DNA from: a virus
IMG/VR virus record: IMGVR_UViG_3300009551_000005
Span: 36,494 to 100,493 of that record
Strand: one strand, 5' to 3'
Length of the DNA stretch: 64,000 nucleotides
Shown here: positions 1 to 64,000 of the stretch, piece by piece
How positions within the stretch are numbered: position 1 is the stretch's first letter
Layout of the letters: every line of letters begins with the position of its first letter
Translations under genes and position numbers: made by a program
The notes under the pieces: generated by a model
What the model was told of the DNA's origin: nothing
Databases searched by the model: none
Seen by the model: the letters and a program-made list of their open reading frames with translations, nothing else

Positions 1-2
1 CG

Positions 3-788
3 AGCGACCCGGATGGTCCGGGCACTCTCCAGCTCGCGGCCGCCGTCGGCACCGCGTTCGCGACGACGCGCACGCCGGTCATCGGTGCGTACGCGCCCCT
101 TGTCGTGAACAGCGCGGGTGGCACGAACATCGACAACATCACCGCCGGCGACACGCTGACGCTCCAGCAGGTCATCAACGCCGTCGCGCTCCTCAGGAAC
201 GCGAACGTGATGCCCCACGAGGACGGCTACTACCACGCGCACATCGGCGCGCTGTCGGTGCCGCAGCTCTACGCGGACCCCGTGTTCCAGCGCCTGAACC
301 AGTCGCTCCCGAACGGGGACATCTACCAGACGGGCTTCGTCGACACGATCAACGGCATCAAGTTCTTCTTGAACACGGAGTCGCCGCTGTACGCGTCGAA
401 CAACGTGGGCAAGCTCACCGCGACCGCGTCTTCGGGCGTGTACGCGGCGGACATCGGGTCGGAGATCGTGAACGGCAACGGCGTCCAGATCGGCATGGTG
501 CTCATCACCGGCCGGGGTATCACCTGGGAGAAGCGCCTCGACGAGTCGAACTACGTCACCGAGGCCGGCACCACCGGCAAGATCGGCCAGTTCGATGTCG
601 TGAACAACGGCATCCAGGTCATCACCGAGGGCATCCGCCTCATCATCCGCGCGCCGCTCGACAAGCTTCAGCAGGTCGTGTCGGTCTCGTGGAGCATCTC
701 TACGAGCTTCTCGAGCCAGACCGACTACCTCGCGCAGAGCGGCCCCCAGGCCTACAAGCGCGGGATCGTCCTCCGCCACGCGGCGTAA
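3..788 (+). CDS. Major capsid protein, C-terminal part (5' truncated by the window)
   Basis: Frame open from base 3 to TAA at 788; C-terminal IIRAPLDKLQQVVSVSW resembles the D-x-L-x-Q tail of N4-gp56-like capsids; lies upstream of the neck/tail genes. Confidence 0.65.
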   Translation, partial: SDPDGPGTLQLAAAVGTAFATTRTPVIGAYAPLVVNSAGGTNIDNITAGDTLTLQQVINAVALLRNANVMPHEDGYYHAHIGALSVPQLYADPVFQRLNQSLPNGDIYQTGFVDTINGIKFFLNTESPLYASNNVGKLTATASSGVYAADIGSEIVNGNGVQIGMVLITGRGITWEKRLDESNYVTEAGTTGKIGQFDVVNNGIQVITEGIRLIIRAPLDKLQQVVSVSWSISTSFSSQTDYLAQSGPQAYKRGIVLRHAA

Positions 789-975
789 TCCGCTTCCCTT
801 CGCCGAGCGCCTCGGAGATCACCTGCGAGGCCTCGGCGAACGAGTCGCATACGCAGGGCACTTCGCCCGGAACGTACGCGAGCCATCCCTCTCCTTCGCC
901 CTCCGGCCCGACGATTCCGAACACCTTGGACACCTCGAAGAGGTGGTCGAAGTCGACATCAACGGACACCTTCAT
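700..975 (-). CDS. Small hypothetical protein (MKVSVDVDFDH...)
   Basis: ATG at 975 lies 10 nt downstream of a minus-strand GCGGCATC motif (986-993); 3' end overlaps the capsid gene. Confidence 0.35.
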   Translation of the reverse strand: MKVSVDVDFDHLFEVSKVFGIVGPEGEGEGWLAYVPGEVPCVCDSFAEASQVISEALGEGKRITPRGGGRSRACRPGGRSARGSRSGSRSS

Positions 976-992
976 GGCGTCGTTCGATGCCG

Positions 993-1016
993 CCGTCGGT
1001 GATCGATCACAGACGG
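993..1016. repeat. 24-bp palindrome copy 1 (1 mismatch), intergenic between divergent promoters
   Basis: CCGTCGGTGATCGATCACAGACGG. Confidence 0.95.
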
Positions 1017-1048
1017 TGCTAGCCTCCACCGGAGACGGAGGAATCCCC

Positions 1049-1429
1049 ATGGCGAGGCACGTACCCAACAAGAACAGCGAAACCGCGGTCCGCGCGCCCA
1101 TCCAGGGCGGCACGCTCGGTGTCCCCGCGCAGCCCCAGGCCGCGCCGCTTCCAGGCCCGTTCGTTCATCGGCAGCAGGGTCCCAGGCCGCCGGAGAAGAA
1201 GCCGCGGCGCTGGGAGGTGATGGACAACCCGAGGAAGGGCTCCGACGGTGATTGGCGCGTCCTCTTGAACCACGCGGTGGTCATCCTGAAGAGCGGGAGG
1301 ATCGTGACGGCGCTCAACTACAACCTCGATGAGCTCCGCGCACAGGGCGTGAAGCTGAAGCCCCTCGACCCGCCGGACGAGGAGGAGAACAAGCCCGAAG
1401 CGGACGGCGAAGAAGCCGCGGCGGAGTAG
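1049..1429 (+). CDS. Hypothetical virion-module protein
   Basis: GGAGG RBS before ATG 1049 (MARHVPNK); TAGCCT -10 at 1020-1025. Confidence 0.7.
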   Translation: MARHVPNKNSETAVRAPIQGGTLGVPAQPQAAPLPGPFVHRQQGPRPPEKKPRRWEVMDNPRKGSDGDWRVLLNHAVVILKSGRIVTALNYNLDELRAQGVKLKPLDPPDEEENKPEADGEEAAAE

Positions 1430-1433
1430 CTCT

Positions 1434-1646
1434 GTGGGAGTGGAGCTCGTCTACTCTTGCGACGTCTGCAAGGACGTGGCTCACGAGAAGGACTTCTACG
1501 CGGGCAAGCCGCGGTGGACCACGATGAACATCAACTCTCCGAGCATCCCCGGCGTGGGCATTGCGCAGGTGGCTCTCTGTTCGGAGAGGTGCCTGGTGAA
1601 CTGGCACGAGAAGGAAGCTCGTAGGCTGAGAGGCGGTGCGCGGTGA
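1434..1646 (+). CDS. Small Cys-rich (zinc-finger-like) protein
   Basis: CDVC...CSERC; GTGA overlap with the next gene. Confidence 0.55.
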   Translation: MGVELVYSCDVCKDVAHEKDFYAGKPRWTTMNINSPSIPGVGIAQVALCSERCLVNWHEKEARRLRGGAR

Positions 1647-2053
1647 CCCAGATCTCTTCGACCAACCGGGTGAAGGCGCGCCATCACATGGGCTACGGCG
1701 GCGTCACGCAGGCGCAGACGTTCATCTTGGGCGTGCCGGCGGCGACGCAGCAGCAGTTCATGATCGAGAACGCGCTGAACCAGCTTCTCCCCGAGTCGCT
1801 CCCCAAGTTCGAAGAGATCCTCAAGCAACTCGACGGCATCGAGGAGCGTATCTGGAAGGCCATCGGGAACTTCGAGGCGAACAAGGTCGGCAACATCGAG
1901 GTCAACACGAAGGCCGACCAGGACATGATCCGCGGCTACCTCTTCTTCCAGGGCGCGCTCGCGAACATGCTCCTCGTGCCGCCGAATCCGAACGACATGC
2001 GCCCGTGGATCGGCGGAAGCGGTGGGATCAACGCGCCCGTGATGCACGGATAG
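1643..2053 (+). CDS. Putative head-tail adaptor/completion protein
   Basis: 136 aa, helical; position after the capsid gene. Confidence 0.5.
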   Translation: MTQISSTNRVKARHHMGYGGVTQAQTFILGVPAATQQQFMIENALNQLLPESLPKFEEILKQLDGIEERIWKAIGNFEANKVGNIEVNTKADQDMIRGYLFFQGALANMLLVPPNPNDMRPWIGGSGGINAPVMHG

Positions 2054-2076
2054 CAGAGCGGCAGTAGCCTCTCTGC

Positions 2077-2466
2077 ATGAGCCCCTATCGTCAGCCCGGC
2101 AAGATCACTCCCACCCGCAACCCTCGCAGCGTCTTCGGCGCTGGCCTCCTGATGCTGGCCATCGCGGTGCCCGTCGGCGCGGCCACTTCGTCGACCACGG
2201 GATGCGGCGCTGCCGCCGTCGTTCCGACGGTGGTCTCGCAGTTCCCGCAGTTCGAGCAGCTCTATCAATGCGTGAGCTCCAACTGGGGCAAGCCCGTCGA
2301 CCAGATCGTAGGCGCCTGCGGTCAGCAGTTCGCCAACGTCATCGCGGACATCATCGCGGACATCGAGATCACCGCAGGGCTCATCGGCACGCCGAAGGAT
2401 CCCTACGCGGCCGAGCCTCGCGTCCAGACGCTCGTCGCTGCCAAGCTCGCCGCGGCGAAGAAGTAG
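2077..2466 (+). CDS. Secreted or lipoprotein-like hypothetical protein
   Basis: Hydrophobic signal-like segment followed by TTGC; TAGCCT-N6-ATG leaderless start. Confidence 0.6.
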   Translation: MSPYRQPGKITPTRNPRSVFGAGLLMLAIAVPVGAATSSTTGCGAAAVVPTVVSQFPQFEQLYQCVSSNWGKPVDQIVGACGQQFANVIADIIADIEITAGLIGTPKDPYAAEPRVQTLVAAKLAAAKK

Positions 2467-2472
2467 GCATAC

Positions 2473-3093
2473 GTGTCCGACATCCGCCCGCTCACGCCCG
2501 GGGAGGCCGAGGACTCGCTCGCCAACCGGCTGAGCGGGATGGCGGACCGCGTGCGCCAGATCCCTACGCGCTTCGGCGCGCGCCCTTACAGGACGTTCCT
2601 CGTGTGGACGCGGTGGGGAGGGAAGATGCGCGGTGACGGCAACGAGGAGGTCACCAACGAGCTCGAGCTCCTGCCCACGCCGGAGGTCCAGAGCCTCGAC
2701 GCTGTCACCTTCTCCGCGTTCCACGCCGGCAATCTGCCGGTGGGTTCCATCCGCCTGATGGGCGTGTCGGTGCGTCTCTACTCCTACGACATGCTCGTCG
2801 GGCGTCTCATCCCCAAGTGCGTAGATCCCGACAGCGGACGCGTGGAGGTGGCGGCCGCGTACGAGCACCTCCCCCAACCGCTCGACTTCTATTACGAGGT
2901 CCGCGAAGACGGTCGGCAGCTCCCGCTCAGCGTCGACTGCCGGCCGGAGCGGCGTCGCTTCCAGCTCTTCTCGTGGCCATTCAAGAAGGCGGAAGACGTG
3001 GAGTGGACGCTCATGCTCGAGAAAGCGAGTGGTGACCGCACGCGCGCGGGTCTACCCCAGCTCTCGGAGCGCGGACCGCAGGAGGGTACGTGA
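2473..3093 (+). CDS. Putative head-closure/neck protein
   Basis: 206 aa, beta-rich; synteny within the neck module. Confidence 0.5.
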   Translation: MSDIRPLTPGEAEDSLANRLSGMADRVRQIPTRFGARPYRTFLVWTRWGGKMRGDGNEEVTNELELLPTPEVQSLDAVTFSAFHAGNLPVGSIRLMGVSVRLYSYDMLVGRLIPKCVDPDSGRVEVAAAYEHLPQPLDFYYEVREDGRQLPLSVDCRPERRRFQLFSWPFKKAEDVEWTLMLEKASGDRTRAGLPQLSERGPQEGT

Positions 3094-3287
3094 GGTTCGC
3101 GCTCGTCTTCCTCGTTGCGTGCGCGTCCGCTCCTCCGCCTCCGCGTGAAGCGCCCGTCACGTGGTCTTTCTGCGACGGGCTCGCGCCGCCGGAGTGCGCG
3201 GAGGAACCGCTTTGCGCCGTTCGTCCGGTCACTGATCCGAAAGGCTTCTCGCGTCCGAAGTGCTTCAGCGCTTCTTCAGGACGATGA
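3090..3287 (+). CDS. Small Cys-rich putative lipoprotein
   Basis: MRFALVFLVAC lipobox-like N-terminus; GTGA coupling. Confidence 0.5.
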   Translation: MRFALVFLVACASAPPPPREAPVTWSFCDGLAPPECAEEPLCAVRPVTDPKGFSRPKCFSASSGR

Positions 3288-3582
3288 TCGAAGGCGTCGC
3301 GATCATCTCGTTCTTCAACATGAGCTGACGCATCACGAACCAGCGGTAGGCGACTTCCTCCGCGTGCGCAGCGAGCCACTGAGCCTCACGCACTGCGTCT
3401 GCGCCGTTGCCGATGAGCATCCTTTGGAATGCGATCTCCGCGCGCTTGCGGAGCTCCAAGGTCTCCTCGAGATCCTTTCGCGCTTGGCTCCCCGGCTCGA
3501 AGCGCTTCAGGAGCTCCTGCACGGGGTCACGCGCGCTTGTCACGATCTCGAGCTCGTCCGAGTCGGTGCTGGGGATGCTCAT
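3265..3582 (-). CDS. Hypothetical protein
   Basis: GCGGCATC-N9-ATG on the minus strand; helical 105 aa. Confidence 0.65.
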   Translation of the reverse strand: MSIPSTDSDELEIVTSARDPVQELLKRFEPGSQARKDLEETLELRKRAEIAFQRMLIGNGADAVREAQWLAAHAEEVAYRWFVMRQLMLKNEMIATPSIIVLKKR

Positions 3583-3617
3583 GGCTCGCGCGATGCCGCC
3601 CCCGTACGATCTTCCTT

Positions 3618-4142
3618 GTGCCGACCTTCGACGCGCTCGATCCCGGGAAGCTTGCCGCGTACCTGAACGGGCAGCTCCGCGACCGCACGCGCAGAGGCAT
3701 CTACTCCGCGGCGGTTCTCACGCACCAGGAGATCGTCGTGCGTCTCATCCCCGGGGAGAAGCCTCCGCCGGTGGACCGCGGCGCGTATCGCGCGGGCTGG
3801 CGCGTGGAGATGACGGAGGAGGGCGCGGACATCGTGAACAAGGTGCCGCAGGCGGCCATCATCGAGCTCGGAGTACGCGCGGCGAACGTGAAGCCCGGCA
3901 AGGCGATGATCGATGCGCTCGCTGAGTGGGCGCGCAGGAAAGGACTGCTCGGTAAGGGAGTGCGACGCGACGATCCGCAGCTCCGCGGCGTCGCATGGGC
4001 CATCGCCACCGCCATGCGAAAGGGCAAAGGCATCTTCGTGCGAGCTGGACGCGAGGGGCTCCGCATCGCGGAGCGGGGCAAGGAGTTCTTCGAGAAGAAG
4101 GCGGTGGAGGAGGTCGCGAAAGCGATCAGCGAGGGTCCGTGA
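3618..4142 (+). CDS. Putative neck/tail-completion protein (HK97 gp10-like)
   Basis: PVDRGAYRAGW...N.VPQAAIIELG motif; TACGAT-N7-GTG start. Confidence 0.6.
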   Translation: MPTFDALDPGKLAAYLNGQLRDRTRRGIYSAAVLTHQEIVVRLIPGEKPPPVDRGAYRAGWRVEMTEEGADIVNKVPQAAIIELGVRAANVKPGKAMIDALAEWARRKGLLGKGVRRDDPQLRGVAWAIATAMRKGKGIFVRAGREGLRIAERGKEFFEKKAVEEVAKAISEGP

Positions 4143-4983
4143 ACGGGTGCTTGGAGCTCCACGAGCGCGCGTGCTCGAGGCGCTCGTCGCCCTTCGGGCA
4201 GGGTCCAAGCTCCCCGGTGAACTGGCAGAGTCCAGCCTTGGCACGGAGGCTCTTTCTCATCATGTGGAGCGCGATGCGCGCCGCGAGCCTGCGGTTACCG
4301 CGTACCGCCTCGCGCGTGACGGGTACCGCGCCATCCCTCGAGGAGCATCCGTAGGACCACTCCCGCGCGTCGTCGTAGAGCGCGATGCCCCCGCAGTCGT
4401 AGTGCACCTGCCAGAGCGAGACCGCGATTCCACCGTCGCAGTCACCCTGCATCATCGTGACCGCGTTCTTCGCACGCCACGCGGAGTCGTTGCACCTTTG
4501 GGCGTCCACGTACTCGCGGAAGTGTGAGCCCTCGTAGTCGGCCACCGCGGCGAGGAGTATGGCGGTCCGCGCACGAGACTCATCACCCTCAAACGCGGGC
4601 TGCTCGCGAAGTGCCACATGCGCGATGTCGCCGGCGAGCTCCGTGAAGGGCACCGTGGCCTTCGACTCCTTCACCCACGACCGCATCGCCTCGAGGACGT
4701 GTGCGGCGAGGCGCTCCTCGACCTCCGGCGAAACTGTCGGCGGGAGAGGCGCGGGCGGAGCAGAGGAAGACGCGACGGGCACAGAGCTCGGAGCAGGAGG
4801 CGTCGGGATGGAGACCGCTGCCACTGTCGTAAGAAGGCGCGCCGCGGAGGCGGATGTCATCGGGCGTGGAGAGGTCATCGCGTTGTCCACCGCAAGGATG
4901 ACTCCGAGGAGAACGATCGCGGCTGCGAGCACACCGAAGAAGGTGAGCGCGTTCTTGAGTGCGTTTTTCATGGTGTGGTTCAT
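4126..4983 (-). CDS. Membrane-anchored lysozyme-fold/lytic transglycosylase-like protein
   Basis: N-terminal TM helix, Pro/Ser linker, then YEGSHF and DGGIAVSLWQVH resembling SLT motifs I and II; GCGGCATC motif upstream. Confidence 0.5.
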   Translation of the reverse strand: MNHTMKNALKNALTFFGVLAAAIVLLGVILAVDNAMTSPRPMTSASAARLLTTVAAVSIPTPPAPSSVPVASSSAPPAPLPPTVSPEVEERLAAHVLEAMRSWVKESKATVPFTELAGDIAHVALREQPAFEGDESRARTAILLAAVADYEGSHFREYVDAQRCNDSAWRAKNAVTMMQGDCDGGIAVSLWQVHYDCGGIALYDDAREWSYGCSSRDGAVPVTREAVRGNRRLAARIALHMMRKSLRAKAGLCQFTGELGPCPKGDERLEHARSWSSKHPFTDPR

Positions 4984-5026
4984 GGCGCGCGCCGGGATGC
5001 CGCGCCAGGGGTGGTAGGCTCTCCGC

Positions 5027-5806
5027 GTGGGCCTCTATGACCTCCTCCGGCAGTTCTTCGGGCCCTTCAAGAGCCCTGCTGGCGATCCGCCGGGGCAACC
5101 AGTCTCCGCGGCGAGCTTCTTCGGGCAGGTGTGGCCACCGCGCAATCCGCCGCCCATCGCAGTGCCGACAGAAGACGGTCGGACCGTCGCGCTGAGGCAG
5201 CTCCGCACCTACGTGGCCAACCTGACGTTCTTCCGCCCGGGCAACACCGGTGCGCGCCCCATCCCCGTGCGCATTCCTGAAGACCACTTTCACATCGAGT
5301 GGCCAGAGCGCATCGAGGACATGATCATGCCGTGCATTGCGGTGGTGGAGTCCAACGGACCCTACCTCTCCATCGGACTCGGCCCGAGCTACATCGACCC
5401 GCGCTCCGAAGACGTCTACGCGCCAGGCACCGTCGTGCAGTGGCAGGCGGAGTACCGCGAGAAGATCAACCTGGAGATCTGGACAGAAGAGAAGAGCCAG
5501 CGACGCGCCATTCTCGCGGGACTCGAAACCGCGTTCTCTCCGGCGGAGCAGATCTCGGGCGTGCGCTTCCTGATGCCAGGATTCTTCGGGCAGCTCGTCA
5601 CGTTCGACCTCAACGCGCGGCGCATCATCGACGACAAGGACAGCGCGATCCGTCGCCGGCGAGCGCAGGTGGAGATGGGCATGCGTCTCACGACGGTGCG
5701 GCTCGTGAACAAGGTCACGCTGCGCCCGGTGACGAGCGCGGTGGTTGGCTTCCCCGGGGAGGTCGACCTGTCACTCGACGAGAATGCGACCGTGCTGCCT
5801 CCCTAG
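5027..5806 (+). CDS. Putative tail terminator/completion protein
   Basis: Immediately upstream of the sheath; TGGTAGGCT-N6-GTG. Confidence 0.55.
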   Translation: MGLYDLLRQFFGPFKSPAGDPPGQPVSAASFFGQVWPPRNPPPIAVPTEDGRTVALRQLRTYVANLTFFRPGNTGARPIPVRIPEDHFHIEWPERIEDMIMPCIAVVESNGPYLSIGLGPSYIDPRSEDVYAPGTVVQWQAEYREKINLEIWTEEKSQRRAILAGLETAFSPAEQISGVRFLMPGFFGQLVTFDLNARRIIDDKDSAIRRRRAQVEMGMRLTTVRLVNKVTLRPVTSAVVGFPGEVDLSLDENATVLPP

Positions 5807-5869
5807 CCGAGGCGCTCGTCACGGGGGTGGCACCCTGTTACCTTCCGCCGGGAGAGCAAGGAGCAAGCG

Positions 5870-8506
5870 ATGGGAGCCTCGTTCATCCGCCGGTACACGT
5901 TCGACCCCGGCAGCACGGTCCTCCTCAACATCGAGTCGGTCAACATCCTCGACCTCCAGCCGCCGGCGTCCATCACCGGAATCGGCTCGGGGACGGCGAT
6001 GCTGGTCGGCGAGTTCGAGGATGGTCCGTTCAACTCGCCGTTCAACGTCGGGTCGACGACCGGCTCGACGGGGCTCGTCACGCTCGCAGGAGCGCTCGGG
6101 TACACCTACAACGGCGTGCAGGGGCAGTACCCGTGCGCGGTCCAGCGGAAAGCCGACGGCGCGGTCTTGCCGGAATACTGGAACGGCAACGGGTTCGTTC
6201 AGCTCAACGCGAAGCAGTTCGCGGCGCTCGTCCTCTGCCGCGTGAACACCAGCGTGGGCAGCGTGAGCTTCACGCGCCTCGCGTCGATCACGGGCTCCAT
6301 CGTCAGCTACTCGTACCAGCTCTCCGCTTCGCAGGTTCTCGCTCTCGACCTCGGACTCGGAGCCGGCGCGGTGAGCGCGACGTTCTCCGCCGCGGCTGCG
6401 ACGGTCACCGGTTCCGGCGCAACCTTCGCGAGCATCACCGCCGGTCAGACCGCGGTGCTCGGATACGACGGGCAGCCGAACGTCACCGTCACCTTCCAGA
6501 GCGGTGACAACTCGCAGGCGTGCGCCATCGCGCGCATCAACGCGGTGTTCGGCTTCGCGTTCGCCTCGACCTCTGGCGGGCAGATGTCGCTGACTGGCCT
6601 TCAGCAGGGTAACGGCGGGCAGGTGCGTGTCATCTCCGGCACCGCGCTCACGAATCTCGGGCTCACCGTCGCCAACACGAGCGGGACGGGCAACGTCGCC
6701 AACATCAATCAGGTGGCGTTCAACGAGGTGCAGTCGGTCATCCAGACCGCCGTCGCTGGCACGAAGGTGGAGCAGGACTCCTCGGGACGTCTGCGCATCT
6801 CCAACACCGCGACGCCGGGCACGGGCGCCATCACGGTGGCATCTGCGACGACGGCCACGGGCCTTGGGTTCACGGTGGGTCAGCAGGGCACCGCGACGGG
6901 TTACGCGTACCTGACGGGCACCGCGATGACCATCCCGCCGACCTTCGCCGGCGGCGAGACCGTGACGCTCGGGATCGACAACCTCCCGAACTTCGTCACG
7001 ACGTTCCAGGCGGGTGACACGACCGCTGCGCTCATCGCTTCGCGCATCAACGCGGCCGCGGTGGCGGCGGGCTACCCCGCGACCGGCTTCACGTTCGCGA
7101 CGGCGCTCGGTTCGAGCCCCTTCTACCTGAACCTCCAGGGCTTCACGCAGGGCGGTCAGATCCGCGTCGTTGGCGCGAGCGCGGGCTCGGTGCTCACGAA
7201 GCTCGGGCTCACCGTCGGCACGCAGGTCGGCACGGCGCAGCGCGACGGCACGCTGCCCGCGGGCACGCGCGTCCAAGTCCCCGGCGGAACGCTCTACGTG
7301 ACGATGCAGACCATCAGCGTCACGGCCATCGCCATTCCCGGGCAGACCGCGAGCGGCGTGGGTCCGTACAGCGTTCCGGTCCGCTTCGCGGTCGACGACG
7401 GCACGGGTTCCGCGTCTTCTGCGAGCGCGATCACCAGCGTGGTCGCACCGCCGGACATCGCCGCGTTCAGCGTCCTGAATCCGCTGCCCACGACCAACGC
7501 GCTCACCGAGGCGCAGATCGACGCGGCTTACGTCCAGGCGTTCAACTCCACGCTCGACCAGAACGGCGTCGCGTCGGTCGTGAACATCGTCTGGAGCGCG
7601 CGCCAGTCCAACCAGGTGCGCAGCGCGGGCGGACAGAACGCCATCGCCGCGAGCAACGCAGGCCTCTACGGGCGCGTCTTCGTCGGACGCACGCCGATGG
7701 GCACCGCGGAAACCACCGCGTTCAGCACCACCGCGTCGCCAGGCGTCGGTACGTACCGGAGCGACCGGTTCATCTACGTGTGGCCGCAGGTGAACACCTT
7801 CGTGCCGCTCATCGCGCAGCGCGGTCCTGCGGGAGGCGCGGCGTTCAACGCGTCTGGCAACGTGGACGTCGGTGCCGACGGCTTCCTCGCGTCGCTCATG
7901 TCGCAGCTCAACCCCGAAGAGAACCCGGGGCAGGAGACCGGCTTCACTGGCGGCGCGCAGGCGATGGAGACCGCGTTCCAGCCCGGCGGCTCGCAGTACA
8001 CGGCAACGCTCGGCGGCGCGGGTCTCCAGGTCGACGACTACAAGCAGTGCAAGGCGCTCGGCATCTGCGCGCCTCGCTTCGACCAGGGTGTCCTCATCTT
8101 CCAGAGCGGCGTGACCAGCGTCGACCCGGTGGCCAACAGCGGGCTCGCGCCGATCTCGCGCCGGCGTATGGCGGACTTCCTCGAAGACTCGGTCGCACGC
8201 TTCGCCGTCTCGTACGGCAAGAAGCTTTCGACCTACCGCCGGCGCGCGGGTCTCTGCCAGGCCATCCGCATCTTCCTCCGCGGACTCCTCTCCGCGGACG
8301 ACCTCTCGCAGCAGAGGATCGGCGGGTTCAAGGTCGACGGGAGCGCGCGGGCAGGCAACACGCCGGCGCTTCTCCAGGCGGGTCTCTTCCGCATCAAGAT
8401 CAATGTCCAGCTCCTGCCGTCGATGGACTCCATCGTCCTGGAGTTCAACGTGGGCCAGAACGTGTTCGACGTGACCGAGTCGGTGCCGCTCCAGCTCGCG
8501 GCGTAA
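5870..8506 (+). CDS. Contractile tail sheath protein
   Basis: 878 aa; N-terminal ITGIGSGTAMLVGEFEDGP and C-terminal ISRRRMADFLEDS sheath-like motifs; followed by a tube-sized gene. Confidence 0.85.
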   Translation: MGASFIRRYTFDPGSTVLLNIESVNILDLQPPASITGIGSGTAMLVGEFEDGPFNSPFNVGSTTGSTGLVTLAGALGYTYNGVQGQYPCAVQRKADGAVLPEYWNGNGFVQLNAKQFAALVLCRVNTSVGSVSFTRLASITGSIVSYSYQLSASQVLALDLGLGAGAVSATFSAAAATVTGSGATFASITAGQTAVLGYDGQPNVTVTFQSGDNSQACAIARINAVFGFAFASTSGGQMSLTGLQQGNGGQVRVISGTALTNLGLTVANTSGTGNVANINQVAFNEVQSVIQTAVAGTKVEQDSSGRLRISNTATPGTGAITVASATTATGLGFTVGQQGTATGYAYLTGTAMTIPPTFAGGETVTLGIDNLPNFVTTFQAGDTTAALIASRINAAAVAAGYPATGFTFATALGSSPFYLNLQGFTQGGQIRVVGASAGSVLTKLGLTVGTQVGTAQRDGTLPAGTRVQVPGGTLYVTMQTISVTAIAIPGQTASGVGPYSVPVRFAVDDGTGSASSASAITSVVAPPDIAAFSVLNPLPTTNALTEAQIDAAYVQAFNSTLDQNGVASVVNIVWSARQSNQVRSAGGQNAIAASNAGLYGRVFVGRTPMGTAETTAFSTTASPGVGTYRSDRFIYVWPQVNTFVPLIAQRGPAGGAAFNASGNVDVGADGFLASLMSQLNPEENPGQETGFTGGAQAMETAFQPGGSQYTATLGGAGLQVDDYKQCKALGICAPRFDQGVLIFQSGVTSVDPVANSGLAPISRRRMADFLEDSVARFAVSYGKKLSTYRRRAGLCQAIRIFLRGLLSADDLSQQRIGGFKVDGSARAGNTPALLQAGLFRIKINVQLLPSMDSIVLEFNVGQNVFDVTESVPLQLAA

Positions 8507-8517
8507 GGAGAAGGACG

Positions 8518-8964
8518 ATGGCAGGGCAGCGCATCCTCGGACAGGAGATCGTGATCCTCATCACGGAGAACGGCGTTCTCCAGGAGACGCTCGACTCCGT
8601 CCAGGCGTTCGAGTTCTCGTGCGACTTCGAGGTGAAGTCCCAGGCCTACATCGGCCTGAAGACGCAGCTCAAAAGATTCGTCTTCAAGGGCATCTCGGGG
8701 TCATTCGACCTCCACGTGCACACGGCCGATTACTTCACGTTCCTTCAGGACGTGAAGAACACGGCGCAGAGCCTGACGCCCAACACGAACTTCACCGCGT
8801 CCGGCGCGTTCAACTTCCCGAACGGCGACACCGCCGAGACCACGTTCCCCAACCTGGTCTTCGGCAAGATCGATCACAACGTGAAGGCAGCCGGCGACTT
8901 CTTCGACATCAAGGTCCCCTTCGAGGGGAGCGACCTCGACATCGAGCTCCAGATCAACGTCTAG
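8518..8964 (+). CDS. Tail tube protein
   Basis: 148 aa, beta-rich; AAGGAG RBS; directly after the sheath. Confidence 0.75.
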   Translation: MAGQRILGQEIVILITENGVLQETLDSVQAFEFSCDFEVKSQAYIGLKTQLKRFVFKGISGSFDLHVHTADYFTFLQDVKNTAQSLTPNTNFTASGAFNFPNGDTAETTFPNLVFGKIDHNVKAAGDFFDIKVPFEGSDLDIELQINV

Positions 8965-9134
8965 GCGAGGGGTTGTTCCACCGGAGGCGCGCACAGGGCG
9001 TCGTCGGCGGCTCGGGCAACCTCCGACTTCCCCGCCCATCCTCGCCGGGCCTGGATGGGGGAGAGGAGGTCTGGTGAGAGAGCGCCTCCCCAGCCCGGGG
9101 CCGTCGTCGCCCGACTAGAAAGACGAGGAACATC

Positions 9135-9857
9135 ATGGAAGGCATCAAGAGGAGCTTCGGTCCCAAGATCGACAGCAGCGAGCCGTCGGCGGAGGAACGT
9201 GCGGCAGTGGGCGCTGTGGGCGGTCATCCCGCGTTTCGCGACGCACCCCCGCCTGGCGTGCCCAAGGTGAAGACGCGCGCTCCTGAGCAGGAGATCGACG
9301 AGGAGGACGAATCGGAGCTCGTCGAAGAGGCAGGAGCTCCGCCGGACGACGACAGCCCGGGCAACGCCGCGCAGGACGACGATGACGATCCCAAGCCGAA
9401 GCTCAACGCGGCGGCTGATGACGTCCCCTACCCGGACTTCGAGGAAGAGGACAACTGGCCGGCGTGGGCGGTCCTTCCCAAGCAGGTGAAGCCGAAGCCC
9501 GGCACGCGCATGGAGTGCTTCAAGTTCGAGGCGGAGCACACCGAGGACCAGCAGGAGCACTGGTGCATCGTCTGGCCGCTCAAGGACAAGGAGCAGGCCA
9601 ACGCGTACAAGAACACCGCCGGCACCGCGGAGCGCGCCATCGCGGAGCTTGCGAAGATGGGTCTGCGCGTCGTCGACGGGCTGCCCGCGCGCTGGGACGT
9701 CACGCCGGCGACGTCGGGCAGTATCATGGGTTTCTGGAACGTCATCGGCGCGAAGGGGCGCCAGATGCTCCAGGAGTGGTACGCGAAGGCTCACGCGTTC
9801 TCCAAGGAGGAGCGGAAGGTTTTTTTCGCGCGCTGCTACGGTTCCAAGAGGGCGTAG
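9135..9857 (+). CDS. Tail assembly chaperone (G-like)
   Basis: Between tube and tape measure; GAGG RBS; slippery site near the 3' end. Confidence 0.7.
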   Translation: MEGIKRSFGPKIDSSEPSAEERAAVGAVGGHPAFRDAPPPGVPKVKTRAPEQEIDEEDESELVEEAGAPPDDDSPGNAAQDDDDDPKPKLNAAADDVPYPDFEEEDNWPAWAVLPKQVKPKPGTRMECFKFEAEHTEDQQEHWCIVWPLKDKEQANAYKNTAGTAERAIAELAKMGLRVVDGLPARWDVTPATSGSIMGFWNVIGAKGRQMLQEWYAKAHAFSKEERKVFFARCYGSKRA

Positions 9858-10120
9858 CAGCGGGGGACGACATCGAGGACGCGCTGGAGGCGCTGGGCGG
9901 GGACAGGATCTTGCTCGCCTACGCCTTCGCGCAGTCCTGCGACCCGGACGACATGCTGAGGAAGATGAAGCGTCAGCACATCTACCTGTGTCGGTACATG
10001 CACGTGTCGCTCGAGCGCGTCGAGGACATGGATGCCGAGGAGATCCGCGACTACATGGAGGAGCTCTCCGAGGTCATCAAGCAGGAGACTCCCACGCCGG
10101 CGGGGCCCGGCTCGCAGTGA
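9821..10120 (+). CDS. -1 frameshift extension of the tail chaperone (GT-like, about 328 aa fused)
   Basis: T TTT TTC heptamer at 9821-9827; the -1 frame is open to 10120 and encodes YLCRYMHVSLERVEDMDAEE. Confidence 0.75.
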   Translation, partial: FFRALLRFQEGVAAGDDIEDALEALGGDRILLAYAFAQSCDPDDMLRKMKRQHIYLCRYMHVSLERVEDMDAEEIRDYMEELSEVIKQETPTPAGPGSQ

Positions 10121-10212
10121 GCTCCCAGCCCGCCGAAGGGGTGCACCTCTCCGGCGGGCCAGTTCCGGCATCCGCCCCGTGGGCGGTCTGACCGACAGCT
10201 CTCCTGATGCCG

Positions 10213-10236
10213 CCGTCGGTGATCGATCACCGACTG
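10213..10236. repeat. 24-bp palindrome copy 2 (1 mismatch), intergenic
   Basis: CCGTCGGTGATCGATCACCGACTG, ending 3 nt before the TAGCGT -10 of the tape measure gene. Confidence 0.95.
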
Positions 10237-10251
10237 TGGTAGCGTCACCAC

Positions 10252-12189
10252 ATGGCAGGCAGCGGCCCGTCGGCAGAAGTCAGGATCTCGCTTCAGGTCG
10301 AAGAGGCCAAGGCGCACGCCGCCATCGCGCGCACGAGCGCGATGTTCGGGAAGATCGCGCAGTCGGCGCAGCGCGCGCTGCACGGCGCCATGGAGGCGGT
10401 GTCGGGATTCGCTTCCACGATGTTCAAGGCCGCAGGGATCGCCGGGCTCGTCGGCGGCCTGGCAGGAGGTTTCGGCCTCGTCGAAGGCGCCATGGAGGCG
10501 GCGCGCGCGGCGGAGAGTCAGAAGAAGGCCATCGCTCAGACATTGGCCATCACGGACCAGAGCGGCGCGTCTTTCGCGCAGCTCAAGGTGAAGGCCGCCG
10601 GGCTCCGCGAGGAGTTCGTCGAGATGGGGATGAAGGCCGGAGTCATGGGCTCCGAGGTGGCCTCCATCTTCCAGGAGATCGCGGAGAGAAGCGGGCGGCC
10701 AACGTCTGCGGTGAAGGAGCTCACCGAGAAGATCGTGCAGGCCGGGCGCGTGGTCGGTGACACCGAGACCATCACGCGGGGCATGCGCATGCTCGAGATG
10801 GGCATGACGGGTGCGCGCAACCCGATCGTGGCGCTCATCCGGTCCACCGGTGTCCTCAAGGGTTCCATCCACGACGTCTCGCACGCGCTCTCGAAGATGA
10901 AGCCGGAGGACCAGCTCCGCGCCGGTGAGGAGGCCATCAACAAGCTCGCCGCCAAGGCGAAGGATCTGCCGCTCACGTTCGGGCAGATGGCCAATCAGCT
11001 CAAGCAGATGAAAGAGAACGTCCTCGAGAACATCGGGGGTCCTCTCATCAGCGGGATCATGCCGGCGCTCATGGAGGTCCAGAAGTGGATCGCTGGTCAC
11101 CGGCGCGAGATTGAGGCCTACGCGAAGGCGCTCGGGCAGAAGGTCGGCGAGTGGGTGAAGGCGGCTGCCAAGATGATGGGCGAGGCCTTCAAGTGGATCG
11201 ACACGCACTCGAAGGAGATCTCCGACGCCATTCAGGGCGCGGCGTCGGCGCTCAAGTCCGTCTTCAGCTTCATCATCGCGCACAAGGAGGTCATCGCCGG
11301 GATGTTCGCGGCGAAGGCGCTCGGCGGGTTGGTGGGAATGGGTGGTAAGGCCGGAGCCGCCGCCGCGGGTATCGGCATCTACAAGGAGATTCTCGAGGGC
11401 GTGAAGGATGCGGTCGACAAGGCCTTCGTCCACAAGGAGACGAAGCACGAGGCGGCTGGCGCGAACATGAACGCTGGCATGGACGCCATCCAGCAGATGT
11501 ACAAGGCCAAGAACCTCCAGGGGCTCCTCGACTACCAGAAGCAGTTCGTCGAGTACGCGGAGCAGTGGGACGGCGAGAAGGGCAAGAAGGCCGCCACGAA
11601 GTTCATCGACAAGTACATCAACGCGCTGTGGGACGAGCAGTCTCGCCAGTCCGACCGGATGCACGATCTCGCGATGAAAGCCGACGACGGCCGGCGGACC
11701 ATCCAGGACACGCTCATCGAGATCGGCAAGGCGAAGGACTCCTACGGGAAAAACTTCATGGGACCGACACCGGACTTCGAGGGGCAGTCGAACGAGCAGG
11801 GCGCTTACATCGCGAAGATCTACAACGACGCCATCACAGCGCAGGACCAGGGCATGCAGATGCAGGCCGCGATCCTCCTTCGCTCGAGCGACATGGCGCG
11901 CCAGGCGCTCATCAACTCCGGCGTGGAGATCTCCGAGGGCATCGACAAGCTCGCGGCCATGGTCGGAGGCTCTGCGGGCGAAGCGCTCAAGAAGCTCTTC
12001 ACGGATCGCCAGGCGTCGCTCAACAAGCCGACGATGACGCAGAACTTCAGCGGCGGCCAAACGTTCCACATCACGCAGGACTTCAGGAAGGCGGACCCCG
12101 ACAACGTGGCGATCGTCACGCGGAAGGACACCTTCAAGCGGGCGTTCGCGCGCGGCTTCGCGAAGACCGCCATCTTCCAGGGCAGCTAG
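10252..12189 (+). CDS. Tape measure protein
   Basis: 645 aa Ala/Gly-rich helical protein after the chaperones. Confidence 0.85.
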   Translation: MAGSGPSAEVRISLQVEEAKAHAAIARTSAMFGKIAQSAQRALHGAMEAVSGFASTMFKAAGIAGLVGGLAGGFGLVEGAMEAARAAESQKKAIAQTLAITDQSGASFAQLKVKAAGLREEFVEMGMKAGVMGSEVASIFQEIAERSGRPTSAVKELTEKIVQAGRVVGDTETITRGMRMLEMGMTGARNPIVALIRSTGVLKGSIHDVSHALSKMKPEDQLRAGEEAINKLAAKAKDLPLTFGQMANQLKQMKENVLENIGGPLISGIMPALMEVQKWIAGHRREIEAYAKALGQKVGEWVKAAAKMMGEAFKWIDTHSKEISDAIQGAASALKSVFSFIIAHKEVIAGMFAAKALGGLVGMGGKAGAAAAGIGIYKEILEGVKDAVDKAFVHKETKHEAAGANMNAGMDAIQQMYKAKNLQGLLDYQKQFVEYAEQWDGEKGKKAATKFIDKYINALWDEQSRQSDRMHDLAMKADDGRRTIQDTLIEIGKAKDSYGKNFMGPTPDFEGQSNEQGAYIAKIYNDAITAQDQGMQMQAAILLRSSDMARQALINSGVEISEGIDKLAAMVGGSAGEALKKLFTDRQASLNKPTMTQNFSGGQTFHITQDFRKADPDNVAIVTRKDTFKRAFARGFAKTAIFQGS

Positions 12190-12235
12190 CGGAGTCGGAC
12201 GGGCCTTGATACCGTCCGGGTCATAGGAGAAGACG

Positions 12236-12391
12236 ATGGCGTTCCCCGACAAGAGCAAGAACGGCAAGGGCGGAAGCAAGGACGCGAGCGAGAGCCCGGA
12301 CGCGAGCGAGTCGGAGTCCAGCTCTTCTTCGGAGTCGGCGGAGAGCGAGAGCTCGCCGCTCGAGAAGTGGGCCAAGGCCCAGAAGAAGTGA
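12236..12391 (+). CDS. 51-aa Ser/Glu-rich peptide (not in the ORF track)
   Basis: AGGAGA RBS, TGATACCGT promoter-like site; MAFPDKSKNGKGG...SPLEKWAKAQKK. Confidence 0.65.
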   Translation: MAFPDKSKNGKGGSKDASESPDASESESSSSSESAESESSPLEKWAKAQKK

Positions 12392-12423
12392 CGCGCTCGC
12401 GCGCCGGCGCGGAGGTGTAACCC

Positions 12424-13725
12424 GTGGCCAGCGCGAGCTCCACGATCCTCATTGAGGAGATCACCAGCCAGCCTGGCCAGGTGCGTCGTTCGATCCTTCT
12501 CTCCGGTCCCACGCTCCCCTTCATGGGGCCGGAGTGGGGCTCGGAGCGGAACGAGAAGATCACCTGGTACCCCGGCAACAGCCAGGCGACCTGGCAGCTC
12601 ATCGGGCCCAAGGCGGTGCCCATGCAGTGGCAGGGTCACTGGAGCCGCCAGCAGATGGGGAGCCGGCCGGCGATCTTCCACGACGTCGACGGCACGCCGC
12701 AGGACATCGTCGACCCGTCCATCCTCCGCGAGAAGATGGAACAGATCTCGCTCGGCGGGCGCATCGTCCGGGTGACGTGGACGGTGCAGCAGGCCGGCGG
12801 GCAGCTCTCCGCCGCGCAGCAACGCGCGCTCGGGCAGGGCACTTCCCCGCAATCGCAGGGCTCCATCGTCCGCGAAGGCAGCCTCACGAAGTTCTCGGTG
12901 AAGCCCGAGACGTGGGACGACATGCCGTGGGAAGCGACGTTCAACTGGACGAACTTCGGCACGCGTCAGGCCCCTGCGAAGGCGTCGCGCGCGCCGTCGC
13001 TCGGGAGCTCCGCCGGCAAGATCAAGGCGTCGACCTCGCAGCTCAAGAACCTCTCGACGGGCACGCCGGTCGTGGCCTCCAACCCGTCGGTCCTGAACAG
13101 CGCGAGCTTCGTCACGCTCGGACAGCTCGAGAGCTTCCCCTTCGCGCTCGAGGCGGCGCTGGCGGCCACGGTGTCTACGGTCGTAGGTCTTGCGGATCGA
13201 CTCTCCTCCGCCGCACTGGTTGGTCAGCAGGTGGCCGTGGTGCCCCTCGCGGTGCAGCAGGACTCCGTCGCGGCTGCGCGTCTCGCGGTGACGGAAGCGC
13301 TCCTCCTCGAGGACCAGCTCGGGCAGACGCCTTGGGAGCTCCAGACGCTCGGGCAGGAGGTGAAGGACATCCTCGCCGCCATCCAGCGCTACCAACCGAT
13401 TCATGAGGAGCTCGAACAGCTCGCGCTCCTCGCCGCGGAGATGCGCGACGAGCTCCAGGCGCAGCTCTCGACGCCTCCGCTCAGTGGTCGCCGCTCCGCG
13501 CTCGGGCAGGGCGGTGGAGGTGTGACGGGCGCTGTTCTCGGCTTCTACGTGGTGAAGGCGGGCGACACGCCGGAGACCATCGCGCGCGCGTGGTACGGCG
13601 ATGACACGCTCTCCACCGAGATCCTCAACGTGAACGGTCTGCCGTGGCACATCGTCACGCTGCCGCCGGGTCTCCGCCTCCTCATCCCGCGGGTGAAGGG
13701 TTCAGGCGTCACGAAGAGCATCTGA
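12424..13725 (+). CDS. Tail tube initiator/baseplate protein with C-terminal LysM (gpX-like) domain
   Basis: YVVKAGDTPETIARAWYGD...ILNVNG LysM motif; follows the tape measure. Confidence 0.75.
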   Translation: MASASSTILIEEITSQPGQVRRSILLSGPTLPFMGPEWGSERNEKITWYPGNSQATWQLIGPKAVPMQWQGHWSRQQMGSRPAIFHDVDGTPQDIVDPSILREKMEQISLGGRIVRVTWTVQQAGGQLSAAQQRALGQGTSPQSQGSIVREGSLTKFSVKPETWDDMPWEATFNWTNFGTRQAPAKASRAPSLGSSAGKIKASTSQLKNLSTGTPVVASNPSVLNSASFVTLGQLESFPFALEAALAATVSTVVGLADRLSSAALVGQQVAVVPLAVQQDSVAAARLAVTEALLLEDQLGQTPWELQTLGQEVKDILAAIQRYQPIHEELEQLALLAAEMRDELQAQLSTPPLSGRRSALGQGGGGVTGAVLGFYVVKAGDTPETIARAWYGDDTLSTEILNVNGLPWHIVTLPPGLRLLIPRVKGSGVTKSI

Positions 13726-13737
13726 TAGATTCCGCGC

Positions 13738-14082
13738 GTGGCAATCGTCGTCGCCCTCGTCGTCGCGCTCTCTGCCTCGCTCGCGGCGAACGTGGTTCAA
13801 GCAGTGAGGCTTCGGCGCGCGAAGCGCCAGGAAGAGAAGATCATGGCAGCCATCGACGTCCTCACCGCGCAGGTCACCGAAAACGTCACCGTGGACGGGA
13901 GCGCGATCCAGCTCCTCAACAACATCGCGGCGCAGATCCAGGCGGCCAAGAGCAGCGAAGCAGCACTCGAGGCTCTCGCTGCGCAGCTCAAGTCGAGCGC
14001 CACCGCGCTCGCTGCGGCGGTCACCGCGAACACGCCGGCGGCACCTCCGGCGAGCCCTCCGCCTCCCCCGCCTGCGCCCTGA
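13738..14082 (+). CDS. Membrane-anchored coiled-coil protein
   Basis: N-terminal hydrophobic helix; TGATAGATT-N6-GTG; possible second start at ATG 13843. Confidence 0.6.
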   Translation: MAIVVALVVALSASLAANVVQAVRLRRAKRQEEKIMAAIDVLTAQVTENVTVDGSAIQLLNNIAAQIQAAKSSEAALEALAAQLKSSATALAAAVTANTPAAPPASPPPPPPAP

Positions 14083-14108
14083 GCACGGCGCAGCGGTAGG
14101 CTGCTCCC

Positions 14109-15971
14109 GTGTACCTCATCCCCTCCTGCAAGGTGCGCCTGGCCATCCGCTTCGACGAGATGGGGGCGCACCGTGACCTGAAGACCAAGGCCGACGCTCA
14201 GAACGCCACCGCCACCACCAAGAACCTCTCCGGCGTGAAGGTGGAACGCGGTGACCTGAAGCTCGTGCAGGACGGGGATGCGCCGCCGGGCGTGTCGCGT
14301 CTCATCCTTCTTTCGTCGAGCAGCGTCTCGCAGATCCAGTCGAACCAGCCGAACGCGCTCCAGCAGGACAAGGGCGGGTTCCTGCGCATCGCCAACAGCA
14401 TCCCTCAGCGATCGCAGGACAAGCTCACGTACGACGTCCTCCTCATCCCGACTGAGGCGACGTGGAAGAAGAACGGCATCCGCGAAGCCGACCACCTCAC
14501 GGTGAAGTTCCCCTACTCGCAGTTCCCCTTCGACCCACGCCTCGTTCGCTCCGTCGCGATGGAGCTCATCATGGGGTGCGTGAAGCCGGAGGACTACGAG
14601 GCCGGCGTGAATGGGGAGTACCGCACGCTGCCCGATGGCTCTCAGGAGCTCCGGTCTGTCGTGCCCGACACGTACACCGACAACCAGGGAAGGCCGCGCA
14701 CCAACACACGCTTCCAGGGCTTTTGCGACACGTGGGAGAACGAGTGGCCGACCGACGGAGAGCCGATGGTCACGCTCGAGGGGCGCGACAACACGCAGCT
14801 CATCATCGACCAGACGGTCTCGCCGCGGCTCGTCGTCGACATGAACAAGCCGATTCACGAGGCCGTGGCGCAGTACCTCTCGCACTTCCCGCAGTGCGAG
14901 GGGCTCAGCGTGGAGTACCTACCGCCGGGGGAGACGCCGCCGGTGCTCAGCAAAGTGCTCGCGAACACCGCGTTCCGTCCGCAGCTCGGACCGCAGCCCT
15001 CGAAGGGCGGTCAGGATCTCAAGGCGTGGGACTACCTCACGGACATCGTAGGCGCCGTCGGTCACTCCATCCGCCTCGACGGCACGCGGGTCATCATCCA
15101 GCGCGTGCGGAGCTTCATGACCTCCGCGTCGGTGCGCCGGCCGGACGATCCGTACACCGGAAGAACTGGGCCCGCGGGTGAGCGCCTCGAGTGGCGGCGT
15201 TTCCTCTGGGGCAGGAACATCGCGAGCCTCAAGACCAAGCGCACGTTCACGCCCACGCGCTCGCCGGTGAACATCGAGGTCCGCATCTACAACCATGCGA
15301 CGAAGCAGCTCATCGTCGGGCGGTTCCCCGAAGACCACGACCGCCAGGTGTACGCGATCCCGGGTGACGCTTCTCCTGACCAGAAGTGGGAGGTGCGTCG
15401 CATCGGCTACGCAGGGATCAAAGACGCGAAGACCGCGAAGCTCATCGCGCAAGAGCTCTATGAAAGCCAGGGAAGGAACGAGCTCGAGGTGGAGCTCCAC
15501 ACCGACGATCTCGCGAGCTACGCGGGAAGTGACGATGACCCGGACATCCTCGACGCCACCGCCGGCGACACCATCGAGGTCATGACCGCGGAGGCCGCGG
15601 CGGACGAGAGAGACAACGAACAGGTCACGCTCGCTGGCGTTCTCGCGAGCTCCTCGCGCGCACGGCAGCACATCAAGAACCTCGGCTTCACCGACGAGTT
15701 CGCGGACGCGTTCGCACAGGCGAGCGCCAACAGCGCCTTCGTTCAGCAGTTCCGGCTGAAGGAGCTCGAGTCGAAGTGGACGATCGGCGACGGTGGCGGA
15801 GGAGGCATCGAGCTCACGGTCGCCGGCACGAACTACCAAGAGGTCAGGAGCGACAAGGTGGGTCTCGACGAACCGGACAACAACCCCGGTCTGCCGCCGC
15901 TCCCCGGTCCTAACGCTGGCCCGCCCGCGAACCTGCCCGCGCCTTCCGGCTCGCCTTCCGGTTGGATCTAG
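14109..15971 (+). CDS. Baseplate hub protein (gpD/gp27-like)
   Basis: 620 aa; VTLEGRDNTQLIID motif; between the LysM gene and the spike. Confidence 0.7.
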   Translation: MYLIPSCKVRLAIRFDEMGAHRDLKTKADAQNATATTKNLSGVKVERGDLKLVQDGDAPPGVSRLILLSSSSVSQIQSNQPNALQQDKGGFLRIANSIPQRSQDKLTYDVLLIPTEATWKKNGIREADHLTVKFPYSQFPFDPRLVRSVAMELIMGCVKPEDYEAGVNGEYRTLPDGSQELRSVVPDTYTDNQGRPRTNTRFQGFCDTWENEWPTDGEPMVTLEGRDNTQLIIDQTVSPRLVVDMNKPIHEAVAQYLSHFPQCEGLSVEYLPPGETPPVLSKVLANTAFRPQLGPQPSKGGQDLKAWDYLTDIVGAVGHSIRLDGTRVIIQRVRSFMTSASVRRPDDPYTGRTGPAGERLEWRRFLWGRNIASLKTKRTFTPTRSPVNIEVRIYNHATKQLIVGRFPEDHDRQVYAIPGDASPDQKWEVRRIGYAGIKDAKTAKLIAQELYESQGRNELEVELHTDDLASYAGSDDDPDILDATAGDTIEVMTAEAAADERDNEQVTLAGVLASSSRARQHIKNLGFTDEFADAFAQASANSAFVQQFRLKELESKWTIGDGGGGGIELTVAGTNYQEVRSDKVGLDEPDNNPGLPPLPGPNAGPPANLPAPSGSPSGWI

Positions 15972-16137
15972 CCTTCCTGCAGCTTTTAGGGCTGCGGCTC
16001 AGTGCGTGTAGGCTCCCGGGGTTGTTGGACCGTCCTGCCCGAGGTCGTAGCACGCAGAATCGACCGCGCCACCAGCTCTTCGTATTGGACGAAGCCACTC
16101 GCGCTCCCAACCTCGGACCGTCCGCAATCTTTCTCCG

Positions 16138-16161
16138 CCGTCGGTGATCGATCACCGACGG
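16138..16161. repeat. 24-bp palindrome copy 3 (perfect), intergenic
   Basis: Ends 3 nt before the TAGCGT -10 of the spike gene. Confidence 0.97.
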
Positions 16162-16177
16162 TGCTAGCGTCACCGGC

Positions 16178-17140
16178 ATGGGACACAACGACGGGAGGGA
16201 CCACGCCCCGATCCCGATGCCCGGCGGCGACACGCGCGAGTGGGGGTGCTTCGGCATCGTGCAGCCGGCAACGTCAGGCTCCGGCGCGTCCATCCGCTTC
16301 TACGACGATGACGGCAACCCGCTGCCCGAGGGATACCTCGTCGACGTGAAGCTCATGCCCTCGGGCACGATCGTCCCGTGCCTCGTCGCGTCCTTTCTCG
16401 CGGGCCAAGGCGAGGCGTGCTTCTTCCCGTTCAACGCCGGTGACGAGGTCTACGTGATGGTGCCCGAAGGCGACGAGCGCGCGGGCTGCACGATCGTCGG
16501 ACGGTGCAACCAGGCGCTCGACGTCTTCCCGCTCCAGGTCGCGGGGCAAGACGTCACGCAGAACAACTTTGGCTTCGTGCGCATGCGCACTCCGTTCATC
16601 GTCGAGACCGCGAGCTCACTTCTTCTACGGCACTCCGTCTCCGGTGCGTTTCTCGCGTTCGATCTCTCCGGCGCGCTCACCATGGCACCCGGTGACGGAG
16701 GAAGCCTTCATCTCGGCCCAGACTTCCTCGGCTTCCAGACGCTCGACAGCTCGGGCAGCGTGCAAGTGGTTCCCGCGAACGGATCGCAGGGCAATCAGGT
16801 GCAGATGAACGCTGACGCTACGAGCTTCCTTCTCGACGGCTCTGCGAGTCAGCTCCTCACGACGGGCACGCTCACGCTCGCGACCGCGGGCAACCAGTTC
16901 TGCGGGCACGCGCTCACCGTGGAGCAGTTCCTCACCATCATGCAGGGGATCGTCATCCCGCCGACAGGTCTCACCGGACCGACCATGTGGGCCGCTCTTG
17001 CGGCGGCCATCACCGCGGGCAACGCGACACCCCTCGACACCACGGTCATCACGCCGGCGCTCACGTTGGCCCTCACCACGCCAGGGACTCCCGCGCCGGG
17101 CACGTTCGGAGTGGCCTGCCCGGGACTCCTCATCGGCTGA
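16178..17140 (+). CDS. Baseplate spike protein (gpV/gp5-like)
   Basis: OB-fold-like FFPFNAGDEVYVMVPEGD followed by beta-repeat segments. Confidence 0.7.
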   Translation: MGHNDGRDHAPIPMPGGDTREWGCFGIVQPATSGSGASIRFYDDDGNPLPEGYLVDVKLMPSGTIVPCLVASFLAGQGEACFFPFNAGDEVYVMVPEGDERAGCTIVGRCNQALDVFPLQVAGQDVTQNNFGFVRMRTPFIVETASSLLLRHSVSGAFLAFDLSGALTMAPGDGGSLHLGPDFLGFQTLDSSGSVQVVPANGSQGNQVQMNADATSFLLDGSASQLLTTGTLTLATAGNQFCGHALTVEQFLTIMQGIVIPPTGLTGPTMWAALAAAITAGNATPLDTTVITPALTLALTTPGTPAPGTFGVACPGLLIG

Positions 17141-17175
17141 GAATCCTTGGGCGGCGCGGGAAAGTGCCACCCGCG

Positions 17176-17252
17176 GTGAAAAACCTGTTGCGCTATAGCG
17201 CAGGTGGTTTATAGTTTCCCTTATGAGCGGCGCTGAGGGCGCGAAAGGGGAA
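17176..17252 (+). promoter_or_regulatory. Sigma70-type promoter cassette copy A with a palindromic operator
   Basis: TTGCGC(17188)-N16-TATAGT(17210); A-tract UP element; TGCGCTATAGCGCA palindrome over the -35; near-identical copy at 35.9 kb. Confidence 0.8.
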
Positions 17253-17258
17253 ACGACG

Positions 17259-17477
17259 ATGCAATTCGAAAAGTTCGCGGTGTGGGCTGACGTTTTCGGC
17301 TACCTGGCGATGGGCGCGACTCTTCACTACCAGGCACCCATGGATGCGCGTCCGCGCCGCGTGCGCATCGTCCGCATCTTCAAGAACGCCAAGCTCCGCA
17401 TCGAAGCTGGCGACCTTTCCTTCACCGCCGACGAGGGTCATCTCTCGCGCTTCCGGCGAGAAGTCATCGCCGCCTGA
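17259..17477 (+). CDS. Hypothetical protein (accessory island)
   Basis: AAAGGGG RBS before ATG 17259. Confidence 0.7.
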   Translation: MQFEKFAVWADVFGYLAMGATLHYQAPMDARPRRVRIVRIFKNAKLRIEAGDLSFTADEGHLSRFRREVIAA

Positions 17478-17539
17478 TTCGGTCTCTCCGACCCGGCTTC
17501 GGCCGGCTCAGAGCGAACGAAACGAAAGGGGAACGACCG

Positions 17540-17914
17540 ATGACGTACCTGGATCTGGTGCAGGCTTTGGAGCTTAAGAACGAGCAGCACATGGTGCTCT
17601 GCGAGATGGCGATGCAGATCGACCGTCTCGAGCGCAACGTTCGCGAGGGCTCGAAGGAGTTCGCGGAGAAGGTCTCGAATTGGCAGAAGCGCATCGAGAG
17701 CGACGACATCATCCACAACACGTTCAGCTACCCGAACATGCTGCTGGAGATCACGAAGGACCAGACGGCGCTCGGAGCGCTTTTTCACTCCTTCCGCATC
17801 ACCTTCAAGGTCATCACTGGGATGACGCTCGAGAAGGCGCAAGAGGAGCTCGTGGAAGCGGAAGGCGAAGGCGTGCCGAGCATCTCCAAGGCCGGCAGGA
17901 GCACTCCGCGATGA
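17540..17914 (+). CDS. Hypothetical protein
   Basis: AAAGGGG RBS; ATGA-coupled to the next gene. Confidence 0.7.
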   Translation: MTYLDLVQALELKNEQHMVLCEMAMQIDRLERNVREGSKEFAEKVSNWQKRIESDDIIHNTFSYPNMLLEITKDQTALGALFHSFRITFKVITGMTLEKAQEELVEAEGEGVPSISKAGRSTPR

Positions 17915-18102
17915 AGCGCACCATCACGCCGCCGCGCGGTACCGCTTCAACGCTTCCCCCCGTTCCGCGTCTCTCGAGCGCAGCCACGCTGCCGACGGTG
18001 CCCGTTCCGCCACCGTCACCGCCCAATTCCTACTGCATCTGGTGCGAGAAGCCCTCGCACGAGTGTTCGTGTGACGGCAACGGAGTCGACCACTGGAGAT
18101 GA
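17911..18102 (+). CDS. Small Pro-rich protein with CxxC
   Basis: ATGA overlaps at both ends. Confidence 0.55.
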   Translation: MKRTITPPRGTASTLPPVPRLSSAATLPTVPVPPPSPPNSYCIWCEKPSHECSCDGNGVDHWR

Positions 18103-18386
18103 CCATGGACCAGAAGATTCAGGACAAGAAGGAAGCGATCTTCAACGTCTACCTCGCGGCTTACGTCTCGACGGTGTTCAACGAGAAACCCGCACCAAAA
18201 GTGAGTCCGCAACTCACCGCCGTCGAGCACGCGACTGCGAGCGCGATGGGCGTGAACCACGGACTGAACGCGAAGGACTGCGCACCGCGCGCTCTCTCCG
18301 ACTTCTGGCAGCTCTTCGAGCAGAAGCTCGGGCGGACGACGCCTGCGGTGGGGACGGAGGCTCTCGTGCCCAAGGACGTGTCATGA
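18099..18386 (+). CDS. Hypothetical protein
   Basis: ATGA-coupled chain. Confidence 0.6.
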   Translation: MTMDQKIQDKKEAIFNVYLAAYVSTVFNEKPAPKVSPQLTAVEHATASAMGVNHGLNAKDCAPRALSDFWQLFEQKLGRTTPAVGTEALVPKDVS

Positions 18387-18577
18387 AGTTCCACGTCTAC
18401 ATCGCGCGTGGTCCCAACGCCGCGTCGACGATGATCGAAGCATCAGACTCCAAGGACGCTCTCAAACAAGCGGCGACTCTTTGGGATGAGCAGCGCGAGA
18501 ACATCAACGTGCACTCCGTGAAGAACTGCACGGAGATGGGTTGCGGCGAGGGCTACGAGAAACGGAGGTTTGCATGA
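18383..18577 (+). CDS. Hypothetical protein (MKFHVY...)
   Basis: ATGA-coupled chain. Confidence 0.55.
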   Translation: MKFHVYIARGPNAASTMIEASDSKDALKQAATLWDEQRENINVHSVKNCTEMGCGEGYEKRRFA

Positions 18578-18891
18578 GCGTCATCGGGATTCCCAAGAGC
18601 ATGAAGCACTTCCTCATCCGCGACGGGAAACGTCACAAGCTCACGCTCGACTTCCCCGAAGCTTCTTTCGCGCGCGTCGCCGACGAGAAGTGCCCGCATT
18701 GCGGCTCCGAGCAATTCGGCGTCGCGGGCACCGGCAAGCGGCCGAGCAAGGACGATCGCGCGTGGGAGGCTGACGCGGTCAGCACGTGCTGCAAGAAACC
18801 CGTCGGCACGATCCGAGTCGAGACGGGCACGCTCTTCGGCGTGCGCGAAGACGCGGAGGTTCTCTCCGGCCGTTACGGGCGCGTCTACTGA
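18574..18891 (+). CDS. Zinc-ribbon hypothetical protein
   Basis: CPHC...CC; GGAGG RBS. Confidence 0.6.
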   Translation: MSVIGIPKSMKHFLIRDGKRHKLTLDFPEASFARVADEKCPHCGSEQFGVAGTGKRPSKDDRAWEADAVSTCCKKPVGTIRVETGTLFGVREDAEVLSGRYGRVY

Positions 18892-18907
18892 CTGCTACCT
18901 TCCCGGC

Positions 18908-19294
18908 ATGGGCTTCCCGCCGCCGGACCTTCCTCCGCCTGTCCCCACCAGCATCGCGCTCTCGCAAGACGCGGCGTTTCCTGCGATCCCAGGCGCCGTG
19001 GGCCAGGCGGCCTCCATCGCGCTCTGCCTCCTCAAGTTCAAGCCTCCCTTCCGCGCGTTCACCTTCGGATTCAAGATCCCGGGCTTCCCTCCGAAGCTCC
19101 CTCAGCTTCCCCGTCTTCCCTACGGCGTGAACTGTTTTCTCCAGCCAGCGCCCGCTCTCATCCCTGACCAGGCGCGAACGCTTCTCGGCGGAATCGTGTC
19201 TCCCAATCCGCTCAACCCCGTCGCCGGCGTCGAGCCTGGTGGTGGGAGACCGGTGCTCCTGCAACCCGATCCCGACGACAAGCCGGGGGCATAA
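18908..19294 (+). CDS. Pro-rich baseplate-region protein
   Basis: TGCTACCTT-N6-ATG leaderless start; resumes the structural operon. Confidence 0.6.
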   Translation: MGFPPPDLPPPVPTSIALSQDAAFPAIPGAVGQAASIALCLLKFKPPFRAFTFGFKIPGFPPKLPQLPRLPYGVNCFLQPAPALIPDQARTLLGGIVSPNPLNPVAGVEPGGGRPVLLQPDPDDKPGA

Positions 19295-19296
19295 CG

Positions 19297-20217
19297 ATGC
19301 CCGGCGGCGGCACTTGGGGCACGGGAGCCTGGGGCGGTGGCGCGTGGGTTGGCGGAGGCGTCAGCTTGGCGCTCACGCTCGCGTGGGCGCGAAGGGAGAA
19401 CTGCATCAGGCTCCAGTTCAACGAGCCCGTGTACCTCTCCGATCTCCTCGACGAGTTCGACGCCTCGAGACCGGAGCTCTTCACGGTGACCGCGGTGACA
19501 GGAACCGTCGGTCTCGACGGACTGCCCGCGCGCGCGGTCGCGCCGGCGACGGTGGCCTACCCCGATCCGTTGAATGACCCGGTGGCGACGCCGGCGACGT
19601 TCAACACGATGCTGGACGTGTGGCTCGACCGGAAGATGTCGCCCTATCCCGCGGCGTACGTCGTGACGTGCCAAGGGCTCGCCGGCGACCCTGCTGGCGC
19701 CACGCTCCTCGACCCAGGCCAGAGCTCCTTCCAGCTCCTCGGAGTGCAGCAGGACCTCGTGCCGCCGACGCTCGACCCCATCGCGGACCGCGGCGGAGAC
19801 TTCGCCAACCCGTCGACGCTCTCCGCCGCGCAAGCGGCCAAGATCCCGAACGCGGGACCGACAACGCCTCTCGGCACCTACCTCGCCGACGGCACCGGTG
19901 CCTACGCGCGCGACCGCGGAATCGAGAGCTACAAGAAGCGCATCGTGCGAGCCGTCCTCGCGCGGCGCGGAGCCTTCATCCATCTGCCGACGGATTGGGG
20001 AGGAGGACTCGCGGGGATGGGCAAGGCGCTCGCCACGCGTGCTCGCGTCGAGCAGGCGCAGAGCGCGATCCTCCAGATCGTGCAAAGCGACCCGGAGACC
20101 GCGCAGGCGCGCGTGATGCTCCTCCTCGAGCCAACTGGCGTGTGGCGCGTCTCCATCGTGGCGCGCTTGCGCTCTGGTCCGGTCATCAAGTTCGGCACGC
20201 AGCTCTCGCCGCAGTAA
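19297..20217 (+). CDS. Baseplate wedge protein with C-terminal gp25/gpW-like domain
   Basis: RGAFIHLPTDWGGGL motif similar to gp25 family GE..F.P.FG; precedes baseplate J. Confidence 0.65.
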   Translation: MPGGGTWGTGAWGGGAWVGGGVSLALTLAWARRENCIRLQFNEPVYLSDLLDEFDASRPELFTVTAVTGTVGLDGLPARAVAPATVAYPDPLNDPVATPATFNTMLDVWLDRKMSPYPAAYVVTCQGLAGDPAGATLLDPGQSSFQLLGVQQDLVPPTLDPIADRGGDFANPSTLSAAQAAKIPNAGPTTPLGTYLADGTGAYARDRGIESYKKRIVRAVLARRGAFIHLPTDWGGGLAGMGKALATRARVEQAQSAILQIVQSDPETAQARVMLLLEPTGVWRVSIVARLRSGPVIKFGTQLSPQ

Positions 20218-20226
20218 CCTTCGTGC

Positions 20227-20526
20227 ATGTCCGACCCTGAGAGCGGTGAGGAGTACGCGAAGAAGTTTCACGCGAACCAGCGCATCACGGGCTACGGGCT
20301 CGAGACCACGATGCACCTGCCATGCCCCTTCTGCGCGGAACCCGACTTCCGTGTCTACAGGGTCATCGACTCTGAGATCGCGTGGAAAGAGCCGGCGGTT
20401 TGCAAGCACTGCGAGCGTGGTCTCGAGCTCGTCATTGAGAGGACAGCGACCGGCACCACGATGCAGTTCTTTCAGTCCTCCGGCCCGGAACAGCCGCGTT
20501 GGTCCAACATGCCCCGTCGCGGGTAG
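20227..20526 (+). CDS. Zinc-finger hypothetical protein
   Basis: CPFC...CKHC; TAACCT-N6-ATG. Confidence 0.6.
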   Translation: MSDPESGEEYAKKFHANQRITGYGLETTMHLPCPFCAEPDFRVYRVIDSEIAWKEPAVCKHCERGLELVIERTATGTTMQFFQSSGPEQPRWSNMPRRG

Positions 20527-20535
20527 TCTCCATCC

Positions 20536-21645
20536 GTGGACCTCGCGACGCGCCTCGACCTCTTTCAGACCGGCCGGCAGTTCTTTCGCCAGCGCACGAC
20601 GAGCATCGACCCCGCCCAGGTCGACATCCTCGGATCGGATGCGAACCTCATCGTGGGTGGCCAGTCCGTCATGGCCGCGAAGGTCGTGCAGCAGGTGGCC
20701 TACCAGAGCGGTCGGCACTTCGTGGCCGGGTGCTTCGATGAAGATCTCGACCGCTACGCGTACGACAAGTGCTTCGGGCTCCTGAGGAAGGGCGCATCAC
20801 CGGCGGTCTCGCAAGTGCGCTTCTTCCGCGCCGGCGGTGCATCAGGAAGCATCCCCGCGGGCACCGTTCTTCGCACCGTCGGCGGGCAGGTGGAGCACGT
20901 GATGGTCACGCCGGCGGTCTTCTCTTCCGGCGGTCTCTCCGCGACGTGTTTCACGCGCGCGACGCAGGCGGGCAAGAGCTCGCAGACCGGCGCGAACACC
21001 ATCCGCACGTTCGCCAACCCGACGGCCATCTTCGACCAGACGATCCAGCTCACGAACGACGTGGCCACCGCTGGCGGTGAAGACCGCGAGGACGACGACA
21101 CGTTCAAGGGACGCATCATCCAGTTCCCGCAGAGCCTCGCGAAGGGGACGAACCCCGCCATCCAGTTCGGCGCGCTCACCGTGCCCGGAGTCGTGAGCGC
21201 GCTGGCACAAGATGCGGTCGACCCGTCGGGTAACAGCGCACGCGTCGTGAACCTCTTCATCGCGGACTCGACGGGCGTCGCCAACGCGGCTCTCGTCGCC
21301 AACGTGGTTTCCGTCCTGCCCGAGTACAAGGCCGGAGGCATCGCGGTCGTCCTCTTCACGAGCATCCCGCAGATCCTGTCGATCGTGACCGCGCTCCAGT
21401 TCTCGGGGAACGTGGACACGGTCTCGCTGACCGCCGCGGTGTGGAACGCGCTCGTGGAGTTCGTGAACACGCTGCCCGTCAACGCGCCGCTCTACAGGAG
21501 CGACCTTCTTGCGGTCGTGCGCAGGTTCAAGCCGCTGGGCGTGGTGCCGTGGGGTGGGAGCATCGTGTCGCCGGCGGGGGACGTCTTCCCCACGCTCGGT
21601 CAGACCATCAGGACGAGCCTCGCGTACGTCAGCGCTGCTTCCTAG
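20536..21645 (+). CDS. Baseplate J-like protein
   Basis: IPAGTVL, AGGEDREDDDTFKGRI, ALTVPGVVSA: typical baseplate J motifs. Confidence 0.88.
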   Translation: MDLATRLDLFQTGRQFFRQRTTSIDPAQVDILGSDANLIVGGQSVMAAKVVQQVAYQSGRHFVAGCFDEDLDRYAYDKCFGLLRKGASPAVSQVRFFRAGGASGSIPAGTVLRTVGGQVEHVMVTPAVFSSGGLSATCFTRATQAGKSSQTGANTIRTFANPTAIFDQTIQLTNDVATAGGEDREDDDTFKGRIIQFPQSLAKGTNPAIQFGALTVPGVVSALAQDAVDPSGNSARVVNLFIADSTGVANAALVANVVSVLPEYKAGGIAVVLFTSIPQILSIVTALQFSGNVDTVSLTAAVWNALVEFVNTLPVNAPLYRSDLLAVVRRFKPLGVVPWGGSIVSPAGDVFPTLGQTIRTSLAYVSAAS

Positions 21646-22372
21646 ACTTCGTCGCAACTGGCGGAGGAAGAAGCATCGGGATGATCCCGATGGGACGCTC
21701 GAGCGTCTTCGTGATGAGGTGCATGACCTGCGCTCCACCACCGCGGACGATGTGCCGGATGGACGACCTCGCGTTCCTCAAGACATCAGCCACGCGGCAG
21801 AGTCCCTCCCACGCCTCATCTGAATATGGAATCACCGCGACATCGTTCCAATCGCCGTGGTACTCGCGCGCACCATCGCCGACTGCTCGAAGCCTGCGCA
21901 TCTCCTCAGCGTCTTTCTCCCAGCCCTTCAAGCTTTGCTCGAAGTCCTTGGAGTGTGAACGCGTGAACCACCGGTCTTGCCGCTTGTTGCTGCCGTCGTA
22001 CCTCCTGTTGACCTTCGTGATCCCGGCGGTGTCGTTTCCGCGGACCAACGCTCGCTCGAGCCGTTCGAACGACAGCTTCACGTGGACTTCGACGTCGTTC
22101 ATCTTTTCCCTGTCGAGGGGTTCGAACGCGTCGGGTTTCTCCCACTTGGAAAGGTCCGAACCGACCGTGATGACTGGCTCCCACACGTATCGGATCACCT
22201 TCTCGAGCTCCGCCTGAGCCTTTTCCTTCACCTCGTTGATGGTGTCCGCGCGCAACTCTTCGTCGCCGACCTTCGCGAAGAAGTTTTTCCTGTCACGGTC
22301 GAAGAGAATGTCGACCCATCCGTGTTTCGTTTGGAGCTTGTCGACGACGTAGGGTTTGAGTGCGCGGCCCAT
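21629..22372 (-). CDS. Hypothetical protein (MGRALKPYVV...)
   Basis: TAATG coupling with the upstream minus-strand gene; more AT-rich codons than neighbours. Confidence 0.7.
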   Translation of the reverse strand: MGRALKPYVVDKLQTKHGWVDILFDRDRKNFFAKVGDEELRADTINEVKEKAQAELEKVIRYVWEPVITVGSDLSKWEKPDAFEPLDREKMNDVEVHVKLSFERLERALVRGNDTAGITKVNRRYDGSNKRQDRWFTRSHSKDFEQSLKGWEKDAEEMRRLRAVGDGAREYHGDWNDVAVIPYSDEAWEGLCRVADVLRNARSSIRHIVRGGGAQVMHLITKTLERPIGIIPMLLPPPVATKSRKQR

Positions 22373-22938
22373 TAGCGACTCCTCGTGAAGCACGCTTCGC
22401 GGAACATCGCGAGAAGGACTGCGGCGGTGGATTGGGCGAGCGGTTCGAGCTTCTCCGTCGGCTTCTTCAACCCGGGGTGCTGATAGGTCCAAGGTTCGGC
22501 AGTGACCATGAGAGTCAGAACCGGCGAAGTGACCGGGTTCACCCAATGCCATCCGTTCGGTTCCGTCATCTCGTAGCTCGAACCCTCGGGCAGACGGAGC
22601 ACCATCACAGTTTCCGCCGGGTCGCTGGAGTCACGTGAAGTGCCAACGCCCATCTCGTAGACGCCCGAAGCCTGGATGATCTTCACTGCGCTCGGCCAGG
22701 GGTGCGGGTGGTAGAGCGGCGTGCCACACGGATGGATGCGGTGGAGGTAGAGGCGAAGCGAACCGTGTTTCGGATGCTTCACGCTTCGCCAGAGCCGTTC
22801 GACGCGCGGCTTGTCGTAGTCCACGTCCAGCGACGTCCAGTCCGAGGGATCGTCGCAGATGAACGGGAGCGCGCTTTCGAAGTCTTCAAGCGCTGCGAGG
22901 AGCTCCCCTTTCCTGTATGTCCTTTTCTCTTCAGCCAT
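22372..22938 (-). CDS. Cupin/cysteine-dioxygenase-like protein
   Basis: LYHPHPWPS (HxH) and distal WHWV His; GCGGCATC-N8-ATG. Confidence 0.6.
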   Translation of the reverse strand: MAEEKRTYRKGELLAALEDFESALPFICDDPSDWTSLDVDYDKPRVERLWRSVKHPKHGSLRLYLHRIHPCGTPLYHPHPWPSAVKIIQASGVYEMGVGTSRDSSDPAETVMVLRLPEGSSYEMTEPNGWHWVNPVTSPVLTLMVTAEPWTYQHPGLKKPTEKLEPLAQSTAAVLLAMFREACFTRSR

Positions 22939-22953
22939 GGCGCCGCGATGCCG

Positions 22954-22977
22954 CCGTCGGTGATCGATCACCGACGG
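22954..22977. repeat. 24-bp palindrome copy 4 (perfect, extends to 28 bp), between divergent promoters
   Basis: CGCCGTCGGTGATCGATCACCGACGGCG at 22952-22979. Confidence 0.97.
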
Positions 22978-22996
22978 CGCTGCTAGCCTCCTGCGC

Positions 22997-24904
22997 ATGG
23001 CCAACGGCGTCGGCGCTCTCACTCCCCAGGACCTCCTCGCTGCGTGGCAGTCGGGGGCCGATGAGGGCTACACGCAGCCGCTCATCGCTGCCGGTGACGG
23101 CCAAGGCCTCGAGGTCTTCTCGCAGGCGGCCGTGCAGCTCGCGCGCGTCAGCCAGTGCTCGGACAACACGTTCGGCTCGTTCTACATCCTGCCCTGGAGC
23201 GGTCAGACCGCGCCGTCGGCAGGGGGAGCGCAGCAGGCGACGGTGACCATCACCGTCACGAGAAACCTCAGGCTCGACGTTCCGCTCGTTCTCCCCGCCG
23301 GCGCGTTCGTCGAGGAAGTGGCGTTCGACTGGGGTCCCACCGGCGCTGTGCCGGTGCAGACCGGGCGACGTTTCCAGCTCCTTTCGAACGTCGTGTTCTT
23401 CAGCGGTGACAGCGGCCCTTACAACGTGATCGCGCAGGCTGAGAAACCGGGGTGGGGCTACAACAACCCGCAACCCGGCTCCATCTCACTCGTCGACCAG
23501 CCGGGCAGCGGCTACGAGAACACGCTCGCATCGGTGACGTTTGACCCGGGCTCCGGTCCACCGACTCCGCGCTCGCTCTCCGCGCTCCTCATCTCCGCGC
23601 CGCAGCCGGACATGTTCGTGCTCGAACACGTGGGCCAGTACGTCGCGTTCACCGCCGGCGCGAACGTCGGGCAGGTGGCCAGGATCTCCGCGGTACAGCC
23701 CCCGGTGCCGCCGACATCGGGAACCACCGCGGTCCTCGACTCCATTCTCTGTTTCGAGTGCACGACGTTCTCTGGCCCCTTCTTCGCCGGCGAGCTCGCG
23801 ACCTTCAAGAGCGGCGGCGTGACGGTGGGTTCGGGCACTGTGCTCGCCAGCGCAGTGAACCCCGCAAGCGGAAACCTCCGCACCGTCGTGCATCTCTCCT
23901 TCGACAGCGGCTTTGCCGCCGGTGTCACCTGCACCGGCGTATCCTCCGCGCTCTCGGCGACGCTGACGCGTTTCCTCTACCGCCCGAGCTTCACCGCAGA
24001 GGCGCCGTCGGGTGGCGCGGGAGGAGCCTCGTGGAAGGTCCTCGACTGGGCGGCAGATCTCGGGGTCGAGGTGACCAACGCCGCGCAGCCCTCCGGCGGA
24101 AGGCTCGGAGTGCTCGACGAGCTCGGGAGAGAGCGCGGAGTGCCGCGCGCGGGAGGCGAAGGAGACATCCCCTATGCGAAGCGCGTCCACGCTGCGCCGG
24201 ACAAGGGGAGCACGAACGCGCTGAAGCGCGCGTTGAACAAGCTCCTCGGCCCGGGCTCGCAGTGGTGCCTTCGTGAGGTGGGCACCGCGCTCCTCCCCGG
24301 CATGTTCTACGACGGCGGGCTCGAGACTCCTTCGTCGACGCCCGGGCGTGGAGAGAACGACTGCTACGACGTCGACACTGTGAGCTGGAGCGGCGGCGTC
24401 TACGTCGGCACGTTCAAGTTTCAGGAGCCGTGTGTCTACGTTGACGCGAGCGGAAACCAGCGGATCTTCGGGTACGTCGGATCGACCGTGGGAGGGCTCA
24501 CGATGATCCGCCGGCAGACGACGCAGGGCGCGTTTCCCGCAACGTCTTCGCCGACCGACAGGGTCAAAGGTCTCATCTCCGGCGCGACCTATCAGCCGCT
24601 CGCGAACCCGGTTCAGAGTCCGAGTTTCACCGCGCGGCGCTTCCGCATGGTCATGAACTACGCGGAGTTTCGCGCGTTCTTTCTCGTGGGCCTGCCGCCA
24701 TCGAACGCCGGCGAGTTCGGTTTCGCGTACGACTCGGGCACCTCCAACGCGTATGACCTGACAGGCACCGTCTACCCGACCTTCTACGACGGCTACCCCG
24801 TGGACTTCGCGGAGGAGTGCATGGCCGTATGGAACACGATGAACGCCACGAAGGATGGCGGCGTCGGGTTCGACCTGTACCTGGAACCCGGCCCCTGCTC
24901 CTGA
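22997..24904 (+). CDS. Baseplate wedge/fibre-attachment structural protein
   Basis: 635 aa; LDELGRERGVPR...YAKRV resembles gpI-like wedge proteins. Confidence 0.6.
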   Translation: MANGVGALTPQDLLAAWQSGADEGYTQPLIAAGDGQGLEVFSQAAVQLARVSQCSDNTFGSFYILPWSGQTAPSAGGAQQATVTITVTRNLRLDVPLVLPAGAFVEEVAFDWGPTGAVPVQTGRRFQLLSNVVFFSGDSGPYNVIAQAEKPGWGYNNPQPGSISLVDQPGSGYENTLASVTFDPGSGPPTPRSLSALLISAPQPDMFVLEHVGQYVAFTAGANVGQVARISAVQPPVPPTSGTTAVLDSILCFECTTFSGPFFAGELATFKSGGVTVGSGTVLASAVNPASGNLRTVVHLSFDSGFAAGVTCTGVSSALSATLTRFLYRPSFTAEAPSGGAGGASWKVLDWAADLGVEVTNAAQPSGGRLGVLDELGRERGVPRAGGEGDIPYAKRVHAAPDKGSTNALKRALNKLLGPGSQWCLREVGTALLPGMFYDGGLETPSSTPGRGENDCYDVDTVSWSGGVYVGTFKFQEPCVYVDASGNQRIFGYVGSTVGGLTMIRRQTTQGAFPATSSPTDRVKGLISGATYQPLANPVQSPSFTARRFRMVMNYAEFRAFFLVGLPPSNAGEFGFAYDSGTSNAYDLTGTVYPTFYDGYPVDFAEECMAVWNTMNATKDGGVGFDLYLEPGPCS

Positions 24905-24916
24905 TACGTCTACCGC

Positions 24917-26632
24917 ATGCCCGGTGGCGGAAAAGCGATCGTCATTCAGACGCAGGAACGGGCGGTCTCGCCCGACATCAACAGGGCCCAGATCTTTGGC
25001 CAGTGGCAACTCGCCGAGGTCCTCCGTGGCCTCATGGACGTCACCACGACCGATGACTTCGACGCCGGCGGCAACGCTGCGAGCTCGCTCTCGATGGGCA
25101 CGCCGATGCGCGCGGAGATCTTCTCCGGCCTCGAAGTTCGTCCGCAGACAGGTGCGGGAGTCCTCGACCTTCAGGTGACGCCCGGCGTGGCGACGTGCGT
25201 TGCGCCCGACGGTGACACCGACGCTTCGGTGAACAAGGTCGTCTCCGATCCCGGCATCAATGTGAACGGGCTGCTCCAGATGACGGCCAACTCGTCGGGT
25301 TCGACGAGGATCGATGTCATCGAGGTGCAGTTCGCGCAGCTCGTCCTCACGACCGACAACCGCGACATCTTCAACCCGGCGACGGGTCTCTTCACCGCGA
25401 CCAACGTCACGAAGAGCACGCAGGGCTATCTCACCGCGCTCTCCGGCACGCTCGTCTCCGGCAACGGACCGCCATGCATCCGCGTGCGTGCGGGCACGCC
25501 CGGCGGCGGGCTTCCTGCGAACCAGAGCGGCTGGACCCCCATCGCCGTCGCCTTCGTGCCCAACGGCGCGGTGCAGTGCGATGACATGGACTTCTGGGAC
25601 GTGCGCCCGCTGGTCTCTGACCGGCAGTTCAACCTGACCGACACGAGCTCGATGTCGTACATGAAGCGCTTCATTGGGAGCGCGAACGACCAGGACTCCG
25701 GCGGTCACACGTACGTGACGGGCATCGCAGAAGCGACGTTTGGCGCGCGGCGCGTCGGTGGAAACCTGCTCACTGGATGTCCCAGCGTCGACACGCTGCC
25801 GACGGCGAACTTCGACGCGCAGCTCGCGCGCGACCAAGACGGCGGGTCGCTCCCGTCTTCAGGCCTCTGGTACCTCTACCTGCTCTTTCCGGGAAACCTT
25901 CCGCGGTGGGCGCGCTACACGCGCAGCGCTCCGCGCGTCCCGCGTTCGCCGCGCGGGATTCCGGTCGTGTCGGGCACCGCACCGCAGCACGTGACCGGCA
26001 AGCCGTCTTCTGCGATCAACCTCCCCGCCGCATGCGGGCTCGGGGGTAGCACTCAGAACGGCGTCTGCATCATGTCCAGCGTCACGTCCTCGAGCACGCC
26101 TCACGGCGGCTCGGCGGATGGGCAGAGATTCTTTCCGTCGATCGTCCAGAGCTTCGGCGCGGCGACGAGCTCTCTCGACACGTGCACGTGGAACCTTGTC
26201 GATGGGACCACGCATCCGCCCAACGCCCGGTCGATCCTCGTGTCGCTCACGATGACCATCAGGTTCACGGGCACGGGCGCGGCGTACACGCACACGGGCG
26301 TGGGCGGCACGCCTCCCAATCCGGTCCAGATGGGAACCGTGGCGACGGCTCCAGGCGCTCCCGGCGCAATCAACCAGATCGCGAACGTGTTCCCGAGCTC
26401 GAAGATGATCTCGATCATCGCCACGGCCGGCTTCTACGACGTCCAGGTGGTGACCGAGACGCTCGAGATCCCGCTCTTCCCGGTCTATCCGGCGTCGGTA
26501 GCGAACCAGACTCGGAAGATCCAGTGGAAGCCGAACTTCAACACCAACTTCCTCCTGATCTCAGGCTCGAGCTCCCCATCCCTTCAGGGGACTCCTCAGA
26601 TGCAAGTCGTTGGCTGGACGATGCACGACTGA
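24917..26632 (+). CDS. Tail fibre/receptor-binding protein
   Basis: 571 aa; NSSGSTRIDVI fibre-anchor-like motif; last large structural gene. Confidence 0.65.
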   Translation: MPGGGKAIVIQTQERAVSPDINRAQIFGQWQLAEVLRGLMDVTTTDDFDAGGNAASSLSMGTPMRAEIFSGLEVRPQTGAGVLDLQVTPGVATCVAPDGDTDASVNKVVSDPGINVNGLLQMTANSSGSTRIDVIEVQFAQLVLTTDNRDIFNPATGLFTATNVTKSTQGYLTALSGTLVSGNGPPCIRVRAGTPGGGLPANQSGWTPIAVAFVPNGAVQCDDMDFWDVRPLVSDRQFNLTDTSSMSYMKRFIGSANDQDSGGHTYVTGIAEATFGARRVGGNLLTGCPSVDTLPTANFDAQLARDQDGGSLPSSGLWYLYLLFPGNLPRWARYTRSAPRVPRSPRGIPVVSGTAPQHVTGKPSSAINLPAACGLGGSTQNGVCIMSSVTSSSTPHGGSADGQRFFPSIVQSFGAATSSLDTCTWNLVDGTTHPPNARSILVSLTMTIRFTGTGAAYTHTGVGGTPPNPVQMGTVATAPGAPGAINQIANVFPSSKMISIIATAGFYDVQVVTETLEIPLFPVYPASVANQTRKIQWKPNFNTNFLLISGSSSPSLQGTPQMQVVGWTMHD

Positions 26633-26657
26633 TAGCTCGGCTGTTACATTCCGGGAC

Positions 26658-27146
26658 ATGGCTACTCCCGAGGAGATTGGACAGGAGCTCGTAAAGCACG
26701 GCATCGCCGCGGTAGTTGCCGGCGTGACCGCGCTCTTCGTCTCCGGCAAGTCGCTCCTCAAGCGTCACAAGGAGCACGGCGAAACCATCGCCAAGCACAC
26801 GCAGTCCCTCGGGGACGTGGACGTGAAGCTCGTCGCGCTCGGACAGGCTGTCGCGACGATCACCGCGAACGTCGACGCCAAGGTCGCAGCGCTTCGCAAA
26901 GACGTCGACTCCGATCTCGACGTCTTCGACGAGAAGCTCAAGAAGCATTGCGAGAAGATCGACGTCGACGTGCGCGCATTGCACGACAAGATCCACGGCG
27001 TGCGAGAGAGCTCCCACGACTTGGCAGACCGCGCGGAGGTCGCGCGTGTCATGACGGAGGTGACGGAGAGATGCCTGGAGATCGCGAAAGACACAGCGGA
27101 GCTCAGGGGGATGGTCGAGATGATGGTTTCCGTGCGGAAGCGGTGA
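26658..27146 (+). CDS. Single-TM coiled-coil protein (lysis module candidate)
   Basis: TGTTACATT-N7-ATG; TM helix HGIAAVVAGVTALFVSG. Confidence 0.6.
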   Translation: MATPEEIGQELVKHGIAAVVAGVTALFVSGKSLLKRHKEHGETIAKHTQSLGDVDVKLVALGQAVATITANVDAKVAALRKDVDSDLDVFDEKLKKHCEKIDVDVRALHDKIHGVRESSHDLADRAEVARVMTEVTERCLEIAKDTAELRGMVEMMVSVRKR

Positions 27147-27277
27147 CCGAGCCCGACTCGCTCCAGATGGCGAAGCGGAAGTTCGACCTCGTGACTCGAG
27201 ACATCAAGGAGTCGCAGCGCCTCGCGAAGACGCGTCTGCGCGCCATCCTCGCGTCCACGGGCACGGACCGTCGGTGA
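27143..27277 (+). CDS. 44-aa peptide whose TGA stop lies inside palindrome copy 5
   Basis: GTGA coupling; ends ...GTDRR*. Confidence 0.45.
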   Translation: MTEPDSLQMAKRKFDLVTRDIKESQRLAKTRLRAILASTGTDRR

Positions 27278-27291
27278 TCGATCACCGACGG
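27268..27291. repeat. 24-bp palindrome copy 5 (perfect)
   Basis: Ends 6 nt before the TAGGCT -10 of the holin-like gene. Confidence 0.97.
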
Positions 27292-27334
27292 CGCTGCTAG
27301 GCTCATCCGGGAGACCTCAACAGGAGCCCGGACA

Positions 27335-27664
27335 ATGCCCGACGAAGCCAAGACCGAACCGACCAAGATCGACGCGCCGAAGGAGATGGCCAAAGTCATC
27401 GTCGCCGGCGACCCGCCTGCCAGCACCACGTCTCTTCAAGGCACGAGCGCAGGCTTCGCCACGCGGCAGTTCGCGATCACCGCGCTCTGCGTCGCCGGCG
27501 GGTTCCTCGGCTTCTTCCTCGGCAAGGTGACGTGGGAGCAGGTGACCACGTTCGTGCCGATGGTCGCCGGCGCGTACATCGGCGCGCACGCGATCGTGGA
27601 TGGCGTCGCGCGCCACGCGCTCGGCAAGGTCCTCGTCTCGCACAACGAGAACCGGGGCGAGTGA
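27335..27664 (+). CDS. Putative holin (2 TM)
   Basis: Two hydrophobic helices, AGGAG RBS, end of the structural module. Confidence 0.55.
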   Translation: MPDEAKTEPTKIDAPKEMAKVIVAGDPPASTTSLQGTSAGFATRQFAITALCVAGGFLGFFLGKVTWEQVTTFVPMVAGAYIGAHAIVDGVARHALGKVLVSHNENRGE

Positions 27665-27667
27665 GCC

Positions 27668-27820
27668 CGCGCTCCCCCTTCCCCTTTACCCCTACCCCCT
27701 GATCTTCTTTTTCTAGATCTGATCTTTCGATCCCGGGAGGGAGAGAAAAGCAGAGCAATGCCGCTCTTAGATCTCGAATAACGGATCTTAGGTTGGGGGT
27801 TGCAGGGGGAAGGGGACGCG
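27668..27820. other. Candidate replication origin
   Basis: Non-coding and AT-rich; six GATC sites; flanked by inverted C-tract and G-tract arms; directly upstream of the helicase genes. Confidence 0.5.
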
Positions 27821-27834
27821 GCATCGCGCGAGCC

Positions 27835-29382
27835 ATGCCGGCGAAGCTCATCATCGACAACCGCGTGCGCGTCTTGGCGTCCGAGCTCACACCGGGCGCG
27901 GTGGAGCGGCTGAAGACCGCGTTCGAGCACGAGAATCATCACCGCAGAGCGCTCGAGCGGATGAATGTCCCGACGTACGGGGAGCCGCACACGATCGTGA
28001 CGTGGGAGGCGTGTTCGCCGGCGGGCAGCGGGTGGTGCGCGAGGAAGAGGAACTACAAGCAACCCGACCTTCATCTGACCTTTCCCCGCGGCGCTCTTGG
28101 ACGCGTGCGTGAGTGCCTTGCCAACGAAGGCGTGGACTGGACCATCGAGGACCGCCGGACGCTCGGAAAGCCGCTCACGGGCTCGTTGCCTGAGCCTTCC
28201 GTGGAGCTGCGTGGGTATCAGGAGGAGATGGTTCAGGCGATGCTCGAGCGCCAGAACTGCATCGTCCGCGGCGGAACGGGGTGCGGGAAGACGGAAGGAG
28301 GGCTCGCGTTTCTTCAGCGCGCAGACGTGCGCGGGCTCGTCATCGTCTGGAGCAGTGCTCTTTTCGAGCAGTGGGTGAGACGCATCCAGAAGACGTTTGG
28401 CGTGCCGAAGAGCGCCGTCGGCATCATTCGCGGCAAGGTGCGGAAGATCGGAACCGTCACCGTGGCCATGCAGCAGACGCTCTCGCGCATGGCGGAGAGC
28501 GGAGAGATCGAACAGTACGCGGACACGTTCGGCGCGGTGCTCGTCGACGAGGTTCAAAAGTTCGCGGCGCCGTCGCTCATCGACGCGATCGATTCGTGGC
28601 GCGCGCGGTGGCGCATCGGCATATCCGCGGACGAGCGGAGGAAGGACCAGAAGGAGTTTCTCATCTACGACCTCTTCGGCGAGGTGGCCTACGAGATCAC
28701 GCGCGAGGAGCTCCTCAAGATGGGGCACATCGTGAACGTGGAAGTGAGAGTCATCCCCACGAACTTCCGCGCGGATTGGTACGGCGTGGCCAACGAGGAT
28801 GAGCCGGACCGCGAGGTTGACTTCGACCGGCTGCTCAACGAGATGCGAGCCGACGAAGACAGGAATGCGCTCATCGTGAACGCGGCGCGCGATGAGGTCC
28901 GCGAGGAGATCGTGACGATCGTCATGACGCGCCGGCGCGAGCACTGCCTTCTCCTCGAGGCCGCGCTCAACGGGTACGGGTTGAGGACAGGGCTCATGAT
29001 CGGAGGCGATGACTTCCGGCCGGCGTTTCACAAGACGCAGGCGGACATCGACGCCGGCAAGTGCCTCTGCGCCGTCGGCACCATCGAGGCGATCGGGACG
29101 GGCATCGATATGCCGGTGGCTAAGGCTGCGGTCGTGGGCTCACCGCTCATGGGCAACAAGCAACTCGCCAACCAGGTATGGGGGCGGTTCTGTCGGAAGG
29201 TCGAAGGGCTCGGAGGAGGGAGGCTCTATCTCCTCTGGGACCAGCACGTGTATCCGAAGCACCTCGCCAACGCGCTCGCGTGGTTCCCCAAAGTGCTTGT
29301 GTGGGACGGAGATGATTGGGTCGACGGGCGTAACTTCCAGAAAGCTTGGAGACGCGAGCAGAGTGGACTGGGCGCGGCATAG
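27835..29382 (+). CDS. Superfamily 2 (UvsW/XPB-like) helicase
   Basis: LRGYQ Q-motif, GTGCGKT, DEVQ, QVWGR; GCGGCATC-N9-ATG. Confidence 0.88.
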   Translation: MPAKLIIDNRVRVLASELTPGAVERLKTAFEHENHHRRALERMNVPTYGEPHTIVTWEACSPAGSGWCARKRNYKQPDLHLTFPRGALGRVRECLANEGVDWTIEDRRTLGKPLTGSLPEPSVELRGYQEEMVQAMLERQNCIVRGGTGCGKTEGGLAFLQRADVRGLVIVWSSALFEQWVRRIQKTFGVPKSAVGIIRGKVRKIGTVTVAMQQTLSRMAESGEIEQYADTFGAVLVDEVQKFAAPSLIDAIDSWRARWRIGISADERRKDQKEFLIYDLFGEVAYEITREELLKMGHIVNVEVRVIPTNFRADWYGVANEDEPDREVDFDRLLNEMRADEDRNALIVNAARDEVREEIVTIVMTRRREHCLLLEAALNGYGLRTGLMIGGDDFRPAFHKTQADIDAGKCLCAVGTIEAIGTGIDMPVAKAAVVGSPLMGNKQLANQVWGRFCRKVEGLGGGRLYLLWDQHVYPKHLANALAWFPKVLVWDGDDWVDGRNFQKAWRREQSGLGAA

Positions 29383-29406
29383 GGCTCGGCTCGGAGGAAC
29401 GAGCAC

Positions 29407-30231
29407 ATGCCGAGAGCGAGAGGTGGGGTTCAGGAGAAGACGGCGGCCGTTGGTGATCGATCACCGACGGTGCCCGCGCCGACGGTTGGACCGGGCGGTG
29501 TTGTCACCGTGAAGTGCCCCGACTGCGGGGTCGACCAGTCCCTCGGAGCGCTGACCAAGGAGGGCGGGTGCCGGATGTGTGAGGCGCCCATGCTCAAGTT
29601 CTTTCCGGCGGAGGCGCGAACGCAGCAGCTTCCCGGAACGGAGACGCCGCCGGCGACGGAATCTCCCAAGACTCCCCCGCTCCCCGGCGCAGAGCCGAGA
29701 CCTGGCGATCCGACGTGCGAGGAGTGCGGCGCGCGTCTCACCATCGCCGGTGACAAGAAGTTCTGTCCCGACATCTCGATCAAGCCCCACAAGTCGAGTC
29801 AGATCGTGGCCGCCGGCGATGCTCCGTTTTCCATCAAGCCGTCACCGGCGACGCAGGCTGCGGTGAAGGAGATCGTGAACGAAACGGTCCTCAAGCGCGA
29901 GAATGCGTGGCGCGAGACGATGCCCGGGGCAGAGAACATGAAGCCTTGGGACCCTCCGACCGTCAGCGTGGATACAGGCGCTAACCCCACAACGGTTCAC
30001 GTGAACGGTGCACCACCGTCGTCCCGTGTCGAGGTCGGTGAGATGGCGTTCGCGCCGCAGCAGTATCACTCGTTCCGCGTGGGTCCGTTCTCCATGACCG
30101 GGCCGGTGGGCACCGAGCGCAAGATGCTTGCGCATCTGCACGAGCTCCAGTCGGAGGAGTTCGATCGGCAGCTCGTCGCTTACCAAGCATTCATGTCGAA
30201 GCTCTACGGCGACAAGGGCAAGCGCGGGTAG
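29407..30231 (+). CDS. Zinc-ribbon hypothetical protein
   Basis: Several CxxC pairs; GGAGG RBS. Confidence 0.65.
   Translation: MPRARGGVQEKTAAVGDRSPTVPAPTVGPGGVVTVKCPDCGVDQSLGALTKEGGCRMCEAPMLKFFPAEARTQQLPGTETPPATESPKTPPLPGAEPRPGDPTCEECGARLTIAGDKKFCPDISIKPHKSSQIVAAGDAPFSIKPSPATQAAVKEIVNETVLKRENAWRETMPGAENMKPWDPPTVSVDTGANPTTVHVNGAPPSSRVEVGEMAFAPQQYHSFRVGPFSMTGPVGTERKMLAHLHELQSEEFDRQLVAYQAFMSKLYGDKGKRG
29447..29470. repeat. 24-bp palindrome copy 6 (1 mismatch, synonymous), in CDS
   Basis: CCGTTGGTGATCGATCACCGACGG, encodes AVGDRSPTV. Confidence 0.95.
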
Positions 30232-30235
30232 GCCG

Positions 30236-30727
30236 ATGCCACGCCGATCTCAGAGGGACGTCCTCGCGAGAGTCGAGGGCGAGTCGAAGCTCCGCGCGGT
30301 CATCGGTGATAAGCCGCCGCGGAAGAGGAAGCACGGGGCGTCTTTGCGCGCGTGGGCAGACGCGCTCGAGGCGGCGGATGGGATGCTGGCGAGCGGAGAG
30401 TACGAGGGCATCCGTCCTCTCCAGCTCCTCGCGCTCTACGCTCGCCTGCACGAGCGCGTGTACGAGGGAATGCCCGACTCGGAGCTCAAGATGAACCCGC
30501 GTGCGCGTGCCGCCGGCGCGGCCGCGATGACGAGGCTTGTCGCAGAGCTCGGGGATGAGGTGGAGGTGGTCGCGTTCTTCCGTTGGGCGTGGCACCGCGA
30601 AGTGGGACGCGAGGCGTGGCGGAAGCAGAACAACGGCGGCAATGGAGGACGTCTCACGTGGCAGGCGCTCTCCTCGGGCAGGGTGCTCACCGACTACAGG
30701 GTGGACCGGAATCGGAAGGCGGGATGA
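30236..30727 (+). CDS. Hypothetical protein (possible helicase loader/initiator part)
   Basis: Helical 163 aa upstream of DnaB; function inferred from position only. Confidence 0.55.
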   Translation: MPRRSQRDVLARVEGESKLRAVIGDKPPRKRKHGASLRAWADALEAADGMLASGEYEGIRPLQLLALYARLHERVYEGMPDSELKMNPRARAAGAAAMTRLVAELGDEVEVVAFFRWAWHREVGREAWRKQNNGGNGGRLTWQALSSGRVLTDYRVDRNRKAG

Positions 30728-30966
30728 CGATGTCGGAGATGACGAAGGAAGAGATCCGCGCGCACATGAGCGACATCGAGAAGAGGCTCTACAGCGCGAT
30801 CCAGAAGCACGGGCAGGTGAGGCTCGGGAACATCGTTCACGAAGTGGCCGCCGGCGAGCAGGTGGAGATCGGCGTCATCGTCGCTGCGGCCAACGCGCTC
30901 GCGACGGTGGGCCTCATCGAGACGGTGAACGTGAAGGGCATCCCGTTCTGGCGCGTGTGCGAGTAG
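30724..30966 (+). CDS. Small winged-helix-like protein
   Basis: ATGA coupling; LATVGLIETVNVKG wing-like ending. Confidence 0.55.
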   Translation: MTMSEMTKEEIRAHMSDIEKRLYSAIQKHGQVRLGNIVHEVAAGEQVEIGVIVAAANALATVGLIETVNVKGIPFWRVCE

Positions 30967-30970
30967 GACC

Positions 30971-32488
30971 TTGCCTGCTCCGAGGGGAGGCTCCAACGCC
31001 GGAAGTTCGGCGGACCGGAAGCCGGTAGATCTCCAGATCAACGTCGACGTGGGCAATGAGCAGGCGGTGCTTGCCGCCGCGATGCTCGTGCCGGAGGTGC
31101 GGAAGAAGTACGCGCGGTCGATCTCGCCTGAGACCTTCCTCGTGCCAGACCACCGACCGATCTGGCACTCCATTCAGGAGTGCGAGCGCCTCGGCATCGA
31201 GTGGACCGGCGCGGTTGCGAAGAGGATCTGCGGCGACACGCTGAAGCCCGAGCTCCTGAAGAATGTCCTGGCGCTCGGCGCGGCGAAGGATGCAGCGTTC
31301 CATGTGGAGGAGCTCCAGAGGGATAAGGCGCGCCACGCGGCGTCCACTGGGCCGCTCGCTTCCCTCATCCAGGCGCTGCGCGACCCGACCTCCGCGCCGG
31401 ACCGTGTGAAGGCGCTCGCGCGTCACGTCGCGCAGGCCTTCGACCAGGTGACGACGCGTTCCACCATTCGCGACCCCGCGGAGGTCGTGCGTCAGGTGAT
31501 GCTCCAAGTGGAGGCGGCCGCGCGCGGTGACGTGTACCCACCACTCGGCATTCCCGGCCTCGACTTCTTCAAGGACGGTCGCCGGCGCATCTTGGCCGGC
31601 TCCGGTCCGGGTCTCGTGACGATCATCACGGCGCGCACGGGGTGCGGTAAGACGACGGTGGCCAACCAGTGTCTCCTCGGTCAGGAGGGAGTGGAGGGAC
31701 GCGCGGGAGGGCAGCGCAGGTGCCTCCTCGGGTGCTGGGAGATGGGCGCCGAGAAGAGCATGTGGCTTCTCGGTTGCCAGTCGCTCGGGTGGTCACGCTC
31801 CGCGCTCCTTCAGGGTGATGGCCCGTCCTCCAAGGTGACGTTCGACCGCATCACGCACGAGGAGAAGGTGCAGCTCGAGGAGCGCCTTCACGAGCTCGGA
31901 AAGTGGATCGTCTTCTGGGACAACCCGTTCGTCTCGACGATGCGCCAAGGGCGGCGCAATTCCAACGAGGAAAACCTCGATGTCATCCGCCAGGGCGTCG
32001 TCGATGCGGGGTGTGAGTTCGTCGTGCTGGATCTCTTTCGCTTCGCGCTCGCGGACGCGAACCCCGCGGCGGAGGATTGGCTCCTCAACAACACGCGTCG
32101 CATGTCCAAGGAGGAGCGCGTTCACCTGATGCTGGTGAATCAGCAGCTCGTGAAGGGCGACGCCGGCGTCGAGATGCGCCCCGACAAGCGCCCGACGCTC
32201 TCCGGCAACAAGGGCTCCGGCGGATGGTTCGAAGCCGGCGACACGTTCATCGGCGTGCACCGTGAGGCGCTCTACAAGCGCGTCGACGACGACAAGCTTC
32301 AGCTCATCGTCCTGAAGCAGCGCGAGGGCGCGTGGCCTCTCATGGTGGAGTGCGACTTCGATCCCGACAGCGGCATGATCTCCGGCGGCGTCGAGCGTGA
32401 CTACGATCAACCCGGGCAGGCCGGGGGAGACGTGGACGAGTTCATGAAGATGAACGTCGTGAAGCGCGGCCCACGGAGGAAGGCATGA
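30971..32488 (+). CDS. dnaB: DnaB-like replicative helicase
   Basis: ARTGCGKTT Walker A, VVLD, LVNQ, RPTLSGNKGSG, KQREG. Confidence 0.85.
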   Translation: MPAPRGGSNAGSSADRKPVDLQINVDVGNEQAVLAAAMLVPEVRKKYARSISPETFLVPDHRPIWHSIQECERLGIEWTGAVAKRICGDTLKPELLKNVLALGAAKDAAFHVEELQRDKARHAASTGPLASLIQALRDPTSAPDRVKALARHVAQAFDQVTTRSTIRDPAEVVRQVMLQVEAAARGDVYPPLGIPGLDFFKDGRRRILAGSGPGLVTIITARTGCGKTTVANQCLLGQEGVEGRAGGQRRCLLGCWEMGAEKSMWLLGCQSLGWSRSALLQGDGPSSKVTFDRITHEEKVQLEERLHELGKWIVFWDNPFVSTMRQGRRNSNEENLDVIRQGVVDAGCEFVVLDLFRFALADANPAAEDWLLNNTRRMSKEERVHLMLVNQQLVKGDAGVEMRPDKRPTLSGNKGSGGWFEAGDTFIGVHREALYKRVDDDKLQLIVLKQREGAWPLMVECDFDPDSGMISGGVERDYDQPGQAGGDVDEFMKMNVVKRGPRRKA

Positions 32489-33132
32489 AGAACAAGATCA
32501 CGAACACGGCAGAGCAGGCGGACAAGGACCCGACATCGGTGCTCACTGCCGCGGCGATCCTCGGTCCGAGCGGAGCGATTGAGGCGCAGGAAGCGCAGGG
32601 TCAACGCGAGCTTGTCGCTGCGGGAACGCTCCTGCCCAGGGAGTTTCACGACAGCGCGGCGCTCGAGAAGTTCGGCGTGAAGTTCGGTCAGGTCGTGGAG
32701 GGTGACGATCTCTTCGTCCATGCGGAGCTTCCGCCGGGATGGCGTCTCGAGGCGAGCAGTCATCCGATGCACTCTGACCTTCTCGATGAGAAGGGGAGAA
32801 AGCGCGCCGGCATCTTCTACAAGGCCGCGTTTTACGATCGGAGGGCGACCGGCTCCGCCAAGCGTCGGGTGACCGTGAACTGGAACTTCGATCCGCCGCG
32901 AGCGCCCACGCGCAAGCGCGTCGAGGTCCTCATGGAGGGACACGCGGAGCCGCTGAAAGCGTGGCCTTGGTCGGCGCAGCATGACCCGGAGCAGGAGCGT
33001 CAGAAAGATGAGCCTCACGACAAGTGGATGGCGCGCAACGTCTTCTACGCGTCCGACAAGGAAGCGAAGGAGTGGGCCGACAAGCATTATCCCGAGCGGA
33101 ATGATCCTGCCGCGTACTGGGACCTTCCCTGA
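32485..33132 (+). CDS. Hypothetical phage protein
   Basis: ATGA coupling; IFYKAAFYDR motif. Confidence 0.7.
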   Translation: MKNKITNTAEQADKDPTSVLTAAAILGPSGAIEAQEAQGQRELVAAGTLLPREFHDSAALEKFGVKFGQVVEGDDLFVHAELPPGWRLEASSHPMHSDLLDEKGRKRAGIFYKAAFYDRRATGSAKRRVTVNWNFDPPRAPTRKRVEVLMEGHAEPLKAWPWSAQHDPEQERQKDEPHDKWMARNVFYASDKEAKEWADKHYPERNDPAAYWDLP

Positions 33133-33162
33133 GCAGACCGGGCCGCGGCATCAGACGCGGCC

Positions 33163-33843
33163 ATGACCTACAGAGCGACGCGCGGGGGACGAGCGGCGAG
33201 GCGCAGGAAGCACAAGGACAAGGAGCACGCGAGGGAGCTCCGTGCTGGAGTCCTCGAGTGGCTGGCTGACCACCCGCCTCGCCTCTATCCCACCATCGAG
33301 CATGGGGAGTGGCAGACGCGGGGTGGCGATGTCGGCTACTACGTCGAGTTCAGCGCAGCGCCGCGCCCGAAGCACCCCATCTATCGCGTGCCCGCGATGC
33401 CCGCGAACCCGCGGTTGATCTCGCCCGATCGTCTCGGCGAGATCTCCATGTACGAGCCCATCACTATGCGTCCCATCGCGATGGGGTTGCAGGCCGGTTC
33501 GACGTATCTGCGTTGGTGGAACTGGGAGCCTGTTCGCGGTTCTTTCGGACCGGCGGAGGCGGACATCTATCACCTCGCGGGCAAGGCGGAGTCGTTCGCT
33601 ACCCGGTGCTCGGCGCTCATCCGCGAATGGAATCTGAGGTCGCTCGCGCGCCAGGCTCACCTCGACATGATGTACGGAGAAGCGTTTCACGGCGGTCCGT
33701 CGATGAGGCTTCTCAGTGAGCATTACGTCGACTGGTTCGACGAGCTCGCGAACGCGATCTGCGACTGGCGTGGAAAGCTCCGCACGCGCTACGTCCTTCC
33801 GCCGGAGGAGTTGGGCGCGTCACCCGAGGCGGTGGTCCGGTGA
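33163..33843 (+). CDS. Hypothetical protein
   Basis: GCGGCATC-N10-ATG. Confidence 0.65.
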   Translation: MTYRATRGGRAARRRKHKDKEHARELRAGVLEWLADHPPRLYPTIEHGEWQTRGGDVGYYVEFSAAPRPKHPIYRVPAMPANPRLISPDRLGEISMYEPITMRPIAMGLQAGSTYLRWWNWEPVRGSFGPAEADIYHLAGKAESFATRCSALIREWNLRSLARQAHLDMMYGEAFHGGPSMRLLSEHYVDWFDELANAICDWRGKLRTRYVLPPEELGASPEAVVR

Positions 33844-34826
33844 TCCGCACGACGCGCGCCGCGGAGATCTTCACCGCGCTCGGGCACGCGCCTCTCCCCC
33901 GCGATGTTCGACCACATGCGTTTTGGGTGCTCTGCCCCGTCCATGACGACCACGATCCCTCGTGTCATGTGCGCTCGGACGGTCCGCGCGCCGGCTCTTG
34001 GCGCTGCTATTCCTGCGGCGCGCGCGGCGACACGACGGACCTCGTGCAGATCAAGCTCGGGCTCTCGTTCCGCGAGGCTCGTGATTGGCTCGGCGACGCG
34101 CTTGTCGATGACAAGGCGTGGGAGCCGCTGCCTGCGCGCGTGGTTGTCGTTTACCAGACGTCTCTGTCCAACCTGCGCGTCCCCAAGGGCGTGAACTTCT
34201 CGCCGCTTGAGGAGTGGCCGACACCGGCGCGCCGCTACCTTCTCGAGGAGCGCAAAGTGCCCGAGTGGCAAGCGGAGAGGTGGGGCATTGGGTACGCCGC
34301 GCGTGGCCGTCTCTCGGGCAGAATCGTCCTGATGCTGCGCAACGCGGAGCAAGAGCCGCGCAACTACATGGCGCGTTCTTTTTGCGGTCACGAGGAGCGC
34401 TATCTCACGCCGCGCGGCGACGAGGTGCCTGACTACACGGCGCTCTTCGGAGAGGAGAACTGGAAGACCTCGCGCGCGCTCGACCGCGTCTATGTCACCG
34501 AAGGAGCGCTCAACGCGCTCGCGGTCGAGCGCGCGCTCTCGGTGAACGATTACCAGTGCCCGACGATCGCGGCGGTCGGCGGCGCTTCGGAGCTCAGCAC
34601 GTCCCACACCGCGAAGCTCGCCATGTTCCGCGAGGTGGTCGTGCTCTCTGACTCGGACAAGGCCGGCGACGGGTTGGCGGACAAGATGCGCGCCGCGCTC
34701 AAGCGTCTCTTCATCGCGCGGAACGGGAAGCTTGTGCGCGTGCGTGTGCGCGGCGGCAAGGACATCGACGAGATGGACAAGGACGAGCTCGTGCGTCAGA
34801 TCCGTGACTTGGAGGAGCCACTGTGA
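33840..34826 (+). CDS. dnaG: DnaG-type primase
   Basis: CHC2 finger CPVH...CYSC; TOPRIM VTEG and DSD. Confidence 0.88.
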   Translation: MIRTTRAAEIFTALGHAPLPRDVRPHAFWVLCPVHDDHDPSCHVRSDGPRAGSWRCYSCGARGDTTDLVQIKLGLSFREARDWLGDALVDDKAWEPLPARVVVVYQTSLSNLRVPKGVNFSPLEEWPTPARRYLLEERKVPEWQAERWGIGYAARGRLSGRIVLMLRNAEQEPRNYMARSFCGHEERYLTPRGDEVPDYTALFGEENWKTSRALDRVYVTEGALNALAVERALSVNDYQCPTIAAVGGASELSTSHTAKLAMFREVVVLSDSDKAGDGLADKMRAALKRLFIARNGKLVRVRVRGGKDIDEMDKDELVRQIRDLEEPL

Positions 34827-35074
34827 CCGCGTGGAACAAGGGAACGGGCACAACGCCGTGGGGAGACCTCGCCAAGAAGGATCCCGAGGAGGCCAAGCGC
34901 GAGATGTATCGCGCGCTCTTTCGCGCTGGCGGGAGCCGTCGCAGGGCAGCGGAGTTTCTCGGTGTCTCGGACTCTCTCCTCGAGGCTCGAATGCACCAAC
35001 TGGACAAGAACGCAGCGCGTCGCGTCCGGGCGCTTCTCAAGAAACGGTTCACTCTCCCCGACAGAGCGGCATAG
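34823..35074 (+). CDS. Fis-like HTH protein
   Basis: ALFRAGGSRRRAAEFLGVS. Confidence 0.7.
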   Translation: MTAWNKGTGTTPWGDLAKKDPEEAKREMYRALFRAGGSRRRAAEFLGVSDSLLEARMHQLDKNAARRVRALLKKRFTLPDRAA

Positions 35075-35086
35075 GCTCGCACTGAG

Positions 35087-35404
35087 ATGCCCGCATTCCA
35101 CGACTTCACCGCGCTCGTCAGGAGCAACCCGGCGGAGGCCAAGGAGAAGCTCATCGCCGATTACAAGGCGGCGCACTGCTGTCTCACCGATGTTGCGCTC
35201 AAGCACGGCGTGCAGCTTCGCACCGTGGGCGCGTGGGTGAAGGAGCTCGGGATCGGCGTGGAGCTCCTTCTCCTCGAGGACCAGGCCAAGAAAGAAGGAT
35301 GGCACCACGGCCGGCGCGGTGGACGTCCCCCCAAGACCGCCAAGCGCGCGAAGCGGTCCACCGTCGGTGATCGATCACCGACGGCGCGCGGGAGTCGCAG
35401 GTGA
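35087..35404 (+). CDS. HTH DNA-binding protein
   Basis: LTDVALKHGVQLRTVGAWVKELG; basic GGRPPK tail. Confidence 0.65.
   Translation: MPAFHDFTALVRSNPAEAKEKLIADYKAAHCCLTDVALKHGVQLRTVGAWVKELGIGVELLLLEDQAKKEGWHHGRRGGRPPKTAKRAKRSTVGDRSPTARGSRR
35361..35384. repeat. 24-bp palindrome copy 7 (perfect), in CDS C-terminus
   Basis: Encodes TVGDRSPTA. Confidence 0.97.
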
Positions 35405-35868
35405 ACCCGCTCTTCGAAGAAGCTGAGCAGGTGACGCGGAGCGTGGAGGAAACGCGGACCGTGGCGCGCGCGGAGACCATCACGTTTCTTCGCGGGCTCG
35501 AGCGGTGCCTCTCGACTCTGGGCACGCTCCGCGGACTCCCGAATCTCGCGCCCGGGCGTCAGCGAAGATTCCGGGGCATCCAGGTGCGCGCGCGGTCTTT
35601 CGCTGCACCCCTTCGTGAGGGAGCGTTCGAAGCATCTCTGGTCTTCGACGAGCACGCGCGTCTCATCCTCGCGTGGATCTCTCCGGGCATGGGAGCGGTC
35701 ACGCGTGAAGCGCTCGACGGTGACCTCCTCGTCGAGGATGTGATGCCCGCCGCGCGCGCCGCGGTGGAAGCTCTCCGTCTTCACGTGGAGAGATCGCGTG
35801 CCGCGCGTGAGCGGTACGAGGAAGCGGCAAGCCTCGCGCGGAGGCTCAACGAGGCGCTGGCAGCCTGA
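35401..35868 (+). CDS. Hypothetical protein
   Basis: GTGA coupling, 155 aa. Confidence 0.6.
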   Translation: MNPLFEEAEQVTRSVEETRTVARAETITFLRGLERCLSTLGTLRGLPNLAPGRQRRFRGIQVRARSFAAPLREGAFEASLVFDEHARLILAWISPGMGAVTREALDGDLLVEDVMPAARAAVEALRLHVERSRAARERYEEAASLARRLNEALAA

Positions 35869-35902
35869 GAAAATCTGGGCTTCCAGAAAAGTGACAAGGC
35901 GG

Positions 35903-36002
35903 GTGAAAAAACTTCTTGCGGTATAGCGCAGGAGGTTTATAGTTTCCCTTGTGAGCGGCGGTGAGGTAGACCGCTAAAAGCGCTGAGGGCGCGAAAGGGG
36001 AA
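35903..36002 (+). promoter_or_regulatory. Sigma70-type promoter cassette copy B
   Basis: TTGCGG(35916)-N16-TATAGT(35938); shares GTTTATAGTTTCCCTT and GCGCTGAGGGCGCGAAAGGGGAA with copy A. Confidence 0.8.
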
Positions 36003-36006
36003 CGTC

Positions 36007-37395
36007 ATGAACAACACGCAGACCGTGAACGGGATCGATCATCTTCTCTCCCAGGTGGGCTTGCCTGGTTCGGTGCCGACGCCGGCTCCGGTGCGCGGGC
36101 AGACGGTGAGCGAAGAGGGCAAGGCGCGGAGCCAGGCAGACTTCGAAGCCGCGCAGGCGATGGGATTCGCGCCCAAGCAGAGCATCTACGAGCGCGGCAC
36201 GATGGTGGTGCAGGCCGGCGTGAACAAGGCGCGCCGCGAGCGCGCGAAGTTCGACAAGCTCCCCTTGGCCGAGGAAGCGGCGCGCGACCTTCACGAGCGC
36301 GTGCAGTCTGAGGAGCGCTTCGACGAGACCGTCCGCGCGCACATCCTCCGCATGAACAAGGAGGGCCAGATCGTCCTCCCGACCAACGAGGGCGGCGACC
36401 GGTTCCTGGTCGAGCACCAGGCCATCGGCGGCCTCGCCTCGCGCGCCGGCATCCCCCAGGCGGGTCACCTCAAGGTCGCGTGGCCGGAGCTCCGCGCGCT
36501 CATCTGGAACCGCTGGCAGGACCGTCTCTCGACGCAGGAGAAGGCGAACAACGCGGAGCTCCTCCGCGCTGGCAAGAACCCGACGCACGATGACGTCGTG
36601 CTCAGGACGCGGAAGTGCGGCGACGAGCGCAGCATCTACGGGACGGTCTCCCCGGGTTACACCGCCTACGACGCGGACCAGATCGCGCAGGCCATCGAGA
36701 TTGCGACCAAGGGCACCGGCGCGCGGGCGAAGGTTCTCTACGACGGTTCGCGAACCAAGTTCGAAGTCCTCTTTCACTCGGACGTGAAGCCGACGGATTA
36801 CGTGGCGGGTGAGTTCTTCAAGGGTGGTGTCGTCATCTCCACCTCGGACATCGGCGAGTCCAGCATCGTGGGGCGTACGATCCTCTGGCAGAACCTCTGC
36901 CTGAACCTCGCGATCGTCGACAAGGCCACGGCGGGTCTCTTCCGCATCCGCCACATGGGCAACGTCCAGGAGCTCGCCAAGAAGTTCCGCGAGGGCTTCG
37001 CCACCGGCATGCAGCGCCTCGAGCACTTCCGTGAGCGCTGGGGCTTCGCGGTCCGCGAGAACGTGGTCACGCAGGCGCGCGCCGCGCACGAGGAGACGAA
37101 GCTTGTCGACGTGGAGGACATCTTCCCCGGTCTCTTCCGCGGAATCCTCGACGCGGAGATCCTGAAGGTGAAGGGCGACCGCGAGACCGTCGTTGATGCG
37201 CTCATGGACTGCTGGCGCAAGGATGAGAGCAGCGCCACCGCGACGGTTCGCACCTCGCGCGCCGCGGTGGTGAACGCCATCACCCGCTACGCCCACGAAG
37301 TGAATCAGGACCCCTGGGCGGAGGAGGACATCCAGCTCGCCGCCGGGCAGATCGCCTGGTCCTCCAAGCCGCTCCCCTTCGCCGCGAAGGAGTGA
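36007..37395 (+). CDS. DUF932-like phage/plasmid protein
   Basis: VSPGYTAYD, ISTSDIGESS, LCLNLAI, FRIRHMG, VNAITRYAH motifs. Confidence 0.7.
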   Translation: MNNTQTVNGIDHLLSQVGLPGSVPTPAPVRGQTVSEEGKARSQADFEAAQAMGFAPKQSIYERGTMVVQAGVNKARRERAKFDKLPLAEEAARDLHERVQSEERFDETVRAHILRMNKEGQIVLPTNEGGDRFLVEHQAIGGLASRAGIPQAGHLKVAWPELRALIWNRWQDRLSTQEKANNAELLRAGKNPTHDDVVLRTRKCGDERSIYGTVSPGYTAYDADQIAQAIEIATKGTGARAKVLYDGSRTKFEVLFHSDVKPTDYVAGEFFKGGVVISTSDIGESSIVGRTILWQNLCLNLAIVDKATAGLFRIRHMGNVQELAKKFREGFATGMQRLEHFRERWGFAVRENVVTQARAAHEETKLVDVEDIFPGLFRGILDAEILKVKGDRETVVDALMDCWRKDESSATATVRTSRAAVVNAITRYAHEVNQDPWAEEDIQLAAGQIAWSSKPLPFAAKE

Positions 37396-37541
37396 GGGAA
37401 CGAGGCGAGGAGCGGGGCAAAGGCCTCGCTCCTCCGAGCCTCGGCCGCCGCGTGGGCAGTCGTTCCCCCGACGCTCACCCCCCGCGCGTGCCGCCGAGAC
37501 TCGGGGGAGCGATCCCACCGGAGAAAGGCTGAGGGCCAAGA

Positions 37542-38498
37542 ATGAATCCGAGGGCTGAGACGGTCGCCGCGGTGTCGGCGGAAGTTGTGAAGAAGCACGG
37601 AAGCGGCGCGGTGCTGATGAAGGGCGAGCCCGGCGAGATCATGCTCACCGAGCGCGGAGTGGTGGACACCGGGAGCCTCTCGCTCGACCTCGCGCTGGGC
37701 GTGGGCGGGTGGCCGCGCGGTGCGATCGTTGAGCTCTTCGGCACCGACGAGGACGCCAAGAGCGCGCTGGCGTTTCACGCTTGCGCGGAGTTCGGCAAGG
37801 AGGAAGGCGTGCCCGCCATCATCGACGCGAGTCACAACGTCGACATGGAACGCGCGCTCGACATGGGCGTGGACACCTCCCGTCTCCTGGTCTCGCAGCC
37901 AGACAACGCGACGCAGGCACTTGATATCGCGGAGGTCATGACGCGCTCGGGCGCGGTGGACCTTGTGATCCTGGACTCTTTCGGCGCGCTCCTCGCGCTG
38001 GAAGACGAAGGCTTTGACCGTCGCCCTCACGTCGCGCTTCGTCAGATCTGCGCCATCGCGAAGCGCACTGGGACGACCGTCTTTTTCATCACGCGTCACG
38101 GTGACGCTCCGGTGGCCGGAGGTTGGGGCATCGGCAACTCTCTCAAGTTCTACGCCAGCCTGCGCGTGGACGTGCGTCGTGAGGACGGCGCGACTGTGGC
38201 GAACGTGTGCAAGAACAAGTTCGCGGCTCCCTTCGCACGCGGGCGGTTTCGCGTGGGACGTTCTGGTGTCGAGAAGTCCGCGGAGCTCTTCGATCTCTGC
38301 ATGAAGCGCGGTGTCATCCGGCGCACCGGCCGTCTCTTCGAGTACGTCATCGCCGGCGCGTGGTCTCCGCTCGGCAACTCCGAGGAACGAGCCATCGACG
38401 CCATCCACTCCGGCGTGGGAGCCATGCCGGGGCTGGAGGGGTATCTCCGCCAGAGCGTCATGGAGAAGGGAGCGACCGCGCCTGGGGAGGGAGCATGA
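37542..38498 (+). CDS. RecA paralogue with degenerate catalytic motifs
   Basis: TGSLSLDLALGVGGWPRG, LKFYASLRVDVR, KNKFAAPF; Walker A reads GTDEDAKS. Confidence 0.85.
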   Translation: MNPRAETVAAVSAEVVKKHGSGAVLMKGEPGEIMLTERGVVDTGSLSLDLALGVGGWPRGAIVELFGTDEDAKSALAFHACAEFGKEEGVPAIIDASHNVDMERALDMGVDTSRLLVSQPDNATQALDIAEVMTRSGAVDLVILDSFGALLALEDEGFDRRPHVALRQICAIAKRTGTTVFFITRHGDAPVAGGWGIGNSLKFYASLRVDVRREDGATVANVCKNKFAAPFARGRFRVGRSGVEKSAELFDLCMKRGVIRRTGRLFEYVIAGAWSPLGNSEERAIDAIHSGVGAMPGLEGYLRQSVMEKGATAPGEGA

Positions 38499-39157
38499 GC
38501 CTGGATCTCGAGAGGAGCATCTCCGAGCTCCGCGACGGGCGCGTGACCTTCGAGGACTTCGTTCAGGACACGCAGCCGGTCATGCAGGGCATGGCGCGGA
38601 AGATCATCAGGCAGTGGAAGGCGCCGAACTTCATGGCGCCTGAGGACGTGGCTCAGGAAGCCTTCCTCGCCGCGTGGCAGCGCGTCTGGACGTTCGACGA
38701 GAACCGCGGGACGGAGCTCCGGCGGTACGTCATGTGGAACGCGAAGGACCGCGCGACGAAGCACGTTCACAAGGCGCGCCTCGGCTCGAGGCCGCACCGG
38801 GGTGAGTGCAACATGCGGAGCGTGCAGGAGGTCCCTTCGACTCCGCACCTCCAGGATGAGGACTTGCCGGAGGGCGAGAGGCGAATGCGGCTCCCGCACG
38901 AGGAGCCAAGGCAGGAGGAAGGACTCGAGCGACGTGACGCCATCCGCCGCGCGCTCGCGGCGTGTGGACGGGGTAGGAAGGGTGCGGTGGAGCGCGCGGT
39001 GGTGTTGGCGGTGGCGGAGAAGGGGAGCATCGCGCCGGCGGCGCACGCGCTATATCGCGACCGCGCGGAGAGAAGACGCCTAGGACTACGGTCTTTGGCG
39101 CACGCGGAGGAAGTCACGTTGGCGGCGCTCGAGCGAGTCGCTGCTCGTTTGGGGTAA
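38495..39157 (+). CDS. Phage sigma-70 family factor (region 2)
   Basis: EDVAQEAFLAAWQRVWTFDENRGTELRRYV. Confidence 0.8.
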   Translation: MSLDLERSISELRDGRVTFEDFVQDTQPVMQGMARKIIRQWKAPNFMAPEDVAQEAFLAAWQRVWTFDENRGTELRRYVMWNAKDRATKHVHKARLGSRPHRGECNMRSVQEVPSTPHLQDEDLPEGERRMRLPHEEPRQEEGLERRDAIRRALAACGRGRKGAVERAVVLAVAEKGSIAPAAHALYRDRAERRRLGLRSLAHAEEVTLAALERVAARLG

Positions 39158-39201
39158 CAAGATCAACCGGCCGCGACGCGGCCACAGAAGGCGAGGACAT
39201 T

Positions 39202-40635
39202 ATGGCTGCGACGACGACCGAAGAGACGGCGACCAAGAAGGCGACCAAGAAGAGCACCCAGAAGCCCGGCGAGAGCATCATGGGGCCGCTCGTGTGTGGG
39301 ATTCACCGCGACATGACGGTGCGCGAGGTCCTGGTTGAGAACAGCGGGCTCACCGAGGAGACCGCGGCCAGCTTGCCCACCGAGGCGCTCATCCAGCTCG
39401 TGACGCGGAAGGTGCTTCGCGATTGGCCCAAGGATTCCAAGGACCTGACGCAGTGCGTGCAGTGCAAGTCCATCTCCAACAAGGAGTACGACAACTGCCT
39501 TTTCTGCGGCTCCGAGGACACGGTGAACGAGATCCTCTCGGAGAAAGTCATCGACGACTTCAAGGCCGCGTGTGAGGCTGGGGTCGCGGCTTCCGTCGGT
39601 GATCAACCGACGCCGGCGAGGGAGGCCGCGAAAGGCGAGGACACGATGGGACCGAGCACGCACACGGCTCCGGCCGGGGGCAAGAAGAACGGAACAGCGA
39701 AGGCGGAGGAGTCCACTCCGAACCTTCTCGCAGGAGGATTGCCGCCGGGCGCGAAGCCCGCGGCGACGAGCACCGCGCTCGCGAAGGCGGAGCCCAAGGC
39801 GTTGGCGAAGCCTCAGACGGAGGACGATCTCGACAACGCCATCGCGAAGTTCGAGAAGCTGAAGGCCGGCGCGATGGTCTCCATCTGGGACCTCGGTGAC
39901 TACCTTCGCAACGAGATCTACGAGACGCAGCTCTGGAAGCAGCGGACCGAAGAGGTCGAAGAGAAGGGCGGCACGACCAAGAAGCCGGGCCGCTGGAAGA
40001 CGTGGGAGAGCTTCTGCAACTCGGAGCTCCAGTGCGTGCCGGCGACGGCGATGAACTGGATGCTCATCGCGAAGACGTTCACGCGGGACGACGTCGCGCG
40101 CTGGGGTCCGACCAAGCTCGGGATCCTCGCCACGGCTCCGAAGGAGGAGCTCGACCGCGTGAAGAAGAGCATGGAGGGTGGCGCGTCCGTCCGTCAGCTC
40201 CTCGGAGAGGTGAGCGACGCGAAGAAGAAGCACCCCGGCAAGGGTGGGCGCACGCTCGGTGTTTCGCGCGGCAAGTACGGCGGAGAGGCGAGCGACGCGC
40301 AGAAGGAGGCGCGCAAGGCGAACCTCCAGAAGAACGCCAACGCCGCCAAGAGCCGCGCTCTCAAGGAGGCGGAGAAGACGCCGCGCGAGGCGAAGATCAC
40401 GGTGGCCGCCATGATCGGGAAGCTCGGGCGGATGAAGTTCTACCGGACCGACGCGGTGGCGGCGAAGGCGAAGGACAAGAAGCTCGTCGCCACGAAGATG
40501 GACCACAACCCGGTGGGCATCATCGAGCTCCCCTTCCAGAAGGGGATGCACCTGGTCATCAAGCTTAAGTCCGTCGGTTCCGATGGTGGGTGGTGCGGCG
40601 ACGCTGAGTTCAAGCGCATCGAGGAAGAGGAGTAG
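39202..40635 (+). CDS. Large hypothetical protein with zinc ribbon and Lys/Ala-rich regions
   Basis: CVQC...CLFC; WKTWESFC motif of ParB-associated DNA-binding-type domains. Confidence 0.65.
   Translation: MAATTTEETATKKATKKSTQKPGESIMGPLVCGIHRDMTVREVLVENSGLTEETAASLPTEALIQLVTRKVLRDWPKDSKDLTQCVQCKSISNKEYDNCLFCGSEDTVNEILSEKVIDDFKAACEAGVAASVGDQPTPAREAAKGEDTMGPSTHTAPAGGKKNGTAKAEESTPNLLAGGLPPGAKPAATSTALAKAEPKALAKPQTEDDLDNAIAKFEKLKAGAMVSIWDLGDYLRNEIYETQLWKQRTEEVEEKGGTTKKPGRWKTWESFCNSELQCVPATAMNWMLIAKTFTRDDVARWGPTKLGILATAPKEELDRVKKSMEGGASVRQLLGEVSDAKKKHPGKGGRTLGVSRGKYGGEASDAQKEARKANLQKNANAAKSRALKEAEKTPREAKITVAAMIGKLGRMKFYRTDAVAAKAKDKKLVATKMDHNPVGIIELPFQKGMHLVIKLKSVGSDGGWCGDAEFKRIEEEE
39593..39613. 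repeat. Degenerate palindrome copy 8 (in-frame 3-nt deletion)
   Basis: CCGTCGGTGATCAACCGACGC, encodes SVGDQPTP. Confidence 0.7.
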
Positions 40636-40676
40636 CGGCATCGCGCGCGGACGAGACCGGCGGCATCATCGGGCGC

Positions 40677-43313
40677 ATGCCCGAGTTCGTGAACGGCTTC
40701 GTCCGCGGCGGTTCCATTCACCTCCTCACGCGCACGCCGTCCGGTGTGCAGACCACGACCTACCCAGCCGAATACGTCGCCTTCGTTCGGCACGCAGATC
40801 TCCCCGGAGATCTCGAGCGCCATCTCTCCGCCTCGCAGTTCGTCTCCAGCGCCCGGCGCGAGGGCGCGTTCCTTCGCCTCGGCTTCCGCTCCCACGCTTT
40901 CCGCGACGCGCTCTGTCAGTCTCCCAAGTCACCGCTCGCGCAGCACGGCATCGCCACCTACGAGGGCGACGTCGACCCGGTGCGCCGCTGGCTGACGGAC
41001 CATCCAGAGGCGACCATCCAGAGGCCGCGCCGTTGTTGGCTCGACATCGAGACGGACTCCCGCGTGCCTGCGAAGCGCGCGAAGGAGGGAGCCGCGCGCG
41101 TCCTGTCCTGGTCCGTCATCGCGGACGACCCGCGGCGCGTCCGCTTCGACGTCCTCAAGGCAGACACCGACACCGCGGAGGCGGAGCTCCTCGGCCGTTT
41201 CTGGGAGGCGGTCGCTGACCTCGACCAGGTGCTCGCGTGGTTCGGTGACATCTTCGACTTCCCCGTCCTCAAGCTTCGCTCCAAGGCGCGGCGCGTCCGC
41301 TTTGACGAGGACCGTCTGCTTTTTCTCGATCACGCAGAGCTCTTCGAGCGGCACAACAAGAACAGCTCGCAGTCCGGCGAAGAGAAGCAGTCGATGGCGC
41401 TTCAGAACATCGCTGTGGCTTCCGGCGTCGCCGGCAAGCTCGATGAGGAGGGGCTCATCCCCGGCAAGGCTATGGGCGCGCAGACCTGGGAGATGTGGGA
41501 GGCGGGTGGCGAGTGGAGAGACCGCCTCGTGCGATACATGGTTCGCGACACGGAGACCATGCGTCGCATCGAGGGGAAGAACGGATACGTGGCGCTTCAG
41601 TCCACGATCTGCGAGGCGTGCACGCTCTTCGGTGACTCGAGGTCGCTCAAGCCGACGCGCCAGCTCGACGCGTTCATGCTCCGCTTGGGCGCAGCGCGCG
41701 GGCAGCGCTTCCCCACGCGGCGGTTCTTCGACGAGGACGTTGCCGACCAGCACGACCAGTTCAAGGGCGCCTACGTCATGGATCCCAAGGTGCGGGGCAT
41801 CGGCAAGGACATCCACGTCGTCGACTTCTCGCGCATGTATCCGGCGAACATCCTCACGTTCAACATGAGCGCCGAAACGAAGAAGCTCGTTCCGGTGACC
41901 GGTCCGATCCCTGAAGGGTGCTGCCGCACGCCCACGACGGGCGTCGGGTTCACGACCGCTGAGCCGGGGCTTCTCGTCGTCGCGTTGAAGGAGCTCCTCC
42001 GCCTCCGCAAGGAGTGGTCCAAGAAGCAGGCATCGTTGCCGCCGGGCACGACGGATTGGGAGGACGCTGGCCGCCGGTCGGTCGCTTACAAGGTCGCGGC
42101 CAACTCGTTCTACGGCGTCGTCGGCTCGCCGTTCTCGCGCTTCTTTGACCGCGCCATCGCGGAGTCGGTCACGCAGACGGGCGTGTGGCTCCTCAAGATG
42201 ACCATTCACGCCGCGGAGGAGCGCGGGTGGAAGGTGGTCTACGCGGATACCGACTCGTGCTTCGTGCAGGGTCCCACCGATGAGGAGTTCACGGCGTTCG
42301 CCAAGCATTGCAACGAGGTGCTCTATCCCGAGGCGCTCAAGAAGTGCGGCTGCGTCGAGAACGCGGTCGAGATCGCGTACGAGAAGAAGTTGAGCCGCGT
42401 CGTGTTCGTCTCCGCGAAGCGCTACATCGCGAGCTACGCGCACTACAAGGGCAAGGCCGCCACCTCCGACTCCAAGCCCGAGATCAAGGGCATCGAGTAC
42501 AAGAGAGGCGACGCCAACAAGCTCGCGCGTCGCCTCCAGGCGCAGGTCATCGATCTCCTCGTCGGCGGTCTGAAGGTGGTGGAGGGAGCGCCGTCTGATG
42601 ATCTCTCGCGCTACCACGAGCTCGTTTCCAAGATGCGCTCCCACGTGCTCGACGATGCGCTGCCGCTCGACGAGGTGCAGATCGCGCAGAAGATGACGAA
42701 GGATGCCGGCGACTACAAGAACGCTCCGCCACACGTGCGCGTCGCCAAGATGCTCGCGGAGCGTGGCGAGGACGTTCAGGAAGGCGCGCGCATCGCGTAC
42801 GTGGTGACCGACGGCTCTGTCTCGCCGATGACCGTCATCCCCGCCATCGACTACACCGGGCAGGAGGCGGACCGGCACTACATCTGGGAGGACAAGGTGT
42901 TTCCGCCGACGCGCGCGCTCCTCGAGGCCGCGTTTCCTGATGAGCCGTGGGAGCCGTGGGCCAAGACGCGTCCACCCAAGGTGCGCTCCAAGAAGAGCGC
43001 CGAAGGACAACTCGAGCTCGGGCAGCAACCGACGCTTTCTCCGCTGCCCAAGCCCTCGGAGAGTGCCGTCGGTGATCGATCACCGACGGTGAAGAAGCCG
43101 AAAGAGTTCGTGGCCGTGCTCGACCAGTCCAGGCTCCCCGGGCGCGATCTCACCGTGGTGCGCGACATCGTGGCGCGTCACCCAGGTGACCGACCGCTCG
43201 TTCTGGACCTTGGGCTCGAGGGAGGACGGCGCGCGAAGATGAGCACCATCTTCACGTGCGACGGGAGCGAGGCGCTGGCGGAGGAGCTCAAGAGGTTCCG
43301 CGCGGCATCGTGA
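40677..43313 (+). CDS. polB: Family B DNA polymerase
   Basis: Exo I DIET, Exo II FDF, DFSRMYP, KVAANSFYG, YADTDS, KRY. Confidence 0.95.
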   Translation: MPEFVNGFVRGGSIHLLTRTPSGVQTTTYPAEYVAFVRHADLPGDLERHLSASQFVSSARREGAFLRLGFRSHAFRDALCQSPKSPLAQHGIATYEGDVDPVRRWLTDHPEATIQRPRRCWLDIETDSRVPAKRAKEGAARVLSWSVIADDPRRVRFDVLKADTDTAEAELLGRFWEAVADLDQVLAWFGDIFDFPVLKLRSKARRVRFDEDRLLFLDHAELFERHNKNSSQSGEEKQSMALQNIAVASGVAGKLDEEGLIPGKAMGAQTWEMWEAGGEWRDRLVRYMVRDTETMRRIEGKNGYVALQSTICEACTLFGDSRSLKPTRQLDAFMLRLGAARGQRFPTRRFFDEDVADQHDQFKGAYVMDPKVRGIGKDIHVVDFSRMYPANILTFNMSAETKKLVPVTGPIPEGCCRTPTTGVGFTTAEPGLLVVALKELLRLRKEWSKKQASLPPGTTDWEDAGRRSVAYKVAANSFYGVVGSPFSRFFDRAIAESVTQTGVWLLKMTIHAAEERGWKVVYADTDSCFVQGPTDEEFTAFAKHCNEVLYPEALKKCGCVENAVEIAYEKKLSRVVFVSAKRYIASYAHYKGKAATSDSKPEIKGIEYKRGDANKLARRLQAQVIDLLVGGLKVVEGAPSDDLSRYHELVSKMRSHVLDDALPLDEVQIAQKMTKDAGDYKNAPPHVRVAKMLAERGEDVQEGARIAYVVTDGSVSPMTVIPAIDYTGQEADRHYIWEDKVFPPTRALLEAAFPDEPWEPWAKTRPPKVRSKKSAEGQLELGQQPTLSPLPKPSESAVGDRSPTVKKPKEFVAVLDQSRLPGRDLTVVRDIVARHPGDRPLVLDLGLEGGRRAKMSTIFTCDGSEALAEELKRFRAAS
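43066..43089. repeat. 24-bp palindrome copy 9 (perfect), in the PolB C-terminal linker
   Basis: Encodes AVGDRSPTV. Confidence 0.97.
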
Positions 43314-43320
43314 TGGTTAC

Positions 43321-43407
43321 GCGGCCTCGGAGGGACGAGCACACCGCGTTCAATTCGCGGGGTGGGGGTTCGACTCCCCGCCGCGTCTAGAAAGCCTCCG
43401 AGGCCGC
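43321..43407 (+). ncRNA. tRNA-like structured RNA lacking a D-arm
   Basis: 13-bp terminal stem; CCGCG-TTCAATT-CGCGG hairpin; GGGG-TTCGACT-CCCC T-arm; GCGGCATC motif 11 nt upstream. Confidence 0.6.
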
Positions 43408-43544
43408 GATGTCTCCTGACGAACAATCCAAGATCGAACCGTGGTGGAAGCAGCTCGCCTATCGCGTGAAGATCTGTCAGTTCCCTTGCCTTCACTGCCT
43501 TGAAGTCTGGAACTGGTTGATGGCACCGCGGCATATCCGTCCTC

Positions 43545-44180
43545 ATGCCCAGAGGAAGAGGAAAAGTGGAGGTCGCGCCGGCGGCCGAGGCAGTGCAGGA
43601 GACCGCGAACGGCGCGGGAAGTGACAACGGCGCGCAGCTCGCGCGCGAGCTCGCAGCGGCGCAGTACCCCGTGGCTGTGGAGCGCGTGAACAAGGCGGTG
43701 GAGCGCCCCATTCAGAAGGGGTTCGAGAAGATCCTCGAGACGCTCTTCATCGAAGATCCCTGGGCGACGTTTCAGGACCTCGAGCAGAAGCTCGCGCTCT
43801 TCGACCGTCGCACCGACCCAGGTTCCACGCTGGAGGCGTTGGACCTCGCGGAGACCAACGCGCGTTCGGCGCACCGTCTCTTCTGCACGGCGAAGGTCGC
43901 GCACCGCGAGTGGGAGCTCGAGAACGCGCTCGTCTTCAGCGCGATGTACGCGGAGGCCACGGCGTCGCTCCAGCAAGAGAAGGACTCCAAGGCGCGCAAC
44001 AAGGCCATCACCGACGCGGATGTCACTCACCGCGCGGTCGTGCTGTTCCCGGATGAGTACAAGGCTCAGGAGGTGCGCAAGACGAAAGTCGAGATGATGG
44101 TGAAGAGCATGGAGAACCTCGCGGACATGTGGAAGAGCCGCGTCTTCACTCTCCGTGCTATCCAAGAAGCGCAGCGGTAA
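43545..44180 (+). CDS. Helical protein, possibly a UvsY-like recombination mediator
   Basis: Coiled coil with KAITDADV; GCGGCATA-N9-ATG; lies before the SSB-like and RecA genes. Confidence 0.5.
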   Translation: MPRGRGKVEVAPAAEAVQETANGAGSDNGAQLARELAAAQYPVAVERVNKAVERPIQKGFEKILETLFIEDPWATFQDLEQKLALFDRRTDPGSTLEALDLAETNARSAHRLFCTAKVAHREWELENALVFSAMYAEATASLQQEKDSKARNKAITDADVTHRAVVLFPDEYKAQEVRKTKVEMMVKSMENLADMWKSRVFTLRAIQEAQR

Positions 44181-44263
44181 ACGCCGCCGCGCGGTAGCCA
44201 GCCCGCAATTCAGTCCCAGTTCTGTGAACCCGCGGCGCGAGCCGCATTCGAAGCGAGAAGACC

Positions 44264-45742
44264 ATGCCCACTGAGTTCAATTCCGTCGACGAGTTCCTCA
44301 AGTACCAGGTCGGCAATCGCGCCGGTCGCCTGAAGGGTTGGAGGAAGAACATCGACGAAAACCACGGCGCCGTGAAGGTCGTGTTCCACACGAAGCAGCT
44401 CCCAGTCATCCTCTGGCAGCACGCGAACATCCCGCAGATCGTCAACCGCCTGAAGGACGAGGAGGAGGTCGAGGAGCTCTGGAGCGGGAAGTGGAATTGC
44501 TGGGAGGATGAGGGCTACCTGAAGGGGCAGCGCGACTTCGACGAGAACAACAAGGTGAAGGACGTCTGGCCCACGCACTGCGGTCAGTGCCGCCTTCAGA
44601 CGTGGCTCTACCTCGAGGTGCTGAAGGGTCACATCCCGTTCTATCAGCCACTCTTCCGTTTCAGCGCCGCGGATGCGGAGCGCGACACCGTGCTCTTCGC
44701 CGGCGGGATCACCGGCCTGCACCCCGAGTTCAAGGATCTCGACAACGACACGAAGTCTCTCGTGAAGGAGTCGGGAATGGAGCTCGGCACCGCGTGGAAG
44801 CAGGAGAACTGGGCGAAGGCGGTCTGCCTCTTCACCGTCGCGCAGCTCGATGACCCGGGTCTCGGCATCATGATCTCGGAGGAGACGCAGCTCCTCTTCC
44901 AGAAGTTCCAGACGGAGCTCAGGAAGACCATCCAGAGGAAGCAGGTGGACGCGCAGGCGCGCGAGAAGGGTCTCGGCAATCCGTTTAGGAACCCCTATCC
45001 GTTCCGGTGGGATTACGACGGGAAGCCCAAGAGCAAGAAGATCTCGGACATGTACGACTGCACCGCGCTCGAAGAGCCCGTGCCCGAGGACGTTCTCAAG
45101 CTCGTGATGGGCACGCCGCCGGACATCACGAAGCAGAAGCTCCGCCACAACCAGCAGGAGATGCGCGCTTATCTCGAGGAGCACCAGATCAAGGGCGTGA
45201 AGATTCCCTGGGACGAGATCTACGACGTGCCCAAGCTCGTGGATGACAAGGACGACGCCGCGTTTCCTCACGGCGCTAACGCGCCGGCGGAGGAGAAGGG
45301 CAGGACGCCGGAGGTCAGCACCGTCGGTGATCGATCACCGACGGCTCCCGATCCCAAGGCCGCGGCGCTGGCAGAAGCGAAGGCCGCGCGTAGCATCCCG
45401 ACGGCCGAGGACGACGCCAACTTCCCGGGCGCGGTCGCCGAGTGCTGGGACGACAAGAGCGGGTGCAAGACGTGGATGTGGTCCGACGCTCATACGTGTC
45501 CGAACCCGAAGTGCGGACGCATCTGGGACCCCGAGAAGGCTGCCGCCGCGAAGGCTGCGGAGGAGGCGAAGAAGGCGGCCGAGCAGCCCGCCCAGGAGGC
45601 TCCCCGTCCGCGCGGCAGGGGACGCGGCGCCAAGGCCGCGGAGACCGCAGCTCCAGCTCAGGAAGCGCCGCCGGCGGCCGCCCAGACGACCTCCATCCCC
45701 GCGCGCGGGAAAGAGGTCGGCGGAGACAAGGTCGGTTTCTGA
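44264..45742 (+). CDS. Putative ssDNA-binding protein (gp32-like) with low-complexity tail
   Basis: H...C...CxxC zinc ligands; position beside RecA; function inferred. Confidence 0.45.
   Translation: MPTEFNSVDEFLKYQVGNRAGRLKGWRKNIDENHGAVKVVFHTKQLPVILWQHANIPQIVNRLKDEEEVEELWSGKWNCWEDEGYLKGQRDFDENNKVKDVWPTHCGQCRLQTWLYLEVLKGHIPFYQPLFRFSAADAERDTVLFAGGITGLHPEFKDLDNDTKSLVKESGMELGTAWKQENWAKAVCLFTVAQLDDPGLGIMISEETQLLFQKFQTELRKTIQRKQVDAQAREKGLGNPFRNPYPFRWDYDGKPKSKKISDMYDCTALEEPVPEDVLKLVMGTPPDITKQKLRHNQQEMRAYLEEHQIKGVKIPWDEIYDVPKLVDDKDDAAFPHGANAPAEEKGRTPEVSTVGDRSPTAPDPKAAALAEAKAARSIPTAEDDANFPGAVAECWDDKSGCKTWMWSDAHTCPNPKCGRIWDPEKAAAAKAAEEAKKAAEQPAQEAPRPRGRGRGAKAAETAAPAQEAPPAAAQTTSIPARGKEVGGDKVGF
45321..45344. 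repeat. 24-bp palindrome copy 10 (perfect), in CDS linker
   Basis: Encodes TVGDRSPTA. Confidence 0.97.
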
Positions 45743-45760
45743 CGCGGCATGATGAGCGCC

Positions 45761-46957
45761 ATGCCCAGGCGCTCACAACGTGACCAAGGGCTCTTCGCAG
45801 TGGCGAAGGAGCTCGACGACTTCAAACAGGCCGCCCACGTCCTCCGCAGAGTCCGAAGCGTGCCCACGATCTTCCCGATCGTGGACCATGCGTTCGGCGT
45901 GGGCGGCCTCCCCATCGACCGGTTCGGCCTCGTGCACGGTCCCTCCTCGGAGGGAAAGACCACGTTCACGCTCGGCCTCATCCTCTCGTTCATCATCCTC
46001 GAGCACTTCGCGCGGCTCATCGACGCGGAGCGAACGACGCCCATCACCTGGTGCGAAGGGCTCATGGCCAAGCTCGCGCACTCACCGCTTTTCGGCGCGC
46101 TTCGTCCGACCACCTATGAGGAGGTCGAAGCGAAGGTCAGGCGCGACTCGCACAAGCGGAAGAAGCTCCTCGACGAAGGCAGACTCCCCGCGAACACGAG
46201 CTGCCTCTACATCGTCGACTCCATCCGCAAGCTCACGCCGGCGAACATGTTCCAGAAGATCGCGCTCGACGCTGCCGGTAAGGCGCAGCGCGGGGGTGGG
46301 AAGCTCGGTTCCGACGGGATGGGAGGACGTGGCGCGCAGATCAAAGCCAACTACAACGCCGCGTGGTGCGACGAGCTGACGCCGCTCCTCGACGACACGG
46401 GCGCGGGGATGATCTGGATCGCGCGCGAGACGAAGGACAACGACGGCAACGAGACCGCGACGAAGATGTCCTACACGGACCAGGGCGTGAAGGTGGGAGG
46501 CGGAGCCGCGCCGTATTACGACGCGTCCTACGTCGCGCGCGTCGAGAAAGACGCGTGGGTCTACGAGAAGAAGCTCACGAAGGAGGAGCGCGAGGCTGGT
46601 GCCAAGAGCCCGATCGTGGGCGAGAGGTTCCGCGTCACCATCAGGAAGACCAAGGTCACCGGTAAGAAAGAGAAGGTGACGATGGGCTTCTTCCACACGG
46701 CCAACGGAAACCTCGAGGGCGTGCCCGAGGGGTTCGATCGACCGCGCGACGTTCTGGAGCTCGCGTTGAAGTTCGAGGTCGTCCGTCAGGGCGGGTCATG
46801 GTTCTCGTGGGACAAGACGCGCCTCGGCAACGGTGAGAACAACGTCCTCCGTCGGCTCCACGCGGAGCCGGACCTTTGCCAGCGGCTCGAGGCCGCGTGT
46901 CGCGAGCGCTTCGCCAACGTCGCGCCGGAAGTGGAGGCGGAAGATGCCGAGGCCTAG
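45761..46957 (+). CDS. recA: RecA/UvsX-like recombinase with intact motifs
   Basis: GPSSEGKTT, IDAE, IVDS, GGGAAPYYDAS; GCGGCATG-N9-ATG. Confidence 0.85.
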   Translation: MPRRSQRDQGLFAVAKELDDFKQAAHVLRRVRSVPTIFPIVDHAFGVGGLPIDRFGLVHGPSSEGKTTFTLGLILSFIILEHFARLIDAERTTPITWCEGLMAKLAHSPLFGALRPTTYEEVEAKVRRDSHKRKKLLDEGRLPANTSCLYIVDSIRKLTPANMFQKIALDAAGKAQRGGGKLGSDGMGGRGAQIKANYNAAWCDELTPLLDDTGAGMIWIARETKDNDGNETATKMSYTDQGVKVGGGAAPYYDASYVARVEKDAWVYEKKLTKEEREAGAKSPIVGERFRVTIRKTKVTGKKEKVTMGFFHTANGNLEGVPEGFDRPRDVLELALKFEVVRQGGSWFSWDKTRLGNGENNVLRRLHAEPDLCQRLEAACRERFANVAPEVEAEDAEA

Positions 46958-48488
46958 GGGAAGTTTCAGCGCGCCGGAGCAGGCGGACATGTTCGCGAGC
47001 GCGCCGCCGGTGGAGGAGAAGCCCGGAAGGAAGTGGACAGACGAGCAGCAAGCGATCTTCGCGGACCGGAAGCATGGCGATGACGACGTGATCGTGGAGG
47101 CGCGCGCGGGCACCGGAAAGACCACGACGATCGTGCAGGCCATGGCGAGCTCGGGGAAGCGGGGTAGGAAGCTCCTCACCGCGTTCAACGTGTCGGCTCA
47201 ACGCGATCTTCAGACGAAGCTTGGCGAGGCCGGCGTGGCTTCCGCGGAGGCGCGCACGCTCAACTCTCTCGGCTATGGCGCCTGCTATCAGCAGCTCGGA
47301 CGCGTGGAGGTGGATGAGGATAAGGGGTTCATGATCGCCATGGACCTCGTCGGCAACGAGAAGCAGAAGGCCGCGCCGGTCTCCAAGCTCGCTCGCCTCG
47401 GCAAGATCACGCTCGCTTCGACTCTCGAGGAGCTCGAGGATCTCGCGGACAGGTTCGACATCGACTGCCCGTTCGGACAACCCGACAAGGGGCTGCTCGC
47501 CAAGGCGGCGTTGGCGGCGATGGAGGCCGCGAAGCAGAAGCTCGAGACCATCGACTTCGACGACCAGCTCTGGCTCCCGTGGGTGTTCGACCTGAACCCC
47601 AAGGGGTTCGACGAGGTGTACTGCGACGAGGTGCAGGACCTGAACCCCGCGCAGGTGGACCTCGTATTGAAGGCGCGCCGGCGCGGAGCGCGCTTCTGCG
47701 CCATCGGCGATCCGATGCAGGCCATCTACGGGTGGCGCGCAGCCGACGACGCCATGGGCAAGATCCGCGAGCGGCTCGGTGCGCGGACGCTGAAGCTCAC
47801 GACCACGTTCAGGTGCGCGCGGAGGATCGTCGACGAGGCGAGGAAGCTCGTGCCCGATTACCGCTCGATGGAAGGTGCTCCCGATGGCGTGGTGGAGGAG
47901 GTCCCGAACTGGACGATGCGGAAGCGCGCGAGACCGGGAGACTTCGTGCTCTCGCGCGCGAATGCGCCGCTCGTCGGGCTCTGCATCGCGTTCGCAAAGG
48001 AGGGCAGGCGCGCGTCGGTCCAGGGGCGCGACATCGGCGCGAAGCTCCAGACGATCGTGAAGAAGAGCAAGGCGGGAACGCCCGAGGAGCTCCGCACATG
48101 GGTCGACGATTGGAAGGCCAAGGAGGTGAAGAGGCTCGAGGCGCGCGGCCGCTCGACCGATCTCGTCACCGACGCCGCGGCGTGCATTCACGCCTTCTGC
48201 GAGGGCGCGCGCTCGGTACAGGAGGTGACGCGCATCATCGACGACGCCTTCGACGATGACCCGTCCAAGGGCGACAAGATCGTGCTCTCCACCGTCCACC
48301 GCGCGAAGGGGCTCGAGCGCGACCGCGTGTGGCTCCTCAAGGGCACGTTCAAGACGGCGCTCGGGAGCGTCGGGCGTGGGGGTGAGTTCTTCGGCGGTGA
48401 ACAAGAGAAGCTGCCCACGCAGGAGGAGCTCAACATCCTCTACGTGGCCATCACGCGCGCGAAGCGGGAGCTCTACTACGTGACGTGA
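46944..48488 (+). CDS. UvrD/Rep-like SF1 helicase
   Basis: ARAGTGKTT, DEVQD, GDPMQAIYGWR, STVHRAKGLE, YVAITRAK. Confidence 0.92.
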   Translation: MPRPRGSFSAPEQADMFASAPPVEEKPGRKWTDEQQAIFADRKHGDDDVIVEARAGTGKTTTIVQAMASSGKRGRKLLTAFNVSAQRDLQTKLGEAGVASAEARTLNSLGYGACYQQLGRVEVDEDKGFMIAMDLVGNEKQKAAPVSKLARLGKITLASTLEELEDLADRFDIDCPFGQPDKGLLAKAALAAMEAAKQKLETIDFDDQLWLPWVFDLNPKGFDEVYCDEVQDLNPAQVDLVLKARRRGARFCAIGDPMQAIYGWRAADDAMGKIRERLGARTLKLTTTFRCARRIVDEARKLVPDYRSMEGAPDGVVEEVPNWTMRKRARPGDFVLSRANAPLVGLCIAFAKEGRRASVQGRDIGAKLQTIVKKSKAGTPEELRTWVDDWKAKEVKRLEARGRSTDLVTDAAACIHAFCEGARSVQEVTRIIDDAFDDDPSKGDKIVLSTVHRAKGLERDRVWLLKGTFKTALGSVGRGGEFFGGEQEKLPTQEELNILYVAITRAKRELYYVT

Positions 48489-48505
48489 GCGGCATCCCCG
48501 CCGCC

Positions 48506-49213
48506 ATGCTGATGCTCAACACGAGCGACTGGCACCCCGATAAAAGGACGATGAACTACCCGCGCTTCGACGACGTTGCGCAGGCGGTAGAGCAGACCGT
48601 CGACGTGGCCATCGCCGAGAAAGTGGACCTCTACGCGTTCAACGGAGACCTCTGCGATCCCGACGCCGGCCCGATCGTCCTCCGGTGCGCAGGACTCGCG
48701 GTCCGTGCGTCCGCGCGCCTTTCCTCGCACGGGATTCAGAGCGTGTGGGTCGCTGGCAACCACGACGTCTTCGAGGACGGTTCGGGTCTGACGTCGCTCA
48801 ACCCGCTCCACGGGATGCCCGGGATCGTGACGGTGGCCGAGCGTCCCACGCTCTTCGAGGAGTTCGGCATGAACATCCTCTGCCTGCCCTACTCCGCTGT
48901 CTCGCATGCGTATGACCCTGAGGAGTGGGCCAGGAAGGCGCTGGAGGGCAGCCCCGCTCCCAAGGTGCTCGTCCTCGCACACCTCCACGTGAAGGGCATT
49001 GTGCCCGGCGAGGAGACGCGCGAGATGGGGCGCGGACGGGAGCTCTGGTTTCCGCGGGAAGTGTTCCGCGGCAAGGAGGACCGCGTCGCCATGTTCAACG
49101 GCCACTACCACGCCGGCGGAATCCACGACGGGATCGTCATTCCTGGATCCCTCGCTCGGTTCACGTTCGGGGAAGAGTCGAGCAAGCCTTCGTTCTTGCT
49201 CGTGGAGCTGTGA
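48506..49213 (+). CDS. sbcD: SbcD/Mre11-like metallophosphoesterase nuclease
   Basis: SDWH, GDLCD, GNHD, GHYH; GCGGCATC-N9-ATG. Confidence 0.88.
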   Translation: MLMLNTSDWHPDKRTMNYPRFDDVAQAVEQTVDVAIAEKVDLYAFNGDLCDPDAGPIVLRCAGLAVRASARLSSHGIQSVWVAGNHDVFEDGSGLTSLNPLHGMPGIVTVAERPTLFEEFGMNILCLPYSAVSHAYDPEEWARKALEGSPAPKVLVLAHLHVKGIVPGEETREMGRGRELWFPREVFRGKEDRVAMFNGHYHAGGIHDGIVIPGSLARFTFGEESSKPSFLLVEL

Positions 49214-49237
49214 CATGACGTCGAGAAAGGCAAAGCG

Positions 49238-49687
49238 ATGAGCCGCCGGGGTGCGAAGATCGCCGTCGGTGATCGATCACCGAAGGTGCGGAGAGTCGCG
49301 GTGGAGAAGGATCGCGACCTCGTGACGATCGGTCCCAAGTCGCTCGTGTGGGGAGGGACGCTGCAAGATCTCGTGTTGGCGGCGGGCTTCACGAGTCCTG
49401 AGCGGTTCTGCGAAGGGAAGTTCTTCCGCCTTCGTCCTCCGCGCGGGAACGCGGAGAATGCGCGCGCCACGGCGGCGACGCTCAAGCACTTCGGAGCGCT
49501 GGGCGTGCAGGTGGAGTTGCCCGAGGAGGAGCACGCGGCGATCGGACACGAAGAGGAGCAGGGCTCACTCATCCTCTCGATGTCGCTCCGCGATGCGGTG
49601 ATGCAGACGGCGGAAGCGGCAAACACCGCGGACCGTCCCAAGATGAAGGCCGCGCTCGAGCGTTCGCTCGCGGCCGCGAAGATCTGA
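49238..49687 (+). CDS. Hypothetical protein, possibly a detached SbcD C-terminal domain
   Basis: Between sbcD and sbcC; sbcD ends right after its nuclease domain. Confidence 0.5.
   Translation: MSRRGAKIAVGDRSPKVRRVAVEKDRDLVTIGPKSLVWGGTLQDLVLAAGFTSPERFCEGKFFRLRPPRGNAENARATAATLKHFGALGVQVELPEEEHAAIGHEEEQGSLILSMSLRDAVMQTAEAANTADRPKMKAALERSLAAAKI
49263..49286. repeat. 24-bp palindrome copy 11 (1 mismatch), CDS N-terminus
   Basis: CCGTCGGTGATCGATCACCGAAGG, encodes AVGDRSPK. Confidence 0.95.
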
Positions 49688-49697
49688 GGAGGCGAGG

Positions 49698-50060
49698 ATG
49701 AACTTCGAAGGATGGGTCGCGGACGTGCGCGTGCGCAGGGACAACGCGCTGAGGAACGCTGACCGGCACAAGGAGCGTGGGTTCGAGGGGCTCCTCGCCG
49801 CGGAGCTCGCGAACTGCCGCGCGATGGCCTACGAGAATGTGCTCGAGCAGGTCACGGTTTTTCAGCAGAAGTGGCAGAAAGAGCCGTTCACCGATGAGGA
49901 GAAGCTCGAGAAGTTCCTCGGTATCCTCAGGAAGGCGCGCGCGGCGCTCGTCACCTACCCGATCAGCAACCCGAGCTTCGCGCACGAGGAGCTCCGCGTT
50001 GTCCTCGAGTCCATCGAGATGATGACGTGGCTCATTCACGCGCAAAGGAAGCCGTCGTGA
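49698..50060 (+). CDS. Hypothetical protein
   Basis: GGAGG RBS, helical. Confidence 0.65.
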   Translation: MNFEGWVADVRVRRDNALRNADRHKERGFEGLLAAELANCRAMAYENVLEQVTVFQQKWQKEPFTDEEKLEKFLGILRKARAALVTYPISNPSFAHEELRVVLESIEMMTWLIHAQRKPS

Positions 50061-52030
50061 TCGTCGGGTTGCGCCTTGAGAACTGGCGCTGCTACCGCGG
50101 CGAGCAGGAGATCCGTCTCGCGCCCAAGGCGTACGGCGTGCACGCGCGTGTCGGGGGAGATGAGGACCGCTCCAACTGGGCGGGTAAGAGCGCGCTCTTC
50201 GAAGCCGTCGACTTCTCGCTCTTCGGGCGTCTCAACCCGGACCGCGGAGACCTCGTTGACGGGTGGATCTCGCGCGGCGAGAGCAAGGGCATGGTCGCAC
50301 TCCTCCTCGAGGCTGACGGCGAGCAGTTCCTTGTCGAGCGCGGGAGGAAGGGTAGGAAGGGGTACGTGAAAGCCGCGCGCCGCGGTGCGGAAAAGGTGGC
50401 CGAAGGAGACGAGGCAGAGCGCGAGATCGCGGCGTGGCTCGGGCTCTCCAAGGAGGACTTCCTCGCGTGCGCGTACTTCCGACAGCGTCAGACCGCGCGC
50501 CTGGTGCTCATGGAGTCGGGTGACCGGATGAAGGTCGCATCGTCGTGGTTCGGACTCGAGCCGTTGAAGGTCGCGGAGACGCACGCGCGTGACGAGTATC
50601 GCGGTCGCGCGGAAGAAGAGGCGAAGCTCATTGCCACCGCCATGGAGCTCGAGCAGAAAGCTGCGCAGGCGCTCGGAGTTGAAGTTGGAAAGGACCTCGC
50701 GCAGATGGCGGCCGAGGCGCGTGTTGCGTTGGAAGGCGTGGACAAGGACATCGCCGCGCGAGAGGTGTCCAAGCAGGCGGCGTTCAAGCGCGCGGAGGCG
50801 GTCAACGGCAACAAGGGCGTGCGCCTGGCGGTGGAGAGCATCAACAAGCTCCGCATTGAGGGGAAGGCGCTCCGCGCGAAGGTCGACGCCGCGGACAAGG
50901 TGGCGCTCGAGAAGGAACGAGATCTCCACCGTGCCAACGCTGCGCAGCTCCTTCAGGAGGTCTCGCCGCTTGTCCGCGACGTGGAACAGAAGAACCTCCT
51001 CATCCGCGGCGGATGGGGCGGGCAGTGCCCTGTCGCGCTCTTCCCTTGCCCGGCGGCGCAAGAGGTTCTGGCGCGGAAGGAGAGCGCGTCGAAGTTCGTC
51101 GAAGAGAACCATCCCAAGGTCGCAGCGCTTCGCGCTCGCCACGCGGAGGAGGAAGCCAAGGCGCGCTCCGCGGAAGCCAGGCTTCAGGAAGTCATCCGCG
51201 ACGAAGGACGACTTCAGGAGATGCGATCGCGCGTGAAGGAGCTCATTCCGCTCGAGGAGCGCGCGGAGGCACTGGCGAAGGAAGGCCTCCTCGAGGACGG
51301 TCCGGCGTTCGAAGAGCTCGAGGCCGCAGGCAAAGCGCTTCAGACGGCGCGCGAGGCACGTGAAGTCATCGCCTACCGCCTCGCGGTGGCTGAGGACGCG
51401 CTCAAGAAGGCAGCCGAGGCGCGCGAGAAGGCCAAGGCGATGCGCGCGGAGGCGCGTGCGTCACACGAGGCTGCGCAGGTGGTCCTGCTCACGCGCCGGA
51501 CCGTGGGCGAGGCGGCGTTCGGCGAAGTGGAGCGCGGCGCCAACGCGAGGCTCGCGCGGTGCGGGGTCGATCTTCGCGTGCGCGTCGCGTGGGAGCGTGA
51601 GGGGCGCGACCCGGCGCGCTACTGCCTCGAGTGCGGCTCTCCATTCCCATCTTCGCGCGCGGTGAAGACGTGCACGCTCTGCGGCGCGGACCGGGGCAAG
51701 AACCTCATCGACGAGCTGGAGCTCCATCTGTCCGACCACTCCGGCGCGGCGGAGGACATGGGCGGTCTTGCCGTGCAACTCGCGGCGGCCGAGTACGTGG
51801 CCAGGAAGCGCGCCTCACGGTGGCAGGCGGTCCTCGTCGACGAGCCCTTCGCGCAGTGTGACGTTGCTCACCAGCGCGCCGTCGCGCGCCATCTTGCGGA
51901 GGTTCTCGCCAATGGACACTTCCGTCAGGCGCTCGTCACGGCCCACCAGGCGCAGGTTCTCAACGCTCTCCCGGGGCGCATCGAAGTGGCGCGGCAAGGG
52001 GAGTGGAGCACCATGAGGGTCGCATCATGA
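50057..52030 (+). CDS. sbcC: SbcC/Rad50-like SMC ATPase
   Basis: LENWRCY, SNWAGKS, coiled coil with CPV hook, VLVDEPF Walker B, TAH. Confidence 0.88.
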   Translation: MIVGLRLENWRCYRGEQEIRLAPKAYGVHARVGGDEDRSNWAGKSALFEAVDFSLFGRLNPDRGDLVDGWISRGESKGMVALLLEADGEQFLVERGRKGRKGYVKAARRGAEKVAEGDEAEREIAAWLGLSKEDFLACAYFRQRQTARLVLMESGDRMKVASSWFGLEPLKVAETHARDEYRGRAEEEAKLIATAMELEQKAAQALGVEVGKDLAQMAAEARVALEGVDKDIAAREVSKQAAFKRAEAVNGNKGVRLAVESINKLRIEGKALRAKVDAADKVALEKERDLHRANAAQLLQEVSPLVRDVEQKNLLIRGGWGGQCPVALFPCPAAQEVLARKESASKFVEENHPKVAALRARHAEEEAKARSAEARLQEVIRDEGRLQEMRSRVKELIPLEERAEALAKEGLLEDGPAFEELEAAGKALQTAREAREVIAYRLAVAEDALKKAAEAREKAKAMRAEARASHEAAQVVLLTRRTVGEAAFGEVERGANARLARCGVDLRVRVAWEREGRDPARYCLECGSPFPSSRAVKTCTLCGADRGKNLIDELELHLSDHSGAAEDMGGLAVQLAAAEYVARKRASRWQAVLVDEPFAQCDVAHQRAVARHLAEVLANGHFRQALVTAHQAQVLNALPGRIEVARQGEWSTMRVAS

Positions 52031-52416
52031 ATGGGACGAACGGGCACGCTTTGAACGGGAACGGAGCTGAGCTTTACGCTGCGCAGATGGCGAAGCGCTG
52101 GCCGCGGGTGAAGTCTCTCCGGTTCCTGGTCGAGGTGGTGGGCGAGAGCCCGGTGAAGGGTGACAGCGGAGCGGCGACGCTCCTCAAGGCGGGCACGAAG
52201 ATCCTCTACATCGCGAGGGGCGGCAACGGTTCGCTCAGCGCAGCGTTCGCGCGCGTGTGGGCGGAGGCGAGAACGCGGTGGGGGCGGGACCGCGTCGCGT
52301 CCATCGATCAGTGCGGCTTCATCCTCGAGCACGAAGACGGGCGCATCGAGCACGTGAGCGATGAACCGTCGACGGAGATCATCGACAACGCGCCAGCGCG
52401 GGAGACGAGGAAGTGA
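52027..52416 (+). CDS. Hypothetical protein
   Basis: ATGA coupling. Confidence 0.6.
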   Translation: MNGTNGHALNGNGAELYAAQMAKRWPRVKSLRFLVEVVGESPVKGDSGAATLLKAGTKILYIARGGNGSLSAAFARVWAEARTRWGRDRVASIDQCGFILEHEDGRIEHVSDEPSTEIIDNAPARETRK

Positions 52417-52646
52417 AACGCGTCTACGGAATCCCGGTTCGAAGACCGCTCGGATGGATTCCGAGATGGACGCATCGGGGTGACGTTCTTCCGTTGCTCT
52501 ACGTCCTGTTGATCATCGGCATCGGGATCGGCGCGTGGTTGTGGCTTCGTGCCAAGGCCGATCGGTGCGAGGAGAAGGGTGGCGTCTTCTTCTACCGGGA
52601 AGGCAAGTGCATCACCGGTGACAACCTGCGGAGGATCGATCCGTGA
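52413..52646 (+). CDS. Small membrane protein
   Basis: One TM helix followed by CEEKGG...C. Confidence 0.6.
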   Translation: MKRVYGIPVRRPLGWIPRWTHRGDVLPLLYVLLIIGIGIGAWLWLRAKADRCEEKGGVFFYREGKCITGDNLRRIDP

Positions 52647-52728
52647 CGCTCCTTCGCGCTTGTGGGCTGGGCGTTCTCGCGACGGTCCTCGTCCTCTGGC
52701 TCCTTTATGAGCTGGCGAAGGAGTAGCC

Positions 52729-53307
52729 ATGCCTCGCGCCGTCGGTGATCGATCACCGAAGGGCCCGCACGTCATCGGGCTCGACCTCTCCAAGAACGCG
52801 CCGGCGGCGGTGGCAGTGCCCGCGACGTTCGCCGCCGGCGACGGCGCACTGGCTTGGGGCACGGTGAGGAAGTGGAAACTCGAGGCTCAGGACGACACGC
52901 TCGTGTGGCGCGAGAGGAACGTGCGCGAGGGGCTTCGGTCCTTCCTCGTCTCGCTCGAGCGCGAGGGCTGCAAGATCCAGGGTGTCTACGCAGAGGACTA
53001 CGCGCACACGCAGATGGCTCGGCGCGGCGGGTGGATGCTCTGCGAGGTCGGCGGCGTCGTGCGCGTGATGCTCGCGGAGGTGTTCGGGCAGACCATGCGG
53101 ATGGTGGTCGCCGCCAGCGCTCGCAAGCTCCTTCTCGGCAAGGTCCCGCGGGAGAAGACGTCGGGCATGCCGGTGAAGGAGTACGTCTTTCGCCGGCTCC
53201 GTCAGATGCGGTCGGGGTTCACGGACTTCGATCACGCTGACGCGTTCGTGGTGGCCAACTACGGACTCCACGATCTCGGACTCCCCTGTCTCGCGTCTGA
53301 GGAGTAG
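52729..53307 (+). CDS. RuvC-like Holliday junction resolvase
   Basis: IGLDLS, YAED, DHADAF RNase H-fold acidic residues. Confidence 0.75.
   Translation: MPRAVGDRSPKGPHVIGLDLSKNAPAAVAVPATFAAGDGALAWGTVRKWKLEAQDDTLVWRERNVREGLRSFLVSLEREGCKIQGVYAEDYAHTQMARRGGWMLCEVGGVVRVMLAEVFGQTMRMVVAASARKLLLGKVPREKTSGMPVKEYVFRRLRQMRSGFTDFDHADAFVVANYGLHDLGLPCLASEE
52739..52762. repeat. 24-bp palindrome copy 12 (1 mismatch), CDS N-terminus
   Basis: Encodes AVGDRSPK. Confidence 0.95.
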
Positions 53308-53317
53308 ATTCCTCCAC

Positions 53318-54070
53318 ATGGCGAGGAACGAGAAGGCACGGGAGAAGTCTGCGAAGAAACCGCCCACGCCCAGGGAAGATGGACCGCGCATCGTCGGCGA
53401 CCCGGTGAGGACGCCGCTCGACGACGTGGAAAAGAACCCTTGGAACCCGAACGAGATGACCGCGTTCGAGCAGGAGTCGCTGAAGGACGGTCTTCAGCAC
53501 GACGGCTGGCTCGCTTCGTTGGCGCTCACGATCTGGGGCACCGACGAGAAGGGGCGGAAGAAGAACCTCATTATCGACGGTGAGCACCGGTGGACCGTCG
53601 CGAAGCAGCTCGGGTTCAAGGAAGGTCCGATGGTCTTCCTTCACGGCGTGACCGAGGCGCAGGCCAAGGCGCTCACGATCAAGCTCAACGCCAAGCGCGG
53701 CTCTCCCAACGAAGAGAAGCTCAAGATCATCGTGAAAGAGCTCGAGTTGAAGCTCCAGGTGCCGAACCTCTCGCTCGACCTCGGCATCGAGCAGGAGAAG
53801 CTCTCGATGATGCTGGCCGCGCCTCCCCTGGTCCTCGAGGGAGAGACGCCGCCGGAGAAGAACGGAACACCGCCGGGTGAGATGCCCTCGGGCATGACGT
53901 CGCACGTGCGCATGGTGCAGCTCTTCTTCAACGAGGAGCAGCACAACGAGTTCCTGGCGGCCGTGAAGAAGCTCGGCCCCATCTACTTCAAGAAGGATCC
54001 CAAGAAGCAGACGTCGACCGACATCACCATGGAGGCGATCCGTCGTGCTGTCGCTGCAACTGAGAGCTGA
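53318..54070 (+). CDS. ParB/Srx-like N-terminal domain protein with putative C-terminal ribbon-helix-helix
   Basis: NPWNPNEM, LIIDGEHRW, LNAKRG; C-terminus VRMVQLFF-NEEQHNEFLAAVKKL...STDITMEAIRRAV. Confidence 0.8.
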   Translation: MARNEKAREKSAKKPPTPREDGPRIVGDPVRTPLDDVEKNPWNPNEMTAFEQESLKDGLQHDGWLASLALTIWGTDEKGRKKNLIIDGEHRWTVAKQLGFKEGPMVFLHGVTEAQAKALTIKLNAKRGSPNEEKLKIIVKELELKLQVPNLSLDLGIEQEKLSMMLAAPPLVLEGETPPEKNGTPPGEMPSGMTSHVRMVQLFFNEEQHNEFLAAVKKLGPIYFKKDPKKQTSTDITMEAIRRAVAATES

Positions 54071-54947
54071 GGTCAACGACAAGTCCGTCCAAGCGCTCCT
54101 CGGCAAGTCGGCGGACAAGAAGGACTACAGCGTCTCGCTCACCAACGACGTCTCGGTGTTCAAGGCCAACGGGCAGCGTCTCATCACGCTCCTCCGCGGT
54201 GCCATTCCCGAGGACGAGGCGGAGAGCGCATACCCGTTCCTCCACTGGCTCCGGCACTACCGGACGATGAACCGCGGCAAGTACAGCGGGAAGGAACGAT
54301 TCAAGAAGCTCAAGGGTGACGGGACGATCTCCAACACGAACCACGCGCAGCCGGTGCGTTCGGCCATCGCCGGGTTCTTCGACCGCTACCCGCGCTTTCC
54401 GTACTGCCGCGAGACCGCGTTCGTCACCGAGAAGCCTGAGGAATGGGGCGCGTGCCTGCCGCTCATCCAGCGTGCCGGAGACCTCTTCAAGCTCCACGTC
54501 GCGGACCGGTACAAGGCGCAGCTCGACGCGGCGAAGAAGACGCACCCCGCGTACATCATCAAGGGCACACCGTTCACCACGGTGACCATCAACAACTGCG
54601 TCGCCGGCGGGTATCACACCGACGCCGGCGACTATGGTCCGGGCTTCGGCGTCATCGCGGTCCTCCGCCGCGGGAACTACAAGGGCTGCGAGCTCGTCTT
54701 CCCCAAGTACCGTTGTGCCGTCGATCTCCAGGACCGCGACGTCATCCTCTTCGACCCTCACGAGGTGCACGGCAACGTGCCTTTCGCGGACCAGGAGGGC
54801 GAGGAGGGCAAGGACTGGGAGAGGATCTCGATGGTCTTCTACTTCCGCGCCAAGATGCTGGAGTGCCTCTCGCCGGAAGAGGAGCTCGCGCGAGCGAAGG
54901 CGCGCGGCGCCCTCGAAGCGCCTGAAGAGGAGCTCCCGCAGCCGTAG
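54045..54947 (+). CDS. TET/JBP-family 2OG-Fe(II) dioxygenase
   Basis: PFTTVTINN..GYHTDAGD (HxD), HEVHGN, RISMVFYFR; GFFDRYPRFPYCRET. Confidence 0.88.
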   Translation: MLSLQLRAEVNDKSVQALLGKSADKKDYSVSLTNDVSVFKANGQRLITLLRGAIPEDEAESAYPFLHWLRHYRTMNRGKYSGKERFKKLKGDGTISNTNHAQPVRSAIAGFFDRYPRFPYCRETAFVTEKPEEWGACLPLIQRAGDLFKLHVADRYKAQLDAAKKTHPAYIIKGTPFTTVTINNCVAGGYHTDAGDYGPGFGVIAVLRRGNYKGCELVFPKYRCAVDLQDRDVILFDPHEVHGNVPFADQEGEEGKDWERISMVFYFRAKMLECLSPEEELARAKARGALEAPEEELPQP

Positions 54948-54963
54948 CGTCATCAGGGGAGCC

Positions 54964-55851
54964 GTGAAAGCCAACTCTCTGTTCAAGGACTTCTGCGCCT
55001 TCGCGTGCGGTCAGCTCGCGAGCGGTGACATCGATCCCACCTACCCCGTCCTGAAGCGCTTCTACCGAGTGGAGAAGCTCTCGCGCGAGCAGGCGCTCTG
55101 GCGGACGGTGCTCTATCTCGCCTGGTACGACCTCGGCTCCGCGGAGCGCATCTGGCGCAAGTACCCGAATCCGTTCCTGCCGACGGATTCGGAAGTGCGC
55201 GGGCTTTCGACGGGCACCGAGCGCCGATCGTTCCGGGGCAACACCAAGGTGCTCGACTTCCTGGGTGCGCTCCTTTCGCGCGCATCGCTCGAAGGAGGCT
55301 CGCTCGAGAAGTGGGTCGACTCGTTCTTCGTCGACGATCCGACGAAGGGGTGGGACCGCGCGCGCGAGGAGCTTCAGGAGCTCGCGTTCGCGGGACCTTG
55401 GGCGAGCTACAAGTGGGCCGACCTCCTGAAGCACGTGCACGACGCGCCTATCACCGCGAGCGACATCGGCGTCGGCGGACGCGGAGAGACCGCGGGGCCG
55501 ATCCCGGGGATGGTGCGTCTCACCGGGCTGCCTTGGCAGGAGTGCGCCAACGACGTGAAGAAGCAGGTCGCGCTGCTCAAGCGCGCGCAGGATGCTGGCG
55601 TGCCCTTCAACGGTCTCGACCAGCTCGAGACGGCGCTCTGCGACTTCAACTCCTTGTGCAAAGGCGGCTACTACGTCGGGCACGACATCGACACGCAGAT
55701 GAAGCATCTCGAGCACGTGAAGGACCGCGGACTTTGGGATGCGCGCGTGGTTTTCGAGGACAGGTTCCGCGGCGAGGTCTCCGGCGGATGGTTCGGTGTG
55801 CGCAAGGAGCTGAAGACGCTCTACCGCGATCAGAAAGTGCTCATCACTTGA
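54964..55851 (+). CDS. Amino acid:DNA transferase (aGPT-Pplase2-like, glycosylase fold)
   Basis: GDIDPTY, TERRSFRG, GPWASYKWADL, ETALCDF..GYYVGHDID. Confidence 0.8.
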   Translation: MKANSLFKDFCAFACGQLASGDIDPTYPVLKRFYRVEKLSREQALWRTVLYLAWYDLGSAERIWRKYPNPFLPTDSEVRGLSTGTERRSFRGNTKVLDFLGALLSRASLEGGSLEKWVDSFFVDDPTKGWDRAREELQELAFAGPWASYKWADLLKHVHDAPITASDIGVGGRGETAGPIPGMVRLTGLPWQECANDVKKQVALLKRAQDAGVPFNGLDQLETALCDFNSLCKGGYYVGHDIDTQMKHLEHVKDRGLWDARVVFEDRFRGEVSGGWFGVRKELKTLYRDQKVLIT

Positions 55852-56738
55852 TTCACCTCGAGGGCATGGGTATCGTGGGCTCCATCTTGGCGTGGCACCT
55901 CCTCAACGCCGGGCGCTCCTTCACTTGGCACGACATCGACGCGAAGGTGCGCGCGTGGACTGCGTCGACGGGCGCTATCTACCCGAGCGGAGACGTCTTC
56001 GACGCGATGAACTACGAGGTCTGGTCGGACTGGTGCCACGGTGAAGCTCCGTGGGAGCGCTTCATCGGCCGGCACTACGAGACCTCGGGCTGGTGGTACT
56101 GCACGAAGAGCGCTCCCCACGGCGCCAAGGGCAAGCCGGTGGCGAGGTTCGGCATGCTGCACCGCGGGCCAGCGCCGTCGATGCACTTCAACGCGCAGAG
56201 CTTCGTGCCCGCGACGCGTGCCTACTTCCAGAAGATGCGCCGCGAGGGAACGCCGTCGGGCGCGCGCAAGGTCATCACCCACGGCTTCAGTCAGCGTCTC
56301 GACCACTACGTGTGGGGCTGGACGCGGAAGGTGAAGCTCGATTGGACAGCGCTCCGTCCGTACGAACGACACGAGCGCGCGGCTGTCTATCTCCGGCGCG
56401 GCCGCTTCGTCATGGCGTACGCGTACCCCATCCCCGGTGAGCCTTGGTGGTACGCGGGTTCGAACCTCATCGTGCAGAAGAAGGCGAGATCGTTGGTCAT
56501 CCCGCCGAAGTACGAGACGTGGAAACGGAACTTCGAGGAGCTCTCCGGTGGCGCGGTGCGCATCGTGGAGGAAGGTCCGTTCATCGAGGGATGGCGACCC
56601 GCCGGGGCAGATCTCGACGGAGACCTCGTGCGCGAGATGGACGGCGCGCTCGTCCTCAAGCCGTTCTGGAACAGTGGCATCCGTCACTCCCCGTTGACGA
56701 TGCGCGCGGCAATGGACGCGCTCGGAGGTGCAAGATGA
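55848..56738 (+). CDS. FAD-dependent oxidoreductase/lyase (DAO-like)
   Basis: TTGA-coupled start; GMGIVG dinucleotide fold, AWTASTGA, EGWRP, NSGIRHSP. Confidence 0.78.
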   Translation: MIHLEGMGIVGSILAWHLLNAGRSFTWHDIDAKVRAWTASTGAIYPSGDVFDAMNYEVWSDWCHGEAPWERFIGRHYETSGWWYCTKSAPHGAKGKPVARFGMLHRGPAPSMHFNAQSFVPATRAYFQKMRREGTPSGARKVITHGFSQRLDHYVWGWTRKVKLDWTALRPYERHERAAVYLRRGRFVMAYAYPIPGEPWWYAGSNLIVQKKARSLVIPPKYETWKRNFEELSGGAVRIVEEGPFIEGWRPAGADLDGDLVREMDGALVLKPFWNSGIRHSPLTMRAAMDALGGAR

Positions 56739-57244
56739 TCGTGTTTCTCGTCGGAGCTCCTGGAGTCGGAAAGACCACGCTGGCGCGTCAGCTCATCGGA
56801 CCGGACGCGTACCTGGTGCCCAAGCCGAAGTGGACGGTCGGCAAGATCGTCGCCGCGGGTCACTATAACGGCGGCACGTTCGATGGCGCGGACACGGTGC
56901 CCTACAACGGCGTCGAGGACTGCCTTCGTTTCTGGGAGCAGCAGCTCGAAGGCAAGGACACGCTTTTCGACGGTGACCGCTTCTCGCATGAGAAGGTCGT
57001 GAAGTGGGCGCGCGAGAAGACGCTCCTCGTGAAGTGCATCTATCTCCATGCGCTGCCGGACACGCTCGCGGCGCGGAGGAAGCAGCGCGGCTCGAATCAG
57101 AACGAGACATGGCTCAAGGGGCGCATGACCAAGGCCGCGAACTTCCAGAACCTCTTCGCATCGAGGGACATCGTGCGCGTTCACGCAGACGTCTCGCCGG
57201 AGGAGATCTACAAGCGCGTCGTCGGAGAGTTCGGGTGGCGCTGA
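56735..57244 (+). CDS. P-loop kinase, 5-hydroxymethyluracil-DNA kinase-like
   Basis: GAPGVGKTT, FDGADT, DGDRF, RGSNQNETWLKGRMTK. Confidence 0.78.
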   Translation: MIVFLVGAPGVGKTTLARQLIGPDAYLVPKPKWTVGKIVAAGHYNGGTFDGADTVPYNGVEDCLRFWEQQLEGKDTLFDGDRFSHEKVVKWAREKTLLVKCIYLHALPDTLAARRKQRGSNQNETWLKGRMTKAANFQNLFASRDIVRVHADVSPEEIYKRVVGEFGWR

Positions 57245-57603
57245 CGAAGATCATTCGCAACGTCCTCGAGAAGGCGTTCGGCAGGTTCTATGAGGGCCCC
57301 GAGTGTCCCGAGCGTATCGCCGACGAGGCGGTGGAGTTCGCGAACAGGAACCCGATCGCCACGCGCGAGGACTGGGTGATCTTCGCGCAGGACCTCGCGC
57401 GTGAGGCGTACAAGAGCGGGTGGCAGCGCGGCTTCGAGCACGTGGAGCGCGCTGAGACGCGATTCCCTTGGCAGGAGGGGATGCCCGACGACATCGCCAA
57501 CGGCGTCGACCCAGACTGGCGGGCAAACACGAGCGGCATCGACCTCCACAATCCGCACGGTCCTGTGCTGGTTGAAGAGGAGGCGATGGGCGATGACGAC
57601 TGA
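57235..57603 (+). CDS. Hypothetical protein
   Basis: Overlapping GTG start with GGAG RBS. Confidence 0.6.
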   Translation: MALTKIIRNVLEKAFGRFYEGPECPERIADEAVEFANRNPIATREDWVIFAQDLAREAYKSGWQRGFEHVERAETRFPWQEGMPDDIANGVDPDWRANTSGIDLHNPHGPVLVEEEAMGDDD

Positions 57604-58264
57604 CGTGGCGAAGCAGGAGAGCGGCGGGATCGAATGCTCGCGGTGCGGCGAGAGGACCGACGTGGTGAACGAGCTCGGGTTCTGCCAGCGGTGCATGCAA
57701 ACGCTCGCTGGCGCGCCGGTGGTGGGCGCTGAAGTCACGGAGAATGCTTCGACGTTCGAGTGGGCGACCGCTCAGGTGGGCAAGCACCTTTTCCACCGAG
57801 GGCACGGCTTCGTCGGCGAGGTAGTCGGTGCCATTCGCGCCGGTGAGCACAAGGGGCCCAACGGTCGCCCGGTGACTGCACCGGTCCTTCTTTTCAAGGG
57901 CGGTCACACGATGGTCGCCAACGCGCGCGCGGTCCAAGAGCTCACCGTCGAGGGCGTGACGCTCGTCAACAAGACCGCGGAGTGGATCGGCCTCGTTTTG
58001 AACCGTTCCATGCGGCTCGGCGGAGCGCTGGGCATCGAGCCCGAAGACGCCATCAAGCTCCTCACCGCCGTCATCGCGTCCCAAGCGCGTCACCTTCAGG
58101 CGACGGAGCTCCCCGCGCGCGAGCCTCCCGTCGATCCGCTCATCCCGGATGTCCCCGGTGTCGTTCCCACCGCTCCCGTCGGTGATCGATCACCGACGGC
58201 GTATCGCTTCAGCGAAGAGGAAGCCGGGCCGAGCTCAGACAGAAAGCGTGAGGAGACGACGTGA
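57593..58264 (+). CDS. Hypothetical protein with N-terminal zinc finger
   Basis: CSRC...CQRC; GGAGG RBS. Confidence 0.65.
   Translation: MTTDVAKQESGGIECSRCGERTDVVNELGFCQRCMQTLAGAPVVGAEVTENASTFEWATAQVGKHLFHRGHGFVGEVVGAIRAGEHKGPNGRPVTAPVLLFKGGHTMVANARAVQELTVEGVTLVNKTAEWIGLVLNRSMRLGGALGIEPEDAIKLLTAVIASQARHLQATELPAREPPVDPLIPDVPGVVPTAPVGDRSPTAYRFSEEEAGPSSDRKREETT
58176..58199. repeat. 24-bp palindrome copy 13 (perfect), CDS C-terminal tail
   Basis: Encodes PVGDRSPTA. Confidence 0.97.
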
Positions 58265-58884
58265 ACCCCTATCACTCGCACCAGGCGCTCGCGTCCGTCG
58301 TCGAGATGTACAAGGGCATCCTCGAAGACCAGGACCGTATCCAGAAGCTTCAGATGGGTGAAGCGGAGCGGCTGAGGAAGTCTCTCGATGTCGCGGAGAA
58401 GATGCGCCGCGAGCAGGTCACCAAGGCGTTCGAGGCGCAGGCGGAGGTCCAGAGCCTCCGTGAGCTCATCGCGATGGTGGTCAACGGGGTCGCGCAGACC
58501 AAGGCGGGCATCGGCAAGGGCAAGCCTTGGACGCTCGACGAGATCCTCGAGACGCTCAGACCTGCGCTGGTACCTTCGCCTGATGCCGTTCGTCAGCAAG
58601 AAGCAACGCCGATGGATGCACGCGACCGACCCGGAGATGGCGGATCGGTGGGAGAAGCACACGCCGAAGGGCAAAGAACTGCCGGAGGAAGCGAAGAAGC
58701 GGGAGCCGTCCAAGCTGGAGAAGTGGGCGCGCCGCAACAACCGACGTTCGTAGTCGCGCCCGGGCGCGAGGTGCCTGCGAGGTTCCGCACCAACGTGCCG
58801 ATCATCGGCAAGACGGACCTCACGCGGCCGCCGGCGGGAACCACGACCGTCGAGCGTCTCACGGGCTTCAACAGGCAAGGATGA
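58261..58884 (+). CDS. Coiled-coil hypothetical protein
   Basis: GAGGAG RBS; coupled at both ends. Confidence 0.6.
   Translation: MNPYHSHQALASVVEMYKGILEDQDRIQKLQMGEAERLRKSLDVAEKMRREQVTKAFEAQAEVQSLRELIAMVVNGVAQTKAGIGKGKPWTLDEILETLRPALVPSPDAVRQQEATPMDARDRPGDGGSVGEAHAEGQRTAGGSEEAGAVQAGEVGAPQQPTFVVAPGREVPARFRTNVPIIGKTDLTRPPAGTTTVERLTGFNRQG
58583..58753 (+). CDS. Nested 56-aa basic peptide (MPFVSKKQRRWMHATDPEMADRWEKHTPKG...)
   Basis: TGGTACCTT-N6-ATG leaderless promoter; +1 frame inside 58261-58884. Confidence 0.65.
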   Translation: MPFVSKKQRRWMHATDPEMADRWEKHTPKGKELPEEAKKREPSKLEKWARRNNRRS

Positions 58885-59255
58885 AGCGCTCCGGCAAGAA
58901 GCGCGGCCACCTCCAGCTCGTGGAGACGGCCAAGCGGTCCTTCAAGCCGAGTCAGTTCTCGCCTGGCATGGTGATGGACATCATGGTGGGCATGGACGGT
59001 CCGCGCGCGGCTGCGTGGATCGTCCGCGCGCACCGTCGGAGCTTCCACCGCTCGGGACTCGTCAGCCTCAGCATCCCTCTCGAGGACTCGAAGAAGCTGC
59101 CGCCGTGGTTCCGTATCGGCATCGAGTGCCTGAAGCGGAGGAAGCCCACCGGCACGCCGAAGACGGCGAAGTGGCGCGTTGTTGAGCGGCAGGACGCGGA
59201 GCGGAAGACCTACGTGCTGTTTTGGCTCGGGTGGGGAGCTGTCGCGAATGGCTGA
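58881..59255 (+). CDS. Hypothetical protein
   Basis: ATGA coupling. Confidence 0.55.
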   Translation: MKRSGKKRGHLQLVETAKRSFKPSQFSPGMVMDIMVGMDGPRAAAWIVRAHRRSFHRSGLVSLSIPLEDSKKLPPWFRIGIECLKRRKPTGTPKTAKWRVVERQDAERKTYVLFWLGWGAVANG

Positions 59256-59505
59256 CGAGCTGAAGGTCATCCCGATGCCTCATCGCTATGCGCCTCCGTG
59301 GGCGCTCTGGGTGGTGGGTGTCTATTCGGACCGCGACGAAGATGGGGAGCTTTACTGGAGCGCGGAGTGCCGGCGGTGCGGTGCGCACTATCCGCCTCAG
59401 ATGAAGGGCGCGCCGGCGGCGCTCAAGTGCACCTCCGGCATGGTGCGCCGGAGGATCGGCTTGTTCGCGTCGGACCATGTGAAGTGCGAGGAGAAGAAGA
59501 CATGA
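59248..59505 (+). CDS. Small zinc-binding hypothetical protein
   Basis: GGAG RBS; CRRC...C...H..C. Confidence 0.55.
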   Translation: MADELKVIPMPHRYAPPWALWVVGVYSDRDEDGELYWSAECRRCGAHYPPQMKGAPAALKCTSGMVRRRIGLFASDHVKCEEKKT

Positions 59506-60353
59506 CCGGAATGGTGAATCAGTGGGGAATGCAGGGGACTGAGAAGAAGCTCCTCGACCACGGCTACGTGCGGGTCATCGAGCTCTGGGGAAGCGATCAG
59601 CGCGTCGTTGAGAGCGCGCGCATGTCCACCGGCAAGGACTTCAAGGGGTGGGGCCCGCACGAGGGCGTCTGCAAGCGTTGCGGCGCGAAGGAGTCCGAGG
59701 CGAAGGAGAAGGCCGTCCAAGTCGGCAAGGCGCGCTCCTTCTGCGAGGAGGATGTGGCGGGCAACCATGATTGGGAGCGGAAGCCCGGCGATGAGAAGCT
59801 CCTCGGGTACCTCTGGAAGAATCAGCACACGACGCCGTTCGAGATGGCGGGTCTCACCGTGGAGGTCCAGGCGCCGATCTTCGTCTTCCGCGAGTGGCAC
59901 CGGCACCGCACGCAGAGCTACAGCGAGGCGTCCGCGCGCTACGAGCCGTTGCCCGACCTGAACTACGTGCCCTCGATTGAGCGCTGCCTGATGGGCGGAG
60001 GTCATCTCACGAAGCAGGCGGGCAGCGTTGCCGGCGCGGAGGAGCTCAACGCAGCCGGCGCGGAGCTCTTCCGCCATCTCCTCATCGAGGAGTACGAGCG
60101 GTGCCAGCAGACCTACGAGCGCGCGCTGAAGGGAGGCATCCCCAAGGAGCTCGCGCGTCTCGTCTTGCCCGTCGGTCGTTACTCCAAGATGCGCGCGAGC
60201 ACGGATCTTCTGAACTGGCTGAAGTTCCTCAAGCTGCGCATGGACGCGACCGCGCAGTGGGAGATCCGCCAGTACGCCGAAGCCGTCGGCGAGATTGTCG
60301 CGTTCAACTTCCCGCGCGTGTGGGAGTTCTTCCTCGAGTCGAGGGCAAAGTGA
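59502..60353 (+). CDS. thyX: Flavin-dependent thymidylate synthase
   Basis: HTTPFE, REWHRHRTQSYSEASARY (RHRx7S), KELARLVLP, AQWEIR. Confidence 0.95.
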   Translation: MTGMVNQWGMQGTEKKLLDHGYVRVIELWGSDQRVVESARMSTGKDFKGWGPHEGVCKRCGAKESEAKEKAVQVGKARSFCEEDVAGNHDWERKPGDEKLLGYLWKNQHTTPFEMAGLTVEVQAPIFVFREWHRHRTQSYSEASARYEPLPDLNYVPSIERCLMGGGHLTKQAGSVAGAEELNAAGAELFRHLLIEEYERCQQTYERALKGGIPKELARLVLPVGRYSKMRASTDLLNWLKFLKLRMDATAQWEIRQYAEAVGEIVAFNFPRVWEFFLESRAK

Positions 60354-60727
60354 GCGAGCTTCCCGGGAGGCGGAACGACAAGGGAAAGTGGCGCTTCTCG
60401 CTCTTTCCGTTCGACGCGCTCCGCGCGGTGGCGAACGTCCTCGAGCACGGCGCTCGCAAGTATGCGGAGTGGAACTGGCTCGACATCCCAGATTCCAGGG
60501 AGCGCTGTCTCAACTCCCTCATGCGCCACACGTTCGCGTGGTGGCAGGGCGAGACCTGGGACTTCGGCACGCCGGAGGAGCCCGGAACGGGAGAGCGTCA
60601 CCTCGCGTGCATGGCCTGCAACGTCATCTTCCTGCTGACGCTCGAGATCCGCGGGAAGATCGACTCTGAGCCCAGGGTGCAACCGGACTGGTGGCGCGCC
60701 GTCGGTGATCGATCACCGACGGCGTAG
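60350..60727 (+). CDS. DUF5664-type dATP/dGTP diphosphohydrolase domain protein
   Basis: NDKGKWRFSLFP..L..VANVLEHGARKYAEWNW, LMRH, HLACMACN. Confidence 0.8.
   Translation: MSELPGRRNDKGKWRFSLFPFDALRAVANVLEHGARKYAEWNWLDIPDSRERCLNSLMRHTFAWWQGETWDFGTPEEPGTGERHLACMACNVIFLLTLEIRGKIDSEPRVQPDWWRAVGDRSPTA
60699..60722. repeat. 24-bp palindrome copy 14 (perfect), last codons of CDS, adjacent to a GCGGCATC motif
   Basis: Encodes AVGDRSPTA*; GCGGCATC at 60727-60734. Confidence 0.97.
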
Positions 60728-60755
60728 CGGCATCTTCCGCGCCAGGAGGTCCGGC

Positions 60756-61088
60756 ATGGCCAAGAGGTGCGGTGTCTGCGCGAAAGCGTACAGGACGGGG
60801 CAGATCGGGTTCGTCCGCGAGAAGGGGCGCCTGCGCGGCTGTAAGGTCTGCCCTGCGTGCGTCACGAAGTACGGCGTGCTCCTCATCATGGCCACGCCGG
60901 CTGTCGAGCTCGCGCCCAAGCGCCAGAAGCTCTCTCACTCCAAGCTGAAGACGCATCTGAAGGCGATGGCGAAGGTCCTCGCCGCGGGCAACGTCGACGG
61001 AGACCTTCACGTGAAGAGCAAGATCGAAGGCCTCGAATCCGCCATCGAGGCCATCGACTCGGGACGCTTTCACGAGGGTGATTCGTGA
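60756..61088 (+). CDS. Zinc-finger hypothetical protein
   Basis: AGGAGG RBS; CGVC...CPAC. Confidence 0.6.
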   Translation: MAKRCGVCAKAYRTGQIGFVREKGRLRGCKVCPACVTKYGVLLIMATPAVELAPKRQKLSHSKLKTHLKAMAKVLAAGNVDGDLHVKSKIEGLESAIEAIDSGRFHEGDS

Positions 61089-61681
61089 GCACGCGATCGG
61101 ACTTCCTCTTGCTTGTTCATCACATTGGAGCGTCCGCGGCGACGTTGGCCGTCGCGATGAAGGTGCCCGAGGAGTTTCTTCCCGTCGACGAGAACATCGA
61201 GGAGAGGTTCTCCGAGCACTCCGTTGGCCATCCGCTCGCGCCCGGGCTCACCGGCGACCAGCACCCGTGCTTCAAGCTCCTCACCGAGGCGGCGAAGTTC
61301 GTCATGTGGATGGAGCGGCCCACCGAGTACATGAAGACGTACTCCGAGGGTCCAAGCTTCATGATGGAGTGGTACGAGAGCGTGCTCACGAGGCGCTCGC
61401 GCACTGTGAAGGTCTCCTGCTCGGGCGTGAACGAAGGCGACGACTGGCAGGCGTTCTGGGAAGCGCTCCTCGAGCACGTGGAGGCGATGGAGGAGGACCA
61501 CGACCCGCTCGAGTCCCTCGACCGACGCATCTACGAGAACCTGCTCGTGCAGGGTGAGCCCGGCGTGGAGCTCTTCATCACGCCGGCGGAAGCCCAAGCC
61601 TTCCGCGAATGGCTTGAGGCGCTGCCGTGCTACGTCCACGCGAGACCGCCGTTCATCTTCCAGGAAGGGGTGTCCGAGTGA
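61085..61681 (+). CDS. Acidic hypothetical protein
   Basis: GTGA coupling at both ends. Confidence 0.6.
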   Translation: MSTRSDFLLLVHHIGASAATLAVAMKVPEEFLPVDENIEERFSEHSVGHPLAPGLTGDQHPCFKLLTEAAKFVMWMERPTEYMKTYSEGPSFMMEWYESVLTRRSRTVKVSCSGVNEGDDWQAFWEALLEHVEAMEEDHDPLESLDRRIYENLLVQGEPGVELFITPAEAQAFREWLEALPCYVHARPPFIFQEGVSE

Positions 61682-62466
61682 GTGACCGAGAGGAAGAGAA
61701 GACCATCAACTCGAAGATCCTCGGCGAGGCGCGCGAGGGTGAAGTCACCGTCGGTGATCGATCACCGACGGCGCTGAAGCCGACGCTCGTCTGGCATTGC
61801 ACGCAGATCTCCTGCGGTCAGCACGAGGAGGCTGGCGAGGGTGACGGGCTCGGCGACGAGCGCCCCTGCCACTTCTGCGCTGGGCGGTTGGAGGGCACCG
61901 CGCGCGTCAGAGCGCACATCCCCACGCGCGCAGCGCTCTACGTCGTCGAGTGTGTCGTCCCCAAGCCGGGGGAAGGCGACAACGTGGAGTTCAGCGTCTA
62001 CCCGCCGCCCAACGACTTCACGCCCAAGGAGACCATCGAAGCGATCCAGGAGCTCGTGCGCACGTCCGCGGAGCGTCTCGCCGAGAAGGTGAAGACGATG
62101 GATCGCACGCCGCTTATCGCGGACCTCCACGCCGTGAAGAAGCCGCGGGACCTCGCGAACCTGAAGCCGCGGAAGTGCATGGCGACGGGCTGCAAGAACG
62201 ATTGTACGCACGTCGTGACCCTTCTCCTGCGCACGCGCGAGCAGCTCTACAAGGGAAAGCCCATGCGCATGCGCGTGGGTCTCGTCGTCTGCTCGCGTCC
62301 CGAGCACCGGCCCAAGAACGCCGATCCGTTCTTCGCCAACAAGGGAGACTGGGAGCGACTCCTCGAGCACTTCGACCGGAGGAAGTGGCCGCGACCCCAC
62401 CGTATCCTCACCGACGTGGACTACGTGCCCATCGACAAGGATCCCGATCTCGAGGGCTACGAGTGA
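61678..62466 (+). CDS. Cys-rich hypothetical protein
   Basis: GTGA coupling; two Cys/His clusters. Confidence 0.6.
   Translation: MSDREEEKTINSKILGEAREGEVTVGDRSPTALKPTLVWHCTQISCGQHEEAGEGDGLGDERPCHFCAGRLEGTARVRAHIPTRAALYVVECVVPKPGEGDNVEFSVYPPPNDFTPKETIEAIQELVRTSAERLAEKVKTMDRTPLIADLHAVKKPRDLANLKPRKCMATGCKNDCTHVVTLLLRTREQLYKGKPMRMRVGLVVCSRPEHRPKNADPFFANKGDWERLLEHFDRRKWPRPHRILTDVDYVPIDKDPDLEGYE
61748..61771. repeat. 24-bp palindrome copy 15 (perfect), CDS N-terminal region
   Basis: Encodes TVGDRSPTA. Confidence 0.97.
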
Positions 62467-62951
62467 TGGGAGCGCAGTACATCCACCGATGCGAGAAGTG
62501 CGCAGCCGTCGCCATCATCCAGGACCTCACGGGACACGTCGTGTGCGTCTGGAACAAGATGGCGTGGTCGCTCCCCGGCGGGAAGGTGGAGCCCGGGGAG
62601 ACGCCGCCGGTGGCGGTCCTGCGCGAGTGTCGTGAGGAGATAGGGCTCGACCCCTGCAACGTCTTCTACGTGGGCCAGGTCTACGAGGGACCGGGGAGCC
62701 TCGACCCGAAGATGCACGTCCATGTCCTGCGCATCGTCACCGGCGTGGACTTCGAGCCGCGCCAAGTGGAGGAGGACAGCCCCGTGCGCGTCGCCTCGCC
62801 GCGATGGCTCATCAAGAACGCCGGCCCCTACGCGCCCTTCTACAAGGGCATGTACCAGCTCATCGGGCGCGCGAAGCGGATCGCTCCGCACAACGCGCAC
62901 GCGCGCATGAAGCTCGGCTCCACTCTTCTCGAGGACGTTGGGAAGTTCTGA
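62466..62951 (+). CDS. Nudix hydrolase
   Basis: PGGKVEPGETPPVAVLRECREEIG Nudix box. Confidence 0.9.
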   Translation: MGAQYIHRCEKCAAVAIIQDLTGHVVCVWNKMAWSLPGGKVEPGETPPVAVLRECREEIGLDPCNVFYVGQVYEGPGSLDPKMHVHVLRIVTGVDFEPRQVEEDSPVRVASPRWLIKNAGPYAPFYKGMYQLIGRAKRIAPHNAHARMKLGSTLLEDVGKF

Positions 62952-62977
62952 GCTCGCTCGGCGGCATCTTCGCCGTC

Positions 62978-64000
62978 ATGACCAACCACCACGATCCGCG
63001 CCTTTACGACTCTTCGTCCAGCAGCGAAAGCGAGAGTGAAAGCGAGAGCCAGGAGCCCGAGGACGGCGCCAGCTCTGAGCCCTCCTCTTCATCCGAGTCT
63101 TTCGACAACCTGACGCCGGCGGAGCGCGTGCAGCGCGTGGCAGCCGACGCTGTGAACGCCATCTCCAAGTTCTGGCAGGTCTGCTACGAGGAACAGACCG
63201 CGGTCCTCGACAAGACCATCGACCGGCTCAACGAGGAGCGGAACAAGGTCATGACGCTCGAGAAGAGCGTCTCGCTCGTCGGGCGCCAGACCAGGGACGA
63301 AGCGCGCAAGCAGAGCGCAGAAGTGGACGCCGCGGCGTTCGTCGCCAAGACCGCGCGTGACGAGCTCGCGGCCGTGCAGGCGAAGCTCAAGGAGAAAACG
63401 GAGCTCGCAGATCGTCAGCGGTCACGCATCGGAGATCTGGAGCGCGCTGCCAAGGCGGGACCGGGCCACACGCATCGCTATGCGCTCGAGCGGCTCGAGA
63501 TCCTCGAAGCGTTCATGAAGGAGCAGGGCATCAAGTTGCCGGACTCCCACGAGCCGACCTATCCCGGCAACCAGCTCAAGGATCTCCGCGCGCGCGTCGA
63601 GAACCAGGACGAGGCGATCAAGGAGCTCAACGAGAGGCTCAACGCGGAGCGCGAGGACGGCAAGAAGCACAAGCTCAGGAACGTGGAGCTCACCAACGAG
63701 GTCACGGAGCTCAAGACGCGCCTGTCTGCCGCCACCGTGGAAGCGCAGCGCTACAAGTCCGACCTCGCCATCGCGCGCTCCGCCGGTGACACGCTCCGCC
63801 AGCGCGTCGAGGAGCTCCAGGGGCAGGCTGCCGTGGAGCTCGAGAAAGCGAACCAGCAGGCGGGCCGCACGCACGATCTCCTCGAGGAGTCGAAGACCGA
63901 GATCCAGGGGCTTCGTACGCGCGCGAAGGACCTCGTTGCGAAGAACGAGCACTACTTGTCCGTCATGCGCGCGGCGACCACGCGGCTCGACCAGTTTCTC
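62978..64000 (+). CDS. Long coiled-coil protein (3' truncated by the window)
   Basis: GCGGCATC-N9-ATG; Ser/Glu-rich N-terminus then heptad-like repeats; no stop seen before the window end. Confidence 0.7.
   Translation, partial: MTNHHDPRLYDSSSSSESESESESQEPEDGASSEPSSSSESFDNLTPAERVQRVAADAVNAISKFWQVCYEEQTAVLDKTIDRLNEERNKVMTLEKSVSLVGRQTRDEARKQSAEVDAAAFVAKTARDELAAVQAKLKEKTELADRQRSRIGDLERAAKAGPGHTHRYALERLEILEAFMKEQGIKLPDSHEPTYPGNQLKDLRARVENQDEAIKELNERLNAEREDGKKHKLRNVELTNEVTELKTRLSAATVEAQRYKSDLAIARSAGDTLRQRVEELQGQAAVELEKANQQAGRTHDLLEESKTEIQGLRTRAKDLVAKNEHYLSVMRAATTRLDQFL

Follow-up and report, generated by a model that had tools for sequence, protein, structure and literature searches.

The Cluster O mycobacteriophages carry 17-bp dyad repeats (TGTTCGG-NNN-CCGAACA) that were reported without explanation (Cresawn et al. 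2015, PMC4351075). Many of these repeats are intergenic, about one-third lie in coding regions, and some are found near gene starts; they occur independently of the direction of transcription, in phages that have leaderless promoters (PMC4351075). The Cluster O repeat is the closest published analogue of the 24-bp palindrome that we describe here in an uncultured soil phage of about 100 kb. Both have invariant dyad-symmetric arms in tens of copies, at intergenic as well as intragenic positions. However, the Cluster O repeat has 7-bp arms around a 3-bp non-symmetric spacer, whereas the present element spans 24 bp without a spacer and has a different sequence. About half of its copies, unlike those of Cluster O, abut promoter boxes at a fixed distance. 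Moreover, the five Cluster O phages share one word, while in the present family the word varies between phages. An element of this kind is now seen lineage-wide in an uncultured soil phage family, tied to promoter boxes.

The stoperators of Cluster A phages are about 30 near-identical dispersed sites, and their binding silences transcription genome-wide (PMC6550527, PMC9283540). A monomer reads these asymmetric sites of 13-14 bp, which follow the orientation of transcription, and the phages are temperate (PMC6550527, PMC9283540). As in the present family, the motif diverges between related phages, and in Cluster A it does so together with the repressor. In contrast to the asymmetric stoperators, the sites of our phage are palindromic, and where Cluster A relies on an immunity repressor in a temperate lifestyle, no integrase was found in five complete genomes of this family.

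In the IncP plasmid RK2, one palindromic operator, the KorB site OB, is repeated across the mobile replicon and serves one global regulator. KorB, a CTPase clamp of the ParB family, acts together with KorA, either at promoters or at a distance from them (PMC11790492). The ParB-parS and KorB-OB systems resemble ours in having a dispersed or clustered palindromic site (about 13-16 bp there; 24 bp in 19 copies here), but a cognate ParB-family protein is missing from several palindrome-bearing relatives. T7-group promoters are phage-specific, highly conserved words that lie at syntenic unit starts and evolve together with the protein reading them. In T4, the MotA box, an activator site with its centre near -30, takes the place of a -35 element. 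Unlike our palindrome, these sites are asymmetric and are read by RNA polymerase or by a monomeric activator.

Results

A private 24-bp palindrome recurs across the phage genome

The window, the whole stretch of 64,000 nucleotides that we analysed, runs from base 36494 to the last base, 100493, of a virus record that is complete at 100,493 bp. Performing a motif search, we find 14 matches to the 24-bp palindrome at no more than one mismatch (9 perfect, 5 with one mismatch); the chance expectation is 0, and 100 dinucleotide shuffles yielded 0 matches. The original prediction had counted 15 copies in the window, with the same 14 start positions and the same division into 9 and 5; its fifteenth copy, at 39593, there called degenerate, is a decayed relic that differs at 5 positions or by an indel. 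The rest of the record adds 5 perfect copies, bringing the genome total to 19 and the relic. The 24-mer itself is a perfect palindrome, symmetric through its centre and without a spacer. Its copies in the window are as follows.

993..1016: one mismatch; non-coding, back-to-back promoter boxes (minus-strand GCGGCAT adjoins the left end, TAGCCT lies 3 nt past the right end)
10213..10236: one mismatch; minus-strand GCGGCAT adjoins the left end, TAGCGT 3 nt after the copy, then 7 nt and the ATG of gene 10252-12189 (leaderless layout)
16138..16161: perfect; TAGCGT 3 nt after, then 7 nt and the ATG of gene 16178-17140
22954..22977: perfect; between divergent genes, on the right TAGCCT 6 nt after, then 7 nt and the ATG of 22997-24904, on the left minus-strand GCGGCATC, then 8 nt and the ATG of the minus-strand gene starting at 22938
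27268..27291: perfect; TAGGCT 6 nt after, gene 27335-27664 next, with a leader
29447..29470: one mismatch; head of gene 29407/29470-30231
35361..35384: perfect; C-terminal tail (aa 92-100 of 105) of the B-type Fis-like HTH protein, in frame VGDRSPT
39593..39616: decayed relic; inside protein 39202-40635, read as VGDQPTP
43066..43089: perfect; variable linker of the family B DNA polymerase (aa 797-805)
45321..45344: perfect; low-complexity linker of protein 44264-45742 (aa 353-361)
49263..49286: one mismatch; N-terminal tail (aa 9-17) of protein 49238-49687
52739..52762: one mismatch; codons 4-12 of protein 52729-53307, RuvC-like by eye
58176..58199: perfect; C-terminal part of protein 57593-58264
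60699..60722: perfect; gene junction (60320-60727 / next gene), TAGCGGCAT 2 nt after
61748..61771: perfect; near the N-terminus of protein 61678-62466

Aligning the flanks, we found them unrelated except for promoter-like boxes. The repeated unit is the bare palindrome, with no terminal repeats bracketing a cargo. The aligned flanks show no target-site duplication, in line with what had been noticed before, and so the element differs on both counts from a MITE or transposon, in which terminal inverted repeats enclose an internal segment.

The count was extended to the full record, to relatives and to prokaryote genomes, as had been proposed. The exact 24-mer is absent from the other IMG/VR viral contigs, 241 M metagenome records and 185,579 prokaryote species genomes, and its 16-mer core gave single chance matches only; the relatives carry words of their own. 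Thus, the 24-mer, private to this phage, is not a common host REP or MITE, as had been feared; a REP is a high-copy extragenic repeat of a cellular genome, unlike the 24-mer with its 0 host-genome matches. Nor are the copies an assembly artefact, the other concern raised at the outset: one contig covers the examined stretch without differences, a second study contains identical low-coverage pieces, and independent metagenomes yield analogous palindromes in relatives. The palindrome sites showed no polymorphism in two DNA runs, in which the matching sequences are the source contig and the low-coverage pieces only. In the source run, unitigs connect flanks that belong to different copies, in a manner indistinguishable from assembly-graph effects.

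Non-coding copies lie next to promoter boxes

In this phage, nine non-coding copies stand directly upstream of a -10-like box, which is either TAGSST, at +3 or +6, or an adjoining GCGGCAT. The plus-strand motif TAG[CG][CG]T occurs 22 times in total, and 7 of these 22 lie exactly 3 or 6 nt past a copy, while GCGGCAT abuts five copy ends. An ATG is found 7 nt past the box. Given this position immediately upstream of the boxes, the site would span roughly positions -17 to -43 of promoters that are leaderless or have a short leader, and we infer that its centre lies at about -28.5 to -31.5. It would sometimes serve two divergent promoters at once. Half of this phage's copies sit in genes and have no promoter motif after them. 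The initial idea that the copies label the phage chromosome does not hold for many of them as neutral labels, given their fixed distance to the -10 boxes. We also considered a palindrome half-site as the -35 element of a phage sigma factor (38495-39157) and rejected it, because the box spacing is two-valued here (3 and 6 nt) and varies from 3 to 29 nt in relatives, and because one relative has separate -35-like boxes.

Ten copies are read in one frame

Ten copies are located in protein tails or linkers, invariably in the polar frame VGDRSPT and with rare codons. CGA makes up 4.9% of the Arg codons and TCA 3.1% of the Ser codons, and the chance of one VGDRSPT using exactly these seven codons is 7e-6. 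These figures agree with the earlier claim of conservation at the DNA level through rare CGA and TCA. An in-frame GTG directly follows the copy at 29447..29470, so this copy may be untranslated.

The polymerase linker that contains copy 43066..43089 separates the core from a small C-terminal domain, and 8 of 11 genomes have a palindrome that is either at or close to the polymerase gene's 3' end or a short way upstream of the gene that follows. For protein 44264-45742, a relative has other residues of equal length in the linker. It had been asked whether VGDRSPT is an insertion; we find no demonstrable clean insertion, and this one protein shows the replacement of a same-length variable linker. 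The ortholog of protein 49238-49687 in relatives G002 and G005 bears their own palindrome at the gene head, and in G001 the ortholog of protein 52729-53307 has that phage's palindrome 12 nt upstream of its start.

Related phages carry palindromes of their own

We checked 18 related whole contigs; in 17 of them a single palindrome, particular to the contig, predominates, with a length of 16-30 bp and 6-26 copies. Every variant is symmetric through its centre, which falls between a C and a G in nearly all of them. In three relatives all copies are perfect (26/26, 24/24 and 18/18), and the sites are stable between 97%-identical genomes. Between two collinear lineages, about 70% identical at the DNA level, a single symmetric base pair is changed in every copy, which reads ACGGATGATCGATCATCCGT in one lineage and ATGGATGATCGATCATCCAT in the other; 3 of 4 of their sites are orthologous.

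The palindrome centres are non-coding in 119 of 200 cases against 17 expected, a seven-fold enrichment. Their synteny statistic is 221, compared with 137 ± 17 for random gene boundaries, and many orthologous gene junctions are reused by phages with entirely different palindromes. In most genomes the copies are spaced more evenly than random (CV about 0.5). Of 155 copies, 19 show a copy-specific extension of the dyad by at least 3 bp, where about 2% would be expected; this could point to selection for pairing or to a process that makes palindromes. What is new here is that the dispersed-palindrome trait runs through a phage family, is positionally conserved and evolves concertedly. Megablast gave no cultured near relative, and the polymerase gave distant tblastn matches only.

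A tandem pair of Fis-type HTH proteins is a tentative candidate reader

Two adjacent genes of the window encode small HTH proteins.

34823..35074, plus strand: A-type small Fis/NtrC-type HTH protein, 83 aa, first of the tandem pair, with a hypervariable recognition helix
35087..35404, plus strand: B-type paralogue, 105 aa, with a basic EGWHHGRRGGRP tail, candidate partner or reader

This pair (34823-35404) is a tentative candidate for the reader of the palindrome, its chances standing well below even. Iterated profile searches find HTH_8/Fis-type proteins in all 19 genomes, as a pair in about 11, and 7 of 18 genomes have a palindrome no more than 50 nt away from the pair. The A-type family profile resembles HTH_8 proteins of the Fis/NtrC type, matching the DNA-binding domains of Fis, NtrC and ZraR at E values of 7e-6 to 2e-4; Pfam HTH_8 stays below its cut-off on the single A-type sequence. 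The predicted A-type structure (pLDDT 85.7) has Fis and sigma-54 activator DNA-binding domains as its top folds, with weak E values. Between the two lineages that carry ACGGATGATCGATCATCCGT and ATGGATGATCGATCATCCAT, the recognition-helix residues of the A-type proteins differ (SRWQLYRIV vs TRRHMYRIV). Outside the window, the genome encodes a further HTH protein, DnaA-C-like (genome 35157-35675, minus strand). Against an HTH reader, phages that share GGGTTT half-sites do not have similar recognition helices, and the palindrome-less relative G011 keeps one HTH copy.

Performing a covariation analysis of whole proteins with half-site similarity, we find nothing significant among 40 conserved families. 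Pfam and PHROGs gave no matches for most of the conserved small proteins. The gene right after the polymerase junction (43566-44180) was also considered as the reader and set aside, as it looks UvsY-like by its features.

Discussion

With a probability of about 0.5, we consider the 24-bp palindrome to be a genome-private docking site on duplex DNA for a predicted dimeric, phage-encoded protein, marking the boundaries of transcription units or gene cassettes. A duplex site is favoured because the variants are centre-symmetric, the sets change symmetrically and in concert, the copies occupy syntenic positions and no RNA strand bias is seen. From the original prediction of a dispersed site for a dimeric or tetrameric protein, the two-fold symmetric, dimeric reading is thereby the best supported part, and the parS/ParB or matS flavour is not supported. 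The bound dimer may repress the promoters; alternatively, it may replace a missing -35 contact, like an activator centred near -30. The ten in-frame copies would be the same docking sites absorbed into protein tails and linkers, probably tolerated because the one frame gives a polar, flexible peptide; regulatory DNA can, on this account, be absorbed into reading frames as linker peptides. As the specificity of the reader drifts, the sites would follow by selection, gene conversion or both. The invariance of 18-26 sites is stricter than regulator sites usually show, and counts against a docking site, as do the extended dyads, the variable distance to the -10 box in relatives, the gene-internal copies that no promoter motif follows and the negative outcome of the covariation analysis. 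If the reader protein is found, it would add a new level of global control to the picture of lytic phage development, give a clear example of a protein and its DNA site co-evolving in single steps that can be traced, and supply a set of naturally orthogonal operator-regulator pairs.

A folding role of the palindrome is unlikely. The element would act as RNA (a unit-end terminator, 3' stabiliser or processing site) or as a DNA cruciform, the latter with a role in recombination or replication, and gene conversion would keep the copies identical. The RNA indeed forms a stem of 10-12 bp, with -18 to -26 kcal/mol and a z of about -3 to -4, many copies in relatives start 0-5 nt past a stop codon, a few are situated between convergent genes, and copy-specific stem extensions of differing sequence are over-represented. 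However, no T-run follows the palindrome, as it would in an intrinsic terminator, none of the 4 copies in 9000-28900 was called a terminator, and the element matches no Rfam family. The common one-mismatch form in relative G019 has its G-T on the sense strand 11 times out of 15, but the mismatched arm pairs of the whole family have no such bias (sense-strand G-U 25 vs 31). A hairpin can do without a self-complementary loop, but all lineage variants are centre-symmetric, and ten copies lie within genes, that of the DNA polymerase included. Structure alone leaves the within-genome identity and the concerted symmetric substitutions unexplained.

The sites might instead mark the chromosome: a DNA clamp, or machinery that condenses, packages or modifies the DNA, would load or anchor at these evenly spaced points, as at parS, KorB OB or matS; a ParB-like protein could, for example, license hypermodification of self DNA. 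The markedly even spacing fits this idea, as does the privacy of the sites, by which self could be distinguished from host DNA. The phage also encodes a ParB_N-like protein (53318-54070) at the head of a putative modification operon, and KorB shows that a ParB-family clamp is able to use dispersed palindromic operators (PMC11790492). But the ParB_N match is below the Pfam cut-off (E 0.0044, 17.5 bits vs 26.3), and no ParB-like homologue was found in G003, G004 and G009, which bear 24, 19-20 and 22-23 palindromes (two of these genomes are rated 100% complete and one 91%). Similarity of the ParB-like sequences does not track palindrome similarity (partial rho -0.10), operon-sized units would also yield even spacing, and the fixed 3/6-nt distance to the -10 boxes points to promoters. 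We therefore regard a chromosome mark as improbable.

An extended form of the docking site also has a low probability: each phage of this large uncultured family, with its genomes of about 100 kb and family B polymerase, would have a private address word at its unit boundaries, read by the fast-evolving Fis-type HTH pair as a genome-wide switch. One protein would then gate the -35-less late promoters and block or insulate early units, and with word and reader diverging in concert, co-infecting relatives could not cross-regulate one another. If so, the family would amount to a naturally occurring library of orthogonal regulator-operator pairs, in which specificity changes by single base pairs, for example ACGG... 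vs ATGG....

It is very unlikely that the palindrome is a selfish repeat of little function, spread or homogenised by copying (like REP/RAYT, MITE or PeSL-like cassette ends) and tolerated: near-perfect identity within the genome alongside one decayed relic, coding-region copies in tolerant tails and linkers, and the unitigs joining different flanks would suit it, but positions are kept between phages with entirely different palindromes and between 97%-identical genomes, promoter-box distances are fixed, all searched host genomes lack the 24-mer, there are no terminal repeats around cargo and no target duplication, and five complete genomes contain neither a Y1/RAYT transposase (PF01797) nor a tyrosine or serine recombinase, with positive controls for both.

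As for the host, the leaderless genes, high G+C and family B polymerase had suggested a haloarchaeon, an idea that we dropped because the proteome is not acidic.

The palindrome is dispersed through a single phage genome

We searched the window for CCGTCGGTGATCGATCACCGACGG, allowing up to three mismatches, and found 14 sites, nine perfect and five with one mismatch. They start at 993, 10213, 16138, 22954, 27268, 29447, 35361, 43066, 45321, 49263, 52739, 58176, 60699 and 61748, exactly where the original prediction had placed them. None of 100 dinucleotide-preserving shuffles of the window yielded a site. The fifteenth copy, listed at 39593, is present but proved to be a decayed relic with five differences or an indel. 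Extending the count to the complete source record (100,493 bp, with terminal repeats, rated complete in IMG/VR), of which the window spans bases 36494-100493, added five perfect copies, giving 19 good copies and the relic genome-wide. The phage genome has a G+C content of ~66%, and its plus strand carries nearly all genes.

The exact 24-mer was absent from all other IMG/VR contigs, from 241 million metagenome records and from 185,579 prokaryote species (one genome each), and the 16-bp core gave single chance matches only. A host repeat of the REP/MITE kind, which might have undone the original prediction, is thus ruled out. An assembly artefact is likewise dismissed, since one contig of the source-run assembly spans the examined 20 kb without differences and identical short pieces of the phage are present in a second rhizosphere study. 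The dispersed palindrome is a real and strong observation.

Copies inside reading frames are conserved as DNA

Reading frames contain ten copies, counting the relic, all translated as x-VGDRSPT-x. CGA makes up 4.9% of the Arg codons and TCA 3.1% of the Ser codons, and the chance of one VGDRSPT peptide using exactly these seven codons is 7e-6. These values uphold the rare-codon argument for conservation at the DNA level. Ortholog homology ends before or begins after the palindrome-encoded peptide, which places the peptide in protein tails (N- or C-terminal) or linkers. In the family B polymerase, the linker that contains it is hypervariable, with a gap in 13 of 13 aligned homologues. The idea that VGDRSPT is an insertion fails for the protein at 44264-45742, where the peptide stands in place of other residues at equal length and so is not a clean insertion. 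Relatives show a frame bias (TDDRSS in 6/6, GTRVP in 8/11 and PNPGL in 6/7), with the polar, flexible frame preferred each time; tolerance therefore explains the frame, an explanation that is new here.

Within 42960-43313, the polymerase has a small C-terminal domain lying 3′ of the palindrome linker, with an in-frame GTG directly 3′ of the palindrome; several relatives' polymerases lack the domain and terminate close to where the palindrome stands. After the polymerase junction comes a conserved 204-aa protein (43566-44180), UvsY-like by language-model features (score 0.92). In its UvsY-like cluster, 15% of the members carry PF11056, and the reading fits the neighbouring RecA-like, Mre11-like and Rad50-like genes.

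Non-coding copies adjoin promoter-like boxes

The nine non-coding copies of this phage adjoin promoter-like boxes. The plus strand of the complete genome contains just 22 matches to TAG[CG][CG]T, and seven of these stand downstream of a palindrome at a distance of exactly 3 or 6 nt. Four of the boxes, three of them within the window, are followed at 7 nt by an ATG, as in leaderless genes. The other box, GCGGCAT, touches the right end of two copies or comes shortly after it, and on the minus strand it abuts the left end of three (993, 10213 and 22954), which have a TAGSST box on the right side too, making back-to-back promoters. From this arrangement, we infer that the palindrome would span about -17 to -43, its centre near -29 to -31. 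This fixed association with two kinds of promoter box is new here.

Counts of GCGGCAT over the whole genome are 23 (plus strand) and 10 (minus strand), often with an ATG 8-9 nt further on (leaderless), for example at 22938-22953 on the minus strand. The related GGCGGCATAAG recurs in the relatives G001 and G005, and the GCGGCAT/GGCGGCATAAG box may represent a promoter class peculiar to the family. A phage-encoded sigma factor at 38495-39157 (Sigma70_r2, E 4e-8; PHROG sigma factor) clusters in 16 of 19 genomes. The genome strongly avoids CTAG (18 seen, ~312 expected) and also TTAA, TATA and AATT; of the rare CTAG sites, several fall within GCTAGC boxes 3′ of palindromes. Outside the window, a dCMP/cytidine deaminase-family gene (7319-7921 of piece L085) starts right after a palindrome, and the stop codon of the preceding gene is the TGA within that palindrome.

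Related phages carry palindromes of their own

Metagenome contigs of 90-105 kb encode hundreds of polymerase homologues, at ~45-50% identity. We compared 26 viral loci, 49 metagenome loci and 18 whole related contigs. In 17 of the 18 contigs there was an own single dominant palindrome of 16-30 bp in 6-26 copies, for example:

CCCAAACCCGGGTTTGGG, 26 copies
YTGGAACTCGAGTTCCAR, 24 copies
GATTCGAAAAGCGCTTTTCGAATC, 16-17 copies
CCACCGCACGGCGCCGTGCGGTGG, 26 copies

All variants are symmetric through the centre, which is C|G in nearly all, and in three genomes every copy is perfect (26/26, 24/24 and 18/18). The remaining contig, G011, has no dispersed palindrome. Instead, at ~26-38 kb (pieces L136-L140), a sigma-70-like promoter cassette (TTGACC, ~17 nt, CATAAA) is repeated ~14 times, with a T-run terminator after each. 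The repeat of contig G019 (pieces L151-L155) is mostly in the one-mismatch form GACCAAAAGGCGCTTTTTGGTC. Of all palindromes seen, that of the phage of piece L018 is the longest (arms of up to 20 bp); in this piece, a long tandem CCCAAGGCC repeat lies within a gene for a PKAPKA-type low-complexity protein (~9060-9200).

Across eleven genomes, 119 of 200 palindrome centres fell in non-coding DNA, against 17 expected. The shared orthologous-junction statistic was 221, compared with 137 ± 17 for random gene boundaries (maximum 192 in 1000 trials). The commonest junctions, each in 8 of 11 genomes, lie before the gene after the polymerase, before the helicase at the head of the replication module and before a 606-aa protein. 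Many relatives' copies start 0-5 nt past a stop codon and 10-45 nt before the next start, with TAGGCT/TAGCCT or GGCGGCATAAG boxes following at variable distance. Spacing is more even than random (CV ~0.5; p < 0.02 in 14 of 18 genomes). These statistics on synteny and spacing are new here.

Both arms change in concert

Two genomes of 97% identity have their sites in common. In two collinear lineages of ~70% DNA identity, the palindromes stand at orthologous places in three of four cases and differ by one symmetric pair, ACGG...CCGT vs ATGG...CCAT, in every distinct copy seen (three and five copies). Here the two arms of sites already in place have changed together, which is not repeated insertion; such a single-step change between two lineages is new here. 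In the source run, unitigs link the flanks of different copies at full phage depth (43091/60697 and 51133/61747), joints that may reflect either the assembly graph or true recombination from copy to copy.

DNA or RNA element

As RNA, the palindrome is predicted to fold strongly (-18 to -26 kcal/mol). No T-run follows it, terminator calling returned 0 of 4 copies in the scanned 20 kb, and no Rfam family matches it. Mismatched arm pairs on the sense strand are G-T in 25 cases and A-C in 31, so there is no RNA-type bias family-wide. The symmetry of the loop positions in every lineage argues for a putative two-fold reader on duplex DNA. Pointing away from such a reader, dyad symmetry reaches at least 3 bp past the shared core, in copy-specific sequence, in 19 of 155 copies against ~2% expected. 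G019 is the sole genome with a sense-strand G-T bias (11 of 15 mismatched pairs).

Candidate reader proteins

The claim of a dispersed binding site holds as a putative protein-docking site, the best supported reading of the palindrome; its ParB/parS flavour is not supported. The ParB-like protein (53318-54070) clusters in 14 of 19 genomes, but its score lies under the Pfam cut-off and no homologue was found in contigs G003, G004 and G009, which carry 24, 19-20 and 22-23 palindromes, respectively. Tyrosine or serine recombinases and Y1/RAYT transposases were absent from five complete genomes, with control genomes positive; the family is therefore probably virulent and its palindrome not REP-like. 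No conserved protein family covaried significantly with half-site similarity.

A small HTH family was detected in 19 of 19 genomes by an iterated profile, in ~11 of them as a tandem pair downstream of the primase. In this phage, the pair comprises:

34823-35074, A-type small Fis-like HTH protein
35087-35404, B-type small Fis-like HTH protein

The A-type profile matches the DNA-binding domains of Fis, NtrC and ZraR (E 7e-6 to 2e-4). A confident structure model (pLDDT 85.7) most resembles, at weak E-values, the DNA-binding domains of Fis and of sigma-54 activators. The recognition helix shows high variability, and 7 of 18 genomes have a palindrome no more than 50 nt from the pair. The pair is a candidate reader only, because phages with common half-sites do not have helix residues in common and the palindrome-less G011 keeps one HTH copy. 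Outside the window, a 172-aa protein with a DnaA C-terminal-like HTH (E 6e-8; 35157-35675 of the whole genome, minus strand; L086:15157-15675) did not cluster in at least 10 of 19 genomes; its gene is divergent from the one running into the window start.

Comparison with known systems

Among published cases, the 17-bp dyad repeat of Cluster O mycobacteriophages comes nearest: its 34 copies are invariant, one-third of them fall in coding sequence, and its function is not known (PMC4351075). Cluster A stoperators are likewise dispersed and specific to a lineage, but they are asymmetric and occur in temperate phages (PMC6550527, PMC9283540). The KorB/OB operators are alike in that one palindromic operator serves a whole replicon, but they depend on a ParB-family clamp (PMC11790492).

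What the first reader, a model, noticed from the sequence alone, without database searches (positions are those of the whole stretch)
37542..38498. Catalytically dead, host-like RecA paralogue alongside an intact phage RecA
Seen, relative to the bacterial RecA consensus: Walker A GPESSGKT becomes GTDEDAKS, catalytic IDAEH becomes IDASH, FINQ becomes FITRH, and loops L1/L2 are shortened. The N-terminal polymerisation region and the KFYAS/KNK motifs are retained. The ORF is intact, lies downstream of the sigma70 promoter and is coupled to the sigma gene. A second, more divergent RecA at 45761 has intact motifs. Inference: a dominant-negative decoy that poisons host RecA filaments, blocking SOS, prophage induction or RecA-triggered defence.
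Basis: partly seen in the sequence, partly recalled or inferred. Interest (0 to 1): 0.7.

Follow-up and report, generated by a model that had tools for sequence, protein, structure and literature searches.

The report
Dead host-type RecA copy in phage
An uncultured 100-kb phage that has its own working recombinase also carries a one-off, heavily eroded copy of a bacterial RecA gene that has lost its ATP and DNA sites but kept the faces that touch neighbouring RecA molecules, so it probably works by binding RecA (most likely the host's), although this is untested.

Summary
The sequence observation holds. Window 37542-38498 (+) encodes a 318-aa protein with the full RecA fold (AF2 pLDDT 88.6; TM 0.84-0.86 to solved bacterial RecAs). 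Its P-loop reads GTDEDAKS, catalytic E96 is S, Q194 is R, Y103 is R, and L1, L2 and the 229-243 hairpin are cut down.

It fails NCBI's RecA equivalog cut-off (179.5 vs 325.3 bits). It overlaps the start of a sigma-factor gene by ATGA. No sigma70-type promoter match was found.

New here:
- It is a singleton, with nothing above 47% identity in any collection searched.
- 41 related phage records share the gene order, but none has this gene, so it is a lineage-specific insertion.
- Its nearest relatives are Polyangiaceae (Myxococcota) RecAs, on a branch about 20-30 times longer than normal.
- Loss is selective. It keeps 12 of 42 conserved ATP/DNA positions but 21 of 25 subunit-interface positions (p = 1e-5).
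- All 9 indels are in frame.

Best reading (about 0.45): a non-catalytic RecA mimic that docks on host RecA. The poison/decoy idea fits but is unproven. The rivals are a helper of the phage recombinase, a decaying relic, or another role.

The parts
37542..38498 (+). Gene for the 318-aa catalytically degenerate RecA paralogue (P0001): N-terminal helix 3-19, RecA core, C-terminal domain 245-308
   Evidence: ORF and translation. Pfam RecA 155.7 bits. TIGR02012 179.5 bits, below the 325.3 cut-off. AF2 pLDDT 88.6, pTM 0.88. Foldseek TM 0.84-0.86 to bacterial RecA. GC3 0.82 against a genome median of 0.85.
37740..37766 (+). Degenerate P-loop codons (residues 67-75, G-TDEDAKS-A, in place of G-PESSGKT-T)
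   Evidence: Alignments to E. coli/Salmonella RecA and 38 canonical RecAs.
37830..37832 (+). Codon for Ser97, at the position of the catalytic Glu96 of E. coli RecA
38088..38135 (+). FITRH (N193T, Q194R) and the shortened L2 remnant (residues about 183-198; lowest-confidence part of the model)
   Evidence: pLDDT 56 for residues 191-200.
38211..38219 (+). Retained K-N-K (E. coli K248-N249-K250), the trans-acting contact to the neighbouring subunit's ATP site
37396..37541 (+). 146-nt intergenic leader with two strong GC-rich hairpins (about 37401-37443 and 37448-37521), followed by a GGAG/GAGGG Shine-Dalgarno-like stretch before the ATG
   Evidence: Sequence. RNA fold -85.5 kcal/mol, z -3.7. No sigma70 consensus match.
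38495..39157 (+). Sigma-factor gene (220 aa) whose ATG overlaps the stop of the dead RecA gene (ATGA); conserved in the phage family
   Evidence: Sigma70_r2 E 4e-8. Found in 28 of 41 related loci.
36007..37395 (+). Upstream DUF932-like gene; in relatives that have it, it is followed directly by the sigma gene
   Evidence: Pfam DUF932 E 3e-4. Synteny in L047, L050, L054, L068 and L082 with gaps of 130-380 bp.
45749..46957 (+). The phage's own divergent RecA/UvsX-like recombinase (RecA2) with intact Walker A, catalytic Glu, Walker B and K-x-K; core gene of the phage family

Best explanation
P0001 descends from a bacterial (Polyangiaceae-type, presumably host) recA gene. One phage lineage captured it and inserted it just upstream of the phage sigma-factor gene. 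It has since been remodelled into a non-catalytic binding protein.

It still folds as a complete RecA protomer. It can no longer hydrolyse ATP and probably cannot bind it properly. It has also lost the primary (L1/L2) and secondary (R243, K245) DNA sites and the hairpin that lines the LexA/repressor groove.

It keeps the surfaces by which one RecA protomer contacts the next: the 111-140 face that receives a neighbour's N-terminal domain, and K216, F217, R222 and K248/K250, which reach into the neighbour's ATP site.

The most likely mode of action is docking onto host RecA protomers or filament ends, forming dead-end or mixed assemblies. This would damp host RecA functions (recombination, SOS signalling, RecA-linked defence) during what looks like a lytic infection. 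The phage's own very different recombinase would be left untouched.

Shown here: fold, motif loss, selective retention, singleton status, insertion site, likely source clade. Inferred: the partner, the inhibitory direction and the benefit to the phage.
For: - Fold and family. ESMFold-type model without an alignment: pTM 0.78.
- Motif loss.
- Selective retention at 131 columns that are at least 90% conserved in 38 canonical RecAs: ATP, DNA and site II 12/42, interface classes 21/25, remainder 39/64. Fisher p = 1.2e-5 and 1.4e-3.
- Nine indels relative to the nearest canonical RecA, all in frame and all in loops. No stop where 3.95 are expected from position-specific composition, P = 0.02.
- The interface is of bacterial type. 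The phage's RecA2 has a 12-residue insertion and no similarity in the 111-140 region.
- The gene is absent from all 41 related phage records, 22 of them at least 90% complete. These keep the same gene order and the RecA2 gene, so it is an accessory gene and not part of the core recombination machinery.
- The nearest sequences and the tree placement are among Polyangiaceae RecAs.
- It is translationally coupled to the sigma gene. The genome has no integrase or S24 repressor.
- Precedents from papers. M. xanthus ImuA, a RecA-like protein, binds RecA1 and inhibits its DNA binding and strand exchange (bioRxiv 10.1101/2020.12.14.422803). RecA-NT motifs dock onto RecA-like cores (PMC11791113). RecA is a partner in the ShosTA defence system (PMC12961424).
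Against: - There is no experiment and no complex prediction.
- The host is unknown and identity to any RecA is only 39-47%, so the cognate interface may have drifted. P0001's own N-terminal docking segment is poorly conserved (F21H, R28M).
- The functional classes used in the enrichment test were set from my knowledge of the E. coli RecA literature, not from coordinates.
- As a singleton it offers no orthologues, so there is no dN/dS.
- ORF intactness is weak evidence at 65-68% GC.
- K72 and S73 survive, so some nucleotide binding cannot be excluded.
- T-R at the N193-Q194 position resembles the A/T-R of the phage RecA2 family. This could hint at a link to RecA2 instead.
Confidence: 0.45

Rival explanations
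1. It is an accessory subunit of the phage's own recombination or replication machinery. It would be a non-catalytic paralogue that nucleates, stabilises or caps filaments of the phage recombinase RecA2, in the manner of Rad55-Rad57, the Shu complex or RadB, or that bridges RecA2 to SbcCD, the helicase or the polymerase.
For: It lies in the replication/recombination module, 7.2 kb upstream of RecA2. Inactive RecA-family paralogues that assist an active recombinase are well established in eukaryotes and archaea (general knowledge). T-R at the N193-Q194 position resembles the invariant A/T-R of the RecA2 family.
Against: All 41 relatives have RecA2 without this gene, so RecA2 does not need it. 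P0001 shares 22% identity with RecA2. Its interface regions match bacterial RecA and not RecA2, which has an insertion and an unrelated sequence in the 111-140 region and a different N-terminus.
Confidence: 0.2
2. It is a functionless relic: a captured host recA that is decaying neutrally and has not yet acquired a stop or frameshift.
For: Catalytic and DNA-binding determinants are lost. The terminal branch is extremely long, 6-10 substitutions per site against a median of 0.3. It is a singleton absent from all relatives. Long ORFs arise easily at this GC content, for example a 367-aa antisense ORF over the same region. Its GC3 is in the lower quarter of the genome's genes.
Against: - At that divergence a neutral sequence should carry frameshifts. 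Instead all 9 indels are in frame and confined to loops.
- No stop occurs where about 4 are expected.
- Loss is strongly non-uniform across functional classes (p = 1e-5).
- The sequence alone still predicts a confident RecA fold.
- The stop codon overlaps the sigma start in a compact phage genome.
Confidence: 0.15
3. It has a different, still ligand-dependent role. It could be a nucleotide-binding but non-hydrolysing switch or sensor, for example a regulator working with the co-translated sigma factor. It could also be a decoy that absorbs a host factor which recognises RecA-like proteins, rather than acting on RecA filaments.
For: G66, K72, S73, D100, D144 and S145 of the nucleotide pocket survive. 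It is tightly coupled by ATGA to the sigma gene. It sits in a variable accessory-gene slot upstream of sigma.
Against: The P-loop carries three acidic side chains and G71A. Y103, T74, N193 and Q194 are lost as well. No known sigma regulator has a RecA fold (my knowledge). In relatives the sigma gene is present without it.
Confidence: 0.15

Closest known systems
Bacterial RecA (Pfam PF00154 + PF21096; NCBIfam TIGR02012), nearest to Polyangiaceae (Myxococcota) RecAs
   Same: It has the same three-part fold, with TM 0.84-0.86 to M. tuberculosis, M. smegmatis and E. coli RecA structures. It has the same subunit-interface motifs: LLVSQPD...ALDI, SGAVDL, LKFYAS and KNK. D144/S145 and R226 are kept.
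   Different: - The P-loop is degenerate.
- Changed or lost: E96S, Y103R, N193T/Q194R, R243 lost, K245N.
- L1, L2 and the 229-243 hairpin are truncated, and there is no acidic C-terminal tail.
- It scores 179.5 bits against the 325.3-bit equivalog cut-off.
- Its branch is 20-30 times longer than those of orthologues.
- It is encoded by a phage that has another recombinase.
ImuA / ImuA' (RecA-like subunit of the ImuA-ImuB-DnaE2 mutasome; NF033429, NF058630)
   Same: It is a RecA-derived protein that acts through protein contacts. M. xanthus ImuA binds RecA1 and inhibits its DNA binding and strand exchange. This is the closest functional analogue of the proposed mechanism, and it occurs in the likely host phylum.
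   Different: P0001 scores only 41 bits against ImuA (cut-off 150). It keeps the RecA N-terminal helix and C-terminal domain. It is far closer to RecA proper, has no imuB/dnaE2 neighbours and is viral. M. xanthus ImuA is reported to be an ATPase (PMC11002988, title and abstract seen).
Dominant-negative and truncated RecA alleles of E. coli, and ATPase-dead Rad51 forms (laboratory mutants; from my knowledge of the literature, not re-read here)
   Same: These are defective protomers that still co-assemble with the wild-type protein and poison the filament. This is the mechanism proposed for P0001.
   Different: Those are engineered or selected single-site or truncation mutants of the cell's own gene. 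P0001 is a natural, extensively remodelled, virus-encoded copy.
Non-catalytic Rad51/RadA paralogues (Rad55-Rad57, Shu complex, archaeal RadB; phage Sak4)
   Same: They are RecA-fold paralogues that have lost strand-exchange activity and work alongside an active recombinase.
   Different: Those stimulate their cognate recombinase and are conserved core factors. P0001 is not conserved in its phage family and resembles the host-type recombinase, not the phage's. It scores 19.7 bits against RadB (cut-off 172.4).
Protein inhibitors of RecA: RecX, DinI, PsiB, RdgC
   Same: The proposed outcome is the same: limiting RecA filament extension or activity. PsiB is a mobile-element-encoded anti-SOS factor.
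   Different: They have unrelated folds. None is derived from RecA itself.

Membership tests
RecA recombinase (bacterial, TIGR02012 equivalog / Pfam RecA) | Significant match to the Pfam RecA domain above the gathering score | tested here: met
   155.7 bits against a cut-off of 27, residues 12-235. Canonical RecAs score about 435-455 bits in the same kind of search.
RecA recombinase (bacterial, TIGR02012 equivalog / Pfam RecA) | Score above NCBIfam's equivalog cut-off | tested here: not met
   179.5 bits against a cut-off of 325.3.
RecA recombinase (bacterial, TIGR02012 equivalog / Pfam RecA) | Walker A P-loop GPESSGKT (GxxxxGK[ST]) | tested here: not met
   It reads GTDEDAKS. G71 is A and there are three acidic residues; K72 is kept and T73 is S.
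RecA recombinase (bacterial, TIGR02012 equivalog / Pfam RecA) | Catalytic Glu96 and gamma-phosphate sensor Gln194 | tested here: not met
   E96 is S and Q194 is R. Y103 is R and N193 is T as well.
RecA recombinase (bacterial, TIGR02012 equivalog / Pfam RecA) | DNA-binding loops L1 (157-164) and L2 (195-209), and site II residues R243 and K245 | tested here: not met
   The L1 region is 10 residues shorter and L2 is 8 residues shorter. Only 6 of 22 conserved site-I positions are kept. R243 is lost in the hairpin cut and K245 is N.
RecA recombinase (bacterial, TIGR02012 equivalog / Pfam RecA) | Three-part fold: N-terminal helix, alpha/beta core, C-terminal domain | tested here: met
   AF2 pLDDT 88.6, pTM 0.88. 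Foldseek TM 0.84-0.86, probability 1.00, to RecA structures over about 325 columns.
RecA recombinase (bacterial, TIGR02012 equivalog / Pfam RecA) | DNA-dependent ATPase and strand-exchange activity | not testable with these tools
   Needs purified protein.
ImuA / ImuA' | Match above the NCBIfam cut-offs (NF033429, NF058630) and an imuB-dnaE2 neighbourhood | tested here: not met
   NF033429 scores 41.1 bits against 150, and NF058630 gives no hit. The neighbours are DUF932 and a sigma factor.
UvsX-like phage recombinase (PHROG 97) | Full-length match and intact ATPase motifs | tested here: not met
   The match is partial: residues 35-150 only, 90 bits. The ATPase motifs are degenerate. The phage's other gene, RecA2, is the UvsX-like recombinase.
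RadB / Rad51-paralogue type accessory proteins | Match to TIGR02237/NF006861 and conservation alongside the cognate recombinase | tested here: not met
   19.7 bits against a cut-off of 172.4. It is absent from all 41 relatives that carry RecA2.

The most novel reading that the evidence does not exclude
A lytic phage has turned a stolen host recA into a pseudo-enzyme that caps or co-polymerises with host RecA filaments. This would be a virus-encoded anti-RecA protein built from RecA itself. It would shut down host recombination, SOS or RecA-linked immunity while the phage's own divergent recombinase, which has incompatible interfaces, keeps working. The scatter of other degenerate, KNK-retaining RecA-like proteins in metagenomes and in another phage would then mark a recurrent strategy.
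Probability: 0.35. Interest if true: 0.8.

Novelty: new variant of a known kind. Interest (0 to 1): 0.55.

Why it matters
RecA sits at the centre of bacterial recombination, SOS induction, prophage induction and at least some anti-phage systems. Known natural RecA inhibitors (RecX, DinI, PsiB) are unrelated small proteins. In the literature searches made here I found no paper describing a virus-encoded, catalytically dead, full-length RecA.

If P0001 does poison host filaments, three things would follow:
- It would be a new class of counter-host factor made by subverting the target's own self-assembly interface.
- It would give a natural map of which RecA surfaces suffice for filament docking.
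- It would offer a lead for anti-SOS reagents.

It would also show how a phage with its own recombinase can insulate that enzyme from an inhibitor through divergent interfaces. If it is only a decaying relic, the finding is a modest note on gene capture by a poorly known family of roughly 90-100 kb soil phages.

Tried and rejected
- **Orthologues for dN/dS.** I found none. There is nothing above 47% identity among 5.8 billion clusters, 1.84 billion representatives, GenBank phages, IMG/VR or 301 Myxococcota genomes. Synonymous sites against any RecA would be saturated, so no codon test was attempted.
- **Gene context of other degenerate RecA-like proteins.** Cluster look-ups showed mostly singletons on short contigs.
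- **Virus G001, which carries the milder variant P0122.** It shares nothing else with this phage. It has only one RecA hit, at 77% estimated completeness.
- **Pfam RecA search of the 41 relatives' whole records.** Only the RecA2 orthologues were found. The apparent 'second matches' are second segments of the same gene or sub-threshold noise. The two tblastn 'dead RecA' hits in L069 and L070 fall on RecA2 itself.
- **Sigma70 promoter upstream.** None was found.
- **ImuA, RadB or KaiC membership.** Rejected on scores.
- **Temperate lifestyle, which would make self-induction control relevant.** No integrase or S24 peptidase was found.
- **Viral rather than bacterial origin.** The language-model neighbours are viral RecA clusters. 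However, BLAST scores favour Polyangiaceae RecAs: 193-198 bits against at most 175 bits for the sampled viral RecAs.
- **First tree.** It joined P0001 to other long-branch degenerate sequences, with a long-branch warning. I rebuilt it without them. The careful bootstrap search did not finish in time, so support values are SH-aLRT from quick searches only.
- **Complex prediction of P0001 with a host RecA or with RecA2.** This is not possible with the single-chain tool.

Full report
**What is there**

The window is bases 36494-100493 of a complete 100,493-bp IMG/VR virus record with direct terminal repeats. Its GC content is about 65%.

The ORF at 37542-38498 (+) encodes 318 residues.
- It matches Pfam RecA (155.7 bits, residues 12-235) and solved bacterial RecA structures by sequence (E 1e-47 to 1e-40).
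- An AlphaFold2 model built on 118 homologues is confident (pLDDT 88.6, pTM 0.88).
- The model superposes on M. tuberculosis, M. smegmatis, T. maritima and E. coli RecA at TM 0.84-0.86 over the whole chain. It has the N-terminal helix (3-19), the core and the C-terminal domain (245-308).
- The Atlas's alignment-free model is also confident (pTM 0.78).

**The motif changes**

I aligned P0001 to Salmonella RecA, which shares E. coli numbering, and to 38 canonical RecAs. I also checked it against E. coli RecA chains and metagenomic RecAs.
- G66-PESSGKT-T74 is G-TDEDAKS-A.
- E96 is S, Y103 is R, and N193-Q194 is T-R.
- The L1 region lacks 10 residues. L2 lacks 8, with 3 inserted just after it.
- The 229-243 hairpin lacks 10 residues. 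R243 is lost in that cut and K245 is N.
- The acidic C-terminal tail is missing.
- Kept: G66, K72, D100, D144-S145, R176, G211-G212, L215-K216-F217-Y218, S220, R222, R226, K248-N249-K250, and most of 111-140 (LLVSQPD..QALDI...RSGAVD).

NCBI's RecA equivalog model gives 179.5 bits against a cut-off of 325.3. ImuA gives 41 against 150, and RadB 19.7 against 172. By fold it belongs to the RecA family. By the family's own defining features it is not a RecA recombinase.

**Surroundings**

- Upstream lies a DUF932-like gene (36007-37395).
- A 146-nt leader follows. It folds into two strong hairpins (-85.5 kcal/mol, z -3.7).
- The stop of P0001 overlaps the ATG of the next gene (ATGA at 38495-38498). 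That gene is a 220-aa sigma factor (Sigma70_r2, E 4e-8).
- Downstream come a 477-aa unknown, a family-B DNA polymerase, two unknowns, the second RecA (45749-46957), a UvrD-like helicase, SbcD- and SbcC-like genes, and a TET/JBP plus amino-acid:DNA transferase module.
- The genome has no tyrosine integrase and no S24 peptidase, so it is probably virulent.

**The second RecA**

RecA2 has GPSSEGKT, DAER, VDS and KTK, which are invariant or nearly so in its family. It belongs to a large family, with more than 300 proteins at 42-52% identity, many on contigs of 90-120 kb. It is only 22% identical to P0001. Its N-terminus and its 111-140 equivalent are unrelated to the bacterial type, and the latter carries a 12-residue insertion.

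**P0001 is a lineage-specific insertion**

An alignment of the RecA2 family retrieved 41 IMG/VR loci from phages of about 40-100 kb. They share the order DnaB - primase - (DUF932 or UvrD or unknown) - sigma - unk477 - PolB - unk211 - unk492 - RecA2 - SbcD - SbcC.

A Pfam RecA search of the 41 whole records, 22 of them at least 90% complete, found only the RecA2 orthologue in each. Where DUF932 is present (L047, L050, L054, L068, L082), the sigma gene follows within 130-380 bp. There is no room for a 957-bp gene.

The slot upstream of sigma is variable. It holds DUF932, UvrD-like helicases, unknown 385-431-aa proteins or small ORFs. P0001 is therefore an accessory gene acquired by this one lineage, not a core partner of RecA2.

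**It is a singleton, probably of myxobacterial origin**

The best hits are canonical RecAs in every collection searched:
- at most 42% identity by BLASTP among 5.8 billion clusters;
- at most 50% over matched stretches among 1.84 billion representatives;
- less than 40% in GenBank phages;
- at most 47% in 301 Myxococcota genomes.

The closest canonical group (P0002 and similar) is 80-82% identical to RecAs of Polyangiaceae MAGs. Polyangiaceae RecAs give 193-198 bits, against at most 175 bits for the sampled viral RecAs.

In a maximum-likelihood tree with the other degenerate sequences left out, P0001 falls in a six-row set with Polyangiaceae/Byssovorax-type RecAs (SH-aLRT 96). Its terminal branch is about 10 substitutions per site against a median of 0.29. 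With the degenerate sequences included, the branch is 5.98 against 0.36 and the tool warns of long-branch joins. 'Host-like' is thus reasonable as to origin, but the host is inferred and the placement of so long a branch is unsure.

**Is it maintained or decaying?**

No orthologues exist, so dN/dS cannot be computed. The indirect evidence favours maintenance.
- At 131 columns that are at least 90% conserved in canonical RecAs, P0001 keeps 72.
- Retention is 12/42 in the ATP, DNA-site-I and site-II classes. It is 21/25 in the subunit-interface classes (N-terminal segment, 111-140, K216/F217/R222/K248/K250) and 39/64 elsewhere. Fisher p = 1.2e-5 and 1.4e-3.
- The classes were set from my knowledge of the E. 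coli RecA literature, which is a caveat.
- All nine indels relative to the nearest canonical RecA are in frame and fall in loops.
- No stop occurs where 3.95 are expected from position-specific composition (P = 0.02).
- GC3 (0.82) is within the genome's range (median 0.85).

None of this is proof. At this GC content long ORFs are common, for example a 367-aa antisense ORF over the same region.

**Mechanism**

The pattern is catalysis, DNA binding and the LexA-groove hairpin gone, with protomer-protomer contacts kept and of the bacterial type. It fits a protein that docks onto RecA protomers or filament ends without contributing activity.

The partner is most likely the host RecA, because the retained surfaces match bacterial RecA and not RecA2. 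Coupling to the sigma gene suggests expression with the phage's own transcription programme.

Published parallels exist in the likely host phylum. M. xanthus ImuA, a RecA-like protein, binds RecA1 and inhibits its DNA binding and strand exchange. RecA-NT motifs mediate docking onto RecA-like cores. RecA is a partner in at least one defence system, ShosTA. Classic dominant-negative and truncated RecA alleles show the same principle; this last point is from my own knowledge.

I put this reading at about 0.45. A helper of RecA2 gets about 0.2. It is weakened by the gene's absence from all relatives and by the mismatched interfaces. A small resemblance at the N193-Q194 position, T-R against the A/T-R of the RecA2 family, keeps it alive. 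A neutral relic gets about 0.15, and another ligand-dependent or sigma-linked role about 0.15.

**Recurrence**

Among the 105 full-length representatives nearest to P0001, 30 have at least one of: a degenerate Walker A, a changed E96, a changed Q194, or a short L2. Nearly all keep K248/K250. These include:
- P0122, on an unrelated 60.7-kb virus;
- P0131, an annotated RecA of Pendulispora brunnea;
- many singletons on short contigs, some of which may be assembly errors.

I did not re-test it.

My literature searches found no paper on a phage-encoded, catalytically dead, full-length RecA.

**Verdict**

The thing is a new variant of a known kind: a RecA-family pseudo-enzyme, viral, full length and host-derived. 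Interest is moderate (0.55). The idea is attractive and testable, but it rests on one orphan gene in an uncultured phage.

Noticed in passing
L047-L087 (region upstream of the sigma gene); window 36007-38495: In the 41 related ~90-100 kb phages, the slot just upstream of the conserved sigma-unk477-PolB block varies. It holds DUF932, UvrD-like helicase, unknown 385-431-aa proteins or small ORFs. It looks like an accessory-gene hot spot.
   Followed up: partly
Proteins P0122-P0269 (one search list): 30 of the 105 full-length cluster representatives nearest to P0001 have a degenerate Walker A, a changed E96 or Q194, or a short L2. Nearly all keep K248-N-K250. Most are singletons on short contigs, so some may be assembly artefacts.
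   Followed up: partly
L003:1565-2521 (virus G001, 60.7 kb): An unrelated high-GC virus carries a RecA (P0122) with E96D, Q194A and an L2 8 residues shorter, but an intact P-loop. It still passes the TIGR02012 cut-off (392.6 bits) and is the only RecA hit in that record.
   Followed up: partly
P0131 (Pendulispora brunnea); G047-G049: Polyangiaceae MAGs carry two RecA paralogues each. Pendulispora brunnea has an annotated RecA with E96D and a rewritten L2, so degenerate RecA paralogues also exist in myxobacterial chromosomes.
   Followed up: no
window 45749-46957 and alignment A4: The phage RecA2 family has an invariant A/T-R-E where bacterial RecA has N193-Q194-I195. P0001 has T-R-H at the same place. 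It is unclear whether this is coincidence, convergence or a functional link.
   Followed up: no
window 37396-37541: The 146-nt leader before the dead RecA gene folds into two strong GC-rich hairpins (-85.5 kcal/mol, z -3.7) and has no sigma70 consensus. Relatives also have a hairpin after DUF932, and L050 has TTGACG-N17-TATATT before its sigma gene.
   Followed up: partly
window 53318-55851: A ParB-N-like gene, a TET/JBP 2OG-Fe dioxygenase (E 4e-21) and an amino-acid:DNA transferase (ADDT, E 5e-9) lie in a row. This suggests DNA hypermodification, and parts of it are shared by some relatives (L049, L056, L072, L086).
   Followed up: no
window 39202-40635, 43545-44180, 44264-45742: Three proteins with no Pfam or PHROG match (477, 211 and 492 aa) are conserved in synteny in 23-39 of the 41 related phages. 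They lie between sigma, PolB and RecA2 and are unknown core replication-module genes.
   Followed up: no

Follow-up and report, generated by a model that had tools for sequence, protein, structure and literature searches.

Phage thymine dioxygenases activated by ParB-like proteins have been described by O'Toole et al. (PNAS 2026, PMC13229309; bioRxiv 10.1101/2025.08.14.668559). When characterized ParB/5mYOX pairs were co-expressed, 25–35% of the total T in the E. coli chromosome was converted, and ParB/5mYOX was also active in vitro on lambda and phiX174 dsDNA, which argues that a phage-specific loading site is not needed; ParB proteins mutated in the NTP site keep their activity (PMC13229309). 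Several pairs with a "Clade 2" ParB were inactive in E. coli, for which the authors allow that the right DNA substrate may have been missing, and a C-terminal extension of the dioxygenase is exclusive to the ParB-dependent subclass (PMC13229309). [quoted passage not shown] 2018 and 2021, PMC8989533), and five-gene ParB-TET-Pplase-kinase clusters have been annotated in Gordonia DR-cluster phages (PMC9302106) and Rhodococcus phage Tonitrus (PMC11955845).

In a 64,000-nt window (the whole stretch of DNA analyzed here) of a complete 100,493-bp phage genome, five plus-strand genes at positions 53318–57244 probably form an operon for post-replicative hypermodification of thymidine that belongs to the ParB-dependent T-dioxygenase type. 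We hold this reading as a whole with good confidence; in it the first gene product, by analogy with its homologues, would activate the adjacent dioxygenase on any dsDNA with no need for a loading site. The domain identities and the architecture of the operon are clear. The ParB-like gene (53318–54070) is followed by a TET/JBP-family (5mYOX) dioxygenase gene (54045–54947; Pfam PF12851, E = 4e-21), whose product is predicted to oxidize thymine to 5hmU on DNA. Its catalytic set is intact (H191-x-D193, H242, and R260, all invariant columns in a 40-sequence alignment), and a C-terminal extension of 26 residues runs past the last conserved Cys, the invariant Cys274. The 26-nt overlap originally reported between the two genes holds if the dioxygenase starts at GTG 54045, and its N-terminus, VLSLQLR, is in line with that start, resembling the V-x-VQLRS of relatives. 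An amino acid:DNA transferase (AADT, formerly aGPT-Pplase2) is encoded at 54949–55851 (Pfam PF18724 (ADDT), E = 2e-9), with a start codon inferred from the frame, 2 nt past the dioxygenase stop. The next gene (55866–56738) encodes a conserved, putative tailoring protein that is 51% identical and syntenic in one relative (G1) and has no match in Pfam or PHROG; it may be a flavoenzyme, since the sequence at its N-terminus looks like a dinucleotide-binding GxGxxG motif. The last gene (56735–57244) encodes a P-loop nucleotide kinase 3 family protein (Pfam PF18751 (Ploopntkinase3), E = 1.4e-7, plus AAA_18 and AAA_33), a predicted 5-hmU DNA kinase. No match to a C5 methyltransferase (PF00145) was found anywhere in the genome.

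In the proposed pathway, the TET/JBP enzyme would oxidize thymine of double-stranded DNA to 5-hydroxymethyluracil once switched on by the ParB-like protein, with its nucleotide-binding fold and dimerization-type C-terminal domain. The chemistry beyond 5hmU can be laid out by inference: the P-loop kinase would phosphorylate 5-hydroxymethyluracil, the transferase would swap the phosphate for an amino-acid-derived group, and the 55866–56738 enzyme would tailor the product. In phages ViI, M6, and SP10, 5hmU reportedly comes from a pre-replicative hydroxymethylase, whereas here it is predicted to arise from T oxidation in DNA. The use of a PF18751 kinase and a PF18724 transferase on 5hmU in DNA is shared with the pathway of Lee et al. 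(PMC8989533), and the five-gene layout with the actinophage clusters, but the fifth gene (55866–56738) matches no known family.

The closest likeness is to 5mYOX clade C1 and its cognate ParBs (for example 5mYOX176/ParB176), in which a ParB-like gene also lies directly upstream of, and translationally coupled to, the TET/JBP gene; the dioxygenase C-terminal extension, the adjoining P-loop kinase and AADT, and the lack of a C5 methyltransferase are shared as well. When our AF2 model is set against the published description, the protein also has the layout of the clade C1 ParBs, namely an NBD, a short helix-helix, a disordered linker, and a CTD, without a DNA-binding domain, and MxParB and CcParB are top structural neighbors in both cases; the linker, by contrast, is ∼30 aa here and ∼50 aa in the 5mYOX-associated ParBs (PMC13229309). 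What differs from clade C1 is that the sequence is new and comes from an uncultured 100-kb high-GC phage, and that this genome carries a dispersed palindrome, a topic absent from PMC13229309. The original prediction that the ParB-like protein licenses the neighboring TET/JBP enzyme thus gains support by analogy, having already been published for homologues; the pair belongs to a phage thymine-modification type described in 2025–26 (PMC13229309).

The ParB/Srx N-domain proposed for the 53318–54070 protein was confirmed by fold and profile matches. The Pfam ParB_N match is weak (E = 0.004, below the cut-off), but PHROG ParB-like families match at E = 8e-18, and among PDB sequences the family profile matched M. 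xanthus ParB, Noc, and Spo0J (E = 2e-6 to 6e-4). The AF2 model, predicted for the protein alone (pLDDT 88), has C. crescentus and M. xanthus ParB, Noc, and KorB as Foldseek neighbors (E = 2e-6 to 1e-5; entries 7bm8, 7bnr, 7ng0, 8qa9, and 6sdk at 2e-6 to 3e-5). It comprises a predicted nucleotide-binding domain (residues ∼30–145), a helix-turn-helix (HTH) remnant (151–166), a disordered linker (167–197), and a C-terminal domain (198–249). In the N-domain, IIDGEHRW aligns to ParB box II IIAGERRW, keeping the E and the second R while the first R is replaced by H; TIKLNAKRG aligns to box III LVENLQRA, and WNPN is invariant across the family in the box I region. The protein is the sole ParB_N in the complete phage genome. 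The reported lack of ParA was borne out at whole-genome scale: there is no CbiA match, and AAA_31 gave only a sub-threshold match inside a UvrD-like helicase.

Between the N- and C-domains, neither the AF2 model nor the alignment to ParB contains a complete HTH DNA-binding domain. The region is reduced to two short helices, and the recognition helix of MxParB, KERSTVANALR, aligns to IEQEKLSMMLA; across the family this remnant is acidic, with E, D, or Q where ParB has K, R, S, T, or N. Model and alignment together indicate that the DNA-reading domain is lost and that an acidic two-helix remnant is left. The strand-helix-helix pattern noted earlier at the C-terminus is present in the AF2 model as an extended segment followed by helices 206–223 and 233–249 (pLDDT > 90), a topology that, in the monomer, is compatible with an RHH beta-alpha-alpha fold. 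The domain has no Pfam match and no PDB sequence match, Foldseek returned nothing significant, and VIA-align gave only Z ≤ 3.9, with RHH proteins mixed with bHLH proteins and RHH centromere binders among the weak matches.

The dispersed palindrome is a 24-mer, CCGTCGGTGATCGATCACCGACGG. At ≤ 1 mismatch it has 14 copies in the window, where 0 would be expected, and there are 19 core copies, or 20 with one decayed copy, in the complete genome. The window copies, together with the decayed copy at 39593, span 993–61771 (unstranded, as are the single copies) and are lineage-wide cis elements that we judge to lie outside the modification system. Those flanking the operon are at 52739–52762 (one mismatch), in the first codons of a RuvC-like gene and 556 nt before the ParB-like start, and at 58176–58199 (perfect). 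Thirteen of the 20 copies fall outside crude ORF calls, and some are intragenic. In about eight cases TGnTAGCCT or TAGCGT comes 1–5 nt after the copy, with a start codon next. Their spacing is more even than random (CV 0.50, P ≈ 0.001); even spacing and intragenic copies would suit loading sites as well.

Dispersed palindromes are general in the core lineage of ∼80–105-kb phages, where all eight genomes examined have their own, with unrelated consensus sequences. In one TET-less relative (G8), 20 of 30 copies lie ≤ 60 nt ahead of an RBS and start codon, compared with a 14% background, and in G1 a copy often begins at the stop codon of the preceding gene, with an RBS after it. Because the palindromes sit mostly at gene 5' ends, they most likely serve transcription as operator or promoter elements, to which a putative dimeric lineage factor would bind sequence-specifically. 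Mycobacteriophage L5 stoperators and the conserved inverted repeats of phiC31 are dispersed repressor sites in phage genomes; there, too, short and nearly identical sites occur in the tens, most of them close to gene starts in short intergenic regions. Unlike these, the present elements are perfect palindromes of 20–26 bp in apparently lytic phages of 80–105 kb, and from one relative to another they stay in position but change in sequence.

This turnover also bears on whether the palindromes are protein-binding DNA sites at all. They could instead be RNA hairpins (terminators, or elements of processing or stability) or small mobile REP/MITE-like insertions, as their short intergenic spacers, the stop-codon-to-RBS placement in G1, a GC-rich 10-bp stem that would form, and the insertion-like occurrence of intragenic copies in poorly conserved linkers or termini and in one reading frame would suggest. 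Copies within a genome are, however, near-identical and palindromic through the center, neither of which a hairpin requires, and no T-run follows them. Moreover, the same positions (the PolB 3' end, the SbcD|SbcC junction, and upstream of the helicase) are occupied in different genomes by completely different palindromes, a pattern pointing to in-place co-evolution with a trans factor rather than recent mobility. We consider hairpins or mobile insertions unlikely and favor operators of a lineage factor.

Comparison across relatives shows that the occurrence of palindromes follows the phage lineage and not the operon. Core-lineage genomes with a TET gene (the present phage, G1, G4, and G5) and without one (G7, G8, G11, and G12) all bear palindromes. 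At least seven TET-less relatives carry their own versions, and two of these also lack a ParB domain: the more distant G13 and G16 contain 21 and 12 copies despite having no TET and no ParB_N match. The decoupling of palindrome from ParB rests on these two genomes, one of them only 83% complete, while all core-lineage genomes examined have both; the family profile also overlooked divergent ParB-domain genes that Pfam recognized in G14 and G15, so G13 or G16 may conceivably encode ParB folds of great divergence. Conversely, no dispersed palindrome was found in five ParB-TET phages outside the lineage (Pelagibacter phage HTVC112P, Gordonia phage LittleMunchkin, G9, L027/28, and L002); operon phages without the repeat are what the original prediction had named in advance as evidence against it.

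That prediction had the 24-mers as loading sites of the ParB-like protein, bound through its RHH-like C-terminus; the protein would then spread as an NTP-dependent clamp and carry the dioxygenase along, or activate it, on phage DNA only, sparing the host. The ParB-fold N-domain with the box II E and second R kept, shared with ParB-parS and RK2 KorB/OB, would fit, as would the RHH-compatible topology, the weak matches to RHH centromere binders, the copy just upstream of the ParB-like gene, some 20 evenly spaced palindromes, a few of them intragenic like many parS sites, and the inactivity of some published pairs on E. coli DNA. The system nevertheless differs from ParB-parS and KorB in its incomplete, acidic HTH, its lack of ParA, the tolerance of a homologue to NTP-site mutations, and palindromes that neither co-occur nor covary with the ParB-like protein. 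In particular, we found no covariation of the C-terminal strand with palindrome sequence across the compared phages: the strand VRMVQLFF is near-identical, with RMVQL invariant, in the present phage, G1, L022, L031, L027, and the very divergent L003–L005 proteins, in whose phages the palindromes differ or are absent, whereas G4, G5, and L092 have one palindrome in common but differ in the strand. Across from the invariant V and L, moreover, the strand would display M, Q, and F on its other face, where base-reading strands usually have polar residues. Several results thus argue against loading at the 24-mers, among them the palindromes of phages without TET and of two without a ParB_N match, and sparing of the host chromosome runs against the modification of E. 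coli chromosomal DNA by characterized homologous pairs that act without a specific site (PMC13229309). We regard such parS-like addressing as highly improbable.

The ParB-like protein might still read the palindromes for KorB-like silencing or genome organization, with help to the TET enzyme or a methylase as a second, site-independent job. RK2 KorB, a ParB homologue and structural neighbor acting on dispersed palindromic operators at promoters, is a precedent, its operators resembling the ∼20 dispersed palindromes here, many predicted to lie at promoters; every core-lineage genome, moreover, has palindromes and a ParB-domain gene in one and the same location, behind SbcCD and RuvC. Against this stand the lack of a recognizable DNA-reading domain and of covariation, the palindromes of G13 and G16 without a ParB_N match, and the persistence of palindromes in G7 and L029, where the C-terminal domain is replaced by a zinc-ribbon-like tail; we think this quite unlikely.

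Our preferred reading therefore remains a ParB-like activator that would act on any dsDNA, beside palindromes that are probably operators. G11, which has no TET, is consistent with such proteins helping DNA-modifying enzymes more generally, as its ParB-like gene overlaps one for an N6/N4 DNA methylase. In a further version, to which we give very little weight, the palindromes would be KorB-like loading sites in this lineage, phage DNA marked by the clamp would recruit the adjacent TET enzyme (the methylase in G11), and site independence in E. coli would reflect a bypass through overexpression. Were such KorB-like loading true, the modification would be addressed to self.

The phage genome to which the window belongs (G0, with the window at bases 36494–100493) is complete at 100,493 bp, with direct terminal repeats, a G+C content of 66%, and nearly all genes on the + strand. 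An SbcC-like gene (50027–52030) and a RuvC-like gene (52729–53307, assigned by PHROG) precede the five-gene modification operon, which encodes a ParB-like protein (53318–54070), a TET/JBP dioxygenase (TET; 54045–54947; PF12851, E 4e-21), an amino acid:DNA transferase (AADT; about 54949–55851; PF18724), a conserved protein without known family (about 55866–56738), and a P-loop nucleotide kinase 3 (56735–57244; PF18751). The initial observation is largely borne out. The 26-nt overlap described earlier between the first two genes holds if TET starts at the GTG at 54045, a start that agrees with the N-termini of its relatives. The reported absence of ParA extends to the whole G0 genome, where the ParB-like gene is the sole ParB_N gene. 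Because G0 encodes no C5 methyltransferase genome-wide, thymine is the likely TET substrate. The fourth gene has no Pfam or PHROG match, but a syntenic homologue occurs in the related phage G1 (51% identity), and the N-terminal MGIVGSILAW is similar to a dinucleotide-binding motif; since this enzyme matches no named family, the final modified base may be new or undescribed.

ThyX is encoded downstream of the operon, at about 59.5 kb. Its G1 homologue was matched in two pieces (G1 41130–41480 and 42300–42728; L009) with about 820 nt between them, which suggests that an intron, intein, or homing-endonuclease gene has been inserted there; the window's thyX has no such insertion. The window also contains a 60-nt AT-rich repeat, 90% identical, at 17179–17238 and 35907–35966, with a near-consensus sigma-70-type promoter inside it (TTGCGC, 17-nt spacer, TATAGT); these are probably early promoters for the host polymerase.

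The same ParB/TET gene pair was described by O'Toole et al. (bioRxiv 2025; PNAS 2026, PMC13229309), who found that phage clade C1 5mYOX (TET/JBP) enzymes are thymine dioxygenases whose activity on dsDNA requires the neighboring ParB-like protein. The associated ParBs run from an NBD through a short helix-helix and an unstructured linker to a CTD and show no obvious DNA-binding domain, their closest structures being MxParB and CcParB; the dioxygenases carry a C-terminal extension and have P-loop kinases and AADTs among their linked genes (PMC13229309). The window operon shares all of these features, namely ParB architecture, closest structures, dioxygenase extension, and kinase and AADT linkage, and is a further member of the known ParB-dependent thymine dioxygenase hypermodification systems. 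The same five-gene cluster has been annotated in Gordonia DR-cluster phages (PMC9302106) and Rhodococcus phage Tonitrus (PMC11955845).

Co-expression of the characterized pair in E. coli converted 25–35% of all chromosomal thymines, the purified pair accepted lambda and phiX174 dsDNA as substrates, activation survived mutation of putative NTP-binding residues, and no stable complex was trapped (PMC13229309). The original prediction held that the ParB-like protein licenses modification from phage-specific sites. Licensing by a ParB-like protein is thus correct but already established rather than new, and since E. coli, lambda, and phiX174 DNA are all modified, a phage-specific site is unneeded in the characterized homologues.

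The predicted ParB N-domain was confirmed by matches to PHROG ParB-like families at E 8e-18, the Pfam ParB_N match being sub-threshold (E 0.004). A profile built from 40 homologues matches M. xanthus ParB, Noc, and Spo0J among PDB sequences, and the structural matches of an AF2 model (pLDDT 88) are C. crescentus ParB, M. xanthus ParB, Noc, and KorB. In this four-part model, an N-domain (about 30–145) leads into two short helices (151–166) and a low-confidence linker (167–197), after which come an extended segment and two helices (198–249). HMMER aligned IIDGEHRW to ParB box II (IIAGERRW) and placed both short helices on the ParB helix-turn-helix; there the ParB-like protein reads IEQEKLSMMLA against KERSTVANALR in MxParB, and this segment is acidic across the family. 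The remainder of the ParB DNA-binding domain is missing. At the C-terminus, the strand-helix-helix pattern reported earlier is present, but no search secured its placement in the RHH superfamily: the domain alone gave no meaningful match in Pfam, none among PDB sequences, none with Foldseek, and weak VIA rows. Complex prediction with two ParB-like chains and one TET, both supplied as alignments, scored 0.31 against a mark of 0.32, in a run without controls, and is counted neither for nor against any reading.

A tblastn search of cultured phages with the ParB-like protein returned only two Pseudomonas phages, and cultured ParB–TET phages were found using the TET protein as query instead. Two tandem ParB-like genes lie upstream of TET in related phages G4 (L023:10001–11348) and G5 (L026:10001–11268), and in G7 a second ParB-like match adjoins the first. 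In G11, which lacks TET, the ParB-like protein has the same C-terminal domain and its gene overlaps one for a 571-aa N6/N4 DNA methylase (L025:9752–12290), and methylase fusions exist among family members. This association with methylases fits a general helper role of the ParB-like family for enzymes acting on DNA bases.

We compared the occurrence of the operon with that of the dispersed 24-nt palindrome CCGTCGGTGATCGATCACCGACGG, which has 14 window copies at ≤1 mismatch (0 expected) and 20 copies in G0, one decayed copy included. Relatives were gathered by searching with the ParB-like protein and with alignments of ParB-like and SbcC sequences, and whole genomes were then compared. Core-lineage genomes have about 30–60 ORF matches to G0. 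Each of the eight examined has its own dispersed palindrome. Those with TET are G0, G1 (GATTCGAAAAGCGCTTTTCGAATC, 20 copies), G4 (GATTGGAAACCCGGGTTTCCAATC, 18), and G5 (GGGAACCCGGGTTCCC, 20); those without are G7 (GAGATAACACCGGTGTTATCTC, 16), G8 (ACCGCAACACGTGTTGCGGT, 30), G11 (GACCAAAA-N6-TTTTGGTC, at least 16), and G12 (GGTTTGGAATCGCGCGATTCCAAACC, degenerate, 9), the G11 and G12 sites having been detected by gapped and mismatch searches.

More distant relatives (G13–G16) have only the replication module in common with G0. Palindromes occur without TET in G13 (TGGAAACCCGGGTTTCCA, 21 copies, loci L114–L118; genome only 83% complete) and G16 (AGTTGTCGCCCCGGGGCGACAACT, 12 copies, loci L129–L134), and neither Pfam nor the family profile detected ParB_N in these two. 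G14 and G15 were left out of the ParB-less count because Pfam ParB_N identified divergent ParB-domain genes that the family profile had missed. The expectation that dispersed palindromes accompany the operon across phages fails in the other direction as well, as five ParB–TET phages outside the lineage show no such repeat: HTVC112P of Pelagibacter (whole genome), LittleMunchkin of Gordonia (50/63 kb), G9 (59 kb), L027/28, and L002. Operon-bearing phages without repeats are an outcome that the original prediction had itself named as refuting. Because core-lineage genomes invariably combine ParB-domain genes with palindromes, we leave a small probability to a palindrome–ParB link independent of TET.

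The C-terminal domain does not covary with the palindromes. Its strand (V/I/A/T)RMVQL(F/Y)(F/L) recurs in G0, G1, and phage loci L022, L031, and L027, and also in L003–L005 proteins despite N-domains too divergent for BLAST, while the palindromes of these phages are unrelated, or none was found in the available sequence. Strands differ (VKPVQLKF, VVNVQLFF, and VRQVQLFF) in G4, G5, and L092, which have the GGAAACCCGGGTTTCC core in common, and G7 and L029 keep palindromes with a zinc-ribbon-like tail in place of the domain. Judging from sequence comparison, the C-terminal domain is not the palindrome reader, because it is conserved across phages with different sites. The L003–L005 strand (I/V)RMVQLFFNEK (L003:723–1397, L004:2–547, L005:2598–3284) is nearly identical to VRMVQLFFNEE in the window, and in L004 and L005 the divergent ParB-like gene lies just upstream of TET; a 'CTD-only' protein at these two loci was rejected after a profile search showed that the ORF also encodes a divergent N-domain. 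With palindromes occurring without TET or a ParB_N match, ParB–TET pairs without palindromes, and no strand covariation, parS-type loading at the 24-mers is not supported. Addressed self-modification would, if true, be a new principle, but the evidence is against it.

Palindrome positions are kept across relatives while the sequence is wholly different. A site is found at the polB 3′ end in G0, G1, G4, G5, and G11; six genomes have one at the SbcD|SbcC junction, and seven have one upstream of the helicase. Position-conserved copies include window 43066–43089 and 49263–49286 and those in G1, G4, G5, G8, and G11 (loci L007–L011, L051–L061, and L067–L079). Kept position with changed sequence points to long-standing sites that co-evolve with a trans factor, and speaks against mobile insertions of recent origin. 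In G0, 13 of 20 copies fall outside crude ORF calls, and about eight are followed after 1–5 nt by TGnTAGCCT or TAGCGT and, 6–7 nt on, by ATG, an arrangement like that of a –10 box ahead of a leaderless start. In G8, an RBS and start follow within 60 nt for 20 of 30 copies (background 14%). Copies inside genes occupy non-conserved linkers and termini. Spacing is evener than random (CV 0.50, P about 0.001), as would be expected from operon boundaries and also from loading sites. The palindromes are best read as operator or promoter elements of a putative lineage factor.

Searches for this factor gave no candidate from phyletic-pattern comparison of proteins, no match of note to Sigma70_r4, and no Pfam or PHROG match for conserved replication-module ORFs of no known function; none of the G13 proteins stood out as close to G4 or G5, the phages that have the G13 palindrome. 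The unrelated 105-kb phage G2 carries one exact and one adjacent 2-mismatch copy of the G0 palindrome core (L006:1480–1580), clustered with several TCGGTG half-sites upstream of a YqaJ-like exonuclease gene, and no protein homology between G0 and G2 was found.

In this lineage of 80–105-kb phages with 9–30 dispersed palindromes per genome, the sequence turnover at kept positions implies a fast-co-evolving, genome-wide DNA-binding factor, and this palindrome turnover is worth following separately from the modification finding. The operon itself adds one natural example to a recently characterized class of phage thymine-modification systems.
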